Shown piece by piece: positions 1 to 62,227 of a DNA stretch of 62,227 nt. The position numbers and the translations under genes were made by a program. How positions within the stretch are numbered: the stretch's first letter is position 1; each line of letters opens with the position of its first letter. The notes under the pieces are model-generated. The model made no database searches and was not told the DNA's origin. It saw only the letters and a list, made by a program, of their open reading frames with translations. Location of the stretch: NCBI GenBank assembly GCA_030145005.1, contig JAQYWJ010000001.1, forward strand, positions 1 through 62,227. The letters are read 5' to 3'. The DNA comes from Desulfobacter sp. Lineage in GTDB: Bacteria; Desulfobacterota; Desulfobacteria; Desulfobacterales; Desulfobacteraceae.

Positions 1-1653
1 CACCCCCATGCACACGCACAGATCTTTGTCTTTTGGAAAATGGGACAGACCTTTGTCAAGAAAAGCCATGGCCTTGGGGAAATTTTTTTGCTTCTGGTAA
101 ATCATGGCAAGCCCCTGGAACGCTCTATGGCAGGGATAAAACTGCAACGCCTTTTCAAACAGATTCACTGCCATCTGCTCAGCATTTCTGACCCGGTCAT
201 CCCGGGCATATTCTCCATGGGAAAAGGTCATGGCAAGCCTTGATAAAAAATCAGCATGCAAGGGAGCAGAGGCTTTATCCGGATGAAGGGTAATGCGGTT
301 GACAAAATCTTCAAGGTGGTCAAAAAAAGCCTGCCTGAGCCGGTCCCCCCATCCCTTAACCCGGGCAAAGTCCATATTAGGATCTAGTTCCCACCAGGGT
401 AAATCTTCAATGTTTTTTTGCCAGACACCATCATGGGTCCATCCTTTCTGTAATGCCCGGTTATACAAGGCTGTACCGGGAAAGGTGACCAGCATGTAGA
501 ACACCGTGCTCAGCGGACCTAAGCGGATCATAAGATCAATGCTGTCCTGAATAGTGGCATCCGTCTCTCCCGGCGAGCCATAGATAAAATAGGCCCGAGG
601 CAGGATTCCGGCGGCACGCACCTTTTCAAAGGCGGCCACGCAGGTGTCATTGTCAATGGGTTTGCCAAGGATCTTTTTGATGGGCTCAGCCCCGGATTCA
701 ATGCCGAAGCTGATCTGTATACATCCGGCCCGGCGCATGGGGCCCAGTATGCTCTCATCAATATAATCCACCCGGGAGATGGCATTCCAGGTGATGCCAA
801 GATCTGCCCGGATAATTTTTTCGCATAATTCCCTGACTGCATCACAATCCATGGTAAAGGTGTCGTCACTGATGAAAAAATGGGTTACACCTTTTTGGGC
901 AAGCGCCTTTATCTCTTCAAAAAGCCATTGGGGTGAGTGGCGGCGGACAAGGGACGTGCTCCAGAACTTTGGAGAGCCGCAAAAGGTGCATTTCCCGGGG
1001 CAGCCCCTGGACATGGCCAGGTGCTGGTAAGTGAAATACCGGGACGGGTGGGGCAGGGTGTCCAGATCCTTTATTAATTCACTTGGGCCTGTGTCATAAA
1101 GCTTTGGTCCGTTGCGGAAAACAATGCCGGGAATTTGGCTAAGGTCTTGTACCAGATCAGCTCGGATGACCTTGTCCTGGTGGATGGTGCCAAAACGGGT
1201 TTTTACTTTTTTTGCAGCACTGACCAATTTTGCCGTACTGATTTCTCCTTCGCCTTTCACAATTACATCCAGGGCCGGGCAGGCGCCAAACAGGAAGTCT
1301 GCCATAAAAGTGGCTCCGGGTCCTCCAAAGACAATGAGGGTGTCGGGCAGGATCTGCCGGGCCTTGTCTGCACATGCCATGGCATTAATCCGGGTGGGAC
1401 TGGTGACTGAAAATCCGATGATATCAGGCTTTTCCTGCATGATGGATTGGGTGAACAAGGCAAGTGCCTTCTTTTCCGATCCCTTTTCCGACGGGTTGGC
1501 CGGGCCTGCCGGTGCAAGATTTAAAATACCTGATATCCAACCCTGGTCCAGAAGCCCGGACGCCAGATAATAAAGCCCGATGGGGACCTGAAGTGCATCC
1601 GGGTCCGTAACCCTTGGATCCAGGCAGGATGGATTAACAAACAGAATCTTCAC
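1..1653 (-). CDS. B12-binding domain radical SAM protein (3' end runs off window)
   Basis: Not in the ORF track (no stop within the window). Manual minus-strand translation from GTG at 1653 gives MKILFVNPSC...PDIIGFSVTS...IVFGGPGATF (cobalamin-binding domain), SRGCPGKCTFC (CxxxCxxC), FFISDDTFT, ISFGIESG and AYFIYGSPGET. Confidence 0.88.
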   Translation of the reverse strand, partial: MKILFVNPSCLDPRVTDPDALQVPIGLYYLASGLLDQGWISGILNLAPAGPANPSEKGSEKKALALFTQSIMQEKPDIIGFSVTSPTRINAMACADKARQILPDTLIVFGGPGATFMADFLFGACPALDVIVKGEGEISTAKLVSAAKKVKTRFGTIHQDKVIRADLVQDLSQIPGIVFRNGPKLYDTGPSELIKDLDTLPHPSRYFTYQHLAMSRGCPGKCTFCGSPKFWSTSLVRRHSPQWLFEEIKALAQKGVTHFFISDDTFTMDCDAVRELCEKIIRADLGITWNAISRVDYIDESILGPMRRAGCIQISFGIESGAEPIKKILGKPIDNDTCVAAFEKVRAAGILPRAYFIYGSPGETDATIQDSIDLMIRLGPLSTVFYMLVTFPGTALYNRALQKGWTHDGVWQKNIEDLPWWELDPNMDFARVKGWGDRLRQAFFDHLEDFVNRITLHPDKASAPLHADFLSRLAMTFSHGEYARDDRVRNAEQMAVNLFEKALQFYPCHRAFQGLAMIYQKQKNFPKAMAFLDKGLSHFPKDKDLCVCMGV

Positions 1654-1655
1654 AG

Positions 1656-2237
1656 TTACAAGGCTTTGAGAATCAGATCTTCAAGCTTACGCTTGGGAAC
1701 GTGGTGAACCTTATTTTCATCCCGGAAGTACCGGATATCCCCGTCGTCACCCACATCATCAATGCAAGCTTTTTCCACGGGTTTGCCAAGTGCGATGACC
1801 AGCTTGACCTCCAGGTGATCATCGATGCCAAGCAGGCTTTTAAGTTTTTTAATATTAATGGCGGCAAACATACATCCGGCCAGTCCCCTTGCCCGGGCCC
1901 CGAGCAGCATAGTCTGGGCTGCAATACCGTGGTCGCACCAGAAATTGTTTGAAATGGTGGTATCCCCCAGGATGACAATGTATCCCGTGGGCTGTTCCCC
2001 GGGTTCCGGTCCTTTCCAGTCTTTGAGATAAGCAGCCCAGGTCAGGCAGGAAAAAATCTGATCATTTTGTTCCCGGCTGCTGGAAATAATATATTTCAGG
2101 GGTTGGTTGTTGGCCCCGGAGGCGGTATACCGGGCCAGTTCCACAAGCTCGGTCAAGGTCTTGGTATCCAGGGCAAACGTATTGTCAAACCGTCTGCAGG
2201 ACCGGTTGGATTTTACCAGTTCTTTGAATTCATCCAT
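1656..2237 (-). CDS. Nitroreductase family protein
   Basis: RSCRRF, ASGANNQP, DHGIAAQTMLLGARARGLAGC and VIALGKP motifs. Confidence 0.9.
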   Translation of the reverse strand: MDEFKELVKSNRSCRRFDNTFALDTKTLTELVELARYTASGANNQPLKYIISSSREQNDQIFSCLTWAAYLKDWKGPEPGEQPTGYIVILGDTTISNNFWCDHGIAAQTMLLGARARGLAGCMFAAINIKKLKSLLGIDDHLEVKLVIALGKPVEKACIDDVGDDGDIRYFRDENKVHHVPKRKLEDLILKAL

Positions 2238-2898
2238 TGTTTTTCCCTTTGGGTGAAAGACAGCCGCCCGTTTGAGTGCTGATCCGGGACATTTGGATAT
2301 CTATCCAGTCCAGGATTTTGTCCATCTCCTGGGTGATCTCCTGCAACGCCTTTCCCCTGTGGCTGACCTTTGCCTTCTCCTCCATGGATAACTGGGCAAA
2401 GGTTTTATTCAATTCCGGGAAAAAGAACAGCGGATCATAACCAAACCCGTTGTCGCCTGCAGGTTCCCGGGTGAGTACCCCTTCGCAGCGGCCTTCATAG
2501 GTCAACGCGGCACCCGTGGGCACCGCAATGGAGATCACACATTCAAAAGCTGCTTTGCGGTTCTCTTCATTTTTCATGTCCTCCAGAAGTTTATCCACAT
2601 TGTCCTGGTCCGTGGCATTTTCTCCGGCGTAACGGGCCGAATATACGCCGGGTGCGCCGCCCAGGGCATCCACGCAAAGCCCTGAGTCGTCAGCCAGGGC
2701 TGGATATCCCAGAACTCTGGCCGTAAACGACGCCTTTTTATATGCATTGTCGTCAAAGGTCTCCCCGTCTTCTATCACCTCGGGAATGGTACCGAAATCA
2801 GACAGGTTTTTTATGTCAACCGGATAGCCTTGCAGTCTTTCTTTTAATTCCCTTGTTTTGCCTTTATTAGTCGAGGCCAGTACTAAGATCTGTTTCAC
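2230..2898 (-). CDS. rdgB: XTP/dITP diphosphatase (Ham1/RdgB)
   Basis: LASTNKGK, LADDSGL, APGVYSARYAG, GFGYDPLF and SHRGKAL motifs. Confidence 0.95.
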   Translation of the reverse strand: MKQILVLASTNKGKTRELKERLQGYPVDIKNLSDFGTIPEVIEDGETFDDNAYKKASFTARVLGYPALADDSGLCVDALGGAPGVYSARYAGENATDQDNVDKLLEDMKNEENRKAAFECVISIAVPTGAALTYEGRCEGVLTREPAGDNGFGYDPLFFFPELNKTFAQLSMEEKAKVSHRGKALQEITQEMDKILDWIDIQMSRISTQTGGCLSPKGKNNG

Positions 2899-3107
2899 CT
2901 GAAAGCTCCTTGTGCAGTATTAGTCTGTTTTTTTAATTTAAGGCTTAATATAAGTGCAGGTCAAAGGTTTGTACAGGTATCAATGAACACTTTTTTAAAT
3001 TATCCGGCAACCACATATTGTGCTTGCTTTCAAAAGCCTGAAATCAGTTTAATTGGAAATTAACCGTATTTTTTTATGCGATCCCTTCTCCCCCTTTTGT
3101 GCCGTCA

Positions 3108-3136
3108 TTGACAAGGCTATACAAAAACGCTATTTT
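3108..3136 (+). promoter_or_regulatory. Putative sigma70 promoter of the lysS-lol-bam-lpx operon
   Basis: TTGACA (3108-3113), 17 nt spacer, TATTTT (3131-3136), about 110 nt upstream of lysS. Confidence 0.6.
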
Positions 3137-3246
3137 ACCACGTTTTATTCATAGGGTTTACCGTGCCTTAAAGTTTTAAATCAAAACCAAGCGGCCCTTT
3201 TTATTTATAAATCCGGAGCTAAATATAAACGAAAGCAGCTATTTTT

Positions 3247-4725
3247 ATGGACAACAAAACAAGCAAACTTCTTGATCTTCGCAAAGAAAAGATAAACGAG
3301 CTAAAAACCGAAGGCATCAGCCTGTATCCCAATGATTTCAAACCTGATCACAGGGTTCATGAAGTAAAGAACATCATAGAAAAAAATGCGGATTCCCTGG
3401 GCGAAAACGGGCGTAAGTTCTGCCTGGCTGGTCGCATGATGGCCATTAATAAAATGGGGAAATCCTCATTTGTCAGATTCCAGGATGACGGTGAGCAGAT
3501 GCAGGTATATATCCAGAAAAACAAAGTGGGAGATGATGTATATGCTCTGTTTAAAAAACTGGATATTGGTGATTTTATCGGTGTTGAAGGCCCTTTATTC
3601 CAGACAAGAACCGGTGAATGGACCCTGCTTGCCGAAAGTTTTAAGCTTTTATCAAAGTCTGTAAGGCCGCTGCCTGAAAAATTTCACGGCATCAAGGACC
3701 CTGAAAAAAGATACCGCCGGCGGTACCTTGATCTTATCATGAATGAAAATACCCGGCAGATTTTTAAAAAACGAAGTGCCATTGTGGCTGCCATGAGACG
3801 TTTCTTTGATGAAAACGGATTCATGGAGGTGGAAACACCCATGATGCAGACATTGCCCGGCGGTGCCGAAGCTACACCGTTTAAAACCTGGCACAATGCC
3901 CTGGGTATGGAACTGTACCTGCGGATCGCACCGGAATTGTATCTGAAACGACTGGTGGTTGGCGGATTTGAAAAGGTGTTTGAAATCAACCGGAATTTTA
4001 GGAACGAAGGGGTTTCCACCCGGCATAATCCGGAGTTCACCATGGTCGAGTTCTACCAGGCCTATGCCACCTATGAAGATCTGATGGACCTGACCGAAGA
4101 GATGTTTTCCACCATTGTCACTCAGATTGCCGGGGACAGCAGCGTTGAATACCAGGGCTTGACCATTGACTTTTCAAAGGGATGGAAACGTATTTCCATG
4201 ATAGATTCCCTGTCAGAGATCGGGGGTGTTGATCCGGCCATTGTCAATGACACCCAGGCGCTGCTTGCGTACGCTGAAAAGGAAAATGTTCAAATCGCCA
4301 AAAAGGACCGGCACGGCAAAGTGCTGACTAAACTTTTTGATGCTTTTGTGGAGCCTAAGCTCATTCAGCCCACATTTATTACCGGATATCCGGTGGAAGT
4401 CTCTCCCCTGTCCAGAAAAAGCGAATCAGATTCTGAACTTACGGACCGGTTTGAATTATTCATTGCCGGAAGGGAGATCGCCAACGGATTTTCCGAAATC
4501 AATGACCCCGAAGACCAGTATAACCGTTTTGCCATGCAGGTGCGTCAGCGTGATGAGGGCAATGATGAAGCCCATATCATGGATACTGAGTATGTCCAGG
4601 CCCTGGAATACGGAATGCCGCCCACGGCAGGGCAGGGGATCGGCATTGACCGCTTTGTCATGCTGCTGACGGATGCTGCCTCCATACGAGAGGTAATTCT
4701 TTTTCCACATATGAAAAAAGCATAA
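3247..4725 (+). CDS. lysS: Lysine--tRNA ligase (class II)
   Basis: N-terminal OB fold; YLRIAPELYLKRLVVGG, FRNEG..RHNPEF and GMPPTAGQGIGIDR. Confidence 0.98.
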   Translation: MDNKTSKLLDLRKEKINELKTEGISLYPNDFKPDHRVHEVKNIIEKNADSLGENGRKFCLAGRMMAINKMGKSSFVRFQDDGEQMQVYIQKNKVGDDVYALFKKLDIGDFIGVEGPLFQTRTGEWTLLAESFKLLSKSVRPLPEKFHGIKDPEKRYRRRYLDLIMNENTRQIFKKRSAIVAAMRRFFDENGFMEVETPMMQTLPGGAEATPFKTWHNALGMELYLRIAPELYLKRLVVGGFEKVFEINRNFRNEGVSTRHNPEFTMVEFYQAYATYEDLMDLTEEMFSTIVTQIAGDSSVEYQGLTIDFSKGWKRISMIDSLSEIGGVDPAIVNDTQALLAYAEKENVQIAKKDRHGKVLTKLFDAFVEPKLIQPTFITGYPVEVSPLSRKSESDSELTDRFELFIAGREIANGFSEINDPEDQYNRFAMQVRQRDEGNDEAHIMDTEYVQALEYGMPPTAGQGIGIDRFVMLLTDAASIREVILFPHMKKA

Positions 4726-4728
4726 AAG

Positions 4729-5958
4729 GTGTCTGTGGGGGCAGAACTTTTCATAGCCGGAAAATATCTTCGGGCCAAACGCAAGGAGGGATTTATCTCT
4801 CTGATCACCCTGTTGTCCGTGGCAGGTGTTATTCTCGGCGTCATGGCACTGGTAGTGGTTATTGCCGTCATGAGCGGATCGGAAACAGAATTTAGAAACA
4901 GAATTCTTGGACTCGAACCCCATATTCTGGCCATGAACTATTCCGGCCACTTTGCTCCTGATCCGGACATGGAAGACAAGATCAGGCAGACCCCCGGGGT
5001 CACAGCCGTATCTCCCATCTTATTCGGACAAGCCATGATACGCACGGCAAACTCTTTTTCCGGCATCATTCTCAGGGGGATTGAACCGGAAAAAGGGGCC
5101 GCACTGATTAAAGGATACACGCCCGAAGACCTTGGGAACGCATTGAACAAAACAACTATCACAAAAGGCCTTCCCGGTATTATTCTTGGTCAGTCCCTGG
5201 CCCATGCCGTAGGGGTGATGGAAGGCGACCGTGTGATCCTTATGTCGGCATCGGGCATTATCTCCCCCATGGGTCAAATCCCATCCATGAAGCAGTTTGT
5301 GGTCACCGGCACCTTTAAATCCGGCATGTCTGAATATGATTCCAGCCTGGCCTACGCCCGGCTGGATCAGGTACAGGCATTGGTGTCGGCCAAAGGCAAA
5401 GTTTCGGCTTTCGGCATATGGACCGATCAGATATTCAAGGTAAAAAGTCTGAGCCAAAACGGGCTTGGTTTCATTGAATATCCGTATTATTTGCGCAACT
5501 GGATGGATATCAACCAAAGCCTCTTTTCAGCACTTAAACTTGAAAAAACCGCCATGTTTGTCATTTTAACGCTGATTATTCTTGTGGCGGCATTTAATAT
5601 TGCATCGGCACTGATTATGATGGTTATGGAAAAAACCCGTGATATTGCCGTATTAAAAGCAATGGGCGCCACAAATGCCATGATCCGCCATATCTTTATA
5701 ATCAAAGGGATGATTATCGGCATCATCGGCACGGGTATCGGGACAACGTTCGGGGTGGTGATCTGTTACATCCTTAAACGATACGAATTTATCAAGCTTC
5801 CCGAGGCATACCCTTTTGCCACCCTTCCGGTTCAACTTGAATATTCGGATGTTATTTTAACCGCAGTATCCGCCCTTTTAATCTGTTTTCTGTCCACCCT
5901 GTATCCGTCATATAAAGCGTCACGAATGAATCCGGTGGAGGCCATAAGATATGGATGA
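4729..5958 (+). CDS. lolE: Lipoprotein-releasing ABC transporter permease LolC/E
   Basis: [57 protein letters not shown]; adjacent to lolD. Confidence 0.92.
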   Translation: MSVGAELFIAGKYLRAKRKEGFISLITLLSVAGVILGVMALVVVIAVMSGSETEFRNRILGLEPHILAMNYSGHFAPDPDMEDKIRQTPGVTAVSPILFGQAMIRTANSFSGIILRGIEPEKGAALIKGYTPEDLGNALNKTTITKGLPGIILGQSLAHAVGVMEGDRVILMSASGIISPMGQIPSMKQFVVTGTFKSGMSEYDSSLAYARLDQVQALVSAKGKVSAFGIWTDQIFKVKSLSQNGLGFIEYPYYLRNWMDINQSLFSALKLEKTAMFVILTLIILVAAFNIASALIMMVMEKTRDIAVLKAMGATNAMIRHIFIIKGMIIGIIGTGIGTTFGVVICYILKRYEFIKLPEAYPFATLPVQLEYSDVILTAVSALLICFLSTLYPSYKASRMNPVEAIRYG

Positions 5959-6634
5959 CACGCCGTTGATTCAACTGAACAAAGTTTCACGGTTCTTTGT
6001 ATCCAAAACAGCTGCGCTGGACATTCTGCACAAGGCGGATTTATCCATACAACAGGGCGAAACCATTGCTATCTTGGGGGCTTCAGGTATTGGAAAATCC
6101 ACCCTGCTGAATATCATCGGCACCCTTGACAAGCCGGATGAGGGCAATCTGCTGTTCAGAGGGGAACAGATCCTGGGGTACAATGATGAAAAACTTGCCA
6201 CCTTTAGAAACAAAAATATTGGTTTTGTTTTTCAATTTCACTATTTGCTCCAGGGATTTACAGCCGTTGAAAATGTAATGTTGCCTGGGCTGATCAGTGG
6301 TCAATCTAAAAAAACTATTGAAAAACATGCAGTAAATATGCTTGAAAGGGTAGGACTTGGTGCCCGAATCAAATACAGGGTGGAAGATCTGTCCGGCGGC
6401 GAGCAACAGCGGGTGGCCATCGCAAGGGCGCTTGTTATGGCTCCGGCACTGTTGCTGGCTGATGAGCCCACCGGCAATCTTGATCAAAAGAACAGCCACG
6501 CGGTTCACCAACTCTTGAAAGAACTTAACCGGGAAATGGGAATGACTATTATCGTGGTCACCCACAATTCAGATCTGGCTGGTTTGATGGACAGGAGACT
6601 GACGTTGAAAGACGGGAAAATCGTACCGGCATAA
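5951..6634 (+). CDS. lolD: Lipoprotein-releasing ABC transporter ATP-binding subunit
   Basis: Walker [30 protein letters not shown] and ADEPTGNLD. Confidence 0.92.
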
Positions 6635-6674
6635 AAAGTAATAATTTATTAAAATAAATTACTTAGGGCTATCT

Positions 6675-9311
6675 ATGAAAAGTATTAAGTTCAGTGTATT
6701 GCTTGCAGCGTTTTTCTGTCTTTTGGGAACAGGCCTTTTGTCTGCCGAGGAGCGGGTCGCAGTGGCATTATTCCCCTTTCATGTCCAGGCAGAGCAGCCT
6801 GATGAGAAAATTGCGTCGGCTCTGTCAAAAATGTTGAAGGAAAAACTTGAAAAAGACGGTGCAAGAGTAATGATTAGCGACACCTTTGTTGACACAACTG
6901 ACTGGGGATACGATCAATTCCGCCAGGAGGGTATCCGTTTAGGTGTTGACTGGATCATTACCGGCGACATTTTTATAGCCGGGCAGGCTGTGAGCATTGA
7001 TTCGCAAATGCACAATGTGTATGAAAAACAGGCGCCTTTAACCTTTTTTTCACAATCTCCTAGTCTTTCAGAATTGTATGCAGGGGCAACTTCCCTGGAA
7101 AAAGATATTATAGGCGAATTGTTTCAGCAAAAAATCATTTCAGCCATTACCATCAAAGGCAATGTGCGTGTTGATGCAGATGCCATTCAGAGGGTCATCT
7201 CATCCCAAAAAGGCGATCTTCTAGATCGCACCGCTTTAGGCAATGATTTGAACAGCGTTTATAAAATGGGTTATTTTGATGATGTGGTCATCAAAAAACA
7301 AAATATGGACAAAGGGGTTGAGGTTATTTTTGAAGTCCAGGAAAAATCCAGCGTCCGTAATATCCGTTTTGAAAACAATCATATTTATGAAGAACAAGAA
7401 TTATTTGAGGTTGTCGGGACATCAACCGGGTCCATTCTCAATGTATATAAGCTGAACAATGATGTGGATAAACTCAAACATCTGTATTATGAAAAAAATT
7501 ATCATAACTGCCGGATTTCCTATGACATCAAACCATTGAAAAACCATCAGGCCGATATTATCTTCAATATTGAAGAAGGTGAAAAAGTAAAAATTACTGC
7601 CGTTGAGTTTGAAGGCAATAAATATTTTGACGATGATGATATCAAAGATGAGATGCAGACCCAGGAAGAGGGCTTCTGGTCATTTATAACATCCTCGGGA
7701 GAACTTGACGAAACGGAACTTGATAATGATGTGCTTCGATTAGAAGCCTTTTATAAGAACAACGGATTTATAAATGTCAAAGTATCTGATCCTGTAGTGA
7801 ATATGGGAACAGAAGAGATTACCATCCAGTTTAAAATTGATGAGGGAGATCAATATAAAAATGGCGTGGTTAGTATCAAAGGAGACATTCTTACCACCGA
7901 AGAAGAGCTTTTAGCGCTTCTGGTTTCCCAAAAATCTGAATTGTATAACAGGGAACTTGTCCGCAAGGATATGATTACCCTTAACGATTTTTATGCCAAC
8001 CGGGGTTATGCCAATGTCAGGGTAACTCCAAAGGCGGATAAGAATGACGCGGAAGCAATTGTAAATATAAGCTTTGTCATTGATAAGGGGCCGCTTGTTT
8101 ACTTTAACCGGATCATTATTACCGGCAACGAAAAAACCAGGGACAAGGTTATCCGAAGAGAACTTGCCATTGAGGAGCAAGGTCTTTACAGCATGAAAAA
8201 AATTCAGCGCTCCAACAGGAACCTTGTATTCAAAGACTATTTCCAGAATATCAACATTAAACCGGTTAAAACCAAAGAAGAAAATAAGCTGGACGTTCAG
8301 ATAAACGTTGAAGAAAAACCCACTGGAAATTTTTCTTTTGGCGGCGGTTTCTCCAGTGATGACGGTGCCTTTGGCCAATGTTCCGTTGAAGAGCGTAACC
8401 TTTTCGGCAAAGGGCAGACAGGCAAATTCACCATTCGGATGTCCGGAGAAAAGGCGTTGTATAATATCGGATTCACCGAACCCTGGCTGTTTGACAGACC
8501 AATTTCAGCTGGGTTTGATATATATAAACTTGAAAATGAATACGATTATTATGACAAAGATGCCATGGGGCTCACCCTGCGCGGTGCCTCCCGCCGATTC
8601 TGGGATTACACAACCATTGGCCTGGTTTACAATATTGAGAAGTTTGATATCGAAGATGTGGAATCCGATTCTACATCGGTTAGTGAAGGCTCTTATCTTA
8701 CCTCAAGTATTATGCCCTATATCAGTTATGATTCAAGAAATCATAATTTTTTACCCACAAAGGGCATATACCACAAACTGTCCATTGAGTATGCGGGTGA
8801 ATTTTTAGGCGGTGAGATTGATTTTACCAAATATCTGGTGGAATCAGCTGTATTTTTTCCTTTGTTCTGGAAATTTTCAGCCGGTATCTACGTCAAGGGC
8901 GGGTATCTTGATGACAGAACCGATGGGGATCCGGATATAGACTGGGAACGCTTCTATCTTGGCGGTATCAATTCCATCAGAGGGTTTGACAATACTGACA
9001 TCAACGGTACCAGAGACGGCTCCGCCATTGAGGTTGGCGGTGAGACATATTGCCAGTTCAATATTGAAATGATGTTTCCCATTGCAGAGGAACAGGCGGT
9101 TTACGGCATCTTTTTCTATGATAGAGGCGATGTATATAACGACGGTGAAACTATTGATTTTGGCGATCAGTATTCCAGTTCAGGCTTTGAACTTAGATGG
9201 AATTCCCCCATGGGTCCCATCAGATTGGCCTATGGTATTGTTATAGACGGTAAAGATGTTAAGAGTTCCGGTGATGGTCAGTTTGACTTTTCAATTGGTG
9301 CATTTTTCTAA
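6675..9311 (+). CDS. bamA: Outer membrane protein assembly factor BamA
   Basis: Signal peptide, POTRA repeats (GNEKTRDKVIRRE), IRGF motif, SPMGPIRLAYG and C-terminal FSIGAFF. Confidence 0.96.
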   Translation: MKSIKFSVLLAAFFCLLGTGLLSAEERVAVALFPFHVQAEQPDEKIASALSKMLKEKLEKDGARVMISDTFVDTTDWGYDQFRQEGIRLGVDWIITGDIFIAGQAVSIDSQMHNVYEKQAPLTFFSQSPSLSELYAGATSLEKDIIGELFQQKIISAITIKGNVRVDADAIQRVISSQKGDLLDRTALGNDLNSVYKMGYFDDVVIKKQNMDKGVEVIFEVQEKSSVRNIRFENNHIYEEQELFEVVGTSTGSILNVYKLNNDVDKLKHLYYEKNYHNCRISYDIKPLKNHQADIIFNIEEGEKVKITAVEFEGNKYFDDDDIKDEMQTQEEGFWSFITSSGELDETELDNDVLRLEAFYKNNGFINVKVSDPVVNMGTEEITIQFKIDEGDQYKNGVVSIKGDILTTEEELLALLVSQKSELYNRELVRKDMITLNDFYANRGYANVRVTPKADKNDAEAIVNISFVIDKGPLVYFNRIIITGNEKTRDKVIRRELAIEEQGLYSMKKIQRSNRNLVFKDYFQNINIKPVKTKEENKLDVQINVEEKPTGNFSFGGGFSSDDGAFGQCSVEERNLFGKGQTGKFTIRMSGEKALYNIGFTEPWLFDRPISAGFDIYKLENEYDYYDKDAMGLTLRGASRRFWDYTTIGLVYNIEKFDIEDVESDSTSVSEGSYLTSSIMPYISYDSRNHNFLPTKGIYHKLSIEYAGEFLGGEIDFTKYLVESAVFFPLFWKFSAGIYVKGGYLDDRTDGDPDIDWERFYLGGINSIRGFDNTDINGTRDGSAIEVGGETYCQFNIEMMFPIAEEQAVYGIFFYDRGDVYNDGETIDFGDQYSSSGFELRWNSPMGPIRLAYGIVIDGKDVKSSGDGQFDFSIGAFF

Positions 9312-9341
9312 AAAATTAAAATTTTATCTTCGGAGGCATAA

Positions 9342-9875
9342 ATGAAAAAAAGCATTATAGTTCCGGCAGTTTTGATTATTGCCGCAATGTTCACTTGCAG
9401 CGCGTTTGCAGCTGATGCGGCTAAAATAGGTGTGGTCAGTTTTGAAAAAATAATAAAAGAATCCAGTGCCGGCAAAGTGATGCAAAAAGACCTCAAGGCT
9501 AAACTTGATGAACTTCAGGCAAAACTTCAGGCTGAGGAAAAGAGAGTTAAAGATATGTCAGCGGCTTTAGAGCGTGAAGCCCTTGTGCTCAGTGCTGAAA
9601 AAAAACTTGAGCGTCAAAGGGAACTGCGGGATAATGCGGATGACTTAAAAAAAATGAACGCTGATTATACCCAGGAAATGAAGATTCTGCAAAACAAGCG
9701 GATGAACCAAATACAAAAAGATGTTTTTGACATCGCCAACAAAGTAGGAAAGGCACAAGGGTATCTTTTGATCTTTGAAAAAAAAGTCGCCGGTGTTATC
9801 TATGCTGCAGATAAGGTGGATATCACTGATGAGGTAATCAAAGAATATAATTCAATATACGCTAAGAAAAAATAA
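9342..9875 (+). CDS. skp: Periplasmic chaperone Skp/OmpH
   Basis: Signal peptide, KIGVVS, long helical hairpin and DITDEVIK; lies between bamA and lpxD. Confidence 0.92.
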   Translation: MKKSIIVPAVLIIAAMFTCSAFAADAAKIGVVSFEKIIKESSAGKVMQKDLKAKLDELQAKLQAEEKRVKDMSAALEREALVLSAEKKLERQRELRDNADDLKKMNADYTQEMKILQNKRMNQIQKDVFDIANKVGKAQGYLLIFEKKVAGVIYAADKVDITDEVIKEYNSIYAKKK

Positions 9876-9878
9876 TTC

Positions 9879-10916
9879 ATGCTTACAGCAGACCAAATAG
9901 CTGCTATGGTAAATGCCCGGATACATGGGGATCCGGGCACAATCATTTCCGGGGTATCATCCTTTGACGATGCAGGGCCCAGGGATTTGACTTTTGCGGT
10001 GGATCACTCTTTTTTCTCCCGGCTGAATGAAACAAAGGCCGGGATCATCCTTGTTCCCAATGAAGCCCCTGCGGTTTCGGGCATAACACTTCTTTACAGC
10101 GATAATCCGAAACTTGCTTTTTTTAAGGTTGTGGCGCACTTGATGCCTGCAGAGCCGTTAAAGGAATTTATTCACCCTTCAGTTGTTATTGCAGACGACT
10201 GCACTATTGGTGACGGCACACGCATTGAGGCCCATGTCAGCATAGGGCAAGGCTGCACCATTGGCAGTCATGTTCACATCATGGCCAATACGGTGATCGG
10301 AAAGCAATGCCGGATCAATGATTCCTGCCGGATCAGCCCCAATGTCACCCTGGCAGATAAAACGCGAATCGGCAGGCAGTCCATTGTTCATCCCAATTCA
10401 GTCATCGGCTCTGACGGGTTTGGGTTTGTCCAGGACGGACACGCCCATACCAAGCTGGTACATACAGGGTTCGTCCATATCGGTGATTGCTGTGAAATCG
10501 GTGCCTGCAATACCATTGACAGGGGAACTTTAGGCATAACCCGCATCGGCAACGGCGTTAAAACGGACAATCAGGTCCACATCGCCCACAATGTTAAAAT
10601 CGGAGACAATACACTGGTGGTGGCCCAGGTGGGTATTGCCGGGAGCACCACCATCGGCAGAGACGTAATTATTGCAGGTAAAGCCGGTATTTCCGGCCAC
10701 CTGAATATAGGAGACGGAGCCATTGTCGGCCCCTATGCCGGCGTCACCGGAAATGTTCCCCCGGGCAATATCGTTTCAGGCATCCCCCACATGCCCCATA
10801 AAATCTGGCTGAAAGTATCCCGTATCATACCCCGGCTACCCAGTTTAAGAACACGACTGCTTTCCCTTGAAAAACGAATAAAAAAGCTGGAAAGCAACCG
10901 GACGGAGCAACCATGA
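9879..10916 (+). CDS. lpxD: UDP-3-O-(3-hydroxymyristoyl)glucosamine N-acyltransferase
   Basis: Hexapeptide repeats; IGSDGFGF, TIDRG and KTDNQVHIAHNV. Confidence 0.96.
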   Translation: MLTADQIAAMVNARIHGDPGTIISGVSSFDDAGPRDLTFAVDHSFFSRLNETKAGIILVPNEAPAVSGITLLYSDNPKLAFFKVVAHLMPAEPLKEFIHPSVVIADDCTIGDGTRIEAHVSIGQGCTIGSHVHIMANTVIGKQCRINDSCRISPNVTLADKTRIGRQSIVHPNSVIGSDGFGFVQDGHAHTKLVHTGFVHIGDCCEIGACNTIDRGTLGITRIGNGVKTDNQVHIAHNVKIGDNTLVVAQVGIAGSTTIGRDVIIAGKAGISGHLNIGDGAIVGPYAGVTGNVPPGNIVSGIPHMPHKIWLKVSRIIPRLPSLRTRLLSLEKRIKKLESNRTEQP

Positions 10917-11692
10917 TTCAACCGATTCATCCAACTGCAATTATTGATTCATCTGCCAGGATAGATGAGAATGTCACCATTGGCCCTTATACCATTGTCA
11001 AAGGAGATGTTACCATTGGATCCGGCACAACCATAGGTCCTTACTGCACGATTGACGACCATGTCACCATCGGTCCGGACTGTAATATTTTTCAGTACGC
11101 CTCCATTGGCGGCGCCCCCCAAGATCTTAAATTTCACGGAGAAACCACCCATCTGACCATTGGCAGGGGGTCCATTATCCGTGAATTTGTCACCATTAAC
11201 AGGGGCACGGGTTTTGGCGGAGGCCTCACCGAGGTGGGTGAAGAAAACTATCTGATGGCCTACACCCACATTGCCCATGACTGCAAAACCGGTAAAGGTG
11301 TCATCCTTGCCAACAGTTCAACCCTTGCAGGACACATTGAAATCGGAAACTATGCCACTATAGGCGGTCTTGTGGCCATTCATCAATTTGTCAAAATCGG
11401 AGACTATGCCTACATCGGCGGTAAATCCGCTGTGGTAAAAGACATTCCGCCCTTTGTCATTGCCGCAGGTGACAGGGCCACCCTGCATGGACTGAATAAT
11501 GTGGGCCTCAAGCGCCATAATTTTGAAACTTCCGCTATTCGTCAGTTGAAAAAAGCGTACCGGATATTTTTCCGGATTGGACTGACAGTGACCCAGGCCG
11601 TGGAAAGAACCAAAGCAGAAGTTGAACAACTTCCTGAAGTCGTGTTCTTTACTGAATTTATAAAAAATTCAAATCGTGGGGTGACACGTTAA
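10913..11692 (+). CDS. lpxA: Acyl-ACP--UDP-N-acetylglucosamine O-acyltransferase
   Basis: IHPTAII, PQDLKF, IREFVTINRGT, MAYTHIAHDC and HQFVKIG. Confidence 0.97.
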   Translation: MIQPIHPTAIIDSSARIDENVTIGPYTIVKGDVTIGSGTTIGPYCTIDDHVTIGPDCNIFQYASIGGAPQDLKFHGETTHLTIGRGSIIREFVTINRGTGFGGGLTEVGEENYLMAYTHIAHDCKTGKGVILANSSTLAGHIEIGNYATIGGLVAIHQFVKIGDYAYIGGKSAVVKDIPPFVIAAGDRATLHGLNNVGLKRHNFETSAIRQLKKAYRIFFRIGLTVTQAVERTKAEVEQLPEVVFFTEFIKNSNRGVTR

Positions 11693-11697
11693 TTTCC

Positions 11698-12549
11698 ATG
11701 AACGATACCGAAGGCAATAGTTGTTCTTCCCACATCGGCCTGATTGCAGGAGGTGGGCAGTTTCCGCTGCTTTTCACCCAAAAGGCACGTGCAAACGGTT
11801 ATAAAGTTATTGGGGCAGGATTCCACAGCGAAACGGACCCCCAACTTGCCCAACTGACCCACCGGTTTGAATGGCTTTATCTTGGCCAGCTCAGCAAACT
11901 GATCCGCTATTTTAAATCCCATGGTGTCACCAGGGCTTTGCTCATGGGCTCCATCAGCAAGGCCAATATTTTCAAAGATATAAGACCGGATTTCAAAGCT
12001 CTTGCCTTTATTGCTAAAACTGCGGGCACCCACGATAATAATATCCTTTCATCCTTTGCGGATCTTTTGGAAAAGCAGGGTATTACCCTGGTACCTTCCA
12101 CCTTTCTTCTGCCGGAGCTTATCAGCCCCAAAGGATGCTGGACAAAGCGAAAACCGGACAGATCAGAAAAAAAAGATATCCAGCAGGGATGGAAGCTTGC
12201 CAAAGCCGTTGGCCTTCTTGATATCGGCCAGTGCCTTGTTATTTCCAATGGTACGGTACTTGCTGTAGAAGCCATTGACGGCACGGACGCCACCATAGAA
12301 CGGGGAGGGCGGCTGAGCCGGGGCAATGGGGCCACAGTTGTAAAACTATCCAAACCCCACCAGGACTTACGCTTTGATTTACCCTCATCCGGATGCACCA
12401 CCATCGAAACCATGCACCGGTCAGGTGTAAATGTGCTTGTGCTTGAAGCTGAAAAGTCAATTTCATTTGACCGTGAAAAGATGATTGCCCTTGCAGACAA
12501 ATACAATATCTGCATAACCGCTGTGACCGAGGATGAGATCCATGAATAA
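11698..12549 (+). CDS. lpxI: UDP-2,3-diacylglucosamine diphosphatase LpxI
   Basis: IGLIAGGGQFP, DIGQ, AVEAIDGTDATI and KPHQDLRFDLP; lies between lpxA and lpxB. Confidence 0.92.
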   Translation: MNDTEGNSCSSHIGLIAGGGQFPLLFTQKARANGYKVIGAGFHSETDPQLAQLTHRFEWLYLGQLSKLIRYFKSHGVTRALLMGSISKANIFKDIRPDFKALAFIAKTAGTHDNNILSSFADLLEKQGITLVPSTFLLPELISPKGCWTKRKPDRSEKKDIQQGWKLAKAVGLLDIGQCLVISNGTVLAVEAIDGTDATIERGGRLSRGNGATVVKLSKPHQDLRFDLPSSGCTTIETMHRSGVNVLVLEAEKSISFDREKMIALADKYNICITAVTEDEIHE

Positions 12550-13825
12550 CGACCATGGGCTAACCTGGTCTATCGACACCCAGACACAACCCACCACAAA
12601 AAATGTAAATAATTTAATAGGTTGTCCGGATTTTCATACGAAAACGACCCGGCATATCATGATCCTTGCCGGTGAACCGTCAGGCGATTTCCACGGGGCA
12701 GCCCTGGTGCGGTCATTAAAACAACTTTGTCCCGGTACCCGGATCACGGGTATTGGCGGTAAAGCCATGACAGGGCAGGGGGCAGACATTTTCTTTCCCA
12801 TTGACAAGCTGTCTGCCATGGGACTTGTTCAAGTGATCAAGCAGTTAGGCGCCATTAAACAGGCTTTTTCCCTTGTTAAGCGACGATTAAAAACAGATCC
12901 CCCTGATGCTGTTGTGCTCATTGACTATCCGGGCTTTAATTTAAAAACCGCTAGCTTTATCAAACAGCATTATGATATTCCTGTCTGTTATTATATTGCA
13001 CCAAAGGTCTGGGCCTGGAATTCAAGACGTCTGGATACCATTGCAAAATTTACGGACCATGTGGCACTGATCTTTCCCTTTGAGATCCCCATTTATAAAG
13101 CCAAAAAAATTTCTGCCACCTATGTGGGAAATCCCCTGGTGGATGAATATCCCCAAAGCCTGCCGATTTTGGACCAAGACAATAAAAAAGGCCTGGCCGG
13201 TGATCTGGTTATCGGTCTGCTTCCGGGTTCTAGATCCGCTGAAATTGATAAACTGCTCCCTGTCATGCTGGATTCCGCTGGTATGATTACAAAAAGATAT
13301 CCCAATTTAAGATTTCTTATTTCATCCGGCATTAGACAGCATGAAGAACGCATTAAACATATTGTTTTTCACCATCCAAACAGCGATTTATGCAGGATTG
13401 TAACAGGGCGGCCAAAACAGATTTTTGACCGGGCCAACCTTCTGATTGCCACATCGGGAACCGTTACGCTGGAAGCTGCTTTAAATCATGTCCCCACTGT
13501 AATTATTTATAAAATGTCCCCTGTGGCCTACCGGCTTGCACAGCTGCTTGTGAAAACCAAATACATCGGACTGGCCAATCTGATTGTCGGCCGCCAGGTG
13601 ATGCCGGAGCTGATCCAGGACAACGCCAATGCCGGAACCATCAGTGAAACCGTATTGTCAATGATACCTGAACTTGAGAATCATAGACAGCAACTTCATC
13701 AGGTCCGCAGACGATTAGGTCTGCCGGGCGCTCCGAAACGCACGGCAACCATTATATTTAACCTGATTCACAAACATGAGGTAAAAAACAAAAATTATCT
13801 GCCGATGCCAAAAGTACCTGTTTGA
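12533..13825 (+). CDS. lpxB: Lipid-A-disaccharide synthase (start codon uncertain)
   Basis: AGEPSGD, IDYPGFN, PKVWAW, LLPGSR and SGTVTLEAA. Confidence 0.95.
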   Translation: MRSMNNDHGLTWSIDTQTQPTTKNVNNLIGCPDFHTKTTRHIMILAGEPSGDFHGAALVRSLKQLCPGTRITGIGGKAMTGQGADIFFPIDKLSAMGLVQVIKQLGAIKQAFSLVKRRLKTDPPDAVVLIDYPGFNLKTASFIKQHYDIPVCYYIAPKVWAWNSRRLDTIAKFTDHVALIFPFEIPIYKAKKISATYVGNPLVDEYPQSLPILDQDNKKGLAGDLVIGLLPGSRSAEIDKLLPVMLDSAGMITKRYPNLRFLISSGIRQHEERIKHIVFHHPNSDLCRIVTGRPKQIFDRANLLIATSGTVTLEAALNHVPTVIIYKMSPVAYRLAQLLVKTKYIGLANLIVGRQVMPELIQDNANAGTISETVLSMIPELENHRQQLHQVRRRLGLPGAPKRTATIIFNLIHKHEVKNKNYLPMPKVPV

Positions 13826-13886
13826 CAAATTTAGGTAAGAACGATTAGATTATTCATCTTCTAAGATTTCAAATTATTAGGAAATA

Positions 13887-15143
13887 TTGTCGTTTATGAG
13901 TTTCGAACTGACCCTGTTATGTGTCTGCCTTTTTCTGTCAGGTTTTTTTTCCATGTCTGAAACAGCGCTTTTTTCCATCTCCAGAGTCAAAGCCTTTCAT
14001 GTTTCTAAAGATGGTTCAAAGTCCGGCCGGCTTATTCTGGAGATGAAGGAAGACTCCCACACCCTTTTGACCACCATTCTCATAGGCAACAACCTTGTAA
14101 ACATTGGTGCATCTTCCCTTGCCACATCCCTTGCCATTGACCATTTTCAGTCCAATGCCGTGGGGATTGCCACCGGTGTCATGACACTTCTGATTCTTGT
14201 TTTTGGGGAAATTTTTCCAAAATCTTTTGCCAACCACAACAATGTAGTGGTTTCAAGGGCGGTCATATATCCCCTATACTGGTTGTCAAAAATTTTATGG
14301 CCTTTGATCTTTGTTCTTAATTTCATACCTAAACTGCACGGCACCATATACAATTCCCAGGAGACCGTGACCGAGGATGAACTGATGACCATGGTGGAAG
14401 TGGTGGAAGGGGAAGGTGAAATCAAGGAGGAAGAAAGGGAATACATCACCAATATCTTTGAATTTGATGATACCTATTGTTCTGAAATTATGACACCCAG
14501 GGCAGACATGTTTGTGGTGGATGCAGCTGAAGGCCTGGATATTCCAAGGGTTCTAAAAACAGGATTTTCACGCATTCCGGTGATTGAGGATACCATAGAT
14601 AATATTGTAGGGATTCTGCATATTAAGGATCTATTTTCCAGATACCTGGAAAATAAAGGTTCCGAGGCGCCCCCGGACAGCCTTGATGTCAAAGCGATTA
14701 TGAAAAAGCCGTATTTCATACCGGAATCAAAGAAATTGGATTCACTGCTTAAAGCCTTTAAGGCAAAAAAGAGCCATATGGCTGTTGTCGTTGATGAATA
14801 TGGCGGCGTGTCCGGTATCGTAACCCTTGAGGATGTGGTTGAAGAAATTTTTGGAGAAATTGCCGACGAGTCCGATAAAAATACACCGGACATTGTCCAG
14901 ATCAAAGGGAACAAGTGGCTGGTGTTAGGTAAAACAGATATATATCATCTTAACAAAGAGTTAAACTTGGGTATTCCCGAATCTGCAAACTACGATACGG
15001 TCTCGGGATTTTTCCTGGAACTTGTGGAGCGTATCCCCAAACCCGGAGAGTCCATCCGCATGAATAACTGGCTCTTTTCGGTAAAAGACATGGATGGCAA
15101 CCGGATTCAGTCGTTTATTATTAAACCGGTAGAAGAACCCTGA
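13887..15143 (+). CDS. Hemolysin/CNNM family protein (DUF21 + CBS pair + CorC domain)
   Basis: SGFFSMSETALFS, GNNLVNI, FGEIFPKS, IMTPR, FSRIPV and VDEYGGVSGIVTLEDVVEEIFGEI. Confidence 0.92.
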   Translation: MSFMSFELTLLCVCLFLSGFFSMSETALFSISRVKAFHVSKDGSKSGRLILEMKEDSHTLLTTILIGNNLVNIGASSLATSLAIDHFQSNAVGIATGVMTLLILVFGEIFPKSFANHNNVVVSRAVIYPLYWLSKILWPLIFVLNFIPKLHGTIYNSQETVTEDELMTMVEVVEGEGEIKEEEREYITNIFEFDDTYCSEIMTPRADMFVVDAAEGLDIPRVLKTGFSRIPVIEDTIDNIVGILHIKDLFSRYLENKGSEAPPDSLDVKAIMKKPYFIPESKKLDSLLKAFKAKKSHMAVVVDEYGGVSGIVTLEDVVEEIFGEIADESDKNTPDIVQIKGNKWLVLGKTDIYHLNKELNLGIPESANYDTVSGFFLELVERIPKPGESIRMNNWLFSVKDMDGNRIQSFIIKPVEEP

Positions 15144-15201
15144 TTTGCGCTGTACCAGACATTTGAAATTTTGGCATCCAAAATTTGACCGCTTGAATCT
15201 A

Positions 15202-15230
15202 TTGACAGAAACAGATTTGACGTATAAGGT
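15202..15230 (+). promoter_or_regulatory. Putative sigma70 promoter of the pheA-aro operon leader
   Basis: TTGACA, 17 nt spacer, TAAGGT, just upstream of the leader peptide. Confidence 0.5.
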
Positions 15231-15262
15231 CTTAAAAAAAATATAAGGGAAACAATAGTTCA

Positions 15263-15340
15263 ATGCATTTTATCTTTAATAAAAATTTTTATTTTAGCAC
15301 TCGATTTTATAAAAAGGACAGCCTGCCTGTGGACTACTGA
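15263..15340 (+). CDS. Phe/Tyr-rich attenuator leader peptide (PheL-like), 25 aa
   Basis: MHFIFNKNFYFSTRFYKKDSLPVDY* (5 Phe, 3 Tyr); AAGGGA upstream; followed by a terminator and pheA. Confidence 0.75.
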   Translation: MHFIFNKNFYFSTRFYKKDSLPVDY

Positions 15341-15369
15341 TTTTTCCCATAAATTTAACTTAAATCACT

Positions 15370-15406
15370 AAAACCGCAGCAGGCAAGGCCTGAGGCGGTT
15401 TTTTTT
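15370..15406 (+). terminator. Attenuator terminator upstream of pheA
   Basis: Hairpin AAAACCGC-agCAGGC-aag-GCCTGag-GCGGTTTT ending in a T8 run. Its 5' arm is complementary to GCCTGCCTGTGG (15321-15332) in the leader. Confidence 0.8.
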
Positions 15407-15438
15407 ATTTAAAGCCGATTATAAAAAAGGAAATTAAC

Positions 15439-16578
15439 ATGACAGACCGTGGGATCAAGGAAAAAGACAATCAAAAACAAACCGGGGGGGAGACTTCCTC
15501 ACTGTCTCCGCTTCGTGGGGAAATTGACCGCATTGATGAGCGCATTCTTGAACTGATCAACCAACGCCTTGAGATCGGTAAAAAAGTAGGAGAGATTAAA
15601 AAACAAAAAGGCAGTCAGATTCTGGACCGGGCCCGGGAACGCATGGTGATTGACCGGCTTTCCCAGCTGAATCCCGGCCCTGCGGATGAAAGCCTGATCC
15701 AGTATATTTTCAATGTGATCATCACGGCCACACGGGAAATCCAGAAACCTAGAACTATTGGTTATTTGGGGCCCGTTGCCAGTCATTCTCATATTGCAGC
15801 CCTTCATTATTTCAGGCATTGCGGGGAATTTGTAGAACAGCCCGGTTTTTTTGATATTTTCAACAATATTAAACGAAAAGAACTTCATTTCGGCATTGTC
15901 CCCGTTGAAAATTCCATTGAAGGGGCTGTCAACTATACCCTTGATCTGTTTGCCGAATTTGATATTCATATTACGGCAGAGCACTATGAGCCTGTTTCCC
16001 ATGATCTGTTATCCATCACAGGGGAACTCAAAGACGTTAAAACCGTTTATTCCCATCCCCAGGCCATTGCCCAGTGCAAAAACTGGTTGAAGAAACACCT
16101 GCCCCATGCCATAGTCATGGAGACTACCTCCACATCAAATGCGGCACTTATGGCCTCAAAGGATGAACAGATTGCCGCCATTGCATCGGGTAAAGCGGCT
16201 CATTTTTATAACTTGCTGCCGGTGGCATCGCAAATACAGGACCGTGCCGGTAACATTACGCGGTTTCTTGTGATTGGGGGAGATCGCCCGGAAAGAACAG
16301 GGAATGATAAAACCTCTATTATGTTTGCCACGAATCACACGCCGGGCGCTCTTTTCAGGGCGCTTTCGCCTGTGAACCGAGCCGGCCTGAACATGGTTAA
16401 ACTTGAATCCAGGCCCACGCGCCACTATAACTGGAGCTATCATTTTTTCATGGATATTGAAGGGCACATCCAGGACGAAATTGTATTTCAAACCATTGAA
16501 CAGATTCGAAGCCAGGCCCTGTATTTAAAGGTGTTGGGATCGTACCCGATTTTGGCAAAACAGGAGAGATTACAATGA
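15439..16578 (+). CDS. pheA: Chorismate mutase/prephenate dehydratase
   Basis: LRGEIDRIDERILELINQR (CM domain), PVENSIEG, SHPQAIAQC, NITRF, LESRP and ACT domain. Confidence 0.96.
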   Translation: MTDRGIKEKDNQKQTGGETSSLSPLRGEIDRIDERILELINQRLEIGKKVGEIKKQKGSQILDRARERMVIDRLSQLNPGPADESLIQYIFNVIITATREIQKPRTIGYLGPVASHSHIAALHYFRHCGEFVEQPGFFDIFNNIKRKELHFGIVPVENSIEGAVNYTLDLFAEFDIHITAEHYEPVSHDLLSITGELKDVKTVYSHPQAIAQCKNWLKKHLPHAIVMETTSTSNAALMASKDEQIAAIASGKAAHFYNLLPVASQIQDRAGNITRFLVIGGDRPERTGNDKTSIMFATNHTPGALFRALSPVNRAGLNMVKLESRPTRHYNWSYHFFMDIEGHIQDEIVFQTIEQIRSQALYLKVLGSYPILAKQERLQ

Positions 16579-17378
16579 TTGACGCTGCCACCCGGTTATA
16601 TTGTGTATTCGGCAATCCTGTCAGACACTCTAAAGGCCCTTTAATTCATAATGCAGCGTTTAAAAATAAGGGCATCAATGCCGTTTACCTTGCCTTTGAG
16701 GTACAGGATGCTGCCAAAGCGGTACAGGCTGTGCGCACGCTGGATATCCAGGGCGCTTCCGTGACCATTCCTTTCAAGGAATCCATCATGGAACATATTG
16801 ATTGGATCGACCCCACAGCCCGGGCCATTGGTGCCGTAAACACGATAGTCAATGAAGACGGCGTGTTAAAAGGCTATAATACGGATTGTCAGGCCGCTGT
16901 TGCACCCCTTGTCCCCTTTGGCATTTCAGGAAAAACTGTCTGTATTGTGGGTGCAGGCGGCGCAGCTCGGGCTGTAGCCCACGGTATTGCAGCCCAAAAT
17001 GGGGACATCATCATCACCAATCGAACGGAACAAAAAGGGCAGGCCCTTGCTGAAACGGTTAACGCACGGTTTATACCTGCCAATGAGATGGCAAACATCC
17101 AGGCAGATGTGGTAATCAACACCACAAGCATCGGCATGACACCCAAAGCGGACAAAATAAGCTTTCCGCCGGAAGCATTAACATCTGAAATGGTGGTGAT
17201 GGATGTGGTGTATACCCCGTTGAGGACCCGGTTGCTTGAAGCGGCGGAACAAAAGGGCTGCACAACCATTGACGGCCTGTCCATGTTCATTGCCCAGGCA
17301 GCAGCCCAGTTTGAATTATGGACAGGCATCACCCCTGATACGAACCTAATGCGGGGCACTATATTAACGACTGATTAA
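16575..17378 (+). CDS. aroE: Shikimate dehydrogenase
   Basis: GNPVRHS, SVTIPFK, GAVNT, NTD, GAGGAARA and DVVYTP. Confidence 0.95.
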   Translation: MIDAATRLYCVFGNPVRHSKGPLIHNAAFKNKGINAVYLAFEVQDAAKAVQAVRTLDIQGASVTIPFKESIMEHIDWIDPTARAIGAVNTIVNEDGVLKGYNTDCQAAVAPLVPFGISGKTVCIVGAGGAARAVAHGIAAQNGDIIITNRTEQKGQALAETVNARFIPANEMANIQADVVINTTSIGMTPKADKISFPPEALTSEMVVMDVVYTPLRTRLLEAAEQKGCTTIDGLSMFIAQAAAQFELWTGITPDTNLMRGTILTTD

Positions 17379-17389
17379 AGGAGAGCGTC

Positions 17390-18649
17390 ATGAAGCAGGT
17401 AATTTCCAGAAATGTCCAGGACCAGGTGGTCAAAATACCGGGCTCCAAGAGCATTTCACACAGGATGCTGATTTGTGCAGCCCTGGCCGACGGCATATCT
17501 GAAATTTATAATGTACTGGACAGCCAGGATATTTCACTTACCCGCAAAACCCTGGAGTGCATGGGTGCTCAAATTGAAAGCAGACAAGACGGGGTCCTGT
17601 CGGTCACAGGTTTCGGCGGACGGCCAAAACCCTGGCCGGATCCCATCCACCTTGGTAATTCAGGCACGTCCATGCGCCTTTTAGCAGGGATTGCCGCCCT
17701 TGGCAGTACCCCATATACCCTGACCGGGGATGAGCGCATGCGTCAACGCCCCATGGGAGAGCTTTTAGATGCCCTGGGCCGTATCCGGATCAGTGCCGGC
17801 TCCCAAAATAATGAAGGTACACCGCCGGTAGTGATCCAGGGCGGAGACAGGGCAGGGGGGCGGACACTTCTTGATTGCTCCCGGTCAAGCCAGTACCTGT
17901 CTGCCCTGCTCATGGCCGGGGCTTTTTTTGACCAAGGCCTTGTGATTGATCTGACAGGGCCTGCCGTGTCTCAACCTTATATTGATTTAACTTTGGATGT
18001 GATGAAGCAGTTCGGGGTCAATGCCTTCCAGATATCCGACACCTGCTATGAGGTCCCGGGGGGCCAGACTTACTCCTCCGGGACCAGATCCGTGGAGCCC
18101 GATCTTTCCAATGCCGGTTATTTCTGGGCAGCAGGCGCTGTAACAGGTGCGGATATCGGCGTGGATAATATCGGTACAGCCTCTTTGCAGGGCGATTTGA
18201 AACAGGCATATATATTTGAGAAGATGGGCTGTATGGTAAATCATGATGGACGGGTTCTGCGGGTAAAGGGCCATCCCCCCTTGCACGGCGTGGATGTGGA
18301 TATGTCCGATACCCCGGATGCCGTACCTGCTGTGGCTGTGACAGCCGCGTTTGCAGAAGGCACCACCCGGATTACTAATATCGGTCATCTTCGGGTCAAG
18401 GAGTGCGACCGTATTGATGCGGTTTGCTCCCAGCTCACCAAAATGGGAATTCAAGCGGTGCAGGGACCGGATTTTATGGAAATTACCGGCGGCACACCCC
18501 ATGGCGCAGTCATTGAAACCTTTAACGACCATCGCATTGCCATGGCCTTTGCCGTTGCAGGCCTTAGGGTGGACGGCATTCAAATTGAAAATCCCGTGTG
18601 CGTGGAAAAATCATTCCCCACATTCTGGCAGCTTTTTGATGCCCTGTAA
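17390..18649 (+). CDS. aroA: 3-phosphoshikimate 1-carboxyvinyltransferase
   Basis: PGSKSISHR, GNSGTSMR, SSQYLSALL, RVKECDRI and DHRIAMAF. Confidence 0.97.
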   Translation: MKQVISRNVQDQVVKIPGSKSISHRMLICAALADGISEIYNVLDSQDISLTRKTLECMGAQIESRQDGVLSVTGFGGRPKPWPDPIHLGNSGTSMRLLAGIAALGSTPYTLTGDERMRQRPMGELLDALGRIRISAGSQNNEGTPPVVIQGGDRAGGRTLLDCSRSSQYLSALLMAGAFFDQGLVIDLTGPAVSQPYIDLTLDVMKQFGVNAFQISDTCYEVPGGQTYSSGTRSVEPDLSNAGYFWAAGAVTGADIGVDNIGTASLQGDLKQAYIFEKMGCMVNHDGRVLRVKGHPPLHGVDVDMSDTPDAVPAVAVTAAFAEGTTRITNIGHLRVKECDRIDAVCSQLTKMGIQAVQGPDFMEITGGTPHGAVIETFNDHRIAMAFAVAGLRVDGIQIENPVCVEKSFPTFWQLFDAL

Positions 18650-18661
18650 AAAGGAGAGACC

Positions 18662-19183
18662 ATGGGTCCCATTTTTCTTATCGGATACCGGTGTACCGGT
18701 AAAACCAGTACCGGAAAGTATCTTGCCGATCTTTTGAACAAAACGTTTCTGGATACGGATCTGGTTTTGGAATCAACTTACGGCACCACCATTGCACAGA
18801 TGGTGGCCCGTCGCGGATGGTCCTATTTCAGGGCAAAAGAAACTGAAACGCTTATGAATCTGGATTTGAAAAACGCTCCTGTTATAGCCACGGGCGGGGG
18901 GATCATCCTTGCAGAAGAAAACAGGCAGTTTTTAAAAGAGAATGGCGTTGTTGTATATCTTTATGCCACAGCATCTGTTTTAACAGACAGAATCCGCAAA
19001 GATGAAAATAACACCGAGCGAAGACCGGACCTTACCCGTGACAGCCTTGCCCTTGAAACAAAAAAAATGCTTGAAATCAGAAATCCATTGTACCAGGCAC
19101 TTGCCGCTATATCCATTAACACAGAAAAATACGCCCCGAAAGCAGCGGCGCTCCGAATCAAGGCCGAACTTGACCCACAGTAA
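18662..19183 (+). CDS. aroK: Shikimate kinase
   Basis: GYRCTGKTS P-loop, DTD, FRAKE, IATGGG and RNPLY. Confidence 0.93.
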   Translation: MGPIFLIGYRCTGKTSTGKYLADLLNKTFLDTDLVLESTYGTTIAQMVARRGWSYFRAKETETLMNLDLKNAPVIATGGGIILAEENRQFLKENGVVVYLYATASVLTDRIRKDENNTERRPDLTRDSLALETKKMLEIRNPLYQALAAISINTEKYAPKAAALRIKAELDPQ

Positions 19184-19384
19184 GAGCCAGTTTAAAAATT
19201 AGGGAATCGAAGCGAAATTTCATAAGATTGCAGCCGATTCATCAATGTTTTGAATATTTAGTTTTGAACAGAAACCCGTGTTTGGACGAAAAGTTGCCCG
19301 GATGTAAAGCGCATATAGGTTATTTTCTGAGCATACACTCCTCTAACGAGCCGTTCAAACACTATTTAAAAAGGAGAATTTTTA

Positions 19385-19768
19385 ATGGATATAATTACCC
19401 ATCAATTGATAGACAATGAACTGTGCGGCAAGCCGGTCATGGTGGAAAACGGCAAAAGTCGTGTGGAATATACGACCACGCCCAGAATGGCGGCAGATGA
19501 TTCCGGGCTGGTGCATGGCGGATTTATTTTCGGGCTTGCCGACTATGCGGCCATGCTTGCGGTGAATCATCCCAATGTCGTGCTTGGCGGGGCAGATGTT
19601 AAATTCCTGAAACCTGTCAAAGCAGGGGAATCTGTATATGCCCAAGCCAATGTAACATCAGTGTCAGGTAAAAAGCAGATGGTCAGCGTTGTGGTTAAAC
19701 GTGAAGAGGAGGTTGTTTTCAAAGGGGATTTTTCCTGCTTTATCCTGGAAAAACATGTTCTTGAATAA
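19385..19768 (+). CDS. PaaI/hotdog-fold thioesterase
   Basis: GLVHGGFIFGLADYAAMLA and VKFLKPV. Confidence 0.88.
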   Translation: MDIITHQLIDNELCGKPVMVENGKSRVEYTTTPRMAADDSGLVHGGFIFGLADYAAMLAVNHPNVVLGGADVKFLKPVKAGESVYAQANVTSVSGKKQMVSVVVKREEEVVFKGDFSCFILEKHVLE

Positions 19769-19780
19769 AATTGTTTAGAA

Positions 19781-19828
19781 AAAATCCTAAGCGCCATATG
19801 TTTATCAAAACATGGCGCTTGGGATTTT
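19781..19828. terminator. Bidirectional intrinsic terminator between convergent genes
   Basis: AAAATCCtAAGCGCCAT...ATGGCGCTTgGGATTTT inverted repeat. Confidence 0.75.
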
Positions 19829-19882
19829 ATAAATTTTATGGGAAATAACCGTGAGTGCGCTTAAGCGGTTTTAGGCATCCAT

Positions 19883-20209
19883 TTAGGTTTCTTGGGGTGC
19901 CTTGATCATATCGCTTTCCACCATGTCAGCAATACCTAAGGCGGAATTCAGGGCATCATTAATCATAAAAAGTTGAATTTTAAGTGTTTTCAGGGATGCA
20001 GGAGTCGCTGAAATTTTTTCTTCTGATGCAAGCAATGACGAAAACATGTCTGCTTTTTGGGCAAACCCGGCCAAACGCTCACTGAATTGAACAATCTCCT
20101 TGGCCCAGTTATCCCTTTCTTCACTGGTAAGTTCGATGTTTGCGTTGTCAGTGCCGTTAATCAGGTGGTCAATCTGGTATTCCTGGGGGTTGGCGATGAT
20201 TTCGTACAT
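19883..20209 (-). CDS. Hypothetical helical protein
   Basis: 108 aa ORF with GGAG ribosome-binding site, directly downstream of the TolC gene; no recognised motif. Confidence 0.65.
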   Translation of the reverse strand: MYEIIANPQEYQIDHLINGTDNANIELTSEERDNWAKEIVQFSERLAGFAQKADMFSSLLASEEKISATPASLKTLKIQLFMINDALNSALGIADMVESDMIKAPQET

Positions 20210-20225
20210 AGTTTGTGCTCCATTT

Positions 20226-21539
20226 TCATTCTTCGTTTAAAAAATAACCCAGGATATCCCCCTGGGTGTATATAATCTTCAATATGGACAGATAAAAGGA
20301 GGAGCGGGCATTGGATATGCGCCGCTGGGCATCTACAAGTAACGTATTGGCATCCATGATATCAATACTGTCAGCCATGCCGTATTTAAATTGCATCTGA
20401 ACGGCATTGTAATTTTCTTCGGCAGATTTCACTTCGTCAGCAAGATTGATCAGGGTGGATTTTGAGGTGTTAAATTCCAGAAAAGACTGCTTTGATTGAA
20501 GGATTACCGCCTTTTCTTCATCGGCCAGGGCCTGCTTTGCCTGGCGCTGCCTTGCCTGGGCCTGTCGCACCTGAGCCCTTCGTAATCCGCCGTCATACAG
20601 GGTAAATACGAGTTGGGCCTGGATATATGCCTCTTCGGTATCATATCCGTCTTGGGTTCCGGTTTCTGTATCATAGGTGATGTCTTTTTCCCGGTAGCCG
20701 CCTTCAAGCTCAATGCGGGGCCAGTATTCACCCTTTTCATAGGCAATGGTCCGTTGGGCAATCTCAACATCCTTTGTGGCTTCCTTGATTTCATAACGGT
20801 TTTCAAGGGCACGGGATTTTATTTCTTCAAGGGTGATTGAAAAATTTTCAACATTTTTAATATCCCCAGGTGCAATGGAAAACCGGTCTTCGATGCCGGT
20901 GAGTCTGACAATACCGGCTTTGGCTGTCTGAACATTATTGAGTGCCACAATCTGATTGGTTTTCGCCTTTGACAATTCCGCCTGGGCCCTGTACAGGGCC
21001 GTTCTTGTCACACTGCCCACAATAAGTTTTTGATTCACCGAATCCCTGTATGTATTCAAACGCTCAACTTCGGCATCCGCCACCTCCACCAGACGTTTCA
21101 AATTCAACGTCTGGATAAAGGCCTGGGCCACCTGGAAAATATAATCGCTTCTAATGGTCTGTTCTGAAAATTTTGCCTTTTCAATGCTTTTTTTACTGAC
21201 ATCATAGGCGATTAATTCCTTGCCGTTCAGGGTAAATGACTGGGTGAGTTTGCCGCCTAACGTATTTACATCAGGCGTGTAATCATCGTCGTTTTTATAA
21301 TTCAGGTAACTGCCGTATAGCGTAGCTGAAGGAATAAGCACGGACTGGGCCCGCTTTTTCTCCTGTTCTGCAATATAGGTCTGTTCCCTGGCAATATGGA
21401 TGGTCTCTGCATTTTCATTGGCCATTCGGCACAATTGTTTCAGGGTGTATGACGGTTCGCAGATGCCTTGTGCTGAAAAACCGAAAACCAGTAACAATAA
21501 CGCCTGAACGCAGACATTAATTTTGTTCATCTTTAACAC
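20226..21539 (-). CDS. TolC family outer membrane efflux protein
   Basis: Signal peptide, two OEP-type repeats, YWPRIEL, FTLYDGG and QFKYGMADSIDIMDA. Confidence 0.88.
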   Translation of the reverse strand: MLKMNKINVCVQALLLLVFGFSAQGICEPSYTLKQLCRMANENAETIHIAREQTYIAEQEKKRAQSVLIPSATLYGSYLNYKNDDDYTPDVNTLGGKLTQSFTLNGKELIAYDVSKKSIEKAKFSEQTIRSDYIFQVAQAFIQTLNLKRLVEVADAEVERLNTYRDSVNQKLIVGSVTRTALYRAQAELSKAKTNQIVALNNVQTAKAGIVRLTGIEDRFSIAPGDIKNVENFSITLEEIKSRALENRYEIKEATKDVEIAQRTIAYEKGEYWPRIELEGGYREKDITYDTETGTQDGYDTEEAYIQAQLVFTLYDGGLRRAQVRQAQARQRQAKQALADEEKAVILQSKQSFLEFNTSKSTLINLADEVKSAEENYNAVQMQFKYGMADSIDIMDANTLLVDAQRRISNARSSFYLSILKIIYTQGDILGYFLNEE

Positions 21540-21737
21540 CCTTTATGAACGCAGTTTTTAAACGGCTAACAAGCCTTCCAAACATTACCCCAACGTTGCA
21601 TAAAAATTTTTTAAAATTAATGAAACGTATTGGAATCAAAATGGAAATTTATATACCGCATCATAATCAGAACTTCACATAGAGTTCGATCCTGATTTTG
21701 TTTTGATTTACTTAAAATTTTTACCCTTCGGGGAAGC

Positions 21738-21826
21738 CATGAGAATTTCATCTTCTTCGTTATCAAGGTTTTGCGGTAGTCTACTACAGCTACAACCTTG
21801 AGTGCCTTGCAGCTGAAATTCTCATG
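21738..21826. repeat. Long imperfect intergenic palindrome (REP/REPIN-like)
   Basis: Outer arms CATGAGAATTTCA...TGAAATTCTCATG, inner arms CAAGGTT...AACCTTG, and a GTAGtctaCTAC centre. Confidence 0.6.
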
Positions 21827-21845
21827 ATTTCTGCAATGCTGGGGA

Positions 21846-24335
21846 TTATTTAGGAGTTTCAATGTTCCAGATATTCCGGGCATATTCCCTGACAGCTCTG
21901 TCGCTGGAGAATTTTCCCATATTTGCCGTATTTAAAATGGAACATTTGGTCCATTGTTCCTGATCCTGATACAGGGCCCTGACCTTGTCCTGGGCCTGGA
22001 TGAAGGCGCGGAAATCAGCAAGGACAAAATATTTATCTCCATGGGCCATCAGCGAATCCCAGATGGGTAGAAAAAGATTAGGCTCACCCGGAATAAAATG
22101 ATTAAGCCTGACCATGTCCAGTGTAGTTCTCAGCTCTTCATCGCTATTGTAGTAATGCCAGGGATCGTATCCTTGGGCACTTTTCTTTTCCACCTCTTTG
22201 GCGGTCAGGCCGAAAATAAAAATATTGTCCTCGCCCACCTCTTCCATTATCTCGATATTGGCCCCGTCAAGGGTGCCGATGGTAAGCGCCCCATTTAAGG
22301 CAAATTTCATGTTTCCGGTACCTGACGCTTCAAGTCCTGCCGTTGAAATCTGCTCAGACAGATCTGTTGCGGGTATGATCTTTTCCGCCTGGGAAACACA
22401 ATAATTCGGCAAAAAAAGAACCTCAAGCTTATGGTTTACGTCCGGATCATTATTCACAATGTCTGCAACGGAATTGATCAGCTTGATGATCAGTTTTGCC
22501 TGGACATAGCTAGGTGCCGCCTTACCGCCAAAAATAACCGTCCTCGGCACAATCTCTTTGGCCGGATCCTTTTTTATCCGGTTATACAGGGTGATGACAT
22601 GAAAAATATTTAAAAGCTGGCGTTTGTATTCGTGAATCCGCTTCACATGAACATCAAACAGCGTATCAGGGTTTACATCCGTGCCCACTTTCCGCTTGAT
22701 ATATTTTACCAAACGCGCTTTGTTCCTCAATTTTACCTGTCGCCATTTTTCACGAAATTCAGGGCTGTCTGCATGGGGAATAAGCTTTTTGAGCTGGTCA
22801 AGATCGGTAATCCAGTCTGATCCAATGGTGTCGGTGATAAGGGATGATAAAGCCGGGTTTGCCTGGAGTAACCACCGTCGAGGTGTCACTCCGTTGGTGA
22901 CATTGATAATTTTTCCGGGATAAATAATGTTAAAATCATTAAATAATTTATCTTTAAGAATTCTGGAATGAAGGGCGGCCACGCCGTTGACCGTGTGGCT
23001 CCCCACAATGGCCAGATGGGCCATGCGCACCCTTTGTTCCGGGCCATCTTCAATAATGGAGACCCGGCGTAATAACTCGGGACTGTCTGGATACTGTTTT
23101 TCCACCATGCTTAAAAACCGTCTGTTTATCTCGTAGATGATCTCCATGTGACGGGGCAGCAACCTTGAAATAAGGCGGACCGGCCAGGTTTCCAGGGCTT
23201 CGGGAAGTACTGTATGGTTGGTATAGGCAAAGGTTTTTACTGAAATTTCCCAGGCGTTATTCCATTCAAGGTCTTCCTCATCCAGCAACAGACGCATGAG
23301 CTCGGGAATGGCAATGGCAGGATGGGTGTCATTGAGCTGGACAGCAACCCGGTCAGGCAGCAAATTGAAATCAGGGTTGTGCTTTTTAAACCTGCGCACA
23401 ATGTCCTGGAAGGTGGCAGACACAAAAAAATACTGCTGTTTGAGGCGAAGTTCCTTGCCCACCTCTTTCTCATCACTGGGATAAAGCACCTTGGAGATAT
23501 TTTCCGTGAGTACCTTGCTCTGCATGGCACCAATATAATCGCCCTGATTAAACTCCTGTAAAGAGAACTCCTGGCTGGACATGGCCGCCCATAGCCGCAT
23601 GTTGTTCACATTCTGGGTACCGTACCCCGGGATAAGAATATCACAGGCCATGGCATTAATGTCTAACGTATCCACCCATCGGTAACAACGTTTGCCCGCA
23701 CTGTTTTGATAAGGTTCGGACCTGCCGTAAAATTGAACCTTGTATAAAAATCCCCGGCGCTTGAATTCCCAAGGATTGCCCCAGCGCACCCAGTTATCGC
23801 ATTGTTCCACCTGATACCCGTCAACAATGGTTTGATAAAATATGCCGTAATCATACATGATACCATAGCCATATCCCGGGATATTTAAAGAGGCCATGGA
23901 GTCCATGTAGCATGACGCAAGCCGACCTAAGCCCCCGTTGCCAAGACCTGCATCCCACTCCTGCGCCTCAATCTCCTCCAGGGTAAAGCCGCTTTCTTCC
24001 AGGGTTTTTTCGCACGCTTTGTTCAATTGCATATTGGTGACATAATTCATTAAAAAGCGGCCGGGCAAAAACTCAAGGGAAAGATAATAGACCCGTTTCG
24101 CACTTCTATCGTAGAAAGAGCGCTGGGAATTGAGCCACCTTGTAACCAACCGGTCACGGACACTGTAGGCCAGTCCATTGTAATAAGTGTCTTTCCTGGG
24201 GGGATAAAAATCGTTCCCCATGGTTGTCATGATGTGATGTTTAATATCTTCGTTAAGATCTGTGGCGGGCTGGTCATTGGTTTCCGGAGCCTTGCCCGGA
24301 TAACGTCTTTGGCTTTCCATGATACACTTCCCCAC
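21846..24335 (-). CDS. glgP: Glycogen/alpha-glucan phosphorylase
   Basis: GLGNGGLGRLASC, QLNDTHP, KRIHEYKRQ and EASGTGNMKFALNG (PLP site). Confidence 0.97.
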   Translation of the reverse strand: MGKCIMESQRRYPGKAPETNDQPATDLNEDIKHHIMTTMGNDFYPPRKDTYYNGLAYSVRDRLVTRWLNSQRSFYDRSAKRVYYLSLEFLPGRFLMNYVTNMQLNKACEKTLEESGFTLEEIEAQEWDAGLGNGGLGRLASCYMDSMASLNIPGYGYGIMYDYGIFYQTIVDGYQVEQCDNWVRWGNPWEFKRRGFLYKVQFYGRSEPYQNSAGKRCYRWVDTLDINAMACDILIPGYGTQNVNNMRLWAAMSSQEFSLQEFNQGDYIGAMQSKVLTENISKVLYPSDEKEVGKELRLKQQYFFVSATFQDIVRRFKKHNPDFNLLPDRVAVQLNDTHPAIAIPELMRLLLDEEDLEWNNAWEISVKTFAYTNHTVLPEALETWPVRLISRLLPRHMEIIYEINRRFLSMVEKQYPDSPELLRRVSIIEDGPEQRVRMAHLAIVGSHTVNGVAALHSRILKDKLFNDFNIIYPGKIINVTNGVTPRRWLLQANPALSSLITDTIGSDWITDLDQLKKLIPHADSPEFREKWRQVKLRNKARLVKYIKRKVGTDVNPDTLFDVHVKRIHEYKRQLLNIFHVITLYNRIKKDPAKEIVPRTVIFGGKAAPSYVQAKLIIKLINSVADIVNNDPDVNHKLEVLFLPNYCVSQAEKIIPATDLSEQISTAGLEASGTGNMKFALNGALTIGTLDGANIEIMEEVGEDNIFIFGLTAKEVEKKSAQGYDPWHYYNSDEELRTTLDMVRLNHFIPGEPNLFLPIWDSLMAHGDKYFVLADFRAFIQAQDKVRALYQDQEQWTKCSILNTANMGKFSSDRAVREYARNIWNIETPK

Positions 24336-24515
24336 TTATAATACGGTTATCCCCCATCGTAAACAAAAGACTAATCAGATTTTACCGTTGGCACGTCTTT
24401 TTATCGGGTATGACTTTATAAGAATCTGAACTGTCTTATTAATTAACATAAATTTCAGATAGATATCAATGGATATTTCGCAATAGCGATACCGGCGAGG
24501 TTGGCCCCATAAAAG

Positions 24516-25385
24516 TTAATCTTTCTGAGCCTTTTTGCAGCCACCGCCTTTTTCGCCGGTTCCCGGATCCAGTCCCAGGTGCTCACGTACGCTGCATATA
24601 TCATTGCCTTCCACCACCCAGGAGCCGTCCTGGGCCACCACCAGGGGCACAAAAAAGATATCAGCCTTTTTGAGCAGATCAAAGGTTTTGTTTATACGTT
24701 GGTTCGCCTTTTCACAGCCTGTTGCTGCGTCATTCATTTTCAGGGTTTTATATGCACCATAGCCCAGGTGTTTGCAGATGACATGGGCCGTCATGGTTTT
24801 GCTTTTTTCTCCCAGAACCGGATATATGATTAGTTTCAGGGCAAGGCCCGTTTCCGCAGCCACTTCTTCCAGACCGTCAAGAAGGGTCCTGCAGTGGCTG
24901 CAGGCCGGGTCTGAAATAATATAGATAAACTTATCAGACGACCCTCCCGGCGCAAAGCTCAAAGAAACCAGATCCGCCAGGTCTGCGGCATGGGTTTTAA
25001 AAAAAGCTTTACGCATCTCAACAGCCTTCGCCTTTTTTTCCTTGGCTTTTTTTCGTTCTGCATCAGCAAGCTCAGACAGGCTGGACATGGTTATCCGGGT
25101 AATGGATTCACCGTTTTTATACAGTCGGCCGGCCACAATGAAATCCTTACCCGCGTATACCGGCGCAAGACCGCCTTTAACGGAGAGTACGGCTTCACAA
25201 AGAACACCTTGCTCTTTTTTAAATACCAGTTTTGCATCTTTGGGCACAGGCACCTGGGTTTGTAACCACGCTAAGGTAACATGGTCGCATACCGATTCTG
25301 CACGACCCGAAGAAATACCGGCTGAAAGTACGAAAAGTCCCAGCATAAAACCAGCAAGGCACCTGAAACGCGTTTTGGATGTCAT
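24516..25385 (-). CDS. Exported thioredoxin-fold (DsbC/DsbG-like) protein
   Basis: Signal peptide, YIISDPACSHC CxxC motif and a later FVP cis-Pro-like motif. Confidence 0.7.
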   Translation of the reverse strand: MTSKTRFRCLAGFMLGLFVLSAGISSGRAESVCDHVTLAWLQTQVPVPKDAKLVFKKEQGVLCEAVLSVKGGLAPVYAGKDFIVAGRLYKNGESITRITMSSLSELADAERKKAKEKKAKAVEMRKAFFKTHAADLADLVSLSFAPGGSSDKFIYIISDPACSHCRTLLDGLEEVAAETGLALKLIIYPVLGEKSKTMTAHVICKHLGYGAYKTLKMNDAATGCEKANQRINKTFDLLKKADIFFVPLVVAQDGSWVVEGNDICSVREHLGLDPGTGEKGGGCKKAQKD

Positions 25386-25410
25386 AATCTTATTATACTC
25401 CTTATCTTAG

Positions 25411-27588
25411 TTAATGCCCCGATACCGATGAAAGACGCGGGCTGGGAGAACAAAACACTTCCATATTGTCAATGTACAAAAAGGAGCGCCGGATCCTTGC
25501 CGCCTTGCTCCTTGCCTTTTCCACACTTTGGGCCGGTATTTTATTCTTTTTATACCAGAGATCCGGATCTGATAAAAATTTAATCAGATGGGTTTCTGCC
25601 TGGGCTGCATTTTTACAGGATTTCACAAGATGGGGGGTGAACGCGGGTCCGTATTGTTTATCTGCAATTTTCTGGGTCTGCTTTCTGGCGTTTTCCCATA
25701 AATTATCCGGGTCCAAAAGGATAATGGGTGCCAGAGGATTTTCATGAATTTTCATGGATGTGATGGTGATGCTCAACTCCTCGGCACTGCCGTACCCACC
25801 GGTATTGATTACAGGCAGGTTGCTCAGTTTCTGCAAATGATCCTGGCGGGCCAGGCGCAGTCCTTCATTATATTTAATCAATCCGTCACAGGTGGTTAAA
25901 GAGGCCTGGTTTTCCCCTTCCAAGTCAATGGCGATCCCCACACTCATGATATTATGCCGGCGGGCCAGATCATTGGCTTCTTTCATCAGGCCGGGGCCGC
26001 CACCGTGGACAATGCCCATTTCATCACCTAAATTCAGGGCCAGACGATTGATCAGGTCAATGGTCAGGCGGTTGTCCGCAGCCTTTGTATGTGATCCGTA
26101 AAAGGCAAACCAGAACCTTACCCGGTCAAAACGCTCCCAGTCGTCAGGCTCCATGAAGCACCCATGGTAAAATGAATACAACTTGCCGATCACAGGATCG
26201 TACCGCATGAACTCACACCTGGCCTGCTCGGCATGGGTCAAAGAGATCATGTGCCGTATATCGTCATCAGCGAAACACGGATTTTCCGCATTTATAAGAA
26301 ACGTGCATAACCCGGTTCTTCGCAGCGCATCCACCACTTCCCGTTCCGGAAACCGCCGGCTGATGAACACCCGGGAATTGACACCGCCCAGAACGGACAG
26401 CTTGCCAAGGGTCTCCTTGAACCTGTCGCCTATCGCCTGTGGGATAGTGGGTTCATGGCGGCGCTGGGTACTTTTTGCCAGACAGTTTTTAATGATTTCC
26501 AGTTGGGCCTCCCCTTTGGTATCCTGGGCCCGGGGGACCTGGATAAAATTACCCTTGTTCAGGATCAGACCCATGGCATTTTCATCCAGAATATTAAACA
26601 GATTGGATACCTCGGCATGGGTGAGCAGATCGCACAGCCGGTACCCTTCCTTTACCCTGGCCTTTTCCAGGGGGACGGTCAAGGGGTTGTGACTTCTGAA
26701 AAACCGGATGCGGATACGGATATCACCCAAGGAAACTGGAGTTTTTCCGAGATGATACAGTTCCACCTGCCGGTTCCTGAAGGTACGGAAAGGATCCAAC
26801 ACCCTGGCAGGCAGATGGAAAATATCATCTTTTTCCGGGGCGACCACGGCATCAATGATCCCGTAAATGTCACCCAAAGAGATCTTGATGGCCCCCACAA
26901 AAAGTTCACCCGGATTGAGAAGGGTATGATTCGGATCCATGGGCACCCTGGACCGGATAGCATTCAGGGCGCTCCGACCCTTTTTAATCACCGCGCCAAT
27001 ACTGGATCGGATCATGGCTGCCGGTTCAAAACAATACTGGAAAGACGAGAGCGCCACCTCAATATAATCGCAAATTTTTCCGGTTAACGCATCGGTTTCC
27101 TGAAAGATATCAAAACCTTCATAATAGCCTTTGCCAATTCGGTTACCCACAAAAAGCCGTTTATGAAGGTAATGGCGGACATCCCGGATGCGTAGTTCCG
27201 GGTCCATGACCACGAGCCGGCCGATCTCATCCCCGGTCTCAAAAGAATCCAGGGCATTGGTCAAAAGGGGGTTCAGATTTCGAATTATACCGGAAAGCAG
27301 AATCTTTGATCCGTCAATTTCCGGCACCGGCGGGGTTTCACCGGGCATGTGGGTGTCCGTAAGCAGGCCCATTTGGGCATTGCCGCTTCTGCCGGAAAAA
27401 AACCAGGGTTTGCCTTCCTTTAAGGATGATACAATATAATCCGACACTTTGGGGAACAAAAACCGAACATCCATCTGCGCTTCTCCGGACGTACAAAGGG
27501 CAATGGTATCAATATAACCGTCCGGACTGACTATCTGGGGTATGTCCATCAGCAACCTTATTCTCAAGTGAGCCTGTGCAAAAAACAT
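25411..27588 (-). CDS. Large LOG-family protein (C-terminal LOG/PpnN-like domain)
   Basis: AFYGS, HGGGPGLMKEAN and TGGYGSAEE (variant of PGGxGTxEE); long N-terminal extension. Confidence 0.75.
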   Translation of the reverse strand: MFFAQAHLRIRLLMDIPQIVSPDGYIDTIALCTSGEAQMDVRFLFPKVSDYIVSSLKEGKPWFFSGRSGNAQMGLLTDTHMPGETPPVPEIDGSKILLSGIIRNLNPLLTNALDSFETGDEIGRLVVMDPELRIRDVRHYLHKRLFVGNRIGKGYYEGFDIFQETDALTGKICDYIEVALSSFQYCFEPAAMIRSSIGAVIKKGRSALNAIRSRVPMDPNHTLLNPGELFVGAIKISLGDIYGIIDAVVAPEKDDIFHLPARVLDPFRTFRNRQVELYHLGKTPVSLGDIRIRIRFFRSHNPLTVPLEKARVKEGYRLCDLLTHAEVSNLFNILDENAMGLILNKGNFIQVPRAQDTKGEAQLEIIKNCLAKSTQRRHEPTIPQAIGDRFKETLGKLSVLGGVNSRVFISRRFPEREVVDALRRTGLCTFLINAENPCFADDDIRHMISLTHAEQARCEFMRYDPVIGKLYSFYHGCFMEPDDWERFDRVRFWFAFYGSHTKAADNRLTIDLINRLALNLGDEMGIVHGGGPGLMKEANDLARRHNIMSVGIAIDLEGENQASLTTCDGLIKYNEGLRLARQDHLQKLSNLPVINTGGYGSAEELSITITSMKIHENPLAPIILLDPDNLWENARKQTQKIADKQYGPAFTPHLVKSCKNAAQAETHLIKFLSDPDLWYKKNKIPAQSVEKARSKAARIRRSFLYIDNMEVFCSPSPRLSSVSGH

Positions 27589-27700
27589 GAACCATCAAAA
27601 AGTAAGCATAAATCCGGGGCTATTGTACGTCAAGAAAAAATACATTTTAGAGAATAGCCGTGGCCCTAAAGTCCAGTAAAGATTTTTGATCGCTGAATTT

Positions 27701-28519
27701 TTACGGCTTGTGGGGAGGGGCTTGGAGCGTCCAGGCAAAACCGGCCCGAACCGGGTAGTGATCGGATGGAAAAAGGCCGTTAAAGGAATCTTGTATAACC
27801 TGTTCAAATACGGGAGACAGACCGTTCCTGTATAGTATCCAGTCGATGTGACGCCCTGTCTCTTTCCCGGTAAAATCGTGGAACGTGGTGACGGACCTGC
27901 CTTCCATGACCAGACCAAATCCCCGGGATTTAAAACACCGATGGGCAGGCGAACCCGGGGTGGTGTTAAAGTCTCCGGTAATGATCTGCGGCATTCCCTT
28001 TGGAAAACGTTTAAGAAATTCCATGACCAGACCGGCGGTTTTTTGCTGGACCTCGGATGTGAAATCAAAGTGGGTGTTGACCATGAGCAGATGCCGGTTT
28101 TTCTTTTTAAACCATCCAATGACGCACTGACGGGGCCATATGGAACCGGGAAGCCGGGAGGGGATGTCCGGGGTGCGGCTTAAAAAAAAGTGGCGGTGAC
28201 CCAGGCATTCCCAGGACGAATCGAACAGGATCAGGTTATTCTGCCACCATTCAACCCTTTTGTTGTACCAGCCAATATGACCGTGGTGCATCAGTGACCG
28301 GGTCAGAAATTCGGCCTGGAAATGGTTGACCTCCTGGAAGCCGATAAAATCGCAGGGGTAGGCTTCCAGGATTTTCGACACCAGAGGCTTCCGGTGTTCC
28401 CAGGCATGGGGGCCGTCCTTGGCCAGGCCGAACCGGAGATTAAACGTCATGACGCTGACTGGGTCATCGGTTCTGTTTTTGTCCTTTTCGGGGACGGATA
28501 TGGGGGGAATTTCTGCCAT
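27701..28519 (-). CDS. Endonuclease/exonuclease/phosphatase family protein
   Basis: MTFNLR, GFQEV, NTHFD, TGDFN, IDWI and SDHYPV. Confidence 0.92.
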   Translation of the reverse strand: MAEIPPISVPEKDKNRTDDPVSVMTFNLRFGLAKDGPHAWEHRKPLVSKILEAYPCDFIGFQEVNHFQAEFLTRSLMHHGHIGWYNKRVEWWQNNLILFDSSWECLGHRHFFLSRTPDIPSRLPGSIWPRQCVIGWFKKKNRHLLMVNTHFDFTSEVQQKTAGLVMEFLKRFPKGMPQIITGDFNTTPGSPAHRCFKSRGFGLVMEGRSVTTFHDFTGKETGRHIDWILYRNGLSPVFEQVIQDSFNGLFPSDHYPVRAGFAWTLQAPPHKP

Positions 28520-28663
28520 CAGGACATAGAATGCGATATTCCCTTCCGTCTGTCAACACCTGGTCGCACCTCGGACAGGGCCAACGCATATAAATTTTCT
28601 GAAATGTCAAATGTCTATTGTACCGGATTTAAAATCAAGCTGAAAGCAGGTTACAAGGGATTG

Positions 28664-28801
28664 CCCTGAATGAAACCGCTTAAGGTTTTCCCAGCCGCTT
28701 GCACAAAGCCTGTAAATGATGTATAGATGCGCGGATTAAAATGGACGGTATTATGTATAAAGACAGGGTATTTGCAGAAAAACGGACCACGATTACACCT
28801 T
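28664..28801 (+). repeat. Direct repeat copy 1: cmoA promoter plus first ~20 codons
   Basis: 28682-28801 matches 62102-62221 at 114/120 nt; CCCTGAATGAAAC is also shared just upstream. Confidence 0.95.
28699..28727 (+). promoter_or_regulatory. Putative sigma70 promoter of cmoA
   Basis: TTGCAC, 17 nt spacer, TATAGA; identical in the second copy near 62119-62147. Confidence 0.45.
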
Positions 28802-29493
28802 TCAGGTTCAACGAAAAAGTAGCCCGGGTATTTGACGATATGCTGGTCAGATCAGTACCGCTGTACGGTGAAGTACTTAAACAGCAGGCAAGGATTGCCC
28901 GGCAGTACTATAAACCCGGTACACAGATTTTTGATCTGGGCTGTTCCCATGGCAATTTGGGAATTTTGCTTCTCGACTGCTTTGATGGTGTTGAATTTAA
29001 AATGATCGCTGTTGACAGTGCTGAGCCTATGATCCAGCGATTTAAAAGACGGCTTGCCGTCCATGACAGCCACGGCTGTATTGACCTTGCCTGTGCCTGT
29101 ATTGAAAATATTTCAATTTCAAACGCATCTGTGGTGGTTATCAACTTGACCTTGCAGTTTCTGGATGCTGAAAAGCGGGACGGTCTTATTCAATCCGCCT
29201 TCAATGGGCTTTGCAAAGGCGGCATATTGCTGCTCACGGAAAAAACCGTTCATTCTGATCCACAAATGAATGCCCTGGAGCAGGAATATTACTACCAGTT
29301 TAAAAGAGAAAACGGATATACGGATCTTGAAATCAGTCAGAAGCGGGATGCCCTGGAACGGGTACTGGTTCCCGAGACCGTGGCAGAACATGAAAACCGT
29401 ATCCAAAAGGCCGGTTTTGATTCATTCAATGTTTGGCTGAAGTGGTTTAATTTTACATCCATGATGGCTGTTAAGGCACAAGATCAAAAATAA
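28741..29493 (+). CDS. cmoA: Carboxy-S-adenosyl-L-methionine synthase
   Basis: FRFNEKVARVFDDMLVRSVPLY, DLGCSHG, NLTLQFL and FKRENGYTDLEISQKRDALERVL. Confidence 0.93.
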   Translation: MDGIMYKDRVFAEKRTTITPFRFNEKVARVFDDMLVRSVPLYGEVLKQQARIARQYYKPGTQIFDLGCSHGNLGILLLDCFDGVEFKMIAVDSAEPMIQRFKRRLAVHDSHGCIDLACACIENISISNASVVVINLTLQFLDAEKRDGLIQSAFNGLCKGGILLLTEKTVHSDPQMNALEQEYYYQFKRENGYTDLEISQKRDALERVLVPETVAEHENRIQKAGFDSFNVWLKWFNFTSMMAVKAQDQK

Positions 29494-29702
29494 ATATTCC
29501 GATTGGCGAAAAACAGGATGATTATAAAGCCTTGTAACCTCAATACCTCGACAAGACCAAGCTTGCCAGTCCTCTTTATATCGCATAACGAGCCGCCCCA
29601 AACAAGGTGCGATTCATTAAGCGCTTACCGGCTCACGAATTGATGGAAGATGGGGTTTATAGAGCATTTACCTTTTTGGGGAGTCCGTTGCCCAAATGGG
29701 CA

Positions 29703-31571
29703 TCATGGCTCCATAAGCCTATATTCGATACGCAAGGGATAGACGGTGACTATACCCGGAAATGCTGATTTTAGGTGTAAGGATATGCTAACAAGTTTCT
29801 CTTCTGCATCTGGGCTTAGTTTACTGTTCAATGCATCTTTTAATTCAAAGTTGATGGTTTCGTTTTCCATGGTTATTGGCGGGATGGGGGTATTATCCAT
29901 TGCAAGTTCAAAGGGTGCTTGCGGTACCTGGCCATGGGTGGAAGCGCTAAAAAATGTGTAGTATGCTTCAACGCCCTTAACTTCGGTGATTTTCGTTAAA
30001 GGCGCTTTTTCCTGTGCTGCCTGTAGCACTTGGACCGGTTGACCCTCTCCGCTGCGGGTGAACCATAAGGCGGTCCCTTTTGCTGATTTTAATAATATCC
30101 AGTAAGATTGTGTTGCTAAGGGTATTGAATCACGCAAGGGTATGCGACTCCAGATACGTTCACCTAATATGTTTAATTGAATTCTTGCTTCTAAGACTTT
30201 CTTGCCGGAAGGTTGACCGTTCCAATCTTCGTGCAATTCAACCAATAGTTCGGTTTCTTTTTCCAGGTTCATCAGCCCCAGTGCCAGCCCATTGATTGTG
30301 ATTGCCTTGTCTGGTGAAACCTGTTGTGCTACCCAGCGATCTTCTGCAATGTTGATACCGGTCCGGTGTGATGCGGTGAGAGGTTGCATACTGCCTGCTG
30401 CATATGAAGGCTTCCCCCCTAAACTTGCTTCGGTTTTCAGGCCGGCCGCTATCACTTCAGCATTATTTGGAATTTCCATTGTGACAGTTTCCGTAGTCAA
30501 TGCGTTTCCGGGAAAACGAACAACGGTTTTTTCTTGAGGTGATACACCTTTGTAAGGTAATGAAGAGCGTTGACGAACCAAGGTATAATTGATTTTGAAC
30601 TGTGTTGCATTGAACACACACGGTGTGTCCGATTCGAGCACGAGATCAACATTAATGTTATCCGGTATGTCAGGTAGTTGGTTATTATCTTCGGCATCAT
30701 CAAAGATAGTATTAAATTGGTCATTTAAATAACGTGTTAACGCTTTGGCCAGTTCTTCGTTGGGATTTTTACCTATAGGCACCGTATCAGCTTGCTCGGC
30801 AATTTCGCCGGGAACATTCCAAAAATACTCAATAACCTCATGGGCGTCCCCTTCAGGGACCGGTGCCGCAATACCGATACGGGGCCCTGTGGGATTACTG
30901 TGTACAATCACGTCCAATACATGTTTCGTTTCCAGATGTGCGTACATTTTTGATTTGTCGATCACCTTCATGGCAAACTTCGTAGTAACAAAGTCTTCGA
31001 TCTCTTCGTTATTTCCCACTGTACAGGTCGGTTCCTCCGCAATTGCGTCTCCATCCACCCGATAAATTTCAATTTTATCAACATCCAGGCCCCTGTTGTC
31101 ATCCACTTGATAATCTGCATACGCATCCGCCATCGCAGCGTTCATCTTGACAGGCGGCTGTGGAGTACTGCCAACCGCTCGGATAGAATATTTTCGAAAA
31201 GTCATGCCGTATTGATGGTTGAATTTTTCTTCCCTGATCGCAGGTTCCGCCTCTGAATAATCCGCATGCACAATCTGTTTTATTCTTATTTTTTTGATTT
31301 TACGAGGTGCATCAAGACTTATAATAACGGTTCTATCAGGCGCACTGACTTTAGTCGCATGTATAGGACTTGCGGCGTCCAGTACATCATATTCTTGTGG
31401 TGTAAAGACGCCTTCTATTGCACTTGTTTCCGAGTTGACTTGTATACTGTCGGCATATCTACCTGTGTTAAACGACAAATTTATGACATGACGAAATAAT
31501 CTCACCGGTGGTGTTTCCACCAATGATGTCACTTTCCAGCTTGTTGCGGAATCGGCAAGTACTATATCCAT
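29703..31571 (-). CDS. Hypothetical beta-rich protein, last gene of CIS operon
   Basis: 622 aa ORF with GAGG ribosome-binding site, co-oriented with the cluster; no recognised motif. Confidence 0.75.
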   Translation of the reverse strand: MDIVLADSATSWKVTSLVETPPVRLFRHVINLSFNTGRYADSIQVNSETSAIEGVFTPQEYDVLDAASPIHATKVSAPDRTVIISLDAPRKIKKIRIKQIVHADYSEAEPAIREEKFNHQYGMTFRKYSIRAVGSTPQPPVKMNAAMADAYADYQVDDNRGLDVDKIEIYRVDGDAIAEEPTCTVGNNEEIEDFVTTKFAMKVIDKSKMYAHLETKHVLDVIVHSNPTGPRIGIAAPVPEGDAHEVIEYFWNVPGEIAEQADTVPIGKNPNEELAKALTRYLNDQFNTIFDDAEDNNQLPDIPDNINVDLVLESDTPCVFNATQFKINYTLVRQRSSLPYKGVSPQEKTVVRFPGNALTTETVTMEIPNNAEVIAAGLKTEASLGGKPSYAAGSMQPLTASHRTGINIAEDRWVAQQVSPDKAITINGLALGLMNLEKETELLVELHEDWNGQPSGKKVLEARIQLNILGERIWSRIPLRDSIPLATQSYWILLKSAKGTALWFTRSGEGQPVQVLQAAQEKAPLTKITEVKGVEAYYTFFSASTHGQVPQAPFELAMDNTPIPPITMENETINFELKDALNSKLSPDAEEKLVSISLHLKSAFPGIVTVYPLRIEYRLMEP

Positions 31572-31609
31572 ATGCCCTCATTGTTATTACAGTAAAAATG
31601 CGGTTGCGG

Positions 31610-33646
31610 TTAAGGGCGTCCTATTCCGGGTCCCGTCGGACCTTCACGTAATTGAAGATCCTCCTTAAATTTAGTGTAGTCGCGATTAAAGGCGCCTAAA
31701 TCCGTATTAAATTTTGTTACGTTATTATTAAACGATGAATAGTTGGTGCTGAAAATTTTGTATTGGGTTTTAAAGTCTGTCAGGTTATTGTCTGCCACAG
31801 CTAAATTCCTGCTAAGGTTGTCATTTTTTTCTATAAAATCATCATATTTCTGCGAAAAATCCGTGTACCTGGTATTAAATGTTCTAACGTTTGTCTCGAA
31901 AGCACCAAGGCGTTCATCCACTTGTGACACCCTGTCGTTAAAGTCGGCATAATCTTTATTGAAGCTGTTGCAGCGATTTGTGAATTGATTATAACGAGTC
32001 TGAAAATGCCCATAATTCGTATTAAATGTTTGTATGTCAGCTTGGAACGCCGCATTGGCTGAATTGAATTGTTCGACCTCAATTCGGAATTGATCTAAAT
32101 CAGCGTTAAATCGAGTCAAGTTTGTTTCGAATAGTGATAGATCAGCTTGAAGATGGGTAACAACACCATTGATTTGTCCAAGATCACTTTGAAACTGATA
32201 GTAGTCTACATTGAATTGACCGTAGTCGTTGGTAAATTGACCGTAATCGTTGTTGAATTGATCCAGCTGGTCCTGCACGTTCGTCACGACCTCCATAAAG
32301 GAGCCAATGTCCCCAAGTTCCCCGAATCTGGTATCGACAGTCTTCGTGATATCGGCGCGTACGTGTCCCATCACCGCGAGTGTACCCATCTGGCTGGTCG
32401 TGATATTTTTTGCAGCCAGATTAAGTGCGGGAAATAAAATCTTCCTGGTGTCAAATGTCAATCCTTCCAAGCCCGTATGGAGAAAATGCGCTACTTGTTG
32501 TTGAGCGACTTTTTCTGCGGCCGATTCCCCTATTAATCCAAATTCTCGTGAGGCATAGCTATACAATCGATTAACCATATTATCGAGCAACAGACCTTTA
32601 TCAGTCACTTGGTCTTTTAATTGATTAAAGTCTTCACATATCGTGCAACTCTCATTCAGTCGATTAATATAGACTTGATACCAAGGCTCCATCCAATCTT
32701 TAATGCGAACTTTAAGCACTGCGGTACTCTCTATCACATTATCGAACTTAACTTGTTCTTCGTCTTCGTGCAAATATGTCGTGACTAAAGCATTGAAGTA
32801 CGGCCAGGCAAAATTGGAAGTTGGACGATTAATTGCGGTGGATAAAGCTTCTTGCCGTGTACGAAAATATATATCCATAGCCTGCCGCAAATCCACGTTT
32901 CCTCTATCTTGATATTGCGATACCAGGCCATCAAGCGCTGCCGCCGCTTCATTAGGCGTTGCAGCTGCAGGATCAAGGCTACGCAATGCAAAATCCAATG
33001 CTAACTGCTGGGCATTTGTGAGCTGTTCGTCGGTTGGGCCAATAATTTTGATTTTTGCTTTTCCATTGATATCCGTCTGGGCGGTAATGACACTGCCATG
33101 CCGTTTTTCAAATCCGATTTGGGTTTCCAAAGTCCCCCAGCTTGTTGCAAACGTCAGCGGCAGATTTGCTTTTGGCCGTTTTTTTTTTATATCGCGCACT
33201 TCGACCAATACAATTGCCGTCTGCCCTATATAAAGGCCCGTCTGTGCCAACCGCATGGATATACGATACCGTACATCCATGGCTGCCTGCAGGGAACGCA
33301 CCATTTCTCTGAGTTCCCGCAACTCCTGTAAAATTGCTGCCGAAACTGCGCCACCTTCCTCTATTCTTTCAATACTGCGTCCTGTCAATACCGCGACGAT
33401 CTCCGTGAAGCGCTCCGGTCCTACATAAGGTGTATTGGCGACTTGCTGGATATCGGAAAACTCACCGCCCAGGGCTGCACGTCTGTTTAACAATCGTTGC
33501 GCGACACGCAAGCCCACATCCAGTTCACCTGGAATTTCGATGGTATCGGCAATTTCTTCAACAGACTGCGCACCGTTTAAAAATTCCAACACCTGCCGTA
33601 CTTCAGCAGCTGACAACGATTCCGGTTTTATATAGGACTTAAGCAT
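31610..33646 (-). CDS. CIS-associated protein: N-terminal HhH (ComEA-like), Ig-like domain, long Phe-heptad coiled coil
   Basis: DVGLRVAQRLLNRRAALGGEFSDIQQVANTPYVGPERF; central domain paralogous to 33661-35262; 29 heptad repeats. Confidence 0.75.
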   Translation of the reverse strand: MLKSYIKPESLSAAEVRQVLEFLNGAQSVEEIADTIEIPGELDVGLRVAQRLLNRRAALGGEFSDIQQVANTPYVGPERFTEIVAVLTGRSIERIEEGGAVSAAILQELRELREMVRSLQAAMDVRYRISMRLAQTGLYIGQTAIVLVEVRDIKKKRPKANLPLTFATSWGTLETQIGFEKRHGSVITAQTDINGKAKIKIIGPTDEQLTNAQQLALDFALRSLDPAAATPNEAAAALDGLVSQYQDRGNVDLRQAMDIYFRTRQEALSTAINRPTSNFAWPYFNALVTTYLHEDEEQVKFDNVIESTAVLKVRIKDWMEPWYQVYINRLNESCTICEDFNQLKDQVTDKGLLLDNMVNRLYSYASREFGLIGESAAEKVAQQQVAHFLHTGLEGLTFDTRKILFPALNLAAKNITTSQMGTLAVMGHVRADITKTVDTRFGELGDIGSFMEVVTNVQDQLDQFNNDYGQFTNDYGQFNVDYYQFQSDLGQINGVVTHLQADLSLFETNLTRFNADLDQFRIEVEQFNSANAAFQADIQTFNTNYGHFQTRYNQFTNRCNSFNKDYADFNDRVSQVDERLGAFETNVRTFNTRYTDFSQKYDDFIEKNDNLSRNLAVADNNLTDFKTQYKIFSTNYSSFNNNVTKFNTDLGAFNRDYTKFKEDLQLREGPTGPGIGRP
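32201..32262 (-). repeat. About 3 copies of a degenerate 21-bp coding tandem repeat
   Basis: Encodes (Q)FNNDYG-QFTNDYG-QFNVDYY. Confidence 0.7.
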
Positions 33647-33660
33647 AACAGATAATCATC

Positions 33661-35262
33661 TTAAGGCTGATTGATCTTGCCGAGAATTTCATTAACATGG
33701 GTTTGGATATTTGAAATATTACCCATGAGTGTTTCCTGATCCGGCACATTGAATTTAACAATATTACTCTCCATAAGCGACATGGTGCCCAATACATCCG
33801 TACCGATTTTAGCGGCACTTTCCTGCAATGTACTCATTGAACCTTTTAACTCGCTTACATCAGTATCTATATTATCAACAGCGGATAGTTGAATAGCTTG
33901 ATTCATGACCGTACCGAATCCGGGTTGTTGTGTACCTCCGTCCCCGGCTGCTTCGGAATATTTCATGACATTCCACGACTGCTGACTGCCGACACCATAC
34001 TGCACCGTTTCTTTGACCCGGCTCGACACCTCGGGATCGACAGGAATGTCAATCTGATCGACTGCCTTTCCAAAGGCATTCAATATCTTGTTTTTATGAA
34101 TAACGCCGACCGCTGACTGCACTTCATCCTCCAAAGTGATTTTAAAACCCTGTAACGTCACATAAATGTCCGGATCGACACGCGGTTCCAACACATCGAT
34201 AATGCCGTTGACTTCAGGCTCATCATATTCAAAATACCAATCGATCCATGGACCGACCCAATCTTTAAACGCAATTTGAATCGCACTGGCAGCTGATTTG
34301 GTATCGGGCGTGGTTGGGTCACCATCTTCTTTAGCGATGGCCATTACCGTAGACCGGTAATATTTCCAATTACCGCCGAAACCGACATCTCCCTGCCAGT
34401 GCCCCGCCTGCATTCCCACGTAATACGTGTCAGCAAAACGATGCATGAATCGCATACTGCTGCGCTGATACACATTCCTCATCTCGGTATAAGCACCCGC
34501 AGCAGTTTCACCACTGGCGTTGGGCGCATCGTTCAAGGTCTCCATTACGGTTTTACCGCCGGCCTGCACCACGGTATCCAGGAAACCTTCAACTTGTATT
34601 TCGTCTTCCTCACTCATTTCCTGCTGATGCTCTGAACTCACCCGCACTTTAGCTATACCTGATGAATCGGTACGCACTGAAATGGAATGACCGTCGATGC
34701 CGCTTCGTGTGGTAAATCCATCAAAGGGTTTTAACCTGCCCCAACTCGTGATGAAGTCCACCCATGGCCGGTTGGGGGGGATATCGCCATTCAGCGTTTT
34801 TACCGTAGCGGTGAGAACAGCACGTTCGCCCAGGTTGTAGTTCTCCTTTGTGGTCTCCAGCGTAACAACGTACTGGTCGCGCAAAGGTTCTATGGAATCT
34901 TTGAAATCATTGTAATCATCGGTCATGAAGGTTTCGAACTCTGCCTGTTCAACCACATCGGTTTCTTCCAGCTTGATAACCCGGCCGGATAGTGTATCTA
35001 TATCCGACGTATCGCCCGCTTCACCGACAAATCCCTCCAGGGATTCGATTCTGCCGCGCAACGTATAATCGGCACCGCTTTCAAAGCCAACGAAACTTTC
35101 AAGTCCGTCAACCCGGGTATAAACGGACGATAATTCATCTGCTATGGTTTTTACACTGGAGACAAGCGCGTTCCACTCTTCATGTTTAATAAGATCGCCT
35201 TGTATTTTTTCAGTAAAGGACCCCAATTCCGTAATTGTGTCCTGCAAATCCTGAAAGCTCAT
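33661..35262 (-). CDS. CIS-associated fibre/accessory-like protein (coiled coil + Ig-like)
   Basis: GDLIKHEEWNALV N-terminal motif, fibritin-like LRGRIESLE/LSGRVIKLE repeats, and FITSWG...RTDSSGIAKV domain; follows baseplate I. Confidence 0.65.
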   Translation of the reverse strand: MSFQDLQDTITELGSFTEKIQGDLIKHEEWNALVSSVKTIADELSSVYTRVDGLESFVGFESGADYTLRGRIESLEGFVGEAGDTSDIDTLSGRVIKLEETDVVEQAEFETFMTDDYNDFKDSIEPLRDQYVVTLETTKENYNLGERAVLTATVKTLNGDIPPNRPWVDFITSWGRLKPFDGFTTRSGIDGHSISVRTDSSGIAKVRVSSEHQQEMSEEDEIQVEGFLDTVVQAGGKTVMETLNDAPNASGETAAGAYTEMRNVYQRSSMRFMHRFADTYYVGMQAGHWQGDVGFGGNWKYYRSTVMAIAKEDGDPTTPDTKSAASAIQIAFKDWVGPWIDWYFEYDEPEVNGIIDVLEPRVDPDIYVTLQGFKITLEDEVQSAVGVIHKNKILNAFGKAVDQIDIPVDPEVSSRVKETVQYGVGSQQSWNVMKYSEAAGDGGTQQPGFGTVMNQAIQLSAVDNIDTDVSELKGSMSTLQESAAKIGTDVLGTMSLMESNIVKFNVPDQETLMGNISNIQTHVNEILGKINQP

Positions 35263-35264
35263 AA

Positions 35265-37805
35265 TTATTCTCCTCGTACTATTTGCTCTTCCACCGCAAG
35301 CTTTACGTTAACCCCTGCAGGCCGTACTTTTTTGATGCCCTGCCACACGCGGTCGATAATGGCGGGATGAACAGTTTCATCCGCCGTTATTGTCTGTAAT
35401 CGGACAATCGCGGTAAACGTGCGTCTTCCCGACCATTCCAGCCAGACTTTCGCGGCGGGGGTGTAGGGGAACACGGTGCTGTCAAAGATTTGCTCCGGCG
35501 GTTCGGGTTCCGGGTCATTTTCCCCGTAACGCCCGGGATAAGGTGCGTCCTGGTCGCGGGGCGGGAATAAACGGTCTTCACGTGTCCCCCCTGGCCGATC
35601 TACCGATACAGGTTCCAGGTCGGGAGGTGGTAATAGACGACCCTCACGTGTCCACCATGGCCGGCTTACCGATACAGGCATGGTCTCCGTTTCCAAAGAA
35701 AGGTAGCGCCAGGTGGACTCTCCCACGGGAATGCGCGGCACCGCGGGTAAGCCGCCATCGACAATGCGTTCGTTTGTCGGTTTGACGCGCATACGCAGAT
35801 CGTTAATGGCGACAGGGCCGGAGCTCTTAAATGCTTCACTCTCCCATGTCCCTGACTCTGCGGCGATGGAGTCTGTCCATTGCACCACGTGTACAGGGTT
35901 TTCATTTTCACTGCGGGGACTGTCAGCATAAACAGTCCACTGGCGGGTAGTGCGATCGAAATATTGCCAACTCGATGAAGCGGGATGAAAGCGCCAGAAA
36001 TCCCTTGGTGCAGCGTCTTCGGTGAAATATACACTGTCAGCCCGACCTTGTGATACCCACCGTTGACTACCCGTTTGATACTGGGCAATATCGCGGCCAT
36101 CAAAACGAAACAAGCCGCGACTGGTGCAAAACCAGACCAGCCCCCGTGCGTCTTCCCGGATAGCATGCACTTCGCCATCGGCAAGGTCGGGATAGGCCTC
36201 CAACAGTGTTTTATAGGTCAGACCGTGTTCCGGACGTGCACGATAGCGGGCAAAGCCCTGTTGTGTGCCGATCCATAAGGAAGCATCGGGGCCAACATGA
36301 ATGCTCGTAACCGGCGGCAGATAAACTTCGTTCGCTTGCGGCAATTCACCCAGGATAAGAGGATTCCAGTCCTTAATCTGGTCGGATTCTTCTTCACCGC
36401 GATACCAATACCAATCTTCCGTGCCGGTTTGAAATTGAAATAACCCTGACTCACCGCCAAAATACATCACCCCATGCGGGTCTTGATGCAATGCGTAGAT
36501 TTCCGTGCCTGTCAAATCAGAGTCAGTCACACTATCGTCAGGGTTCAGCCACACAGCACCATTATTTGTGGCAACCCACACGGTGCCGTCTTTATCCTTC
36601 AAAATATCGTAAACCGCTTGCCCGGCCAGCGGTGCCACCGGTGTGGCTTCGAAAGGATCTCCATCGTCAGGAAAGAGGGGCATGCGCAGCAAGCTGTCGG
36701 CTGTGCCGATTAACAATGCCTGATCTTGTTCGAACAGGCAGTGAATAATGCCTAAACCAAGGCTACCCAACACCTGCGTCCAACGGCTGCCATCATAACG
36801 CCATAGTTCGCCGTTGCCGTTACTATGAGTGGCAACCCATAAAAAACGGTCTTGTGATTGATGCATCGTGGTCACCACGCCGGCCGGGGCACCGGCTGCC
36901 GTATCCCACGGTCCGGCTGCGGTGGGATCGGCGTCTGTGGTACCGGTAGGATCCGATCGTGCAGCCAGCACGGCCTTTCCCGAACCTAACCATGACTGGT
37001 AGGCAGGCTGCAATCGCAGTACATTTCCGTCGGCGATGGTGCCCTGGTAGCCAATGCCTGAACGGGGAAACTCACTGCCCGTGTGAAAGAGTTCCACTAC
37101 CGGATTTTCCGTGGCGTCCTGTTGATCCGGAATGGTGTTCACGCCTTCAATATACAAGGTCAGCGGCGCGGCTTCCAGGCCATCATTGACAAAACTCCAG
37201 CGCATCAATGGTCCTATCACATGCAGCTGCTGCCCATCTTTGCCCAACGGCGCGCCCCGTGCTTTAAACGTTCTTCTTACCGTCACCAGGGGTGCAAACT
37301 CTTCGATGGAAAAGGACCGTTCCCGTTGAATACGCGGCACCTCGGGCACTGGCGGCAATTCCGCTTCTACGATGGTACGCAATGCGTTCACTGTGCCAAG
37401 GCCATTGCGGTATAACTCAACATAGAGCCCCAGGCGCTCGCGGTATTCTTCCACCTTTTCTCTCAGCGGAAGGGGTTCCCGCCAGGGCGGCAATGCCATC
37501 AGCGCCCCCAGGCGCGCCAAATCAAATAAATAGGGAAATGCCTTGATGGTTTCGCGGTCAGCAGAATCATGAGCTTTTAAAAGATCAAGTTCCTGCTGCT
37601 TGCGATCGAGATTTAAGTACGCATCATATAACGCACTGTCGGCATAATTATACCAATGCGCCTGCATGACGTCATTCATATCCCGGCTTACATCATCCAG
37701 TATCTTACCCACTGATCTCAGGAATTCCGACACAAGACCGGTATCGTAAATTTCCGGCCGGTATAAGGACGGTAAATGCGATTTGAGTTGGTTGTATATA
37801 GGCAT
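35265..37805 (-). CDS. Baseplate wedge protein (P2 gpI/T4 gp7-like) with inserted beta-propeller
   Basis: N-terminal LPSLYRP...LYRNGLGTVNALR and C-terminal KKVRPAGV; internal DGTVWVATNNG, LWIGTQQG and VWFCTSRG propeller blades. Confidence 0.75.
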   Translation of the reverse strand: MPIYNQLKSHLPSLYRPEIYDTGLVSEFLRSVGKILDDVSRDMNDVMQAHWYNYADSALYDAYLNLDRKQQELDLLKAHDSADRETIKAFPYLFDLARLGALMALPPWREPLPLREKVEEYRERLGLYVELYRNGLGTVNALRTIVEAELPPVPEVPRIQRERSFSIEEFAPLVTVRRTFKARGAPLGKDGQQLHVIGPLMRWSFVNDGLEAAPLTLYIEGVNTIPDQQDATENPVVELFHTGSEFPRSGIGYQGTIADGNVLRLQPAYQSWLGSGKAVLAARSDPTGTTDADPTAAGPWDTAAGAPAGVVTTMHQSQDRFLWVATHSNGNGELWRYDGSRWTQVLGSLGLGIIHCLFEQDQALLIGTADSLLRMPLFPDDGDPFEATPVAPLAGQAVYDILKDKDGTVWVATNNGAVWLNPDDSVTDSDLTGTEIYALHQDPHGVMYFGGESGLFQFQTGTEDWYWYRGEEESDQIKDWNPLILGELPQANEVYLPPVTSIHVGPDASLWIGTQQGFARYRARPEHGLTYKTLLEAYPDLADGEVHAIREDARGLVWFCTSRGLFRFDGRDIAQYQTGSQRWVSQGRADSVYFTEDAAPRDFWRFHPASSSWQYFDRTTRQWTVYADSPRSENENPVHVVQWTDSIAAESGTWESEAFKSSGPVAINDLRMRVKPTNERIVDGGLPAVPRIPVGESTWRYLSLETETMPVSVSRPWWTREGRLLPPPDLEPVSVDRPGGTREDRLFPPRDQDAPYPGRYGENDPEPEPPEQIFDSTVFPYTPAAKVWLEWSGRRTFTAIVRLQTITADETVHPAIIDRVWQGIKKVRPAGVNVKLAVEEQIVRGE

Positions 37806-37807
37806 TG

Positions 37808-39610
37808 TCAGTTTACCGTATTAATTTCAACTGCGGCTAAAGACAGGCGTTCATACGCTGTCAGCTGATAATTGTCTGTTTCAGTAACAAGGGTTTGACT
37901 TAACCCGTTTTCCATGGTGAAAACAAACTGCACGACATAATCACCGATATCCCCCGGCGTAAGCCCTGTCGGGATGGGACCGGTCCACACGTTATCAATA
38001 ATGCCCTTCGGTTTGGCTAATGCTTCCGGCAGCGGCAGCACATATAGTAACTTGGAAAAATTCAATACTTGTTTTTCCGGATTATCCACTGCTTCCGTAT
38101 CATTCATGCCGTTGAGTGTGGTAATCATGATATTCAAGGCATTTTCAATTTGCGGCGGATCAGGCGGATCCTGGTCTTCCGGATGCGTAATCACCACACG
38201 CAATAACGTCGGCAGATTTGGATCAATGATCTCCAAAGCGCCTAATTGCGTGGTCTTGTTCGCTACACCTAATTGCCCTTTACCCAAGTCTTCTTCGCTG
38301 ATGAGTACGCCGTCAGCCTTTGCTTCCACAATTTGCATGTCCTGTACTTCATCAATACCGAGCACCAGTCCAATGATACGATTGACACTCCCCGGCTCAT
38401 TGACCGGCAGGCTGGAAAAATAATCGCTGATTTTTTCATGCACGGAGTCTTGTACTGCACGCAGGTCTTGTTCGAGTAAATCCGTGGATGTGACAATGCG
38501 CAGGCTCAAATCCACCTTTGTCGGCGCTTTAACACTCTCATCGAGAAAAACATTAACGCCCACGGGCCGTGAATCACGAATGGCTGTATTGATACGCCGG
38601 CTCAGTTCCGGCTCTAATTTATCAACATGCGGTATGACTTTGACTTGTCCGACTTTTATCTTGATTTGATTATCTTCCGTGTCAAACAAATCACGTTCCA
38701 CTTCTTCCACATCGGCCAATATCCCCTGTTTTGCCACGGCCTCTTTAATGGCGCCCAAAGTGGCGCGTTCACTACCGTGCAGAAAATTTTTCGCGCGGGT
38801 TTTCAATTCATCGTCTGTTTCATCCGCATTGGTGACCGCAGTAGGCGCCGGATTGGTGACACTCACGATACCGGTAATGGGTTTAGCTAATACGGTCAAT
38901 TCATCTGCGGCAACGCCCTGGGTGTTTTCTTCCACATCCCTGGCGATGACTCTTGCGGTGTTCTGACCGTCTCTGACAGTAACGGAAGCGGTGGTTTCAT
39001 ATTCCACATTACCGCCGACGGTCATGATCCTTGTGCCCGCGGGAATATAAATGGAACCATGGCTGCCCGGCGTACGGCTAAACTCTATCTCACCACTGAA
39101 ACGCCCTGCTTTGACACGTTGCGTACCCAACAAAGCCACCACATTGTCAAGTGCACTTCCCGAAGCGGTATCAATATAGGCCGATTTATAAACAGCTTCG
39201 AGCTGCGCATAAAGACGCGCAATTTCCAGACCCACCGATTCCGTCAGGGTGCGCAGCACACTGCCCACATGAATGTCGCTCAGGGTGCCGGTTGCGGATT
39301 CGGGCAAATAGTTAACATGAAACACAGTGCCTTTATCCGGTAATTGTGCGCCTTCTTTCATCCATTGCAGTTGGGCGCCATCCTCTGACAAAACATAGTC
39401 CGTATCTTTTACAAACGCATGCGATTGTCCGTTGCGGCTGCCGTAGACAGCAATAATGTCAGCGGCCGGCGATCGTTCCAGAGAATGAGCATAAGGAGGA
39501 TTTTGTGCACCCGCAGGGGGAAAAGGATGCTGCTCCGCACTCACACCTTTAACCACGGAAGTAAGTAGATTATCTATTACTTCTGCGTAGTTTCGTCTTC
39601 TAAAGCTCAT
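37808..39610 (-). CDS. Baseplate J-like (gp6) protein
   Basis: GSVLRTLTE, IDTASGSALDNVVALLG, VTNPAPT...ADETDDELKTRA and SRPVGV. Confidence 0.9.
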   Translation of the reverse strand: MSFRRRNYAEVIDNLLTSVVKGVSAEQHPFPPAGAQNPPYAHSLERSPAADIIAVYGSRNGQSHAFVKDTDYVLSEDGAQLQWMKEGAQLPDKGTVFHVNYLPESATGTLSDIHVGSVLRTLTESVGLEIARLYAQLEAVYKSAYIDTASGSALDNVVALLGTQRVKAGRFSGEIEFSRTPGSHGSIYIPAGTRIMTVGGNVEYETTASVTVRDGQNTARVIARDVEENTQGVAADELTVLAKPITGIVSVTNPAPTAVTNADETDDELKTRAKNFLHGSERATLGAIKEAVAKQGILADVEEVERDLFDTEDNQIKIKVGQVKVIPHVDKLEPELSRRINTAIRDSRPVGVNVFLDESVKAPTKVDLSLRIVTSTDLLEQDLRAVQDSVHEKISDYFSSLPVNEPGSVNRIIGLVLGIDEVQDMQIVEAKADGVLISEEDLGKGQLGVANKTTQLGALEIIDPNLPTLLRVVITHPEDQDPPDPPQIENALNIMITTLNGMNDTEAVDNPEKQVLNFSKLLYVLPLPEALAKPKGIIDNVWTGPIPTGLTPGDIGDYVVQFVFTMENGLSQTLVTETDNYQLTAYERLSLAAVEINTVN

Positions 39611-39612
39611 GG

Positions 39613-40068
39613 CTATAGTTCCAATGTTATAGGTCCGATAGTAACCGTTTGCGTTTCGCCCACAGGTAATAGCTGAAGACCGACATCGACACTCGAGTGT
39701 CTTTCCACTGCAGGGGTTACCGTTACATCCACGATCTCTTCTATGCGTGGTTCTCTTTGCAACGTTTCCAAAATATAAAGCCTGACTAAATTGCGCTTGG
39801 TTTCCGTATTCACTTGACCAATCAGTTCATGCAAACGTGATCCGTATTGCGGATGGCCCAATGGTGTTAACTCGCCCCGTGGGGTAAGCAAGCGCATAAT
39901 GATGGCCTGGGCGAGATTGTCGCGGCCACTGGTAACGGCTAAATCCAAGATCAACCCTTTGCCGCCCGGCCCCAACCGGCGTGTGGAACTTACGTTATAG
40001 ACCGGCCGTAATTCACGATGCATCAGATCCAAGCGCAGGTCTGTTAATAAATGTTGATCTTGAGCCAT
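39613..40068 (-). CDS. GPW/gp25 family baseplate wedge (sheath initiator)
   Basis: NLAQAIIMRLLTPRGEL..HPQYGSRLHELIG and EPRI; start placed at MAQDQ (40068) behind GAGG. Confidence 0.9.
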   Translation of the reverse strand: MAQDQHLLTDLRLDLMHRELRPVYNVSSTRRLGPGGKGLILDLAVTSGRDNLAQAIIMRLLTPRGELTPLGHPQYGSRLHELIGQVNTETKRNLVRLYILETLQREPRIEEIVDVTVTPAVERHSSVDVGLQLLPVGETQTVTIGPITLEL

Positions 40069-40072
40069 ACCA

Positions 40073-40468
40073 CTATCCTCCCACTGAGACGGTTCCCACA
40101 GCAATCACCGTTCCCACCGGCATATCAGCCGGATCATTACATGTCATAGCAGTATCACCATTCTTTGCCGCAGGTTTACCGTTAATCATCACGGCGCCGC
40201 TACCGGTTTGAATCGTCGCTTTGTTACTGGGGGGTGATTGAAAAGATCCCCCCTGGGGAATATGCGATGGTGTATTGCTCGCCTTGCTGCCTTGCACAGC
40301 AGCCGGCTGTCCTTCGATATTGACATCTTCACTTAATCCATCGTCAATTTGCCCGGTAAACGGATGGGGCAAGGGGGTCGGTACCGGCCCTCCCGGTGAA
40401 GGAATCATTACAATATGGGTATCGGTTCCCACAATCTGATCACCTTTTTTTGCTGCCGGCTGTCCCAT
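40073..40468 (-). CDS. PAAR domain spike-tip protein
   Basis: Three PAA-type repeats (QPAAKKGD, QPAAVQGS, KPAAKNGD) plus candidate His/Cys metal ligands. Confidence 0.95.
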   Translation of the reverse strand: MGQPAAKKGDQIVGTDTHIVMIPSPGGPVPTPLPHPFTGQIDDGLSEDVNIEGQPAAVQGSKASNTPSHIPQGGSFQSPPSNKATIQTGSGAVMINGKPAAKNGDTAMTCNDPADMPVGTVIAVGTVSVGG

Positions 40469-40530
40469 ATTTTACGTCCCGTTATCTTTATATATGAAAG
40501 TAAAAAAAATTTATTAAATTACTTTCATGT

Positions 40531-40579
40531 TTCGTTGTGGGTTGAGTCTGGGTGTTGATAGACCAGGTCAGCCCACGGC
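40531..40579. repeat. REP-like palindrome, copy A
   Basis: GTGGGTTGA..CTGG...CCAGGTCAGCCCAC hairpin; related inverted copy at 61963-62006. Confidence 0.55.
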
Positions 40580-40581
40580 TG

Positions 40582-41217
40582 TTAGTTCAAATTAATCACT
40601 GAGCCTTTGAGATTCATTTCACCGGAGGCTTCAATGTTAATACTTCCGCCGCCTTTCATATTAATATCCGCCTGACTTTCGATGGTTATGGCGCCATCCC
40701 GCGCTATGGCCACGCTGCCTTTACCGCCATCCACTTTGATTTCCACCACAGGATCATCGTCTTTAAGATTAAGCTCCAAACCATCACCCAGTTTTAAAAT
40801 CAGTTGGCGGTTGTCGCCGCTGTGCAGCTCGGCGTGTACCGCATCACTGTCGCCGGCGCCTAAGGGCAAATGCATAATGGCCTGGTTGTCATCATTGGCG
40901 GGCGGGCGGTCTTCATCATTGTAAAGCCGGCCGGTAATCACCGGTGCATTGATATCCCCGCCGATAAATTGAACCAGCACTAATTCACCGACGGCCGGAA
41001 TACTGGCGGTACCGATGTGTTGAGTGGCCACCGGCACGTGTTTCAACACAATACCGGAATCCCGCAGCGCCACTGTGCAGGCATAATTATCTTTGTCTGA
41101 ATCGTCGGCATGGGGATGCTGATCTTGAACCACAGCCAGTTCGGCGGTGCGCAGCCGGTTGACTTCCTCCTGCACAATGCGGCGTATCGTATCGAACAAA
41201 GTATGCGGCCCATTCAT
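40582..41217 (-). CDS. Baseplate spike (gpV/gp5 OB-fold + beta-helix)
   Basis: IPAVGELVLVQFIGGDINAPVITGRLYN; C-terminal INIEASGEMNLKGSVINLN. Confidence 0.92.
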   Translation of the reverse strand: MNGPHTLFDTIRRIVQEEVNRLRTAELAVVQDQHPHADDSDKDNYACTVALRDSGIVLKHVPVATQHIGTASIPAVGELVLVQFIGGDINAPVITGRLYNDEDRPPANDDNQAIMHLPLGAGDSDAVHAELHSGDNRQLILKLGDGLELNLKDDDPVVEIKVDGGKGSVAIARDGAITIESQADINMKGGGSINIEASGEMNLKGSVINLN

Positions 41218-42317
41218 GGCAATCCTCCCAATGTCCCGCTCCCACTACCTGCCTGCTTGAAGTGAATAAGACTGGTAAAGCCTTGTTGTTTGGAAAAACG
41301 GTGCATAACGTGACTGACAAAAAACTGACCGTTCATTTCTTCCGTGGGCGCATCGGTAATCTCGATAATACTACCGATGACAACAGCGGGTGCGCCGGGT
41401 GTGAGGATCCGGCCTGTTAAAGTCTGTGAACCCGTTCGACCGGCAACCCCATCCGCTGCAGCCTGGCAGGCATCACTGCTGCGCAAGGTTGCATCCTGGA
41501 TCAGTCGTGCCTTGCCGTCACCGGCTTCAGAAGTCACCGCATCCGGATTTTTGATTAACCAGCTCCAAGCCTCTTGTCCTTCAGCGCCGGCAGCACCTTC
41601 ACCGATGACGGTGACCGCAGTTGCTGATGAGTTATTTTGCTGAATCCGTAACTCAAGAATGTCGTCGGCATAACTGAATTTTTGTGCGGGCTGTCCCGAT
41701 TGTTCAGGGCCGAAGTATAATTTTCCTTCAGTCGTAAAATGGGTGATATAACCGGATTTCCTGGCCAGGCGATGGATATGTTCATAGGCATTGTAACGAT
41801 CATCAATTACATAAAAGGGAAAATCAATGCCCGGCTCAACCACATCCGTATCAACTTCTGCCTGGCTGCACAGGTCACTGACCAAGTCACCGGCTGCCTG
41901 CTGTTCATAACTTTGATTAATGCGTAATTGACTCAATGCGGCACCACCGTTTACCGCCGTGATGTGAACAAGATTCCGGGTGTCATAGTGCAGTTGATCA
42001 ATACGGCCGGTCATGACAATATCCATAGAACTGTCTGCAAACCCCAGTGCAATGGTTCCTTCATCATCAATGGCGACGGCAGGGGCCTGTTCATCATTGG
42101 CAATCATCAGTTTTGTTGTATCAACAGACGGCGCCAGGGATAAATTACAATTGACAGAAACCAGACTACGCTGCCAGGGATCGCCACTGCCACCGTTAAG
42201 CGCTGTAAGATCCGATGCAAGCCCTCCACCGGAAGATGCCGCAAAACCGATCTCGACTCCTGGTTTGCGGACCGTCGGTGGTGAATTATTGCCGCTGACA
42301 AGATCAGTTAATGTCAT
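41214..42317 (-). CDS. Baseplate hub (gp27/gpD-like)
   Basis: MTGRIDQ, HIHRLARKSGY...EGKLYFG and NGQFFVSHVMHRFSKQQGFTS; directly upstream of the spike gene. Confidence 0.85.
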   Translation of the reverse strand: MTLTDLVSGNNSPPTVRKPGVEIGFAASSGGGLASDLTALNGGSGDPWQRSLVSVNCNLSLAPSVDTTKLMIANDEQAPAVAIDDEGTIALGFADSSMDIVMTGRIDQLHYDTRNLVHITAVNGGAALSQLRINQSYEQQAAGDLVSDLCSQAEVDTDVVEPGIDFPFYVIDDRYNAYEHIHRLARKSGYITHFTTEGKLYFGPEQSGQPAQKFSYADDILELRIQQNNSSATAVTVIGEGAAGAEGQEAWSWLIKNPDAVTSEAGDGKARLIQDATLRSSDACQAAADGVAGRTGSQTLTGRILTPGAPAVVIGSIIEITDAPTEEMNGQFFVSHVMHRFSKQQGFTSLIHFKQAGSGSGTLGGLP

Positions 42318-42358
42318 AACGATTCCACGCTTTATTTGTTAATTTATCCATCTTTAAT

Positions 42359-45300
42359 TTACGCTTGTAATTCATCTAAAATATCCTGCAAGTGGCCGCT
42401 GTGCGCCGCGTAATTCTGTCCATAATTATTAAACTGGAATACAAAGTTGGTACTGCCATACAAACGTGAAGTCCGACCCAGCCAATTGAGCGCCTCTTCA
42501 AAGTCAGCGTTGGGGATATTGCTGGGAATCAGCATATTGTGGCCGTAAGTTCGGATATTCCGGTTGCTGTCATAGACATGCTCCAGCACTGAGTTATTTA
42601 ACATAAAACCTTTCCAGGTGTTTCGTACCGCATTCCCCCATGGTGTACCCGGCGCACCATCATATATTGGAATGACTACATCGGAGACAGGCTGGATAGC
42701 CGGCCAGTTCAACCGGTTCACGGTCGCACCGAACCAGATCGGGAACAGGTATTTGCCGGCATGGTTTGCTCTGATCCAGCGCGCAAGATTCTGAACGGCA
42801 GCGGTGGCATTCAAGCCGGCCACATTGTACCACTCCAGGTCAAAAGCAACGCCAATAAATGAATTATGGGCTCGGAAAGTATCAAAGACTTCCTGAACGA
42901 TGGCTTCGACATCCTCATCATGCCCAACATTTTTTAAACCCAGATTAATGGTAGCCCACATGTTGGCGGCATCCATCCGTGTCAGCAGGGCGTCGAGATT
43001 TGGATTTGGATCGACAAAATTGAATACGGGGTGACCATGCGGTTGTGCTGCATTCAGGTTTGTATCGTAAAATGCATTGGGCCGTGTTGCACCTGCCTGT
43101 GGCACGACAGTGACAATATCAGCGTAATCAAGGTGACTTGCCGTAAAATCATTAAAGACTGTCTGGTCGCCGTTTGCAGCTCTGATATCATTGATGTCAA
43201 ATTGATAGACGCCCGCCGGGAATCCAATGTCATAATCCCTGCGATCCACATGCAGTACATAACGCCGATCAACTGTTGTCGGGTCTGTGTTCAACATGAT
43301 TCTTTCAAATTGCATATGGCTGAAATGATTCCGTAAAGCCTGTGCAACAGCCGTGTCCGGCCACGGCAGCAGAATATCGGTTGCACCAATCCGGTTGGCT
43401 CTTGTATTAAATCGATTTCCGCCACTGCGATCGATATCAGCGGCATCGCCGAACATATGCCGGATCTGATTTATTCGATAGCCTGATTGACCATTGACTG
43501 TACGCAGGACATGGCAATCATTGATTTTATCCGGCGGTACAAAGCCGGTTCTGACAATAAATTCTTCATTGGCGCCGAATGCCGCCCGCAGTGCCTCCAT
43601 ACCAGTCAGAAATGTTCGTTTGGACAAGGGCATATAACGTAATACCTGCGGCGGATTATTACCGCTGAGCGTCTGTTCCTTCCAAAAAAACTGTTCAAGA
43701 TAGATATGTCCGGACAAGTCGGTGTAACTGCGTTCACCGGCACCGGGGAAACGGTAGAATTCATCCGGGGCCCGGTGTTGTGTCTGTGCAGCGGCGAGAT
43801 TGGCGCCTGCCAGGGGTTTATGAAACTCCAGTCCGGTTTCGTCAAATGTCGGATACGTACCGATCTCCCTGCGCAGATCACGGGTCGCCCGGTGCCAATC
43901 CGCCGTCAGGTCGGCAGTCTCGACATCACGCAAATAAGGTATGAGTGCGACGACACGAAAAATACGTCGTGTATCCCCCCAGGTTTCTTCTGTTCCATCA
44001 GCAAGTCTGATACGCAGTTGGCCGCCGTCGATTCGAACTCGCAGGCAATAACGGCGATGAACACCCGGTTCTACATCGTTGAACCGGAACCGCCTGCGCC
44101 AGGGCGCCGTCGCTTCACTCTGGGTGACATGAACAAAAACATGCTCCGGAATAATCAGATAATAATCCCTGCCGGCTGTTATCTCAGTATCCATTTTCGG
44201 ATCGAATTCACCGGGCCGAACACCGGGTCTGAGTATCTGCGCATCCGGACTATTCGCCAATGTAATGGTTTGCTGGTAAGAGGTTGGCTCTGTCGTATGT
44301 AAATAGGGCCGCCGATCAACATTCAGCGTTATCGGTGTACCGGCAAAATCCATGTCATTGTGTCTCGAATCCGGCCAGCGCAAAGTGAAATGAAGCATGC
44401 TTAATGGGCGTTCATCCGGCCGGACAATCCATAGATTCCCTGCCAACTCATCTCTCCAACCCAAGGTGCCTGGCGGGTTGGCATTATAAAGGGCTTCACT
44501 GGCGGGTCGAGTCGCTGCATTGCCTATCAGATTGATGTCAGCGTTATTTGCTCCGCCATGCGCCGCTGCGTAGTCAACCTGATACAATTGCACCATGAGC
44601 CGGCGGAATGCATAGTATTCAGGGGATACGACACAACCCGCAGAACTGCAGCCGACGCCGTTAGCGATACTGAAATGCAACCGTATCTGCGTTTTCCCGG
44701 GGCCGCCGTCAACAGGATTTGCCCCGTGTGCGGCTGAATCAGGTGTCACGGAATAATCGGTGTCATGATGCTCACGACCAAAGTAGAATCGGTTTTCACG
44801 AACGCCATCATAGGCTTCGCCATGATCTCTGATCAGAAAGCTGTAATTTCTAAAATCATTCGTTGAACGGCTACTGGCGAAATCATAACGCTGATTTCCC
44901 CTGATTGATGACAGGTTCTGACTCCCTCTGACATTGTGTCGCTTGCTGTACGTATTCCACCTGAACGGCCTCGTGCCGTGAACGGTACCGTCCTTAATGA
45001 TAAACAAGGCGCCGTCGAAATGATCATACCCTCTGACAGCGGCATGTGGACCACCATTCAAGTTATAATTCACAGCGGGTAACCGGCCGCTGAGGCCGGC
45101 GGGGATATGCCAGGCCGTCTGCCCGCCGTCCAGATCCGGTTCACCATCTATAGTAACGATATCATTGGCGTTATCAATATCAAGAATACGGTAAGTTTTA
45201 CCTGGACGAATCCGGTCATCAGGCAGGTAGATGGTGTCAAAGCGTTTGTTCACACGTGATAATTGATCAATCGTCCCGGCAGGAATGGGGGGAATATCAA

Positions 45301-48046
45301 GATGGATTCTGTCTTTGGCAACGGAAGCCATTAACCCGCGAAGGGTACCGCCCCTGTTAAGATCGATATGCCACTCAGATTGATTGTCAGCCAGATCCGG
45401 TGTGCCATTGAGCATCAGTGTGTCAGCTTCATTATCGAAACTGCTGATCAGGTATTCTTTATCAAGTCTTCCCCGATCGGCCTCAAGGACAATGCGATCG
45501 GTACCGGCAGTGAGGCGGCTGAGGTCGACGCCGCTGTCCAGTTTAATAATGCGACCTTCAGAAACAGCTGCGGTACCGGTTAACTGGGAGGTATCCCTGG
45601 CGCCAAAACCGTCAATAATGACCACATGCCAATCGCTGGTAAAATCGACACGTGTACCAGGCATGTCCGGCATGTTTGCACCGGTATCGCGCGGAATTAA
45701 TGGGCGCCACGGGTCATTAAAATTAAAATAGAATTCGGTAATGGCTTCCAGTTGAAATAAGTTTTGCCAGTCTTCATCATCAAACTCGAACAGGGCTGCA
45801 GTACTGTCTGCAGGGGCATGGCCGGAGCGTTTCAGCAGGCGGGCCTTCCACAAATCTTTCTGATTATTGCCTACAGTACGCCATTGCGCGGAACTCAGTC
45901 CATGGCTGCGCCGAATGTCATTTAATACCGACATGGGATAGAGCTGGTTTCGGGTGCCGGCAATCGCCTCGGCAGGTGTGAGTGCAGGATCTATGACCGG
46001 CCAGCGGACAGGGATCAACTCCAGTAACTGATCAACCGCAGATTGTCCTTCCGTGACAAATTCACGCATCCAGTTATAGCTGTGTGCCGGATCAATTTGC
46101 CCATGGTTGTTTATCACCGCAAAGCCAAGCTGCCTTTGTCCGGCAGGCGCATTTTGTGTGGATGCATTGGCAATAATATCGCCGGCTTCGATTTCCAGGG
46201 TGATCTGGCCGCGCACAAACAGCGCGGCCCGTTGATTTCGATTGAGGGTGCCGGAGCCTTCCGGCAGTGTTGCGGCATCTAGCTGGGATCCTAGCCTAGT
46301 TTCCAGGGAGGCCGTTTCGATATTCAGATAGGTGAAACCGGTAATATTGCCGAGCCCATTGGCGCGATCACGAAACCGGGCATTGTTGGCAAGATGTTCT
46401 GCAAGATGCAGATAGACGGTAACCGTTGCAGGCAGAGGCTCATCCGCTACCGGAACAGAGGCAACAGGCGGTGCGGGACCGCCCGCCACTGCCTCAATAG
46501 CAGGCGGGTTCATGGAGAGGATACCATCCGATGCGGCAATGACTTCACCGTTTTCAGTCGTTTTTACTGCTGCATGGGAATGGAAAGTGCCTCCGGTTTG
46601 TCCATAGGTATATTCCAACGTCCAGTCAGCGAGAGTAATAAACAACCTCAAGGGTTGGCGCATGATGACGGTGAAGGGATGCTCCAATAATGTGCTCTCG
46701 GCTATTCTGTCGGCAGATTCGGCCAGCACCGCTGTTAGCAGGACATCCTCATGTTCATGCGTGGCCGCTGTCGCCGTACCTGTAACAATAGCTTCTCTGA
46801 CAGGTGTCGCGGCAACTGCATCAACATCGGCATTGGCTGCACCCTCTGATGTTCTTATGTTCCAGGCAATATTATTTGGCAGGGGATCAGGTTGTACGAT
46901 TGCCCTGACCGTAGTTTCTTCACCAAGATCCAGAAACCTGGGGAACGGACTGCCATCAGCCAACTGTAATTGAATAGTGGCGACTGTTATGGAATGGTTA
47001 ATGCGTATATCCGGCGGTGTCAGGGTAGTGGTAAAGGTAAGTTGCAATTCTGCATCACCGGCCGCCGCACTTACGGCTGTCGTGTTGAGTGTGATTTGTG
47101 AAGCACTGACATCGGTACCGGCCGGAAAGCCGATTTTGTCAGCACCTTGTGTAATCTGCCAATTGATGGTCTGCAGCACGCCGGCAGGTGATAATTCCGC
47201 GCGCAGGACCAATGTTTTATTCAAGCCCAGAATATGGGACATTTCAGTATTGCCGGTTTCACCTGTCAGTATTGTTGCCCGGATAATGGACAGGGATTGA
47301 ACCGCCATCAGGGCGGGGCCTTCTTCAGGCTTGAAGAGTAAACAGACTTTTCGATCGCCCAATGCTTCACTGGCAAGTATGCCTTTCAGCCTGCTGTTCG
47401 TTGCATGCAAAGGGATATCTGCACTTGACGATTGGGCAGTGGATGCAGAGGTGGTTTCAGATCCTGATGCCGCTTCCGATTCAGGTTCAGGTTCAGGTAT
47501 CGGTAACACCTGTAGTGCTTCGGGTGTGGCGCTAAACCAGTAAAACTGTCCCGTTCCTCCAGGCTCGGTGTTTGCCGTTAAATTAATCTCGTCACCAGCC
47601 GGAATATAAGCGGGGACCGGGTCAGTCCCATTTTCCAGGCGGATATTTACCGAGGTATCGATGGGGCCGACCGTCAGTGGAAAACTCTTTTCCTTGTCGC
47701 CATTAACAATAATATCCAGATACAAATCCACTTCTTCACTGGGGGTTGCGGCGCCGGCAAAGATTTCATACACGCCTGTGGCATTTTCGGTGAGTGTTTT
47801 CGAGAACACTTCACTGCCGGCACTATCAAACCGGACCCTGGGTTGCTGGTTGTCGCTTGAGGCCCGGAATCGGATTTCAACCTCGCCATTTTCCAGCACC
47901 GGCTCCCATTCAACCTTGACGAGCAGATATGATGATGAATTTGCAGCAAACCGGTCTGCACACGCTACTGTGACATTGGCTTGCCAGCGGTCTGCCCAAC
48001 ACAGGGTTCCTCGCTTGACTTTTCCTGCGACAATTTCAAATGGCAT
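42359..48046 (-). CDS. Giant multidomain putative cell-wall-degrading effector (Ig-like; L,D-transpeptidase-like; M15 peptidase; glycosidase-like)
   Basis: 1895 aa; RLHFSIANGVGCSSAGCVV; EALRAAFG...HMFGDAADID...LHVDRR; IGVAFDLEWY. Confidence 0.65.
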   Translation of the reverse strand: MPFEIVAGKVKRGTLCWADRWQANVTVACADRFAANSSSYLLVKVEWEPVLENGEVEIRFRASSDNQQPRVRFDSAGSEVFSKTLTENATGVYEIFAGAATPSEEVDLYLDIIVNGDKEKSFPLTVGPIDTSVNIRLENGTDPVPAYIPAGDEINLTANTEPGGTGQFYWFSATPEALQVLPIPEPEPESEAASGSETTSASTAQSSSADIPLHATNSRLKGILASEALGDRKVCLLFKPEEGPALMAVQSLSIIRATILTGETGNTEMSHILGLNKTLVLRAELSPAGVLQTINWQITQGADKIGFPAGTDVSASQITLNTTAVSAAAGDAELQLTFTTTLTPPDIRINHSITVATIQLQLADGSPFPRFLDLGEETTVRAIVQPDPLPNNIAWNIRTSEGAANADVDAVAATPVREAIVTGTATAATHEHEDVLLTAVLAESADRIAESTLLEHPFTVIMRQPLRLFITLADWTLEYTYGQTGGTFHSHAAVKTTENGEVIAASDGILSMNPPAIEAVAGGPAPPVASVPVADEPLPATVTVYLHLAEHLANNARFRDRANGLGNITGFTYLNIETASLETRLGSQLDAATLPEGSGTLNRNQRAALFVRGQITLEIEAGDIIANASTQNAPAGQRQLGFAVINNHGQIDPAHSYNWMREFVTEGQSAVDQLLELIPVRWPVIDPALTPAEAIAGTRNQLYPMSVLNDIRRSHGLSSAQWRTVGNNQKDLWKARLLKRSGHAPADSTAALFEFDDEDWQNLFQLEAITEFYFNFNDPWRPLIPRDTGANMPDMPGTRVDFTSDWHVVIIDGFGARDTSQLTGTAAVSEGRIIKLDSGVDLSRLTAGTDRIVLEADRGRLDKEYLISSFDNEADTLMLNGTPDLADNQSEWHIDLNRGGTLRGLMASVAKDRIHLDIPPIPAGTIDQLSRVNKRFDTIYLPDDRIRPGKTYRILDIDNANDIVTIDGEPDLDGGQTAWHIPAGLSGRLPAVNYNLNGGPHAAVRGYDHFDGALFIIKDGTVHGTRPFRWNTYSKRHNVRGSQNLSSIRGNQRYDFASSRSTNDFRNYSFLIRDHGEAYDGVRENRFYFGREHHDTDYSVTPDSAAHGANPVDGGPGKTQIRLHFSIANGVGCSSAGCVVSPEYYAFRRLMVQLYQVDYAAAHGGANNADINLIGNAATRPASEALYNANPPGTLGWRDELAGNLWIVRPDERPLSMLHFTLRWPDSRHNDMDFAGTPITLNVDRRPYLHTTEPTSYQQTITLANSPDAQILRPGVRPGEFDPKMDTEITAGRDYYLIIPEHVFVHVTQSEATAPWRRRFRFNDVEPGVHRRYCLRVRIDGGQLRIRLADGTEETWGDTRRIFRVVALIPYLRDVETADLTADWHRATRDLRREIGTYPTFDETGLEFHKPLAGANLAAAQTQHRAPDEFYRFPGAGERSYTDLSGHIYLEQFFWKEQTLSGNNPPQVLRYMPLSKRTFLTGMEALRAAFGANEEFIVRTGFVPPDKINDCHVLRTVNGQSGYRINQIRHMFGDAADIDRSGGNRFNTRANRIGATDILLPWPDTAVAQALRNHFSHMQFERIMLNTDPTTVDRRYVLHVDRRDYDIGFPAGVYQFDINDIRAANGDQTVFNDFTASHLDYADIVTVVPQAGATRPNAFYDTNLNAAQPHGHPVFNFVDPNPNLDALLTRMDAANMWATINLGLKNVGHDEDVEAIVQEVFDTFRAHNSFIGVAFDLEWYNVAGLNATAAVQNLARWIRANHAGKYLFPIWFGATVNRLNWPAIQPVSDVVIPIYDGAPGTPWGNAVRNTWKGFMLNNSVLEHVYDSNRNIRTYGHNMLIPSNIPNADFEEALNWLGRTSRLYGSTNFVFQFNNYGQNYAAHSGHLQDILDELQA

Positions 48047-48077
48047 AGCTATTATTCATCTCTTAAATGTTATCCGT

Positions 48078-51000
48078 TTAAGTGATATTCACAGTAAAAG
48101 TTTTTTCCACAATCGCACCAAAATTATTTCCGGTGCCGGTCCATGTCTTACCAACCCAACGCAATTCATGCAGATAAAGTTTTTGTAAGGTTACTTCCAG
48201 ATTGTCATTTTTTGTCGGCGGAGAAAAAGTCGCATCCGTATCAAAATCGGGTTGATAAGAGATAAGCAATGTTTCTGCGGCTGCCGGCGTTGCGGCCGGA
48301 ACCGTACAGGTCAGGGGTATTTCTCCATCATTATCTGTTGCACGGTATAAGTCGGTTGCCGGCGGCGCTGATGGTGCATGTCGACCATGCAGGGTGTTCG
48401 GACCGGGAGCGGCATCCAGCGTATAGTGTCCGGGAGTGCCTGTCTGAACAGTAATTTTTATGTTGTAACCGGGCAAGGATTCACCTATAGCATTCTTGAC
48501 TTGTATGATCAGGGTCTTAGCGTTGCCGGAAGCAACATTGATCTGGTCGATTGCCGGACCGGCGGAGCCGCCTATTTGCTCTGAAACGGAAATAACGGGC
48601 ATAAGTTGATTGTTGACTTCAAAAATTGACTGAATGATTTGTGCTATGTCGGGATCTATTCCATAGGCACGGCTCAATACCTGCAACAGGTATTGTCGTG
48701 AGGCATTATTGTTTTGCTCACTGGTGGGTGATTCCGGAAAATCACGCAGGGCTTGACGGAATATATTACAAAAGAGCTGACTCTTATCACTCGACAGGTG
48801 GTTATTATGCCGATACCAAAAACAGCCGGCATCGGCAAACAGTAATTCCGGCTCGATCAGTGCATGATGCATTTGCCATAATGTATTGGCAAGGTAACCT
48901 TCATTTTGCATACCCTTTCCGGGATCATCAAATGTGGGTGCAGCGGCGCTTGTCGCACCGCCATACAGGTATTGAGGTACTATTGAGCCTGGAATGGGGT
49001 TTTTGTTGGCATCATACTGGACTGTACGAATGTCAGCTAATGTTCCCTTGCCACCGGACATCTTAAAACCGCGCAGCGGATTGATATTGCCGAATTCACA
49101 ACCGCTTCCCCAAAACATTTGATGATATTGCGCATAGGCCTCGGTAAAGGCAAGGTTAGGAGAAATGATGTCACGTCTTTGATGTGTCCCCCCCACCCTG
49201 GCATAAGGGATTTCCGGGTGACATGAATAATCAAAAATCCAATGGGCCATTTCATGGGCAATGGTTGAGTCGTCCCAGGCATCATGACTACGGCCGCTTG
49301 GATCCTCTCCTAGATTAATAGTATCGGCTCCCCATCCGTGTGAACTACCTCGTGTGGAGCGCATATTGAAATAGAGTTCGAGGTCTTTATCTTCCCAGCG
49401 ATGGCCGGCATCATCTTCACGGGTGATATGTCTTAACCAATGTTGCGCCTGGCGAACCACTTTCAGAACGTTTGTTGCGGAATGCATTTTTTCAACATGG
49501 TTAAAGTAATGTCGCTTGTCATACCTGTCTTCGGAATAGTCATCAGACGGGTTGGTTTCGATCTCACTGACTGAATTATCAGGGCCTGCTGATATACGCA
49601 GACCGAGTTCATCCCGCCAATCTTCATCGGCCTCGCAGCAGATTGAAATATCCGGCAGTGCTTCACCCAAATCAAACAGATTGGCATGGAAATCGGTGTG
49701 GATACGTAACAGGCGGACTTGATTATGGGCGGTATCGCTGACAATAAGCAGACCATGAGAGTTGAGCACGGCATTCGATGGATTATCGAGCCTTATTAAC
49801 CGGGATAATTCAGTGTCGTAAGTACGGTGGTGAATGATAGCGCCGGAACTCGTATGACCTGTCACTTGTTGCCTGACAAAGTTCATAAAATCCCAATAGG
49901 CAAGCACGGAACCGGTTTGATCCATCAGCAGGATTCGGTTATTCCCCCTGTCTGTTACCAGCAGTTCAATAACGGTAGTGTTTTGAAATTTATTTTCTAC
50001 AATCGAAATACCGGAAGGGGCAGCGAACGCCAGGCTTGCATTTGTGGGCGTTATCTCACGTAGATAATTATCCTCGTCATCATACTTGAGGATACGATTT
50101 TTTCCGGTATCAGCGACATAAAGATAGCCGGCAGAGTCTGAAGTCACATCTTCAGGGTTGCTGAGTGAGTCACCAGGAGCCGCTTCAATCAGATGACTTA
50201 TCCCGCCATGAGCATCAATTCGCTTGATGCGGTCGTTCCCTTGCTCAGCAACATAGAGGGCGCTACCACTTTCACGACTGACATATTCAATACCTCGTGG
50301 GTTATTAAACTCGTTATCATGTATCCCCCCTTCACCCCATTTGCTGACAAAAGTGCCACTCAGGTCGAACTCCTGGATACGGTTGTTGTTTGTGTCCGCG
50401 ACAAAAATCTTATCCGAGGCATTGTTGATAACCAGCCCTGCAGGGGAATCCATTTCACCATCCGCGCTACCCTGTGTTCCGCCACCCGTGGCTTGTAATG
50501 CCCCGGATGAGTCGAATTTTTGAAATCGATGACTGTTTTTATCTGCTACATAGATGTTATCGCTGTTATCGACAGACAGGCCTTGTGGTTCATTGAAGCC
50601 ACCCCATTTGAGAAGATAGCTGCCGGCGGGATCAAATTTTTTTACTTCATTTGAGGCAATGTCACTGTCACTGACATAAATATTATTGCTTGAGTCAATG
50701 GTAATCCCTATGGGTGAGTGTAATTGTTCACCAACAGGGCCGGACGTACCAAAAGAATCAATGTGCACCCCTGCGGAATCAAATTTTTGTACTCGATGAT
50801 TATTATGATCAACAACAAACACATTATCGCTACTGTCTATCGCTATACCTTTAGGTTCATCAAATTCCCCGTCCCGACGGCCACTGCCACCCCATTTGGT
50901 AATAGAAACACCACTGCTGTCAAACTTTTGAACTCTGTTGTTTCTTCCATCGCTTACATATATATTATCTGAACTATCAACAGCAACAGAGTGTGGCTGG

Positions 51001-53123
51001 TCGAATTCCCCTTGTCCTTTGCCTTGACGACCCCAGCTCATGATAAGTTCACCACTACTGTTCAGTTTCTGGATTCGATGGCTGGTTGTTTCCACGACAT
51101 AAAAATTTCCTGTTGAATCTGTCGCCAGGGTACCGGGTTGGTTTGACCATGTACTACCGATATCCTCCTGGTGGCTTAAATCACCGCCATAGCGGCGTAT
51201 GCGGTTATTAGCGGAGTCGGCAACGAATGTTGTCGCGCCATCGAAGCTGATACCAACGGGATTGTTGAACCCGTCCGCGGCAGGTGCGGCATCGGGATTC
51301 AATATGAAATCCGCGTTTGGGCGATAAACTTTTACCCTGTTATTACCTGAATCTGCGATCCACAAGGCATTGTCATGTTTGTTGTATGCCACATAGGCAG
51401 GGGCATACAGATAGTTATCAGAAAGGCGCGCTTGCCAGAGATCACCAACCTGGTCAGGTACATCACCATCATTTTTTACATTACCATTCGCAGCATAAAC
51501 CGTCCCGCGCAGTACCTTTCCATTTGCGTTATCACTGACATAGACCTCACCACGATTATCAACGGCAACACCGGCAGGAGCCAGGGTGTCCGGCCCCATG
51601 TTTGGTTGCCAATGACATAAATAATTGCCATTTGTACTATCAAGGCGCTGGATTCGGTTATTGGCAGATTCAGCAACATATAGATAGAGGTGCTTGGGAT
51701 CCAGGGCCAGGCCGAGAGGGGTGTCAAATTCCCGGTTGCCGTTACCACTACCGCCACCGGCCTTTTCCCAGTCGGCATCATGATCGTAGCCGGTGCCTGC
51801 AGCATTAACACGCCATTTAGAGACACGGTGCCAGCTCTTATCGGCAACATACAGGGAACGATTACGATCACTGCAGACGGCAACGGGTTCCCATAAGGCC
51901 TGGGCAACGGCATGGGCATCTGAGGCGCCACTCGCGCCGCTTGGAGCACCAAACTCGCTAAGGTAACTCCGACCAAAAACCGGAAAAACACTGCGCCTGA
52001 TGGAACGTGGGCCATTACCCGTGATTTCAAGACGCAGGACCTGGACGCGATGGTTACCGGTATCGGCAACGGCCAGCCATTCATTCTCATCCACTTCATG
52101 TCGCGGCACGACTGTCAGGTCTGTCGGGTCTTTAAACTGTAAATTACCGGAACCCCTTGAACCTATGCGCCGCCAATATTCATATTTACCGGATTCCCCA
52201 TCGTCATTCTCAAGGTGGAAAACGATAATCCTATCATTGCCTGTATCGGCGACATAGAGGTTACGGTATTGATCAACGGTCAGACCACCCGGAGAGTCAA
52301 AACCATAATTAATAGTTTCACAGAGATAACCATTCGGATAGAAACGGCGAATATCATTGCCGTCTATCATGAAGACAAAACCATGCAGGTCGGTTGTCAA
52401 AGGACCGGTTGTCTGAAAACTGCCTTGTCCCAAGCGGCCTGTCGGTGCTTCAGGTGGATCGATACAGGCCTTTGGCGACGCGGGTGGGGTTGGCCGATTC
52501 GTTTCCACGGTTGGCCATACATTGTGATAGGGATAGCGATCATCTTCGCCAATTGGGATGTATTTGTCGTCTGTGACGTCGGCACTATGGTCGTAACCGA
52601 TACCTGTTATTGTGTCATCAAAAAAAATGTCATTGTCGGACAGGTAAAAACGCAAGGTATGCTGCGGTATGGCAATAGGATTCCTGATATTAGAGGGGTC
52701 GAAGTCGGTATAGGATAGTTGCAACCTGCCGGACAGGCCGATGTAGATCTCGAGGGGGGCGTCGATATTAGTGTAATTAAGGATCCCGCCCAGGCGGCGT
52801 CTTACATAGTGTCGGGTTTCCCATTTGTCGGGTAAGGTGAACTGCTCGGTAGCAGGCGCTGAGGCAGGGATTATACGATTGGCTTCAGGCAGTGTTATGG
52901 TGAAGTAAGGGTTAAGATTATCAGCATCATCTTCATCGTAAGTTAATTCAACTGAAGCCAGGCCGTCAGCATCGGTGACATCATTCCCGGAGGAGATGTC
53001 CGGATCCCATAAAAACCGCTCATGTTCACAGAGGAGAGTGGCGTTAGGCACCGGGATCATTTCGCCACGACGCGTGTCGACGGTAAAGACCTTTACATAG
53101 ACCGTTGTGGTTGTAGTAGCCAT
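48078..53123 (-). CDS. Giant NHL-repeat beta-propeller protein with HEXXH metalloprotease domain
   Basis: 1681 aa; many FxxPxGIAVDxxxNIYVxDxxNxRVQKF repeats; TIAHEMAHW and AFTEAYA. Confidence 0.8.
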   Translation of the reverse strand: MATTTTTVYVKVFTVDTRRGEMIPVPNATLLCEHERFLWDPDISSGNDVTDADGLASVELTYDEDDADNLNPYFTITLPEANRIIPASAPATEQFTLPDKWETRHYVRRRLGGILNYTNIDAPLEIYIGLSGRLQLSYTDFDPSNIRNPIAIPQHTLRFYLSDNDIFFDDTITGIGYDHSADVTDDKYIPIGEDDRYPYHNVWPTVETNRPTPPASPKACIDPPEAPTGRLGQGSFQTTGPLTTDLHGFVFMIDGNDIRRFYPNGYLCETINYGFDSPGGLTVDQYRNLYVADTGNDRIIVFHLENDDGESGKYEYWRRIGSRGSGNLQFKDPTDLTVVPRHEVDENEWLAVADTGNHRVQVLRLEITGNGPRSIRRSVFPVFGRSYLSEFGAPSGASGASDAHAVAQALWEPVAVCSDRNRSLYVADKSWHRVSKWRVNAAGTGYDHDADWEKAGGGSGNGNREFDTPLGLALDPKHLYLYVAESANNRIQRLDSTNGNYLCHWQPNMGPDTLAPAGVAVDNRGEVYVSDNANGKVLRGTVYAANGNVKNDGDVPDQVGDLWQARLSDNYLYAPAYVAYNKHDNALWIADSGNNRVKVYRPNADFILNPDAAPAADGFNNPVGISFDGATTFVADSANNRIRRYGGDLSHQEDIGSTWSNQPGTLATDSTGNFYVVETTSHRIQKLNSSGELIMSWGRQGKGQGEFDQPHSVAVDSSDNIYVSDGRNNRVQKFDSSGVSITKWGGSGRRDGEFDEPKGIAIDSSDNVFVVDHNNHRVQKFDSAGVHIDSFGTSGPVGEQLHSPIGITIDSSNNIYVSDSDIASNEVKKFDPAGSYLLKWGGFNEPQGLSVDNSDNIYVADKNSHRFQKFDSSGALQATGGGTQGSADGEMDSPAGLVINNASDKIFVADTNNNRIQEFDLSGTFVSKWGEGGIHDNEFNNPRGIEYVSRESGSALYVAEQGNDRIKRIDAHGGISHLIEAAPGDSLSNPEDVTSDSAGYLYVADTGKNRILKYDDEDNYLREITPTNASLAFAAPSGISIVENKFQNTTVIELLVTDRGNNRILLMDQTGSVLAYWDFMNFVRQQVTGHTSSGAIIHHRTYDTELSRLIRLDNPSNAVLNSHGLLIVSDTAHNQVRLLRIHTDFHANLFDLGEALPDISICCEADEDWRDELGLRISAGPDNSVSEIETNPSDDYSEDRYDKRHYFNHVEKMHSATNVLKVVRQAQHWLRHITREDDAGHRWEDKDLELYFNMRSTRGSSHGWGADTINLGEDPSGRSHDAWDDSTIAHEMAHWIFDYSCHPEIPYARVGGTHQRRDIISPNLAFTEAYAQYHQMFWGSGCEFGNINPLRGFKMSGGKGTLADIRTVQYDANKNPIPGSIVPQYLYGGATSAAAPTFDDPGKGMQNEGYLANTLWQMHHALIEPELLFADAGCFWYRHNNHLSSDKSQLFCNIFRQALRDFPESPTSEQNNNASRQYLLQVLSRAYGIDPDIAQIIQSIFEVNNQLMPVISVSEQIGGSAGPAIDQINVASGNAKTLIIQVKNAIGESLPGYNIKITVQTGTPGHYTLDAAPGPNTLHGRHAPSAPPATDLYRATDNDGEIPLTCTVPAATPAAAETLLISYQPDFDTDATFSPPTKNDNLEVTLQKLYLHELRWVGKTWTGTGNNFGAIVEKTFTVNIT

Positions 53124-56100
53124 TAAACAGATACTCCTGCACTTGCACTGCCGCCACCACCTACCGCACTATTTGCTGCGCCGAGCATATGATCGAATGC
53201 TTTTTCCGTGCGTTGCAAGCCGTCGAAGAATTCCGTTTCCAGTTCATTCAGCTTGTCGATAATAGGTTGCAATATGACAGTAAAGTCGATCTCTCCCAGT
53301 TTGTCTTCTAGCGCAGCCCAGGCCTGATCCATTGGTTCGCCGAGTATTGTCTTGGGATTGACCTTATCCACCAATCCGTTGATATCATCAAAAATGATCT
53401 GAATACTGTCTAGTAACTCAGACGGTTTGGTCTCATTCAGATGTTCACCAACATCAGCATGTACCACATCAAGTTGATCAATGACTCTTGATGGATCAAG
53501 CGCACTAATCATGGCGCGCACATCAGCAACAGCGTTATCAATATCGGTGGCAAGAAAATCAATCCTGATCCGGTCAACAATTCCTTTTATTTGATTGACC
53601 GTATCTTTCACTTCGTTAATCGCATCATCAAGATCAAGACCATCAATCAGCGCCAGGACCGCATCATAGGTTTCATCCAGCTCCGCAGAGATATCTTCGG
53701 GGCGGACGGGAATAACCTTTTCCTTTAAAGTCTCAAAGCGCGCATCCAGCTCTTCAAGGAAACGAGCCGGGTTAGCCAGGCGCATAATTCGTTTGAATGA
53801 TTCCTCGTTCAATAATTCCCTGGCGAACGGGGGCAGCATGTCCATCAGTCGGGTTTGCAATTCGTTATAGACGTCGACCAGGCCGCGCACATCGACATTG
53901 GTTTTCAGATTTTCAAGGGCGGTGATCAGGTTATTGTAGGTATTCACTATATCGTCTAGGAACAGTACCGGGTCTGCTTCTACAACCAGTCCCATCAGGT
54001 CCTGGTCGCCTGTGCCCTGTACCGCCAGACGGAGGTCAAAGTATTCGCCTTTAAGCTGGTTATAACCGGCAGAGACATTAACCGCCCTGACTGCAGCAAT
54101 AAGCTGGTCAATTTGATTATGCAGTGTTTGTGTTAATGTTTCCGGTTGCAGCTGTTCAAGCACCTGTAAGGGAGCCTGAAACATCTGATGTAATGCATTA
54201 ACTGTTTCCTGCTGGATATCTTCCAGAAAGCCCAGCAACGGCCCGGCCAGTTCCACCACAGGTTGGAAAACGACTGAAGGCTTGAAACGATCCAGCTCCT
54301 GTTCGATCTGGACAAATTCATCGGCAACAGGCGCCAGAATCTCTGATGGCCGGATATCACGCAGGTCATCCTGTGCTTTTGAGATTGCCGCCAGTAATTC
54401 ATCGAATACTTCGGTGACATTAAATTCGCTGACCAAGCCTTTAAGTTCATTTAGCGGATCATTGATCAGGGCTATAATTTCACTACCCTTTATTTCATCA
54501 AATATTGAAACAAAATCGGCAAATTTGTCTATCGCCGGGCTTAGAAGGACGCTGGGTTTGACGTCGTCGAAGGGATCAAGCACATATTTCTTATGCGCCT
54601 TGTCCAGCGGCGCCAGCATTGATTCAACGCTTAATGCGCCAAGTGATTCCTCAATTTTGTCAAATGCGGCAAACAAGCCGCTCAAAAGTTGCGAGGGACT
54701 GATTTCATCCAGTATCGACAGCGCCTCCTCATAGCGTTGCTGTAACTCCTCAATACCGGACTGCGGGATGGCCTTGATATTTTGAAACTGCTCACTTAAT
54801 GGTGATTTAACGGTACCGGTAAAATCAATATGAATGACCACTTCCAGCGCCAGTTTCAGAGCTTCACGGAGTATGTCGTTTAAGGAACCGGAATCAATTG
54901 ACTTTAGTTTCTCAGTGTTTTCATCTAACACATCAACGACCGGATCAATAATAATATCAAAATCAATCGGGATTAACTGTTCAATGATTTCATCAACCTT
55001 GGTTTTTAAATCTTCCAGCAACTGCGGCATATTGAGGCTATCAATATAGATCGTAAAGTTATTGATACCGGTAAGGGCCTGATCTCTATAGGAGCCAAGA
55101 GTGCCGTCAACTTCATCTAATAAAGCGGATACTTGTAAGATGGCCTGTTCGAGCCGCCCCTTGAGTGATTCAAGTTCTCCCTTGAGGCTAAAACTATCGG
55201 GGGCGGATGCATCTCCGCTGATGCTGTTCCTCATTGTCTCAAAAATTTCAGTAAGGCTGTCCTCAAAATGAAAACGAAAGGAACCATCGGGCTGGAATTC
55301 ACCGACACCTGAGGCCAATTCACGATACTGTGTTTGAATATCGTCAAAGTAGCTTTGGATTTGGCCGACAAAATCGGTAACACCCTGCTCAGCTGTGTAG
55401 GTGGCTTCGGCAACCGGGGTAAGCTGTTCATTCAGCACATCACCAATAGAAGGCAGATCAACTGTTTCGATTGTTTCCTGTAATGTATTAAAAAAGCCGA
55501 GCACTTCATCACGAACAAATGACAAGTCAATGTTCTCAATGGCTTCATCCAGCTTATCGAACAGGGCATTAAACGGGTCATTGATTTTCTGGACTTCATT
55601 AATGTTAACCCGTAGCGCGTTATTCAATTGTTTACGTAGATAATTTTCCAATGCATTAGCTTGAAATAGAGGATGTGCAGTGACCCCGCGTATATTTGAA
55701 AGCACCGGCCTAATATGTCTGTTCAGGTCGCGTAGTCCTCTTGTTATGGGAACTATGGATGTTCTGAATGTGGCATAGTCAGTATTAATTTGTGTTATAG
55801 AAGTGCTGTATAAACCGGTTAGCGTCGTTACAGCACTTGCCACCGGTTCCAATGCTGCCTGGAGACTATCCAAGATGGGAAATTCCTGGGTAAATCTAAT
55901 TATTGTTTGTACTTTTTCAAAGCCAAAAAGTTTCAGGGTTCTATCCAGGGCGCGCTGGTATATTTCGACTATGATATCTGCTGCATCGGATGAATCCGCG
56001 ACAGCCTCAATCAAGGGGGTAATCTCTGTAGAGAGACTCTGGATTGATGCAATCCATGCGGTGATGTCTTCAGCCTCTTTACCACCGAATTGGTTCAGGA

Positions 56101-56551
56101 GTGAGACAATTTGTTCTGTTAACGAGCTGATGACACCATTGCGATCCTCGGGGATGTTGTCAGAGATTTGCCTGATCGTGGTAATGATATTTTGTATGCC
56201 GGTAATTGCATCTCCAGAGAAAATATCCCTGGCATCCCTGAAATTATTGCCTATCTGTTGCAAATTTTCCGTCGGTATTAACTCGGTTACGGTCTTTAAA
56301 GCCGGATAAAGGTTGCTGACAGTAGAAACCGTATCAGTTAAATCACTGCTGAGTAAGCTGGAGAAATTGGCTGATATACTGTTCTCCACATCGTCAAATA
56401 ATTGCTGGGGAGGCTGCGCTAATAATCCTGCTGCACCAGCATAACCGGAGCCGGGAACGTCACCCTCCTGCTCTACTCCCAATAAGTCAATGGCAGTAGT
56501 CATAATGGTTTGCAAACTTTGCAAATTCTGAGTCAATGAAGCTTCCGGCAT
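53123..56551 (-). CDS. Tape-measure-like alpha-helical repeat protein
   Basis: 1142 aa, acidic and amphipathic-helical, with recurring [ILV]xPSx[LV]LxP units; lies between the tube genes and the hub. Confidence 0.55.
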   Translation of the reverse strand: MPEASLTQNLQSLQTIMTTAIDLLGVEQEGDVPGSGYAGAAGLLAQPPQQLFDDVENSISANFSSLLSSDLTDTVSTVSNLYPALKTVTELIPTENLQQIGNNFRDARDIFSGDAITGIQNIITTIRQISDNIPEDRNGVISSLTEQIVSLLNQFGGKEAEDITAWIASIQSLSTEITPLIEAVADSSDAADIIVEIYQRALDRTLKLFGFEKVQTIIRFTQEFPILDSLQAALEPVASAVTTLTGLYSTSITQINTDYATFRTSIVPITRGLRDLNRHIRPVLSNIRGVTAHPLFQANALENYLRKQLNNALRVNINEVQKINDPFNALFDKLDEAIENIDLSFVRDEVLGFFNTLQETIETVDLPSIGDVLNEQLTPVAEATYTAEQGVTDFVGQIQSYFDDIQTQYRELASGVGEFQPDGSFRFHFEDSLTEIFETMRNSISGDASAPDSFSLKGELESLKGRLEQAILQVSALLDEVDGTLGSYRDQALTGINNFTIYIDSLNMPQLLEDLKTKVDEIIEQLIPIDFDIIIDPVVDVLDENTEKLKSIDSGSLNDILREALKLALEVVIHIDFTGTVKSPLSEQFQNIKAIPQSGIEELQQRYEEALSILDEISPSQLLSGLFAAFDKIEESLGALSVESMLAPLDKAHKKYVLDPFDDVKPSVLLSPAIDKFADFVSIFDEIKGSEIIALINDPLNELKGLVSEFNVTEVFDELLAAISKAQDDLRDIRPSEILAPVADEFVQIEQELDRFKPSVVFQPVVELAGPLLGFLEDIQQETVNALHQMFQAPLQVLEQLQPETLTQTLHNQIDQLIAAVRAVNVSAGYNQLKGEYFDLRLAVQGTGDQDLMGLVVEADPVLFLDDIVNTYNNLITALENLKTNVDVRGLVDVYNELQTRLMDMLPPFARELLNEESFKRIMRLANPARFLEELDARFETLKEKVIPVRPEDISAELDETYDAVLALIDGLDLDDAINEVKDTVNQIKGIVDRIRIDFLATDIDNAVADVRAMISALDPSRVIDQLDVVHADVGEHLNETKPSELLDSIQIIFDDINGLVDKVNPKTILGEPMDQAWAALEDKLGEIDFTVILQPIIDKLNELETEFFDGLQRTEKAFDHMLGAANSAVGGGGSASAGVSV

Positions 56552-56569
56552 AAACTTATTCCTGTTTAT

Positions 56570-57169
56570 CTAATCATTCGTACCAAAAATATTCTGCAAA
56601 GGAGTCAACGCATCATCCAGGCCTGACATGGCGCTTGTCACGCCATCCAGAGCGGAGGTCAAATCATCTGTCGGGTCTGACAAATCGGGTACGCTGCCTA
56701 TTGAATCAATCACGTCCAGGGCTCCGGTTACTGAGTCGATAAAATTTCCGGCTTGGTCCAACAAATCCGTATCAATCCCACCCAATGGGTCTGGTGGTGG
56801 AGGCGGCGGCGGGCTTTCTTTTAATATGATGAAATAATCCATTTGATCCGGCTTCAAGCCGTTTTCTTCAAACCGCAGTGTTTCAATAATCACGTACTGC
56901 ACTTCAGTAGCCGTAACGATGTCACCGAGGAACGTCACGGGTTCTCCTTCGCGGAATTTGCCACGGAGTTCTTCTAAAAATTCGTTGCGTGTTTCATCTC
57001 CGTACAAACTACCGCATATCGCCACACGCGTTGGTCCGGTATTCATATCTTGAAACAGGCTGCCAACACGGCCCGGAATATCAAGCTCAACAAAATTTCT
57101 TTTTTCCAGTGATTGTATGAATTGGATACGTGGAATTTCCCAATCACCTAACACGGGTTTTACATTCAT
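56570..57169 (-). CDS. Tube initiator (Mu gpN DNA-circularisation N-terminal / gpU-like)
   Basis: FVELDIPGRVGSLFQDMNTGPTRVAICG...YFIILKE tube-fold pattern, followed by a poly-Pro linker. Confidence 0.65.
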   Translation of the reverse strand: MNVKPVLGDWEIPRIQFIQSLEKRNFVELDIPGRVGSLFQDMNTGPTRVAICGSLYGDETRNEFLEELRGKFREGEPVTFLGDIVTATEVQYVIIETLRFEENGLKPDQMDYFIILKESPPPPPPPDPLGGIDTDLLDQAGNFIDSVTGALDVIDSIGSVPDLSDPTDDLTSALDGVTSAMSGLDDALTPLQNIFGTND

Positions 57170-58497
57170 GACAAATCTACCCCATGACGCTTGGCTTGTT
57201 CCACAAGCACCTCATTAACTAAGGTGGTAAGCGCATCTTTATCCAGCGTATTCACCGCCATAGAGATAGCAAAATCTGCGCTTGTAGCGTTGCTAAGCTG
57301 CCTTGATGGAGTATCCCCTTTTTGCAAATGAAATTTCATACTCTGTTTACTGTGTGCGTCTTCTATATTTAAACGACTGTAATTGCCGCCCTGTTCATCA
57401 CTTTGAAGCGTATTTGAATCAATTTGCATCTTTGACTTTACACTCTTATCCGTTTGTGACAGCAGCAATTCCTCCGCCATCATGCCAATTTGGGCAAGAC
57501 TGTTTGATAAGGTTTGGCGGCTATTGATAGTTAAATCATTGCCGGCGACTTGACTGATGTTGGACTTCGCATCTTTTTCATACGTTCCGCCGGCACCGCT
57601 ATAGCTGCTGCTTGCCGGTGTATTATCCCGTTGCCCTTGCAGATGGCTTGCCGTATCTGAGTGCTTAAGCGATCGGCCCTTCAGTTCAGCAGGCCACGGC
57701 GCCATGGCTACGGAAGACGCGTCGGTCGATATAGTACTTGCCTTATTGAATGCGTTATCAGTACGTTCATGGAAACGCCGGTAATTACTATCCACATTAG
57801 CTTTCTTTTCCTGTTTAGCAGACGTTTCTTCATCCAGAATCCGCTTCACCAGGTTATCAACGACAACCAATGTATTTTCTAAAGCATCACCACTCTGTAA
57901 AGGGCTTTGATTTGTATTGGCTGCACTTGACAACGGTTCTATAGGGGCGTTAATAGAAGTTGCGACGTTCAAATTATCAAACCCTGACGCTTGTCGTACG
58001 GATTTATTATTGTGTTTCGTCGGTAGTTCTAACGTTGTATCTCGCACTGTGAACCGTTGCACACGCGAAACCGATGAAGCAGAATCGTTCATCGCAACAA
58101 CGTTGCCATTATTGCCTTTGCAGGGCGGACTTCCGTTGGTTGACTGACTCCGATGGTCCTGCTTATTGCGCTTTGCCAGCGAATTCGTTTGTGGCTCTCC
58201 GTCTTTTGGCTGTCTATCGTGATACCGCTCAGAATCGTTGTTGCGGTTACGCCGATGCGTTTTATCTGTCGCCGGATTAGTCCCTGTTTCAATATTCGTG
58301 TCGGACTGTAACCCATCAAAGGGCGAAAAATCCACTAGTGGCAAACTATCATTTAAATCCTCACATAGCCGTTCAACCAAGATTATGTTTTCCAAACCAC
58401 TGGGAAGCGGATGAGACAATGCATCAACCACATCTCGAAAAGACTTAACCGCCTGCCGCAAATTCTCTGATTGGTCACTATTTTTTTTCGACGCCAT
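57166..58497 (-). CDS. Low-complexity, probably disordered CIS protein
   Basis: 443 aa, rich in S/N/Q/D, with short helical termini; GAGGGG ribosome-binding site; overlaps both neighbours. Confidence 0.65.
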   Translation of the reverse strand: MASKKNSDQSENLRQAVKSFRDVVDALSHPLPSGLENIILVERLCEDLNDSLPLVDFSPFDGLQSDTNIETGTNPATDKTHRRNRNNDSERYHDRQPKDGEPQTNSLAKRNKQDHRSQSTNGSPPCKGNNGNVVAMNDSASSVSRVQRFTVRDTTLELPTKHNNKSVRQASGFDNLNVATSINAPIEPLSSAANTNQSPLQSGDALENTLVVVDNLVKRILDEETSAKQEKKANVDSNYRRFHERTDNAFNKASTISTDASSVAMAPWPAELKGRSLKHSDTASHLQGQRDNTPASSSYSGAGGTYEKDAKSNISQVAGNDLTINSRQTLSNSLAQIGMMAEELLLSQTDKSVKSKMQIDSNTLQSDEQGGNYSRLNIEDAHSKQSMKFHLQKGDTPSRQLSNATSADFAISMAVNTLDKDALTTLVNEVLVEQAKRHGVDLS

Positions 58498-58963
58498 GTT
58501 CCCCTCGCAACATTTGCAGATTGAGTAACACTTGCCCCAACGTCAGCTCATTAACTTGCTGTGGTGTCCAACCAAACTCTTTGGCTAACACAAAGGCTGC
58601 TTTGATTAACGGCGCATCTACTGCTTCATTGATTTGCTCTTGGCTAGCGGTTATACCACTGATCTCGTTAACATGTTGCAATAAGTACTGGACTAACCCA
58701 ATGTGCATACCGTTGACCTGTGCTACGGTCATTTGCGGTTCCACCAGCGCACGCTGCACCATTAATGTCGCCATTAGAGAATCACTTTCTTTGGCGGCAC
58801 GGGAAATGAGCTGCAGATCGTGCACTGTGAGTGGACGTAATCGCACGGTATTTTTGGTGTCGGCATCATCATGTTGCTGTTCGGCCGGATGTAAGATATC
58901 GGGAGGAATCTCAATCTCGAAATCCAGGGTGCCGCCTGCCAATAATTCTTCACCGTTTAACAT
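58478..58963 (-). CDS. Tail assembly chaperone-like protein
   Basis: VRLRPLTVHDL, ALVEPQMT...VNEISG and C-terminal EFGWTPQQVNELTL (gpE'-like); directly follows the tube gene. Confidence 0.7.
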   Translation of the reverse strand: MLNGEELLAGGTLDFEIEIPPDILHPAEQQHDDADTKNTVRLRPLTVHDLQLISRAAKESDSLMATLMVQRALVEPQMTVAQVNGMHIGLVQYLLQHVNEISGITASQEQINEAVDAPLIKAAFVLAKEFGWTPQQVNELTLGQVLLNLQMLRGEHGVEKK

Positions 58964-59457
58964 TACGCTGCATCCGCCACTGTCATATACAAGGCTTGAA
59001 AGCTAATTGATTCCATGAGGAAGTCATCTTCCGGCATGTTGTAATTCCAACTATCCAACTTAACACCATGCAATGTTACTGTGTTATTTACATCAGGGTT
59101 TGCCGGATTTTCCACCATTAACGTCACGTTAAAACTGGGTTGCGCCCAACTTGTGGCGGGACGGCTGGACGCCGCTTCGCCTAGTAACAGTTTTAACATT
59201 GCACCATTGATGTACGCCCGCCCGATGGTACCGCGTATGGTGACATTACCAGGCCGCAATTCCGTGGCATAACGTTGACCTATCTCATGGAACGCTTTGA
59301 CATCCGATTGTACTTCCACCGCGACATTCTGCACCCGGCCTACGCTAATCATGTCGTATTCGGTAAGGACCTCTTGGGCTTTCTCACCTTCAGTGCCTTC
59401 CGGGGTGGAAAGTGTTATTGAACCATCTGCGCCAGTGAATACATTTATGTTTGCCAT
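58963..59457 (-). CDS. Tail tube protein
   Basis: 164 aa directly after the sheath; VGRVQNV...HEIG...GNVTIRGTI...VTLHGVKLDSWN...ESISFQAL. Confidence 0.85.
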   Translation of the reverse strand: MANINVFTGADGSITLSTPEGTEGEKAQEVLTEYDMISVGRVQNVAVEVQSDVKAFHEIGQRYATELRPGNVTIRGTIGRAYINGAMLKLLLGEAASSRPATSWAQPSFNVTLMVENPANPDVNNTVTLHGVKLDSWNYNMPEDDFLMESISFQALYMTVADAA

Positions 59458-59470
59458 GTCCTAAGCCTCC

Positions 59471-60547
59471 TTATGAAAGAGCCAATGTTACGCGGATGTA
59501 ATCAATGCTGAATGTGGGCTGCATAGCGACGTTGACAATAGCCCGCCCTGCAATTTCATCCGGACGTGTTGCGGTCACTTCGACTGAATAACGCGTCAGC
59601 GATTCATCTTGAACCATGGTGGTGAGAAAACCATCAATAGCACCCTGTAATGCTGCGCGCACGCGTTGGTTGTTTAAACGTCCGATAAAAGGATTACTCA
59701 CTTGTCGGATGCCGGCTTTAGCAAAATCGGTAATACGTCGCGTGGTAATTTGGCTAAACGGACCATTTTCAGAGGCTTGCGTCGTTAATCCCCGAACCAC
59801 ACGAATACCCCGGCGATCTTCCAATGCAGCGACACCACCTGTGAGTAAATCTTTGGTTTCTCCATAGGAAAATTTTTGTTCTAATTTAGTCACACCGGAA
59901 AGAACTTTATTGGTAGGACTTGTTTGCACTGCTAAGCTACTTATTAAGCCTGCTAATGCTGCCGCCGTATAGCGGCCATTTAACACAACGTCCGCCTCCC
60001 CGGCTGCGTCATAGGCATAGATACCCGGCGCGGTCATAATCACCCGTTTATTGGACGTCACCTGTCCGGTAATATCTGATGCTGCGGATTGGTCTGAGCC
60101 GATCACTGCAATCACGTCTTTGCCATTGCCCTCCGCACTGTCAACAATACTCCCTAACACCGCTTTTGCTTGATCTGTGGTCAATTCCGGCGCTACTAAT
60201 ATATTGACATTTTCTTTAATGACTTCATCAAATCCATCAGAAAAATCAGCTTGCGATGCCCCGGCTGCCAGCGAATGAGCATAAATCGTTCTCGCACCGT
60301 TTCTAAATAGCAGTTCGATGCTACGCGTTAGGTTTAACGTTTCGGCACTATAAGCATCGTACATTCCTAAAGTGGTTCGGGCCGTATCCCAATCCGATAG
60401 ATTGTGGGTTTCGCCATTCCCTTCACCGGCGGTTCCCACAATACCGATGTTTCCCGCTGAAATTCCGCCGGCACTAATCAGGGCTTCTGCTTGCACCCGT
60501 ATATACGTGCCTGGAATAATTTGTTCTGCAAATTGGTCTTCTGCCAT
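59471..60547 (-). CDS. Contractile tail sheath protein
   Basis: PGTYI, GIVGTA, AAALAG, IRVVRGLTT, ITTRRITD, FIGRLNN and VAMQPTFSIDYIRVT. Confidence 0.93.
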   Translation of the reverse strand: MAEDQFAEQIIPGTYIRVQAEALISAGGISAGNIGIVGTAGEGNGETHNLSDWDTARTTLGMYDAYSAETLNLTRSIELLFRNGARTIYAHSLAAGASQADFSDGFDEVIKENVNILVAPELTTDQAKAVLGSIVDSAEGNGKDVIAVIGSDQSAASDITGQVTSNKRVIMTAPGIYAYDAAGEADVVLNGRYTAAALAGLISSLAVQTSPTNKVLSGVTKLEQKFSYGETKDLLTGGVAALEDRRGIRVVRGLTTQASENGPFSQITTRRITDFAKAGIRQVSNPFIGRLNNQRVRAALQGAIDGFLTTMVQDESLTRYSVEVTATRPDEIAGRAIVNVAMQPTFSIDYIRVTLALS

Positions 60548-60582
60548 GGACTCATCCTCCTGTTTAGTGCTGATTTACCTCG

Positions 60583-61680
60583 CTAATTTTGAAAATGAAC
60601 CAACTTAATGCGATAAAAATATGCTTGATTATTATTATGACACGCAAATCCAATTCTTCCCGCTTCCGTAATAGAACTATCTTCCCCTTGCAACGCAAAA
60701 TTATTGTCGATGAATAAAGTAAACTTGGAATCTTTCACAATGAGTTTTACTTGATAATGTACATCCATATCGTAACCTTGGGTATCATCCAACCCAGGCG
60801 TATCAAGAAAGCTGAATACACCGTCTACTTTTTTGCCCATTAATCGATAGTTGTGACGCGAGGACATTAAAAAGTAATAAAAATTTTCTGTATTCCGGAA
60901 ACGAAAAACAAAACCGATACCATCGGAATCCCCGGACTCCAAGTCAGCACTCAGAATAAAATTCTGCACTAACGGCCGTTGAGCCGTCTGCTTAAGCAGT
61001 AGATACGTGCCGGCTTTATCCGGGGTGGGCAACAGGTCGCCGCCATGGATATCAGAGAGCTGTTCAATACGAAATTCATCGCCATTATACGTCCAGTTAG
61101 AACTCCCTCCATGCGTGACCAGAGGATCATCAGCAACATCAAACAAGTCCAAAGCGTTGTCATCAAAACCGGTATTAATGAGAAACCTGGCCCCGTCTTC
61201 ACTAAGGTCCAAATCGTAATCAAGGGGAATCTCGTCCATCACCCCTTCTGCAACATCAGGCAGTTTCACATATTCATAAAGCACGGAAAAGTTAACATCC
61301 TGCGCCGCAACCATATTACTTCCATGGCTTGTCGTTGTTACCGGACCAAGGTCATTGAGTACGATACGATAAAGCCCGTTTTGAGAAAGCGTCTGACGAT
61401 CCTGGGTTAGAAAAATCCCGGTGAGATTGTCAACAATATTACTAAGCTGATCTTCATCCGCAGCTTTTGCTGTTATTACCGCAACCGTCTTGATGCGCCT
61501 CCCATAAATGGCACCTTTGGGATCCTCGTTTACGGCGATAAATCCGCCCAGGCCGATGGGAGTAATCCGTATGGCAGAAAATACCAGTCTTGGTTCATGG
61601 GCAGAATCAGTTACCGGGGGCATCATCCCCTCCAGCAAACTCCTTAGGCTAACCAAGGCTTCATTACTTATGAGATCCAT
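60583..61680 (-). CDS. Putative tail terminator/cap protein with C-terminal ConA/thrombospondin-C-like domain
   Basis: First gene before the sheath; C-terminal DSDGIGFVFRFRNTENFYYF...GRIGF lectin-fold pattern. The cap role is inferred from position. Confidence 0.55.
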   Translation of the reverse strand: MDLISNEALVSLRSLLEGMMPPVTDSAHEPRLVFSAIRITPIGLGGFIAVNEDPKGAIYGRRIKTVAVITAKAADEDQLSNIVDNLTGIFLTQDRQTLSQNGLYRIVLNDLGPVTTTSHGSNMVAAQDVNFSVLYEYVKLPDVAEGVMDEIPLDYDLDLSEDGARFLINTGFDDNALDLFDVADDPLVTHGGSSNWTYNGDEFRIEQLSDIHGGDLLPTPDKAGTYLLLKQTAQRPLVQNFILSADLESGDSDGIGFVFRFRNTENFYYFLMSSRHNYRLMGKKVDGVFSFLDTPGLDDTQGYDMDVHYQVKLIVKDSKFTLFIDNNFALQGEDSSITEAGRIGFACHNNNQAYFYRIKLVHFQN

Positions 61681-61758
61681 CCGGCTCCCTCGTTCTGAGA
61701 TGCTTATGAGACAGAATATTTCAATAAAGATAGATAAGAACTTGCTTTTAAATTAGCA

Positions 61759-61774
61759 GGCAAAAAGCATACCT
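61759..61774 (-). promoter_or_regulatory. Putative sigma54 (-24/-12) promoter of the CIS operon
   Basis: Minus strand aGGtatgcttttTGCc = GG-N10-GC with TTGC, about 80 nt upstream of the first gene. Confidence 0.55.
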
Positions 61775-61962
61775 GTTTTTACACTCCCCCAGTAGCCCCA
61801 TTTAAGAGGGTTTTAGGTGTTTTGGGGTACTTTTTTATCAGTAAAAAATGTAATATTGTGTGAAATATTTTCCCTAATGATTTCCCACCGTTTTTCATAT
61901 AAATATCTATTTTTATATTTAAAATTCAAAATAGATCCCTATTACAAAAACTACATAGATAT

Positions 61963-62006
61963 GCCGGCCTGACCTGGTTTTTCACCATGGTTCAGCCCAC
62001 AACGAA
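61963..62006. repeat. REP-like palindrome, copy B (inverted relative to copy A)
   Basis: Shares CTGACCTGGT and TCA.CCCACAACGAA with the reverse complement of 40531-40579. Confidence 0.55.
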
Positions 62007-62016
62007 AGTTGAGAGA

Positions 62017-62042
62017 TCTGTGTAGGTTACACAGACTTTTTT
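62017..62042 (+). terminator. Terminator-like hairpin
   Basis: TCTGTGTA-ggt-TACACAGA followed by CTTTTTT. Confidence 0.4.
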
Positions 62043-62080
62043 ATATATAAAAAAAACGGTAAACAGATTATAGATAGTTA

Positions 62081-62221
62081 CCCTGAATGAAACGGTTTGT
62101 CAAGGTTTTCCCATCCGCTTGCACAAAGCCTGTAAATGATGTATAGATGCCCGGATTAAAATGGGCGGTATTATGTATAAAGACAGGGTGTTTGCAGAAA
62201 AACGGGCCACGATTACATCTT
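62081..62221 (+). repeat. Direct repeat copy 2: cmoA promoter plus 5' fragment
   Basis: 95% identical to 28682-28801 over 120 nt; offset 33,420 bp. Confidence 0.95.
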
Positions 62222-62227
62222 ACCCGG
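62161..62227 (+). pseudogene. Second cmoA 5' end (fragment or paralog; runs to window edge)
   Basis: MGGIMYKDRVFAEKRATITSYP versus MDGIMYKDRVFAEKRTTITPFR; diverges in the last ~6 nt. Confidence 0.55.

What the first reader, a model, noticed from the sequence alone, without database searches (positions are those of the whole stretch)
29703..61680. Non-canonical 32 kb contractile injection system in a likely anaerobic deltaproteobacterium
Seen: 18 coupled genes giving a full contractile tail with no head. Known: Afp/PVC/MAC-type eCIS have several sheath and tube paralogs, a fused VgrG-like spike and an Afp15 AAA+ ATPase; R-tailocins lack large cargo and carry lysis genes; T6SS needs TssJLM/TssK/ClpV. 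This locus has one compact 358 aa sheath with PBSX/XkdK-like C-terminal motifs (IRVVRGLTT, FIGRLNN), one tube, a Mu-gpN-like initiator, separate hub and spike, a T6SS/eCIS-type PAAR, no ATPase, and about 11 kb of enzymatic cargo in the middle of the structural genes. Inference: a distinct, possibly undescribed CIS subfamily.
Basis: partly seen in the sequence, partly recalled or inferred. Interest (0 to 1): 0.92.

Follow-up and report, generated by a model that had tools for sequence, protein, structure and literature searches.

The report
Overlooked ATPase-less contractile injection family
This is a complete headless phage-tail gene cluster, kept in the same order across many unrelated groups of bacteria and unlike the injection systems catalogued so far, which likely builds a spring-loaded needle that carries swappable enzymes, predicted to cut cell walls, against other bacteria.

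Summary
In detail: 18 co-directional intact ORFs (61680 to 29703) encode a headless contractile tail with one 358-aa sheath, one tube, split hub and spike, PAAR, gp25 and baseplate J, and no ATPase. It is not a one-off. The sheath has relatives in 462 GTDB loci, and 33 loci read in full share the order, sit among unrelated host genes and hold no Walker A motif. The family fails the eCIS markers (gp19-type tube, DUF4255, AAA+). Its baseplate J is nearest Firmicutes and haloarchaeal myoviruses and diffocin, not Afp11. eCIStem scores a carrier, Hahella ganghwensis, eCIS-negative, and its Teredinibacter T7901 entry is another locus. Between a conserved ~1140-aa helical protein (g7) and the hub lies a swappable slot: an M23-like peptidase in 21 loci; here g8 (propellers, HExxH) plus g9 (constant N-terminus, swapped C-terminus; predicted LD-transpeptidase-like and glycoside-hydrolase domains). 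The g7 subtype tracks the slot type. Best reading: an antibacterial injector with wall-lytic payload (0.5); a contractile particle of some kind is near certain. Target, loading and release are inferred, not shown. New variant of a known kind; interest 0.8.

The parts
60583..61680 (-). g1, 365 aa. Likely tube/sheath cap (inferred from position). N-terminal ~155 aa in all copies; optional C-terminal lectin-like beta-sandwich
   Evidence: 32 of 33 loci; Tail_completion_gp17 weakly in 2 of 26, DUF4255 in 0 of 26; C-terminal part matches levanase chains, E 8e-4
59471..60547 (-). g2, single contractile sheath, 358 aa
   Evidence: PF04984 E 7.7e-14, PF17482, phrog_279; 462 related GTDB loci
58963..59457 (-). 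g3, tail tube, 164 aa; not of the gp19/Afp1 type
   Evidence: PF18906 in 16 of 27 homologues, PF06841 in 0 of 27; weak hhalign to phiCD119 XkdM, probability 36%
58478..58963 (-). g4, likely tail assembly chaperone
   Evidence: PF10109 E 0.002, under cut-off; position after tube
57166..58497 (-). g5, low-complexity protein of variable length with a conserved C-terminal motif (EQAxRHGVDLS); likely extended tape measure
   Evidence: Position between chaperone and g6; median 371 aa over 69 automatic picks, some mis-called; no family hit
56570..57169 (-). g6, likely tube initiator; proline linker and short helical tail
   Evidence: 33 of 33 loci; faint DUF6046, Dit_like and DNA_circ_N hits
53123..56551 (-). 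g7, 1142-aa all-helical core protein with 23-residue proline-spaced repeats; predicted cargo adaptor, sleeve or channel
   Evidence: 61 of 62 full copies are 1106-1206 aa; model pLDDT 77, pTM 0.40; only generic helix-bundle matches; phrog_305 tape-measure hit E 1.7e-16; subtype tracks slot type
48078..53123 (-). g8, 1681 aa: NHL beta-propellers plus HExxH...E zinc-peptidase motif (residue 1290); constant partner of g9-type cargo
   Evidence: NHL E 3.4e-82; both motifs in 7 of 7 type-B copies; alignable end to end
42359..48046 (-). g9, 1895-aa polymorphic cargo: conserved N-terminal 130-280 aa, locus-specific C-terminus
   Evidence: 6 of 7 other g9 copies match only the N-terminus; one also shares residues 1-1215. 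C-termini elsewhere: PG_binding_1, Amidase_3 (weak), NHL, CarboxypepD_reg (weak)
44402..45169 (-). g9 residues 960-1215: mobile domain with invariant His1124, Ser1135, Cys1138; predicted LD-transpeptidase/Tlde1-like
   Evidence: Nearly all of the best 150 hits carry it, mostly at their C-terminus; invariant columns in 44 sequences; motif HX14-17(S/T)HGCh in PMC9638812; no Pfam or PDB hit
42398..43222 (-). g9 residues 1609-1883: predicted TIM-barrel glycoside hydrolase, family unresolved
   Evidence: VIA Z 10-10.8, rmsd 3-5 A over 143-207 residues, tied among GH156, Cwp19, chitinase, dispersin and the CTP1L endolysin; Foldseek E >= 3e-3; DLE motif in 6 of 6 aligned copies
41214..42317 (-). g10, baseplate hub (gp27-like)
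   Evidence: phrog_52, phrog_4930; Mu hub E 1.6e-10 in a 27-protein set
40582..41217 (-). g11, spike with OB fold
   Evidence: PF04717 E 4e-8
40073..40468 (-). g12, PAAR tip
   Evidence: PF05488 E 9e-12
39613..40104 (-). g13, gp25-like sheath initiator
   Evidence: PF04965, PF10934
37808..39610 (-). g14, baseplate J with N- and C-terminal extensions
   Evidence: PF04865 E 7e-16; profile: 9euf ORF62 1e-17, diffocin CD1371 6e-14, Afp11 0.18
35265..37805 (-). g15, likely baseplate I-type wedge with an inserted beta-propeller
   Evidence: Reg_prop E 2e-18; propeller matches; the gpI role rests on position (hhalign to P2 I only 5%)
33661..35262 (-). g16, conserved core protein with coiled-coil ends; likely fibre or crown part, paralogue of g17
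   Evidence: 33 of 33 loci; about 21% identity to g17; only coiled-coil Pfam hits
31610..33646 (-). g17, paralogue of g16 with an N-terminal helix-hairpin-helix-like motif (name recalled) and a long coiled coil
   Evidence: Motif pattern in 20 of 32 copies; coiled-coil hits
29703..31571 (-). g18, most diverged core gene; likely receptor-binding tip
   Evidence: 16-34% identity outside the three closest relatives; last position; no family hit

Best explanation
The locus encodes a complete headless contractile tail that likely acts as a free, single-use injector against other bacteria, carrying enzymes predicted to cut peptidoglycan. Shown: intact structural gene set, conserved order, no head, no ATPase, no membrane-spanning part, and a variable slot whose constant part travels with the g7 subtype. 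Inferred: the tube (g3) grows on g6 and the hub along g5, is sheathed by g2 and capped by g1. g16-g18 would bind the target and trigger contraction. g7 would hold the slot protein at the baseplate or spike through the slot's conserved N-terminus (helical N-terminus in type A; g8 plus the g9 N-terminus in type B), because proteins of 700-2600 aa with propellers are too large to sit folded in a ~4 nm lumen (my knowledge), which would remove the need for a loading ATPase. The spike would then place the enzyme in the target's wall. Release is unexplained; producer lysis by unlinked genes is the likely route.
For: Order conserved in 33 of 33 loci read in full, from about 10 phyla by record title. 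Walker A inside 0 of 33 loci. No capsid, terminase, portal or holin family among 76 of 170 flank ORFs scanned. No hydrophobic 19-mer at or above 1.9 in the 18 window proteins. Slot census of the 33: type A in 21 loci (23 proteins; both H..D and HxH zinc motifs in 20 of 23; Pfam M23 below cut-off in 2 of 13 scanned); type B in 7; subtilase in 3; RHS plus a small HEAT gene in 1; one unresolved. One type-B locus has an Amidase_2 gene and two more g9-type genes after g18. 12 of 12 window-type g7 are followed by g8, 38 of 47 others by type A, and type B occurs on separate sheath branches, so g7 plus slot looks exchanged as a unit. Patchy in kin: 0 of 24 same-genus genomes, 1 of 12 other same-family genomes.
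Against: No particle, activity or binding has been observed. The enzyme calls rest on motifs and folds: M23 hits are under Pfam's cut-off, the LD-transpeptidase-like domain has no Pfam or PDB hit and lacks the second His of the published motif, and the barrel fits chitinases as well as lysins. The type A profile was built from 19 of the proteins it then counted. No immunity gene in this locus. Wall hydrolases are also ordinary tail lysins, and could act on the producer. Subtilase cargo says nothing about bacteria. The 32 comparison loci were picked for long contigs, 31 of them from the best 80 of 462. Kin share labels, so the g7-slot match is not independent evidence of binding.
Confidence: 0.5

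Rival explanations
1. A tailocin: the particle kills bacteria by puncture and depolarisation. The slot enzyme is a tail lysin that clears a path, and g7 is a tape-measure-derived channel that opens across the target envelope.
For: Gene order equals the phiCD119 and Mu tail order; J and sheath are nearest Firmicutes and haloarchaeal myoviruses and diffocin; no ATPase; g7 is amphipathic, constant in length and hits a tape-measure PHROG; SP10 and phiCD119 keep wall hydrolases in this part of the tail.
Against: No lysis cassette; g9 has the constant-N, swapped-C layout of polymorphic effectors, with spare copies; RHS and subtilase cargo are not lysins; no transmembrane-grade stretch in g7.
Confidence: 0.22
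2. A cytoplasmic system that acts on the producer, as described for Streptomyces and proposed for Roseiflexus: it fires into the cell's own envelope and the hydrolases cause programmed lysis or wall remodelling.
For: No release genes; such systems exist (PMC12998442 abstract; PMC10020575 listing); many carriers are filamentous or biofilm dwellers (my knowledge).
Against: The Streptomyces sheaths are among the weakest matches (E 0.04-0.06; absent from the profile list); no membrane adaptor in the locus; a fast-diverging g18 and swapped cargo suit outside targets.
Confidence: 0.15
3. An injector aimed at eukaryotes (protists, fungi, animal hosts), with chitinase-like, protease and RHS payloads.
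For: The barrel matches chitinases; subtilase and RHS cargo; lectin-like g1 tail; present in the shipworm symbiont T. turnerae.
Against: The commonest cargo is M23-like, with amidase and PG-binding domains; the host here is from sediment samples.
Confidence: 0.09
4. A decaying prophage tail, or the tail half of a split prophage.
For: Phage-like order; the contig ends 547 bp upstream; the assembly is 74% complete; an integrase lies within 3.5 kb of 2 of the 32 loci.
Against: All 18 ORFs are intact; no head gene beside any locus checked; no match covers 80% of the sheath or J in 50,697 phage records; the 4 IMG/VR hits are the same headless cluster as far as their contigs run.
Confidence: 0.03

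Closest known systems
eCIS lineage II, subtypes IIa-IIc (dbeCIS, PMC6899500; eCIStem, PMC8213781; PLTS, PMC4122934)
   Same: Headless, no lysis genes, PAAR, split hub and spike, cargo inside the operon, wide patchy spread; some eCIS toxins are antibacterial, one a peptidoglycan hydrolase.
   Different: No gp19-type tube, DUF4255, AAA+ or DUF4157; J unlike Afp11; extra core genes g7 and g16-g18; cargo in mid-operon.
Diffocin / phiCD119 / PBSX-type tails (XkdK-XkdM)
   Same: Order sheath, tube, chaperone, tape, initiator, hub, spike, gp25, J, I, fibre; J related; tube weakly XkdM-like; similar sheath size.
   Different: No lysis cassette or head genes; has PAAR, g7 and a polymorphic slot; mostly in Gram-negative phyla; sheath only 10-26 bits to XkdK-type sheaths.
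Herelleviridae (SP10, phage 812 type) and haloarchaeal HF1/phiH myovirus tails
   Same: Best-scoring named sheaths (66-67 bits) and J proteins (84-112 bits).
   Different: Only 22-32% identity over part of the length; no head, no packaging; different distal genes.
T6SS cargo effectors (Tlde1, M23 and amidase effectors, RHS)
   Same: PAAR tip; wall-directed enzyme motifs; constant-N, variable-C cargo.
   Different: No TssJLM, TssK, TssB/C or ClpV in the locus; has J and a tape-measure-like gene.
Streptomyces / Roseiflexus cytoplasmic CIS
   Same: No lysis genes; a low-complexity tape-like gene before the initiator (recalled).
   Different: Distant sheath; those systems have gp19 tubes and an ATPase (recalled); no membrane adaptor here.

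Membership tests
eCIS / PLTS (Afp, PVC, dbeCIS I-II) | Phage_sheath_1 sheath | tested here: met
   but the profile is about equally far from all solved sheaths, E 3.5e-8 to 6e-3
eCIS / PLTS (Afp, PVC, dbeCIS I-II) | Afp1/5 tube (Phage_T4_gp19, PF06841), a dbeCIS screening marker | tested here: not met
   0 of 27 tubes at E <= 0.05; none in the host assembly or in 3 of 4 other carriers, the fourth has it in separate loci
eCIS / PLTS (Afp, PVC, dbeCIS I-II) | Afp15 AAA+ ATPase in the cluster | tested here: not met
   No family hit; Walker A pattern inside 0 of 33 loci, no shared ATPase within 8 kb. An unlinked ATPase is not excluded
eCIS / PLTS (Afp, PVC, dbeCIS I-II) | Afp16 terminator (DUF4255) | tested here: not met
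   0 of 26 g1 homologues at E <= 0.05
eCIS / PLTS (Afp, PVC, dbeCIS I-II) | Afp11-type baseplate; place in the Afp11 tree | tested here: inconclusive
   J profile gives Afp11 E 0.18 and no hit in two gp19-tube loci of one genome; dbeCIS sequences were not on hand for a tree
eCIS / PLTS (Afp, PVC, dbeCIS I-II) | PAAR, gp25, VgrG-like hub and spike; no lysis genes | tested here: met
R-type tailocin / diffocin | Headless contractile tail, one sheath, one tube, no ATPase | tested here: met
R-type tailocin / diffocin | Linked holin-endolysin cassette | tested here: not met
   None in the window flank or 76 flank ORFs; no transmembrane-grade ORF among the 18; ORFs under 140 aa in flanks were not scanned
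R-type tailocin / diffocin | Kills by depolarisation without effector | not testable with these tools
   Needs purified particles
PBSX-type defective prophage | XkdK-type sheath | tested here: inconclusive
   phrog_279 best and rings in B. subtilis; XkdK-type sheaths score low against the family profile
PBSX-type defective prophage | Head and packaging genes | tested here: not met
   (assembly 74% complete)
T6SS i-iii | TssJLM membrane complex, TssK, TssB/C sheath, ClpV | tested here: not met
   No such Pfam or NCBIfam hit in the 18 ORFs or the flank
Tlde1 / LD-transpeptidase (g9 960-1215) | His...(S/T)HGC catalytic motif | tested here: inconclusive
   Invariant His, Ser, Cys as H-x10-SAGC; second His absent
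Tlde1 / LD-transpeptidase (g9 960-1215) | LD-transpeptidase fold | tested here: inconclusive
   The 936-aa model's search was filled by the barrel domain; the domain was not folded alone
M23 peptidase (type A cargo of relatives) | H..D and HxH zinc motifs | tested here: met
   20 of 23 proteins, with the long H-to-D spacing of LasA-type enzymes (recalled); Pfam hit under cut-off

The most novel reading that the evidence does not exclude
A separately domesticated class of contractile injector, derived from a Firmicutes/haloarchaeal-type myovirus tail rather than the Afp/PVC stock and spread over ten or more phyla. It loads very large wall-lytic effectors without an ATPase through an exchangeable cassette: the 1140-aa helical g7 acts as cargo carrier or trans-envelope sleeve matched to the cargo's N-terminus.
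Probability: 0.4. Interest if true: 0.92.

Novelty: new variant of a known kind. Interest (0 to 1): 0.8.

Why it matters
The two eCIS catalogues screen on Afp-type markers that this family lacks, so a large family seems to have been missed even in genomes they screened. It has cultured carriers (Teredinibacter turnerae T7901, Hahella ganghwensis, Thauera mechernichensis), so it can be tested now. It would show how a free injector can carry kilo-residue cargo without an ATPase, add a bacteria-directed weapon to sediment and sludge communities, and yield new wall-lytic enzyme domains and four core proteins (g7, g16-g18) with no known structure.

Tried and rejected
Sigma-54 control: a -24/-12-like site lies at 61759-61774 and sigma-54 activators flank 4 loci, but the motif was upstream in only 5 of 70 loci against a shuffled mean of 2.7, maximum 8; not claimed. 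Mu gpN identity of g6 and a terminator identity of g1: HMM and hhalign tests against Mu, P2, HF1, phiH, SP10 and phiCD119 proteins were negative, and PDB profile searches gave nothing useful for g6 or the tube. g7 fold: Foldseek TM <= 0.06; VIA Z up to 11.8 on generic helix bundles, within the noise for helical models. An M15-like peptidase guess for g9 residues ~1490-1545 (motif HMFGDAAD conserved in 6 of 6; family recalled) had no Pfam hit and low pLDDT; left open. No LD-transpeptidase chain was listed in the fold searches, which does not exclude it. ESM Atlas: only 0.80 unnamed hits for the g9 domain, none for g16. Expression: two sediment metatranscriptomes of one study hold the locus as contigs (one over 30 of 30 bins in both halves, the other 23 and 28 of 30), but they cover the flanks too and may contain DNA, so transcription is not shown. 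Rfam: 0 matches in 29000-62227. Tree: only the quick tree finished, references are few and long-branched, family plus sister group has support 31, and two rows labelled eCIS (L125, L162) were not verified as such. No complex prediction was run: the contact surfaces are unknown and g7 exceeds the size limit. Earlier scan findings: none by sequence or words. Literature searches listed no paper on this family; the library lacks most subscription papers.
Full report
Observation. The window holds 18 intact minus-strand ORFs from 61680 to 29703, with gaps of -32 to +41 bp except one of 113 bp. Family scans give a single sheath, a weak tube, a weak chaperone, hub, spike, PAAR, gp25 and baseplate J; g1, g5, g6, g9 and g18 have no hit. 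GC is 48.3% against 48.0% for the assembly. There is no second copy in the assembly and no terminase or portal, with the caveat of 74% completeness. Downstream lie lipid A, shikimate and other housekeeping genes. The host is in the same order as a genome titled Desulfobacterales whose sheath is 95% identical; near-identical DNA is in sediment samples.

A family, not an oddity. The sheath finds 1329 proteins among 8000 candidates scored, nearly all of the 120 shown being 354-390 aa, and 462 loci in the GTDB collection, of which the best 80 were returned. Their titles span Desulfobacterota, Pseudomonadota, Chloroflexota, Acidobacteriota, cyanobacteria, Gemmatimonadota, Actinomycetota, Nitrospirota, Deinococcota, Planctomycetota and KSB3 (phylum names from my knowledge). 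I read 32 loci in full, 31 chosen from those 80 for long contigs and one from the relatives search. All keep the order g1, sheath, tube, chaperone, g5, g6, g7, slot, hub, spike, PAAR, gp25, J, g15-g18. One lacks a g1 match and one is cut by its contig end; spike and PAAR were labelled in 29 and 30 of 33, the rest apparently hidden by overlapping ORF calls that I did not recheck. None of the 33 has a Walker A pattern inside. Of 170 flank ORFs I scanned 76; they are unrelated host genes, with two integrases and no head or holin family. Among 60 relatives, strong matches occur in 0 of 24 same-genus genomes, 1 of 12 other same-family and 1 of 24 same-order genomes. Four IMG/VR contigs hold a sister group at 42-44%, two of them with no slot gene.

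Position among known machines. The sheath profile is about equally far from Afp3, Pvc3, R-pyocin, diffocin and other solved sheaths (E 3.5e-8 to 6e-3). It scores SP10 and HF1 sheaths highest (67 and 66 bits). No phage record covers 80% of the sheath or J. The J profile hits a phage ORF62 (9euf) at 1e-17 and diffocin CD1371 at 6e-14, Afp11 at 0.18. The tube is PF18906 in 16 of 27 and PF06841 in 0 of 27; g1 is DUF4255 in 0 of 26. In a quick 28-row tree the 13 family rows are one side of a branch (SH-aLRT 97), away from two gp19-tube eCIS sheaths and P2 FI; the references are long-branched and deeper order is unresolved.

The slot. Type A (21 loci) has a helical N-terminus and a C-terminus with M23-type zinc motifs in 20 of 23 proteins. 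Type B (7 loci, including the window) has g8, with propellers and an HExxH...E motif in 7 of 7, and g9, whose N-terminus is constant while the C-terminus changes. Three loci have subtilases, one an RHS protein with a small HEAT gene, one was unresolved. In the window, g9 residues 960-1215 are a mobile C-terminal domain with invariant His, Ser and Cys resembling the LD-transpeptidase motif, and residues 1609-1883 model as a glycoside-hydrolase-type barrel. None of these activities is shown. g7 is 1106-1206 aa in 61 of 62 full copies, amphipathic with a 23-residue proline period, all helical in the model and without a specific fold match. Of 59 copies with enough downstream DNA, 12 of 12 window-type g7 precede g8; of 47 others, 38 precede type A, 2 the hub, 1 a propeller-subtilase and 6 something else. 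Loci with sheaths 72-74% identical to the window's can have the other g7 type while some at 53-65% have type B, which suggests exchange of g7 plus slot as a unit.

Mechanism. That this makes a contractile particle is near certain from the parts. I commit to a free antibacterial injector whose cargo rides at the baseplate through g7 (0.5). The rivals are a tailocin with a tail lysin (0.22), a self-directed cytoplasmic system (0.15), an anti-eukaryote injector (0.09) and a prophage remnant (0.03). g5 is the likely ruler by position and its conserved C-terminal motif; g7 is the alternative. Against my reading: no immunity gene here, no release genes, and enzyme calls below curated thresholds.

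Literature. PMC6899500 (passages, section 10, supplement searches; one file cut): screening needs afp1/5 and afp11 homologues, and subtypes IIa-c have split hub and spike. PMC8213781 (passages and supplement rows; several files cut): H. ganghwensis DSM 17046 is scored 0 although the species has this sheath; the T7901 operon I saw has a 571-aa sheath, gp19 tubes and an AAA gene, whereas T7901 also encodes the 360-aa family sheath ACR14730.1. PMC4122934 (passages only; supplements unavailable) says PLTS always have an AAA+ ATPase, yet lists Thauera sp. MZ1T Tmz1t_1864-1884, a genome that eCIStem scores 0; I could not tell whether that cluster is a member, so one member may have been listed once without being recognised. 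PMC12998442 (abstract and a methods part) ties the Roseiflexus system to Streptomyces. PMC9638812 (passages) gave the motif. The PhageTAILor preprint (passages; supplements not seen) says new families are beyond its scope. Eight searches listed no description of this family.

Verdict. It works like an extracellular contractile injector but is not a member of the eCIS/PLTS family by three tested markers, nor of tailocins, PBSX or T6SS as defined. New variant of a known kind; interest 0.8.

Noticed in passing
window 40487-40582 and 61965-62045: A ~95-bp hairpin-forming host repeat sits between spike and PAAR (80 BLAST hits on 63 contigs); a related copy lies upstream of g1 (26 hits on 24 contigs). 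Contigs of two runs lack the first copy. No Rfam match.
   Followed up: partly
window 61759-61774 (-): Sigma-54-like -24/-12 site 94 bp upstream of g1; not enriched across 70 loci. Sigma-54 activator genes flank 4 loci.
   Followed up: yes
L091:13398-17705 (Chloroflexia locus): Amidase_2 gene and two extra g9-type genes after g18, one sharing the window's His/Cys domain: spare cargo cassettes.
   Followed up: partly
L144:1-16287 (Gemmatimonadales locus): Three type A cargo genes and an extra, apparently split g7 region before g6.
   Followed up: no
L149:10065-10607, L150:10736-11305: Sister lineage with no slot gene and a 180-189-aa unknown gene in place of PAAR; filed as viral in IMG/VR.
   Followed up: no
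L139:1153-8952: 2599-aa slot protein joining a subtilase and a molybdopterin oxidoreductase-like domain; the same genome has two separate gp19-tube loci, one about 80 kb away.
   Followed up: no
P0129-P0273: About 140 proteins, mostly 500-900 aa and mostly without Pfam hits (4 of 45 scanned have PG_binding_1), end in the same His/Cys domain as g9: an unnamed effector-like family.
   Followed up: partly
G000 contig C251, 3586-3714: 43-aa match (44%) to the spike's OB fold elsewhere in the host assembly, perhaps a VgrG-like gene.
   Followed up: no

Follow-up and report, generated by a model that had tools for sequence, protein, structure and literature searches.

The window analysed here, a stretch of 62,227 nt of Desulfobacter sp., carries a headless contractile-tail operon of 18 co-oriented genes with sheath, tube, hub, spike, PAAR and baseplate. 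The gene under study, P0001, lies directly before the hub gene, in a position referred to below as the slot. The features of the operon and its flanks are as follows.

29703..61680 (-), headless contractile-tail operon, 18 co-oriented genes
59471-60547 (-), sheath
58963-59457 (-), tube
58478-58963 (-), chaperone
53123..56551 (-), tape-measure-like helical protein in the variable block (phrog_305, E 2e-16)
48078..53123 (-), NHL-propeller protein bearing a HEMAH metallopeptidase-like motif, next gene upstream of P0001, in the variable block
42359..48046 (-), whole gene P0001, 1895 aa, composed of head A, module B and module C
41214..42317 (-), baseplate hub, gp27-like, directly downstream of the P0001 gene (phrog_52, E 9e-9)
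40582-41217 (-), gp5-OB
40073-40468 (-), PAAR
39613-40104 (-), gp25
37808-39610 (-), baseplate J
28661..28801 (+), left direct-repeat copy, 5' end of a cmoA-like gene
62078..62221 (+), right direct-repeat copy, continuing on contig C171 (1-170) as an internally deleted cmoA remnant

A first-pass annotation had placed the P0001 gene just before a hub gene, and the phrog_52 match confirms this position. The NHL-propeller protein (1681 aa, HEMAH at aa 1290) accompanies a head-bearing protein in genomes G000, G111, G809 and G810, and none was detected in the stretches of G461 and G518.

Judged by the genes alone, the operon resembles eCIS (Afp/PVC/MAC/AlgoCIS), tail lysins and R-tailocins in combining a headless contractile tail with PAAR and a wall hydrolase. 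In phage tails, a lysin gene lies beside the hub gene. The operon shares sheath, baseplate J, gp25, spike/PAAR and the lack of a capsid with canonical eCIS as collected in dbeCIS, and it passes the two-of-four rule of PMC8651086. It differs from eCIS in that there is no Pvc16_N match and in its separate hub and short spike genes and its tail chaperone. An Afp15 AAA+ ATPase is present in >85% of eCIS loci (PMC6899500), whereas the operon here has no AAA ATPase library match, and no ATPase-type Walker A ORF was found in G000, G111 or G809 apart from two chance matches in other frames or genes. No holin, endolysin or capsid gene was seen in the operon, no terminase among the ORFs scanned, and no immunity gene was evident. 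Since ATPase, holin and capsid genes were not seen, we describe the operon as a headless contractile tail lacking the Afp15 ATPase typical of canonical eCIS, to which the particle does not belong. A search for Afp16/DUF4255 gave no match, with an equally silent control in a genome that is 74% complete. A prophage remnant was considered and rejected, as the scanned ORFs contain neither capsid nor terminase and the operon is intact in two families.

The direct repeat bracketing the operon measures 120-144 nt and corresponds to the cmoA 5' end; an intact cmoA-like gene lies on one side, and the deleted cmoA remnant followed by a cmoB-like gene on the other. Contigs of other strains diverge from the window at 29515. 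A close sheath was found in 0/24 other genomes of the genus (two weak matches at 22-27%), and a marker gene of the operon in 11/401 genomes of the order. No integrase was seen in the window or on C171. The repeat flanks, the strain divergence and the patchy occurrence fit a horizontally moved island, as which we interpret the operon, and the cmoA site looks like its insertion point. The window sequence is present in 20 listed runs from 9 studies, the labelled ones being sediment.

Three smaller features of the operon were recorded. A short dispersed repeat occupies 40510-40585, in the gap between the PAAR and gp5 genes, and 61965-62050, upstream of the operon, with 68 and 23 genome matches of >=50 nt; because a contig of run X5 omits 40484-40581 and the PAAR/gp5 gap is missing in G111, it is probably a mobile miniature element. 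The 678-aa gene at 31610-33646 ends in a long heptad-like, fibre-like coiled-coil repeat. The 846-aa baseplate gene contains a 65-nt tandem duplication (35548-35678) and its product is 22 residues longer than in G111.

Predicted domains of P0001

The first-pass annotation had read an ORF of 1895 aa with three catalytic motifs, and translation of 42359-48046 (-) recovered the frame, with zero internal stops, and all of the motifs. The parts of the protein are the following.

47267..48046 (-), A1 head, aa 1-260, likely Ig-like, candidate particle-docking module
46667..47266 (-), A2, aa 261-460, two more weak repeats of the second half of A1 (A1 profile)
46031..46663 (-), M23/LytM fold, aa 462-672, probable pseudo-peptidase whose zinc ligands are not conserved
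45092..45586 (-), pair of beta-barrel repeats interrupting the YkuD domain, aa ~821-985
44399..45091 (-), main body of the YkuD/Tlde1 fold, aa 986-1216, the structural match starting near aa 804
44683-44627, motif RLHFSIANGVGCSSAGCVV, aa 1122-1140, with His1124 at nt 44675-44677 and Cys1138 at nt 44633-44635
43952..44398 (-), beta domain C1, aa 1217-1365, for the most part modelled with confidence
43232..43729 (-), M15-like zinc peptidase domain, aa ~1440-1605, with H1530-x6-D1537, H1599 and D1601
43597-43238, motifs EALRAAFG (aa 1484-1491), HMFGDAAD (1530-1537) and LHVDRR (1598-1603)
42359..43240 (-), glycosidase-type TIM barrel, aa ~1603-1895, with D1736-x-E1738
42856-42827, motif IGVAFDLEWY, aa 1731-1740

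Five homologues besides P0001 cover its full length at 70-85% identity. Public run X3, possibly related to the source sample, contains an 11.1-kb contig that spans 42380-53512, shows 67 differences and is gap-free inside the P0001 gene. The fusion is therefore real, and an assembly chimera is ruled out. Contigs of RNA run X5 also cover the gene, although such contigs cannot show transcription or its level and DNA is possibly present; RNA run X20 covers the island barely. Searches of Pfam, PHROG, NCBIfam and PDB sequences named nothing in P0001 or in ten segments of it, profile searches of PDB sequences were empty, and phage records held no match to module B or module C.

According to the homologues, the natural parts of the protein are head A (1-460), module B (462-1216) and module C (1217-1895). 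Among 176 homologous proteins, 160 have parts of B only, one has head and B, 13 the M15-like part of C and two only the barrel. Stand-alone B proteins begin at the equivalent of residue 462 and finish at 1215, the head+C fusions P0011 and P0012 omit B exactly, and in P0037 module C stands behind a subtilase. Judged from sequence, the motifs of P0001 exceed chance, because the catalytic residues are kept across the aligned homologues.

Module B was modelled with AlphaFold from an alignment of 101 sequences selected out of the 176 proteins and is predicted to be a compact 755-residue unit (pLDDT 88.9, pTM 0.86). In a fold search, residues ~804-1213 matched the YkuD family (Pgp2 Z 7.2, Tlde1a 6.7, Bd1075 6.6, Csd6 6.0; range 5.1-7.2, rmsd mostly 3-4, 101-163 residues aligned), with Z-scores that are middling by the tool's own scale in a list that this family nonetheless fills for that stretch. 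The catalytic pattern H-x(n)-[S/T]-x-G-C is present, and H1124 and G1137 are each kept in 101/101 aligned sequences, S1135 in 100/101 and C1138 in 99/101. The YkuD/Tlde1-like fold that had been suggested from the motif is thus borne out by predicted structure, fold search and conservation. The second His of the Ldt motif, [S/T]HGC, is Ala in 67/101 module-B sequences. Tlde1a requires the corresponding His and Cys for its toxicity (10.1101/2020.02.18.954545), and the second His of the Ldt motif matters in it (PMC9638812).

The module B model gave zero Foldseek matches at E <= 0.001, and P0001 matched neither the Tlde1 (PF10908) nor the YkuD (PF03734) family of Pfam. The best relative reached E 0.09 for Tlde1_dom (13.6 bits, below the cut-off of 30.1), and P0034, the best relative for YkuD, E 5e-4 (21.1 bits, below the cut-off of 23.4). 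Two other module-B proteins, P0086 and P0122, are fused to PG_binding_1 above the Pfam cut-off. Module B is a YkuD-fold family named by neither Pfam, NCBIfam nor PHROGs. It has the predicted fold and the His...S-x-G-C dyad in common with the Tlde1/Tae5 (DUF2778, PF10908) T6SS effectors, Pgp2, Csd6 and Bd1075. However, 13 residues separate His and Cys in P0001 and nine in Tlde1a (H121/C131), and the YkuD domain of P0001 is split by the beta-barrel inserts and packed with a LytM fold. Furthermore, Tlde1 is linked to the T6SS, whereas P0001 is linked to a tail particle with no evident immunity gene. The beta-barrel repeats inside the YkuD domain occur in one to several copies among the relatives and match phage tail-tip barrels weakly (lambda tail tip Z 5.9, 70 aligned).

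The N-terminal part of module B resembles M23 peptidases and degenerate LytM factors such as EnvC, DipM and SpoIIQ in the predicted fold (Z 10.5-12.2; StM23 Z 12.2, rmsd 3.0, 123 aligned; EnvC LytM Z 10.8). In contrast to these, it has neither a conserved HxxxD nor a conserved HxH and is fused to a cysteine enzyme, and no export signal was seen. In the module-B alignment, the first zinc site has His in 16/55 and 18/57 sequences and no conserved Asp, and the HxH site reads R-Q-L-G; an active M23 peptidase was rejected for aa 462-672 on account of these lost ligands. EnvC-type factors likewise lack zinc ligands in their LytM domain. The interpretation of the first-pass annotation, with three peptidoglycan-type modules, is supported, for M15 at profile level, and this fourth, degenerate fold had been missed.

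The model of module C, based on 15 sequences, is poor overall (pLDDT 54.9), with pLDDT <50 in the M15-like region and low confidence in the C-terminal third. The zinc ligands H1530-x6-D1537 and H1599 are kept in 13/13 M15-like sequences and D1736-x-E1738 in 14/14 barrel sequences, sets in which just 5-6 sequences are <65% identical to P0001. Compared with the M15_3 profile by hhalign, the region scored P 56-70% (pairwise E 1e-4 to 4e-5) with H-x6-D in register, and four control regions reached at most 1.8%. Atlas places it beside M15_3 clusters (0.91-0.92) on the basis of 159-169 features in common, slightly below the tool's usual mark. A putative M15-like zinc domain in module C thus has profile-level support; language-model and profile comparisons and the conserved ligands speak for the M15 site first read from the motifs, and the low pLDDT speaks against it. 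The likeness to Peptidase M15 (M15A/M15_3, MepK/YcbK type) extends over H-x6-D...H-x-D, with the differences that P0001 has long insertions and a displaced SGYR arginine: the S-G-Y-R arginine position is Val/Ile in 13/13 sequences, and an invariant arginine, R1524, belongs to a G-[YF]-R motif further on, six residues ahead of the His.

For the TIM barrel, Foldseek placed the GH18 chitinase Oschib2 on top (E 1.3e-4), the best-ranked matches being chitinases, while VIA returned Cwp19, GH5 and GH18 tied at Z 11.6-12.0 and a viral structure library gave mixed glycosidase barrels only. The barrel shares the D-x-E at the end of the predicted fourth strand and the Y-D of a Y/F-D-G motif two strands on with GH18-like barrels (class III chitinases/hevamine, SleL, SalCis20) and Cwp19, but lacks the first Asp of the GH18 DxDxE, and GH5 and Cwp19 match it equally. 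Comparison with a profile of the 10 GH18 matches did not reach significance (P 3.2%, E 0.014), and no GH25 member for a comparison occurred in 151 genomes. In the model, GH18 is therefore the best yet not a unique match; the glycosidase TIM barrel proposed for the C-terminal domain holds as a prediction, with GH18 as its candidate family. Concerning the mismatch of folds that the first-pass annotation had named as its refutation, YkuD and the TIM barrel emerged from structure prediction and fold search, and M15 has support from language-model features and profiles.

These losses bear on the possibility that P0001 is an adhesin or anchor, in which the LytM, barrel and TIM domains would bind glycans and the cysteine enzyme would tether the particle covalently, or in which the barrel would act on chitin. 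The missing LytM zinc ligands, M15 arginine and first Asp of DxDxE would be in line with binding, as would the resemblance of the beta-barrel inserts to tail-tip and tailspike domains and the chitinases at the top of the Foldseek list. However, three separate catalytic constellations are conserved, and the slot neighbours elsewhere are amidase- and M23-like, so that we give this explanation a slim probability and favour a wall-cutting enzyme.

A common head and an exchanged slot gene

The A1 head is common to proteins with other C-terminal payloads. The Ig-like repeats noted earlier at the N-terminus remain a lead, with Atlas matches of 0.82-0.87, under the mark of 0.9. In G111, which belongs to another family of the order, the same operon is found with 80-96% protein identity flanking a divergent block. 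Identity to the window is 96% for sheath, tube and PAAR, 94% for gp5 and 91% for baseplate J, compared with 50% for the tape-measure-like protein, 45% for the NHL protein, 20% for the slot protein and 57% for the hub in the divergent block; a 443-aa gene is also divergent (54%). The hub gene thus diverges in step with the slot gene. The slot protein of G111 has only the head in common with P0001, followed by PG_binding_1-like repeats (E 1e-4; 22.8 bits, cut-off 23).

A wall-related domain is encoded by the gene before the hub in 6/7 readable loci. The slot genes are the following.

G000 and G810: P0001 type
L059: head+C, preceded by an Amidase_3-like gene
G111: head with PG-binding repeats (below the Pfam cut-off)
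G461 and G518: helical protein with M23, without head (below the Pfam cut-off)

In related operons at L086 (5909-8833, -) and L090 (14892-17579, -), a helical, tape-measure-like protein with an M23-like end bearing HLH lies before the hub. The exception among the seven loci is G809 (Chloroflexia), with no wall-related gene before the hub; of its three head-bearing genes, two lie at the operon 3' end behind an Amidase_2 gene and one lies elsewhere. Because G809 carries three head genes away from the slot, the head protein appears to be an accessory rather than a core component. The head was found in front of at least four different payloads. At the level of the encoded proteins, the slot gene is exchanged between near-identical operons with the N-terminal head kept, and by the same comparison P0001 belongs, as one allele, to a polymorphic series with a common head.

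The head went undetected in a JGI metagenome scan, in 400 other genomes of the phylum and in 399/400 other genomes of the order. A 502-aa protein of G529 with a similar-looking start proved to be Nal1-like and not head-bearing. Comparison with 19 host SLT sequences (P 0.5% and 0.3%) lent no support to the lysozyme-like (SLT) look, judged by eye, of the C-termini of the G111 and L004 payloads. In G809 (L066, 5696-10766, -), the orphan head-bearing gene (470 aa) is followed by a 1225-aa protein without Pfam match, which by eye has a polymorphic-toxin look with a nuclease-like stretch.

Proposed role and occurrence of module B beyond tails

We propose that P0001 is a modular slot protein, probably a particle-borne, exchangeable enzyme that would cut the peptidoglycan of other bacteria, with its Ig-like head docking outside the tube; taken as a whole, we give this model an even chance. 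The head would dock the folded protein outside the baseplate or tip and not in the tube lumen, because the N-terminus lacks the hydrophilicity of PVC signals and module B is a compact 755-residue unit. The hydropathy sum of the N-terminal 35 residues is +5.8 in P0001 versus -36.9 in the PVC signal of Pdp1, and PVC signals are hydrophilic N-termini (PMC11297309). Complex prediction of hub and head scored 0.00, which speaks neither for nor against docking. Whereas eCIS payloads use a short signal or DUF4157, the P0001-type payload is polymorphic behind a folded head.

At the wall, the YkuD domain with His1124/Cys1138 is predicted to be a Tlde1-like L,D-carboxy/transpeptidase that would trim stem peptides or unlink them, the M15-like zinc site might cut stems or cross-links, the TIM barrel might cut glycan via Glu1738, and the zinc-less LytM fold could bind or position the wall. 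The wall would then be opened for the spike, or the cell would be lysed once the enzyme reaches the periplasm; the eCIS protein EAT10, a predicted wall hydrolase, is 10^4-fold more toxic in the periplasm (PMC8213781). By analogy, we propose that P0001 may combine the action of a Tlde1-type effector with that of a phage tail lysin, yet by score it lies outside every Pfam family.

The same enzymes and targets would be expected if P0001 were loaded unfolded into the lumen via its head and injected into the periplasm like PVC/Afp effectors. Afp18 is a large lumen cargo, and polymorphic payloads behind a common N-terminus, 3'-end paralogues and an orphan copy are the usual pattern of eCIS cargo. 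However, three operons have no Afp15-like ATPase, and the P0001 N-terminus is neither hydrophilic nor disordered as in PVC signals, the head being a ~250-residue beta domain. We consider lumen loading rather unlikely and retain docking outside the tube.

Module B alone forms a family of >150 clusters at 50% identity, found for the most part in an operon of its own, of DUF6603 type. At E <= 0.001, a representative search counted 217 proteins and gave the best 150 of them. Among 13 genome loci of B, two are of the tail operon type, nine lie directly before a giant gene (L002, L003, L005, L006, L007, L009, L010, L012 and L013, the DUF6603-type operon), one is at a contig edge and one is neither. 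The giant gene, of up to 3300+ aa, carries DUF6603 in 2/7 scanned cases, and a conserved gene of 1200-1600 aa lies upstream of B in five loci, so that the order is often the 1200-1600 aa gene, B and the giant gene. The hosts are myxobacteria, a cyanobacterium, Chloroflexota, Acidobacteriota, Rhodothermaceae and haloarchaea, mostly with no sheath detected; the window sheath, used as a single query, matched in 2/10 module-B genomes. Haloarchaea are without peptidoglycan, and two that carry module B retain His and Cys. Archaeal wall hydrolases killing bacteria have been reported (PMC12352652). Since B occurs in haloarchaea and in sheath-less operons, its role need not depend on a tail. The DUF6603-type operon is possibly an undescribed export or toxin system; no mention of DUF6603 was found in the literature searched.

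The retention of His and Cys in two haloarchaea also argues against P0001 being a self-lysin that opens the producer's wall to free the particles in place of a lysis cassette. Such a role would agree with an operon without visible holin/endolysin or evident immunity gene, and for SalCis20, a GH18-like SleL homologue, remodelling of the producer wall has been proposed (PMC13266070). However, none of the segments of P0001 exceeds the hydrophobicity threshold and a holin for its export was not found, and neither the swapping of payloads between near-identical operons nor several paralogues per genome would be required. We therefore regard self-lysis as quite unlikely and keep to an attack on other bacteria.

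Antibacterial eCIS toxins are known mostly from expression in E. coli, often without immunity genes (PMC8213781). Here, two near-identical particles differ in one block and a common head bears different wall-directed payloads, so that loading and target choice are directly testable; a folded docking head, if true, would be a new means by which particles of this kind carry large enzymes. Wall hydrolases near CIS loci (EAT10, PMC8213781; SalCis20, PMC13266070) and reconfigurable tape-measure effectors (PMC13277306) are already known, while the four-fold fusion, the common folded head and the unnamed YkuD family look new. Title and abstract searches found nothing on P0001, although the dbeCIS, eCIStem and EAT classifier tables and subscription papers may hold the lineage, of which the available parts of PMC12998442 and PMC8651086 contain no description. 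The Tlde1 preprint alone was found to join extracellular contractile injection with YkuD.

A more far-reaching reading, which we put forward tentatively and consider less probable than the role above, is that the operon represents an undescribed ATPase-less contractile-particle lineage traded horizontally among sediment and soil bacteria, in which interchangeable wall-destroying enzymes would all be docked through the folded Ig-like head. P0001 would be its most loaded allele, hitting stem, cross-link and glycan at once, the LytM fold might switch on victim amidases as EnvC does, and module B would be an unrecognised YkuD family common to a tail-independent DUF6603 export system reaching haloarchaea.

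Two further observations concern the DUF6603-type giants of the haloarchaea (L009, L012). The C-terminal half of the first operon gene (window 60583-61680) matches their C-terminus, and they also carry the beta-barrel repeat of module B. Both matches suggest that the tail operon and the DUF6603-type system draw on one domain pool.
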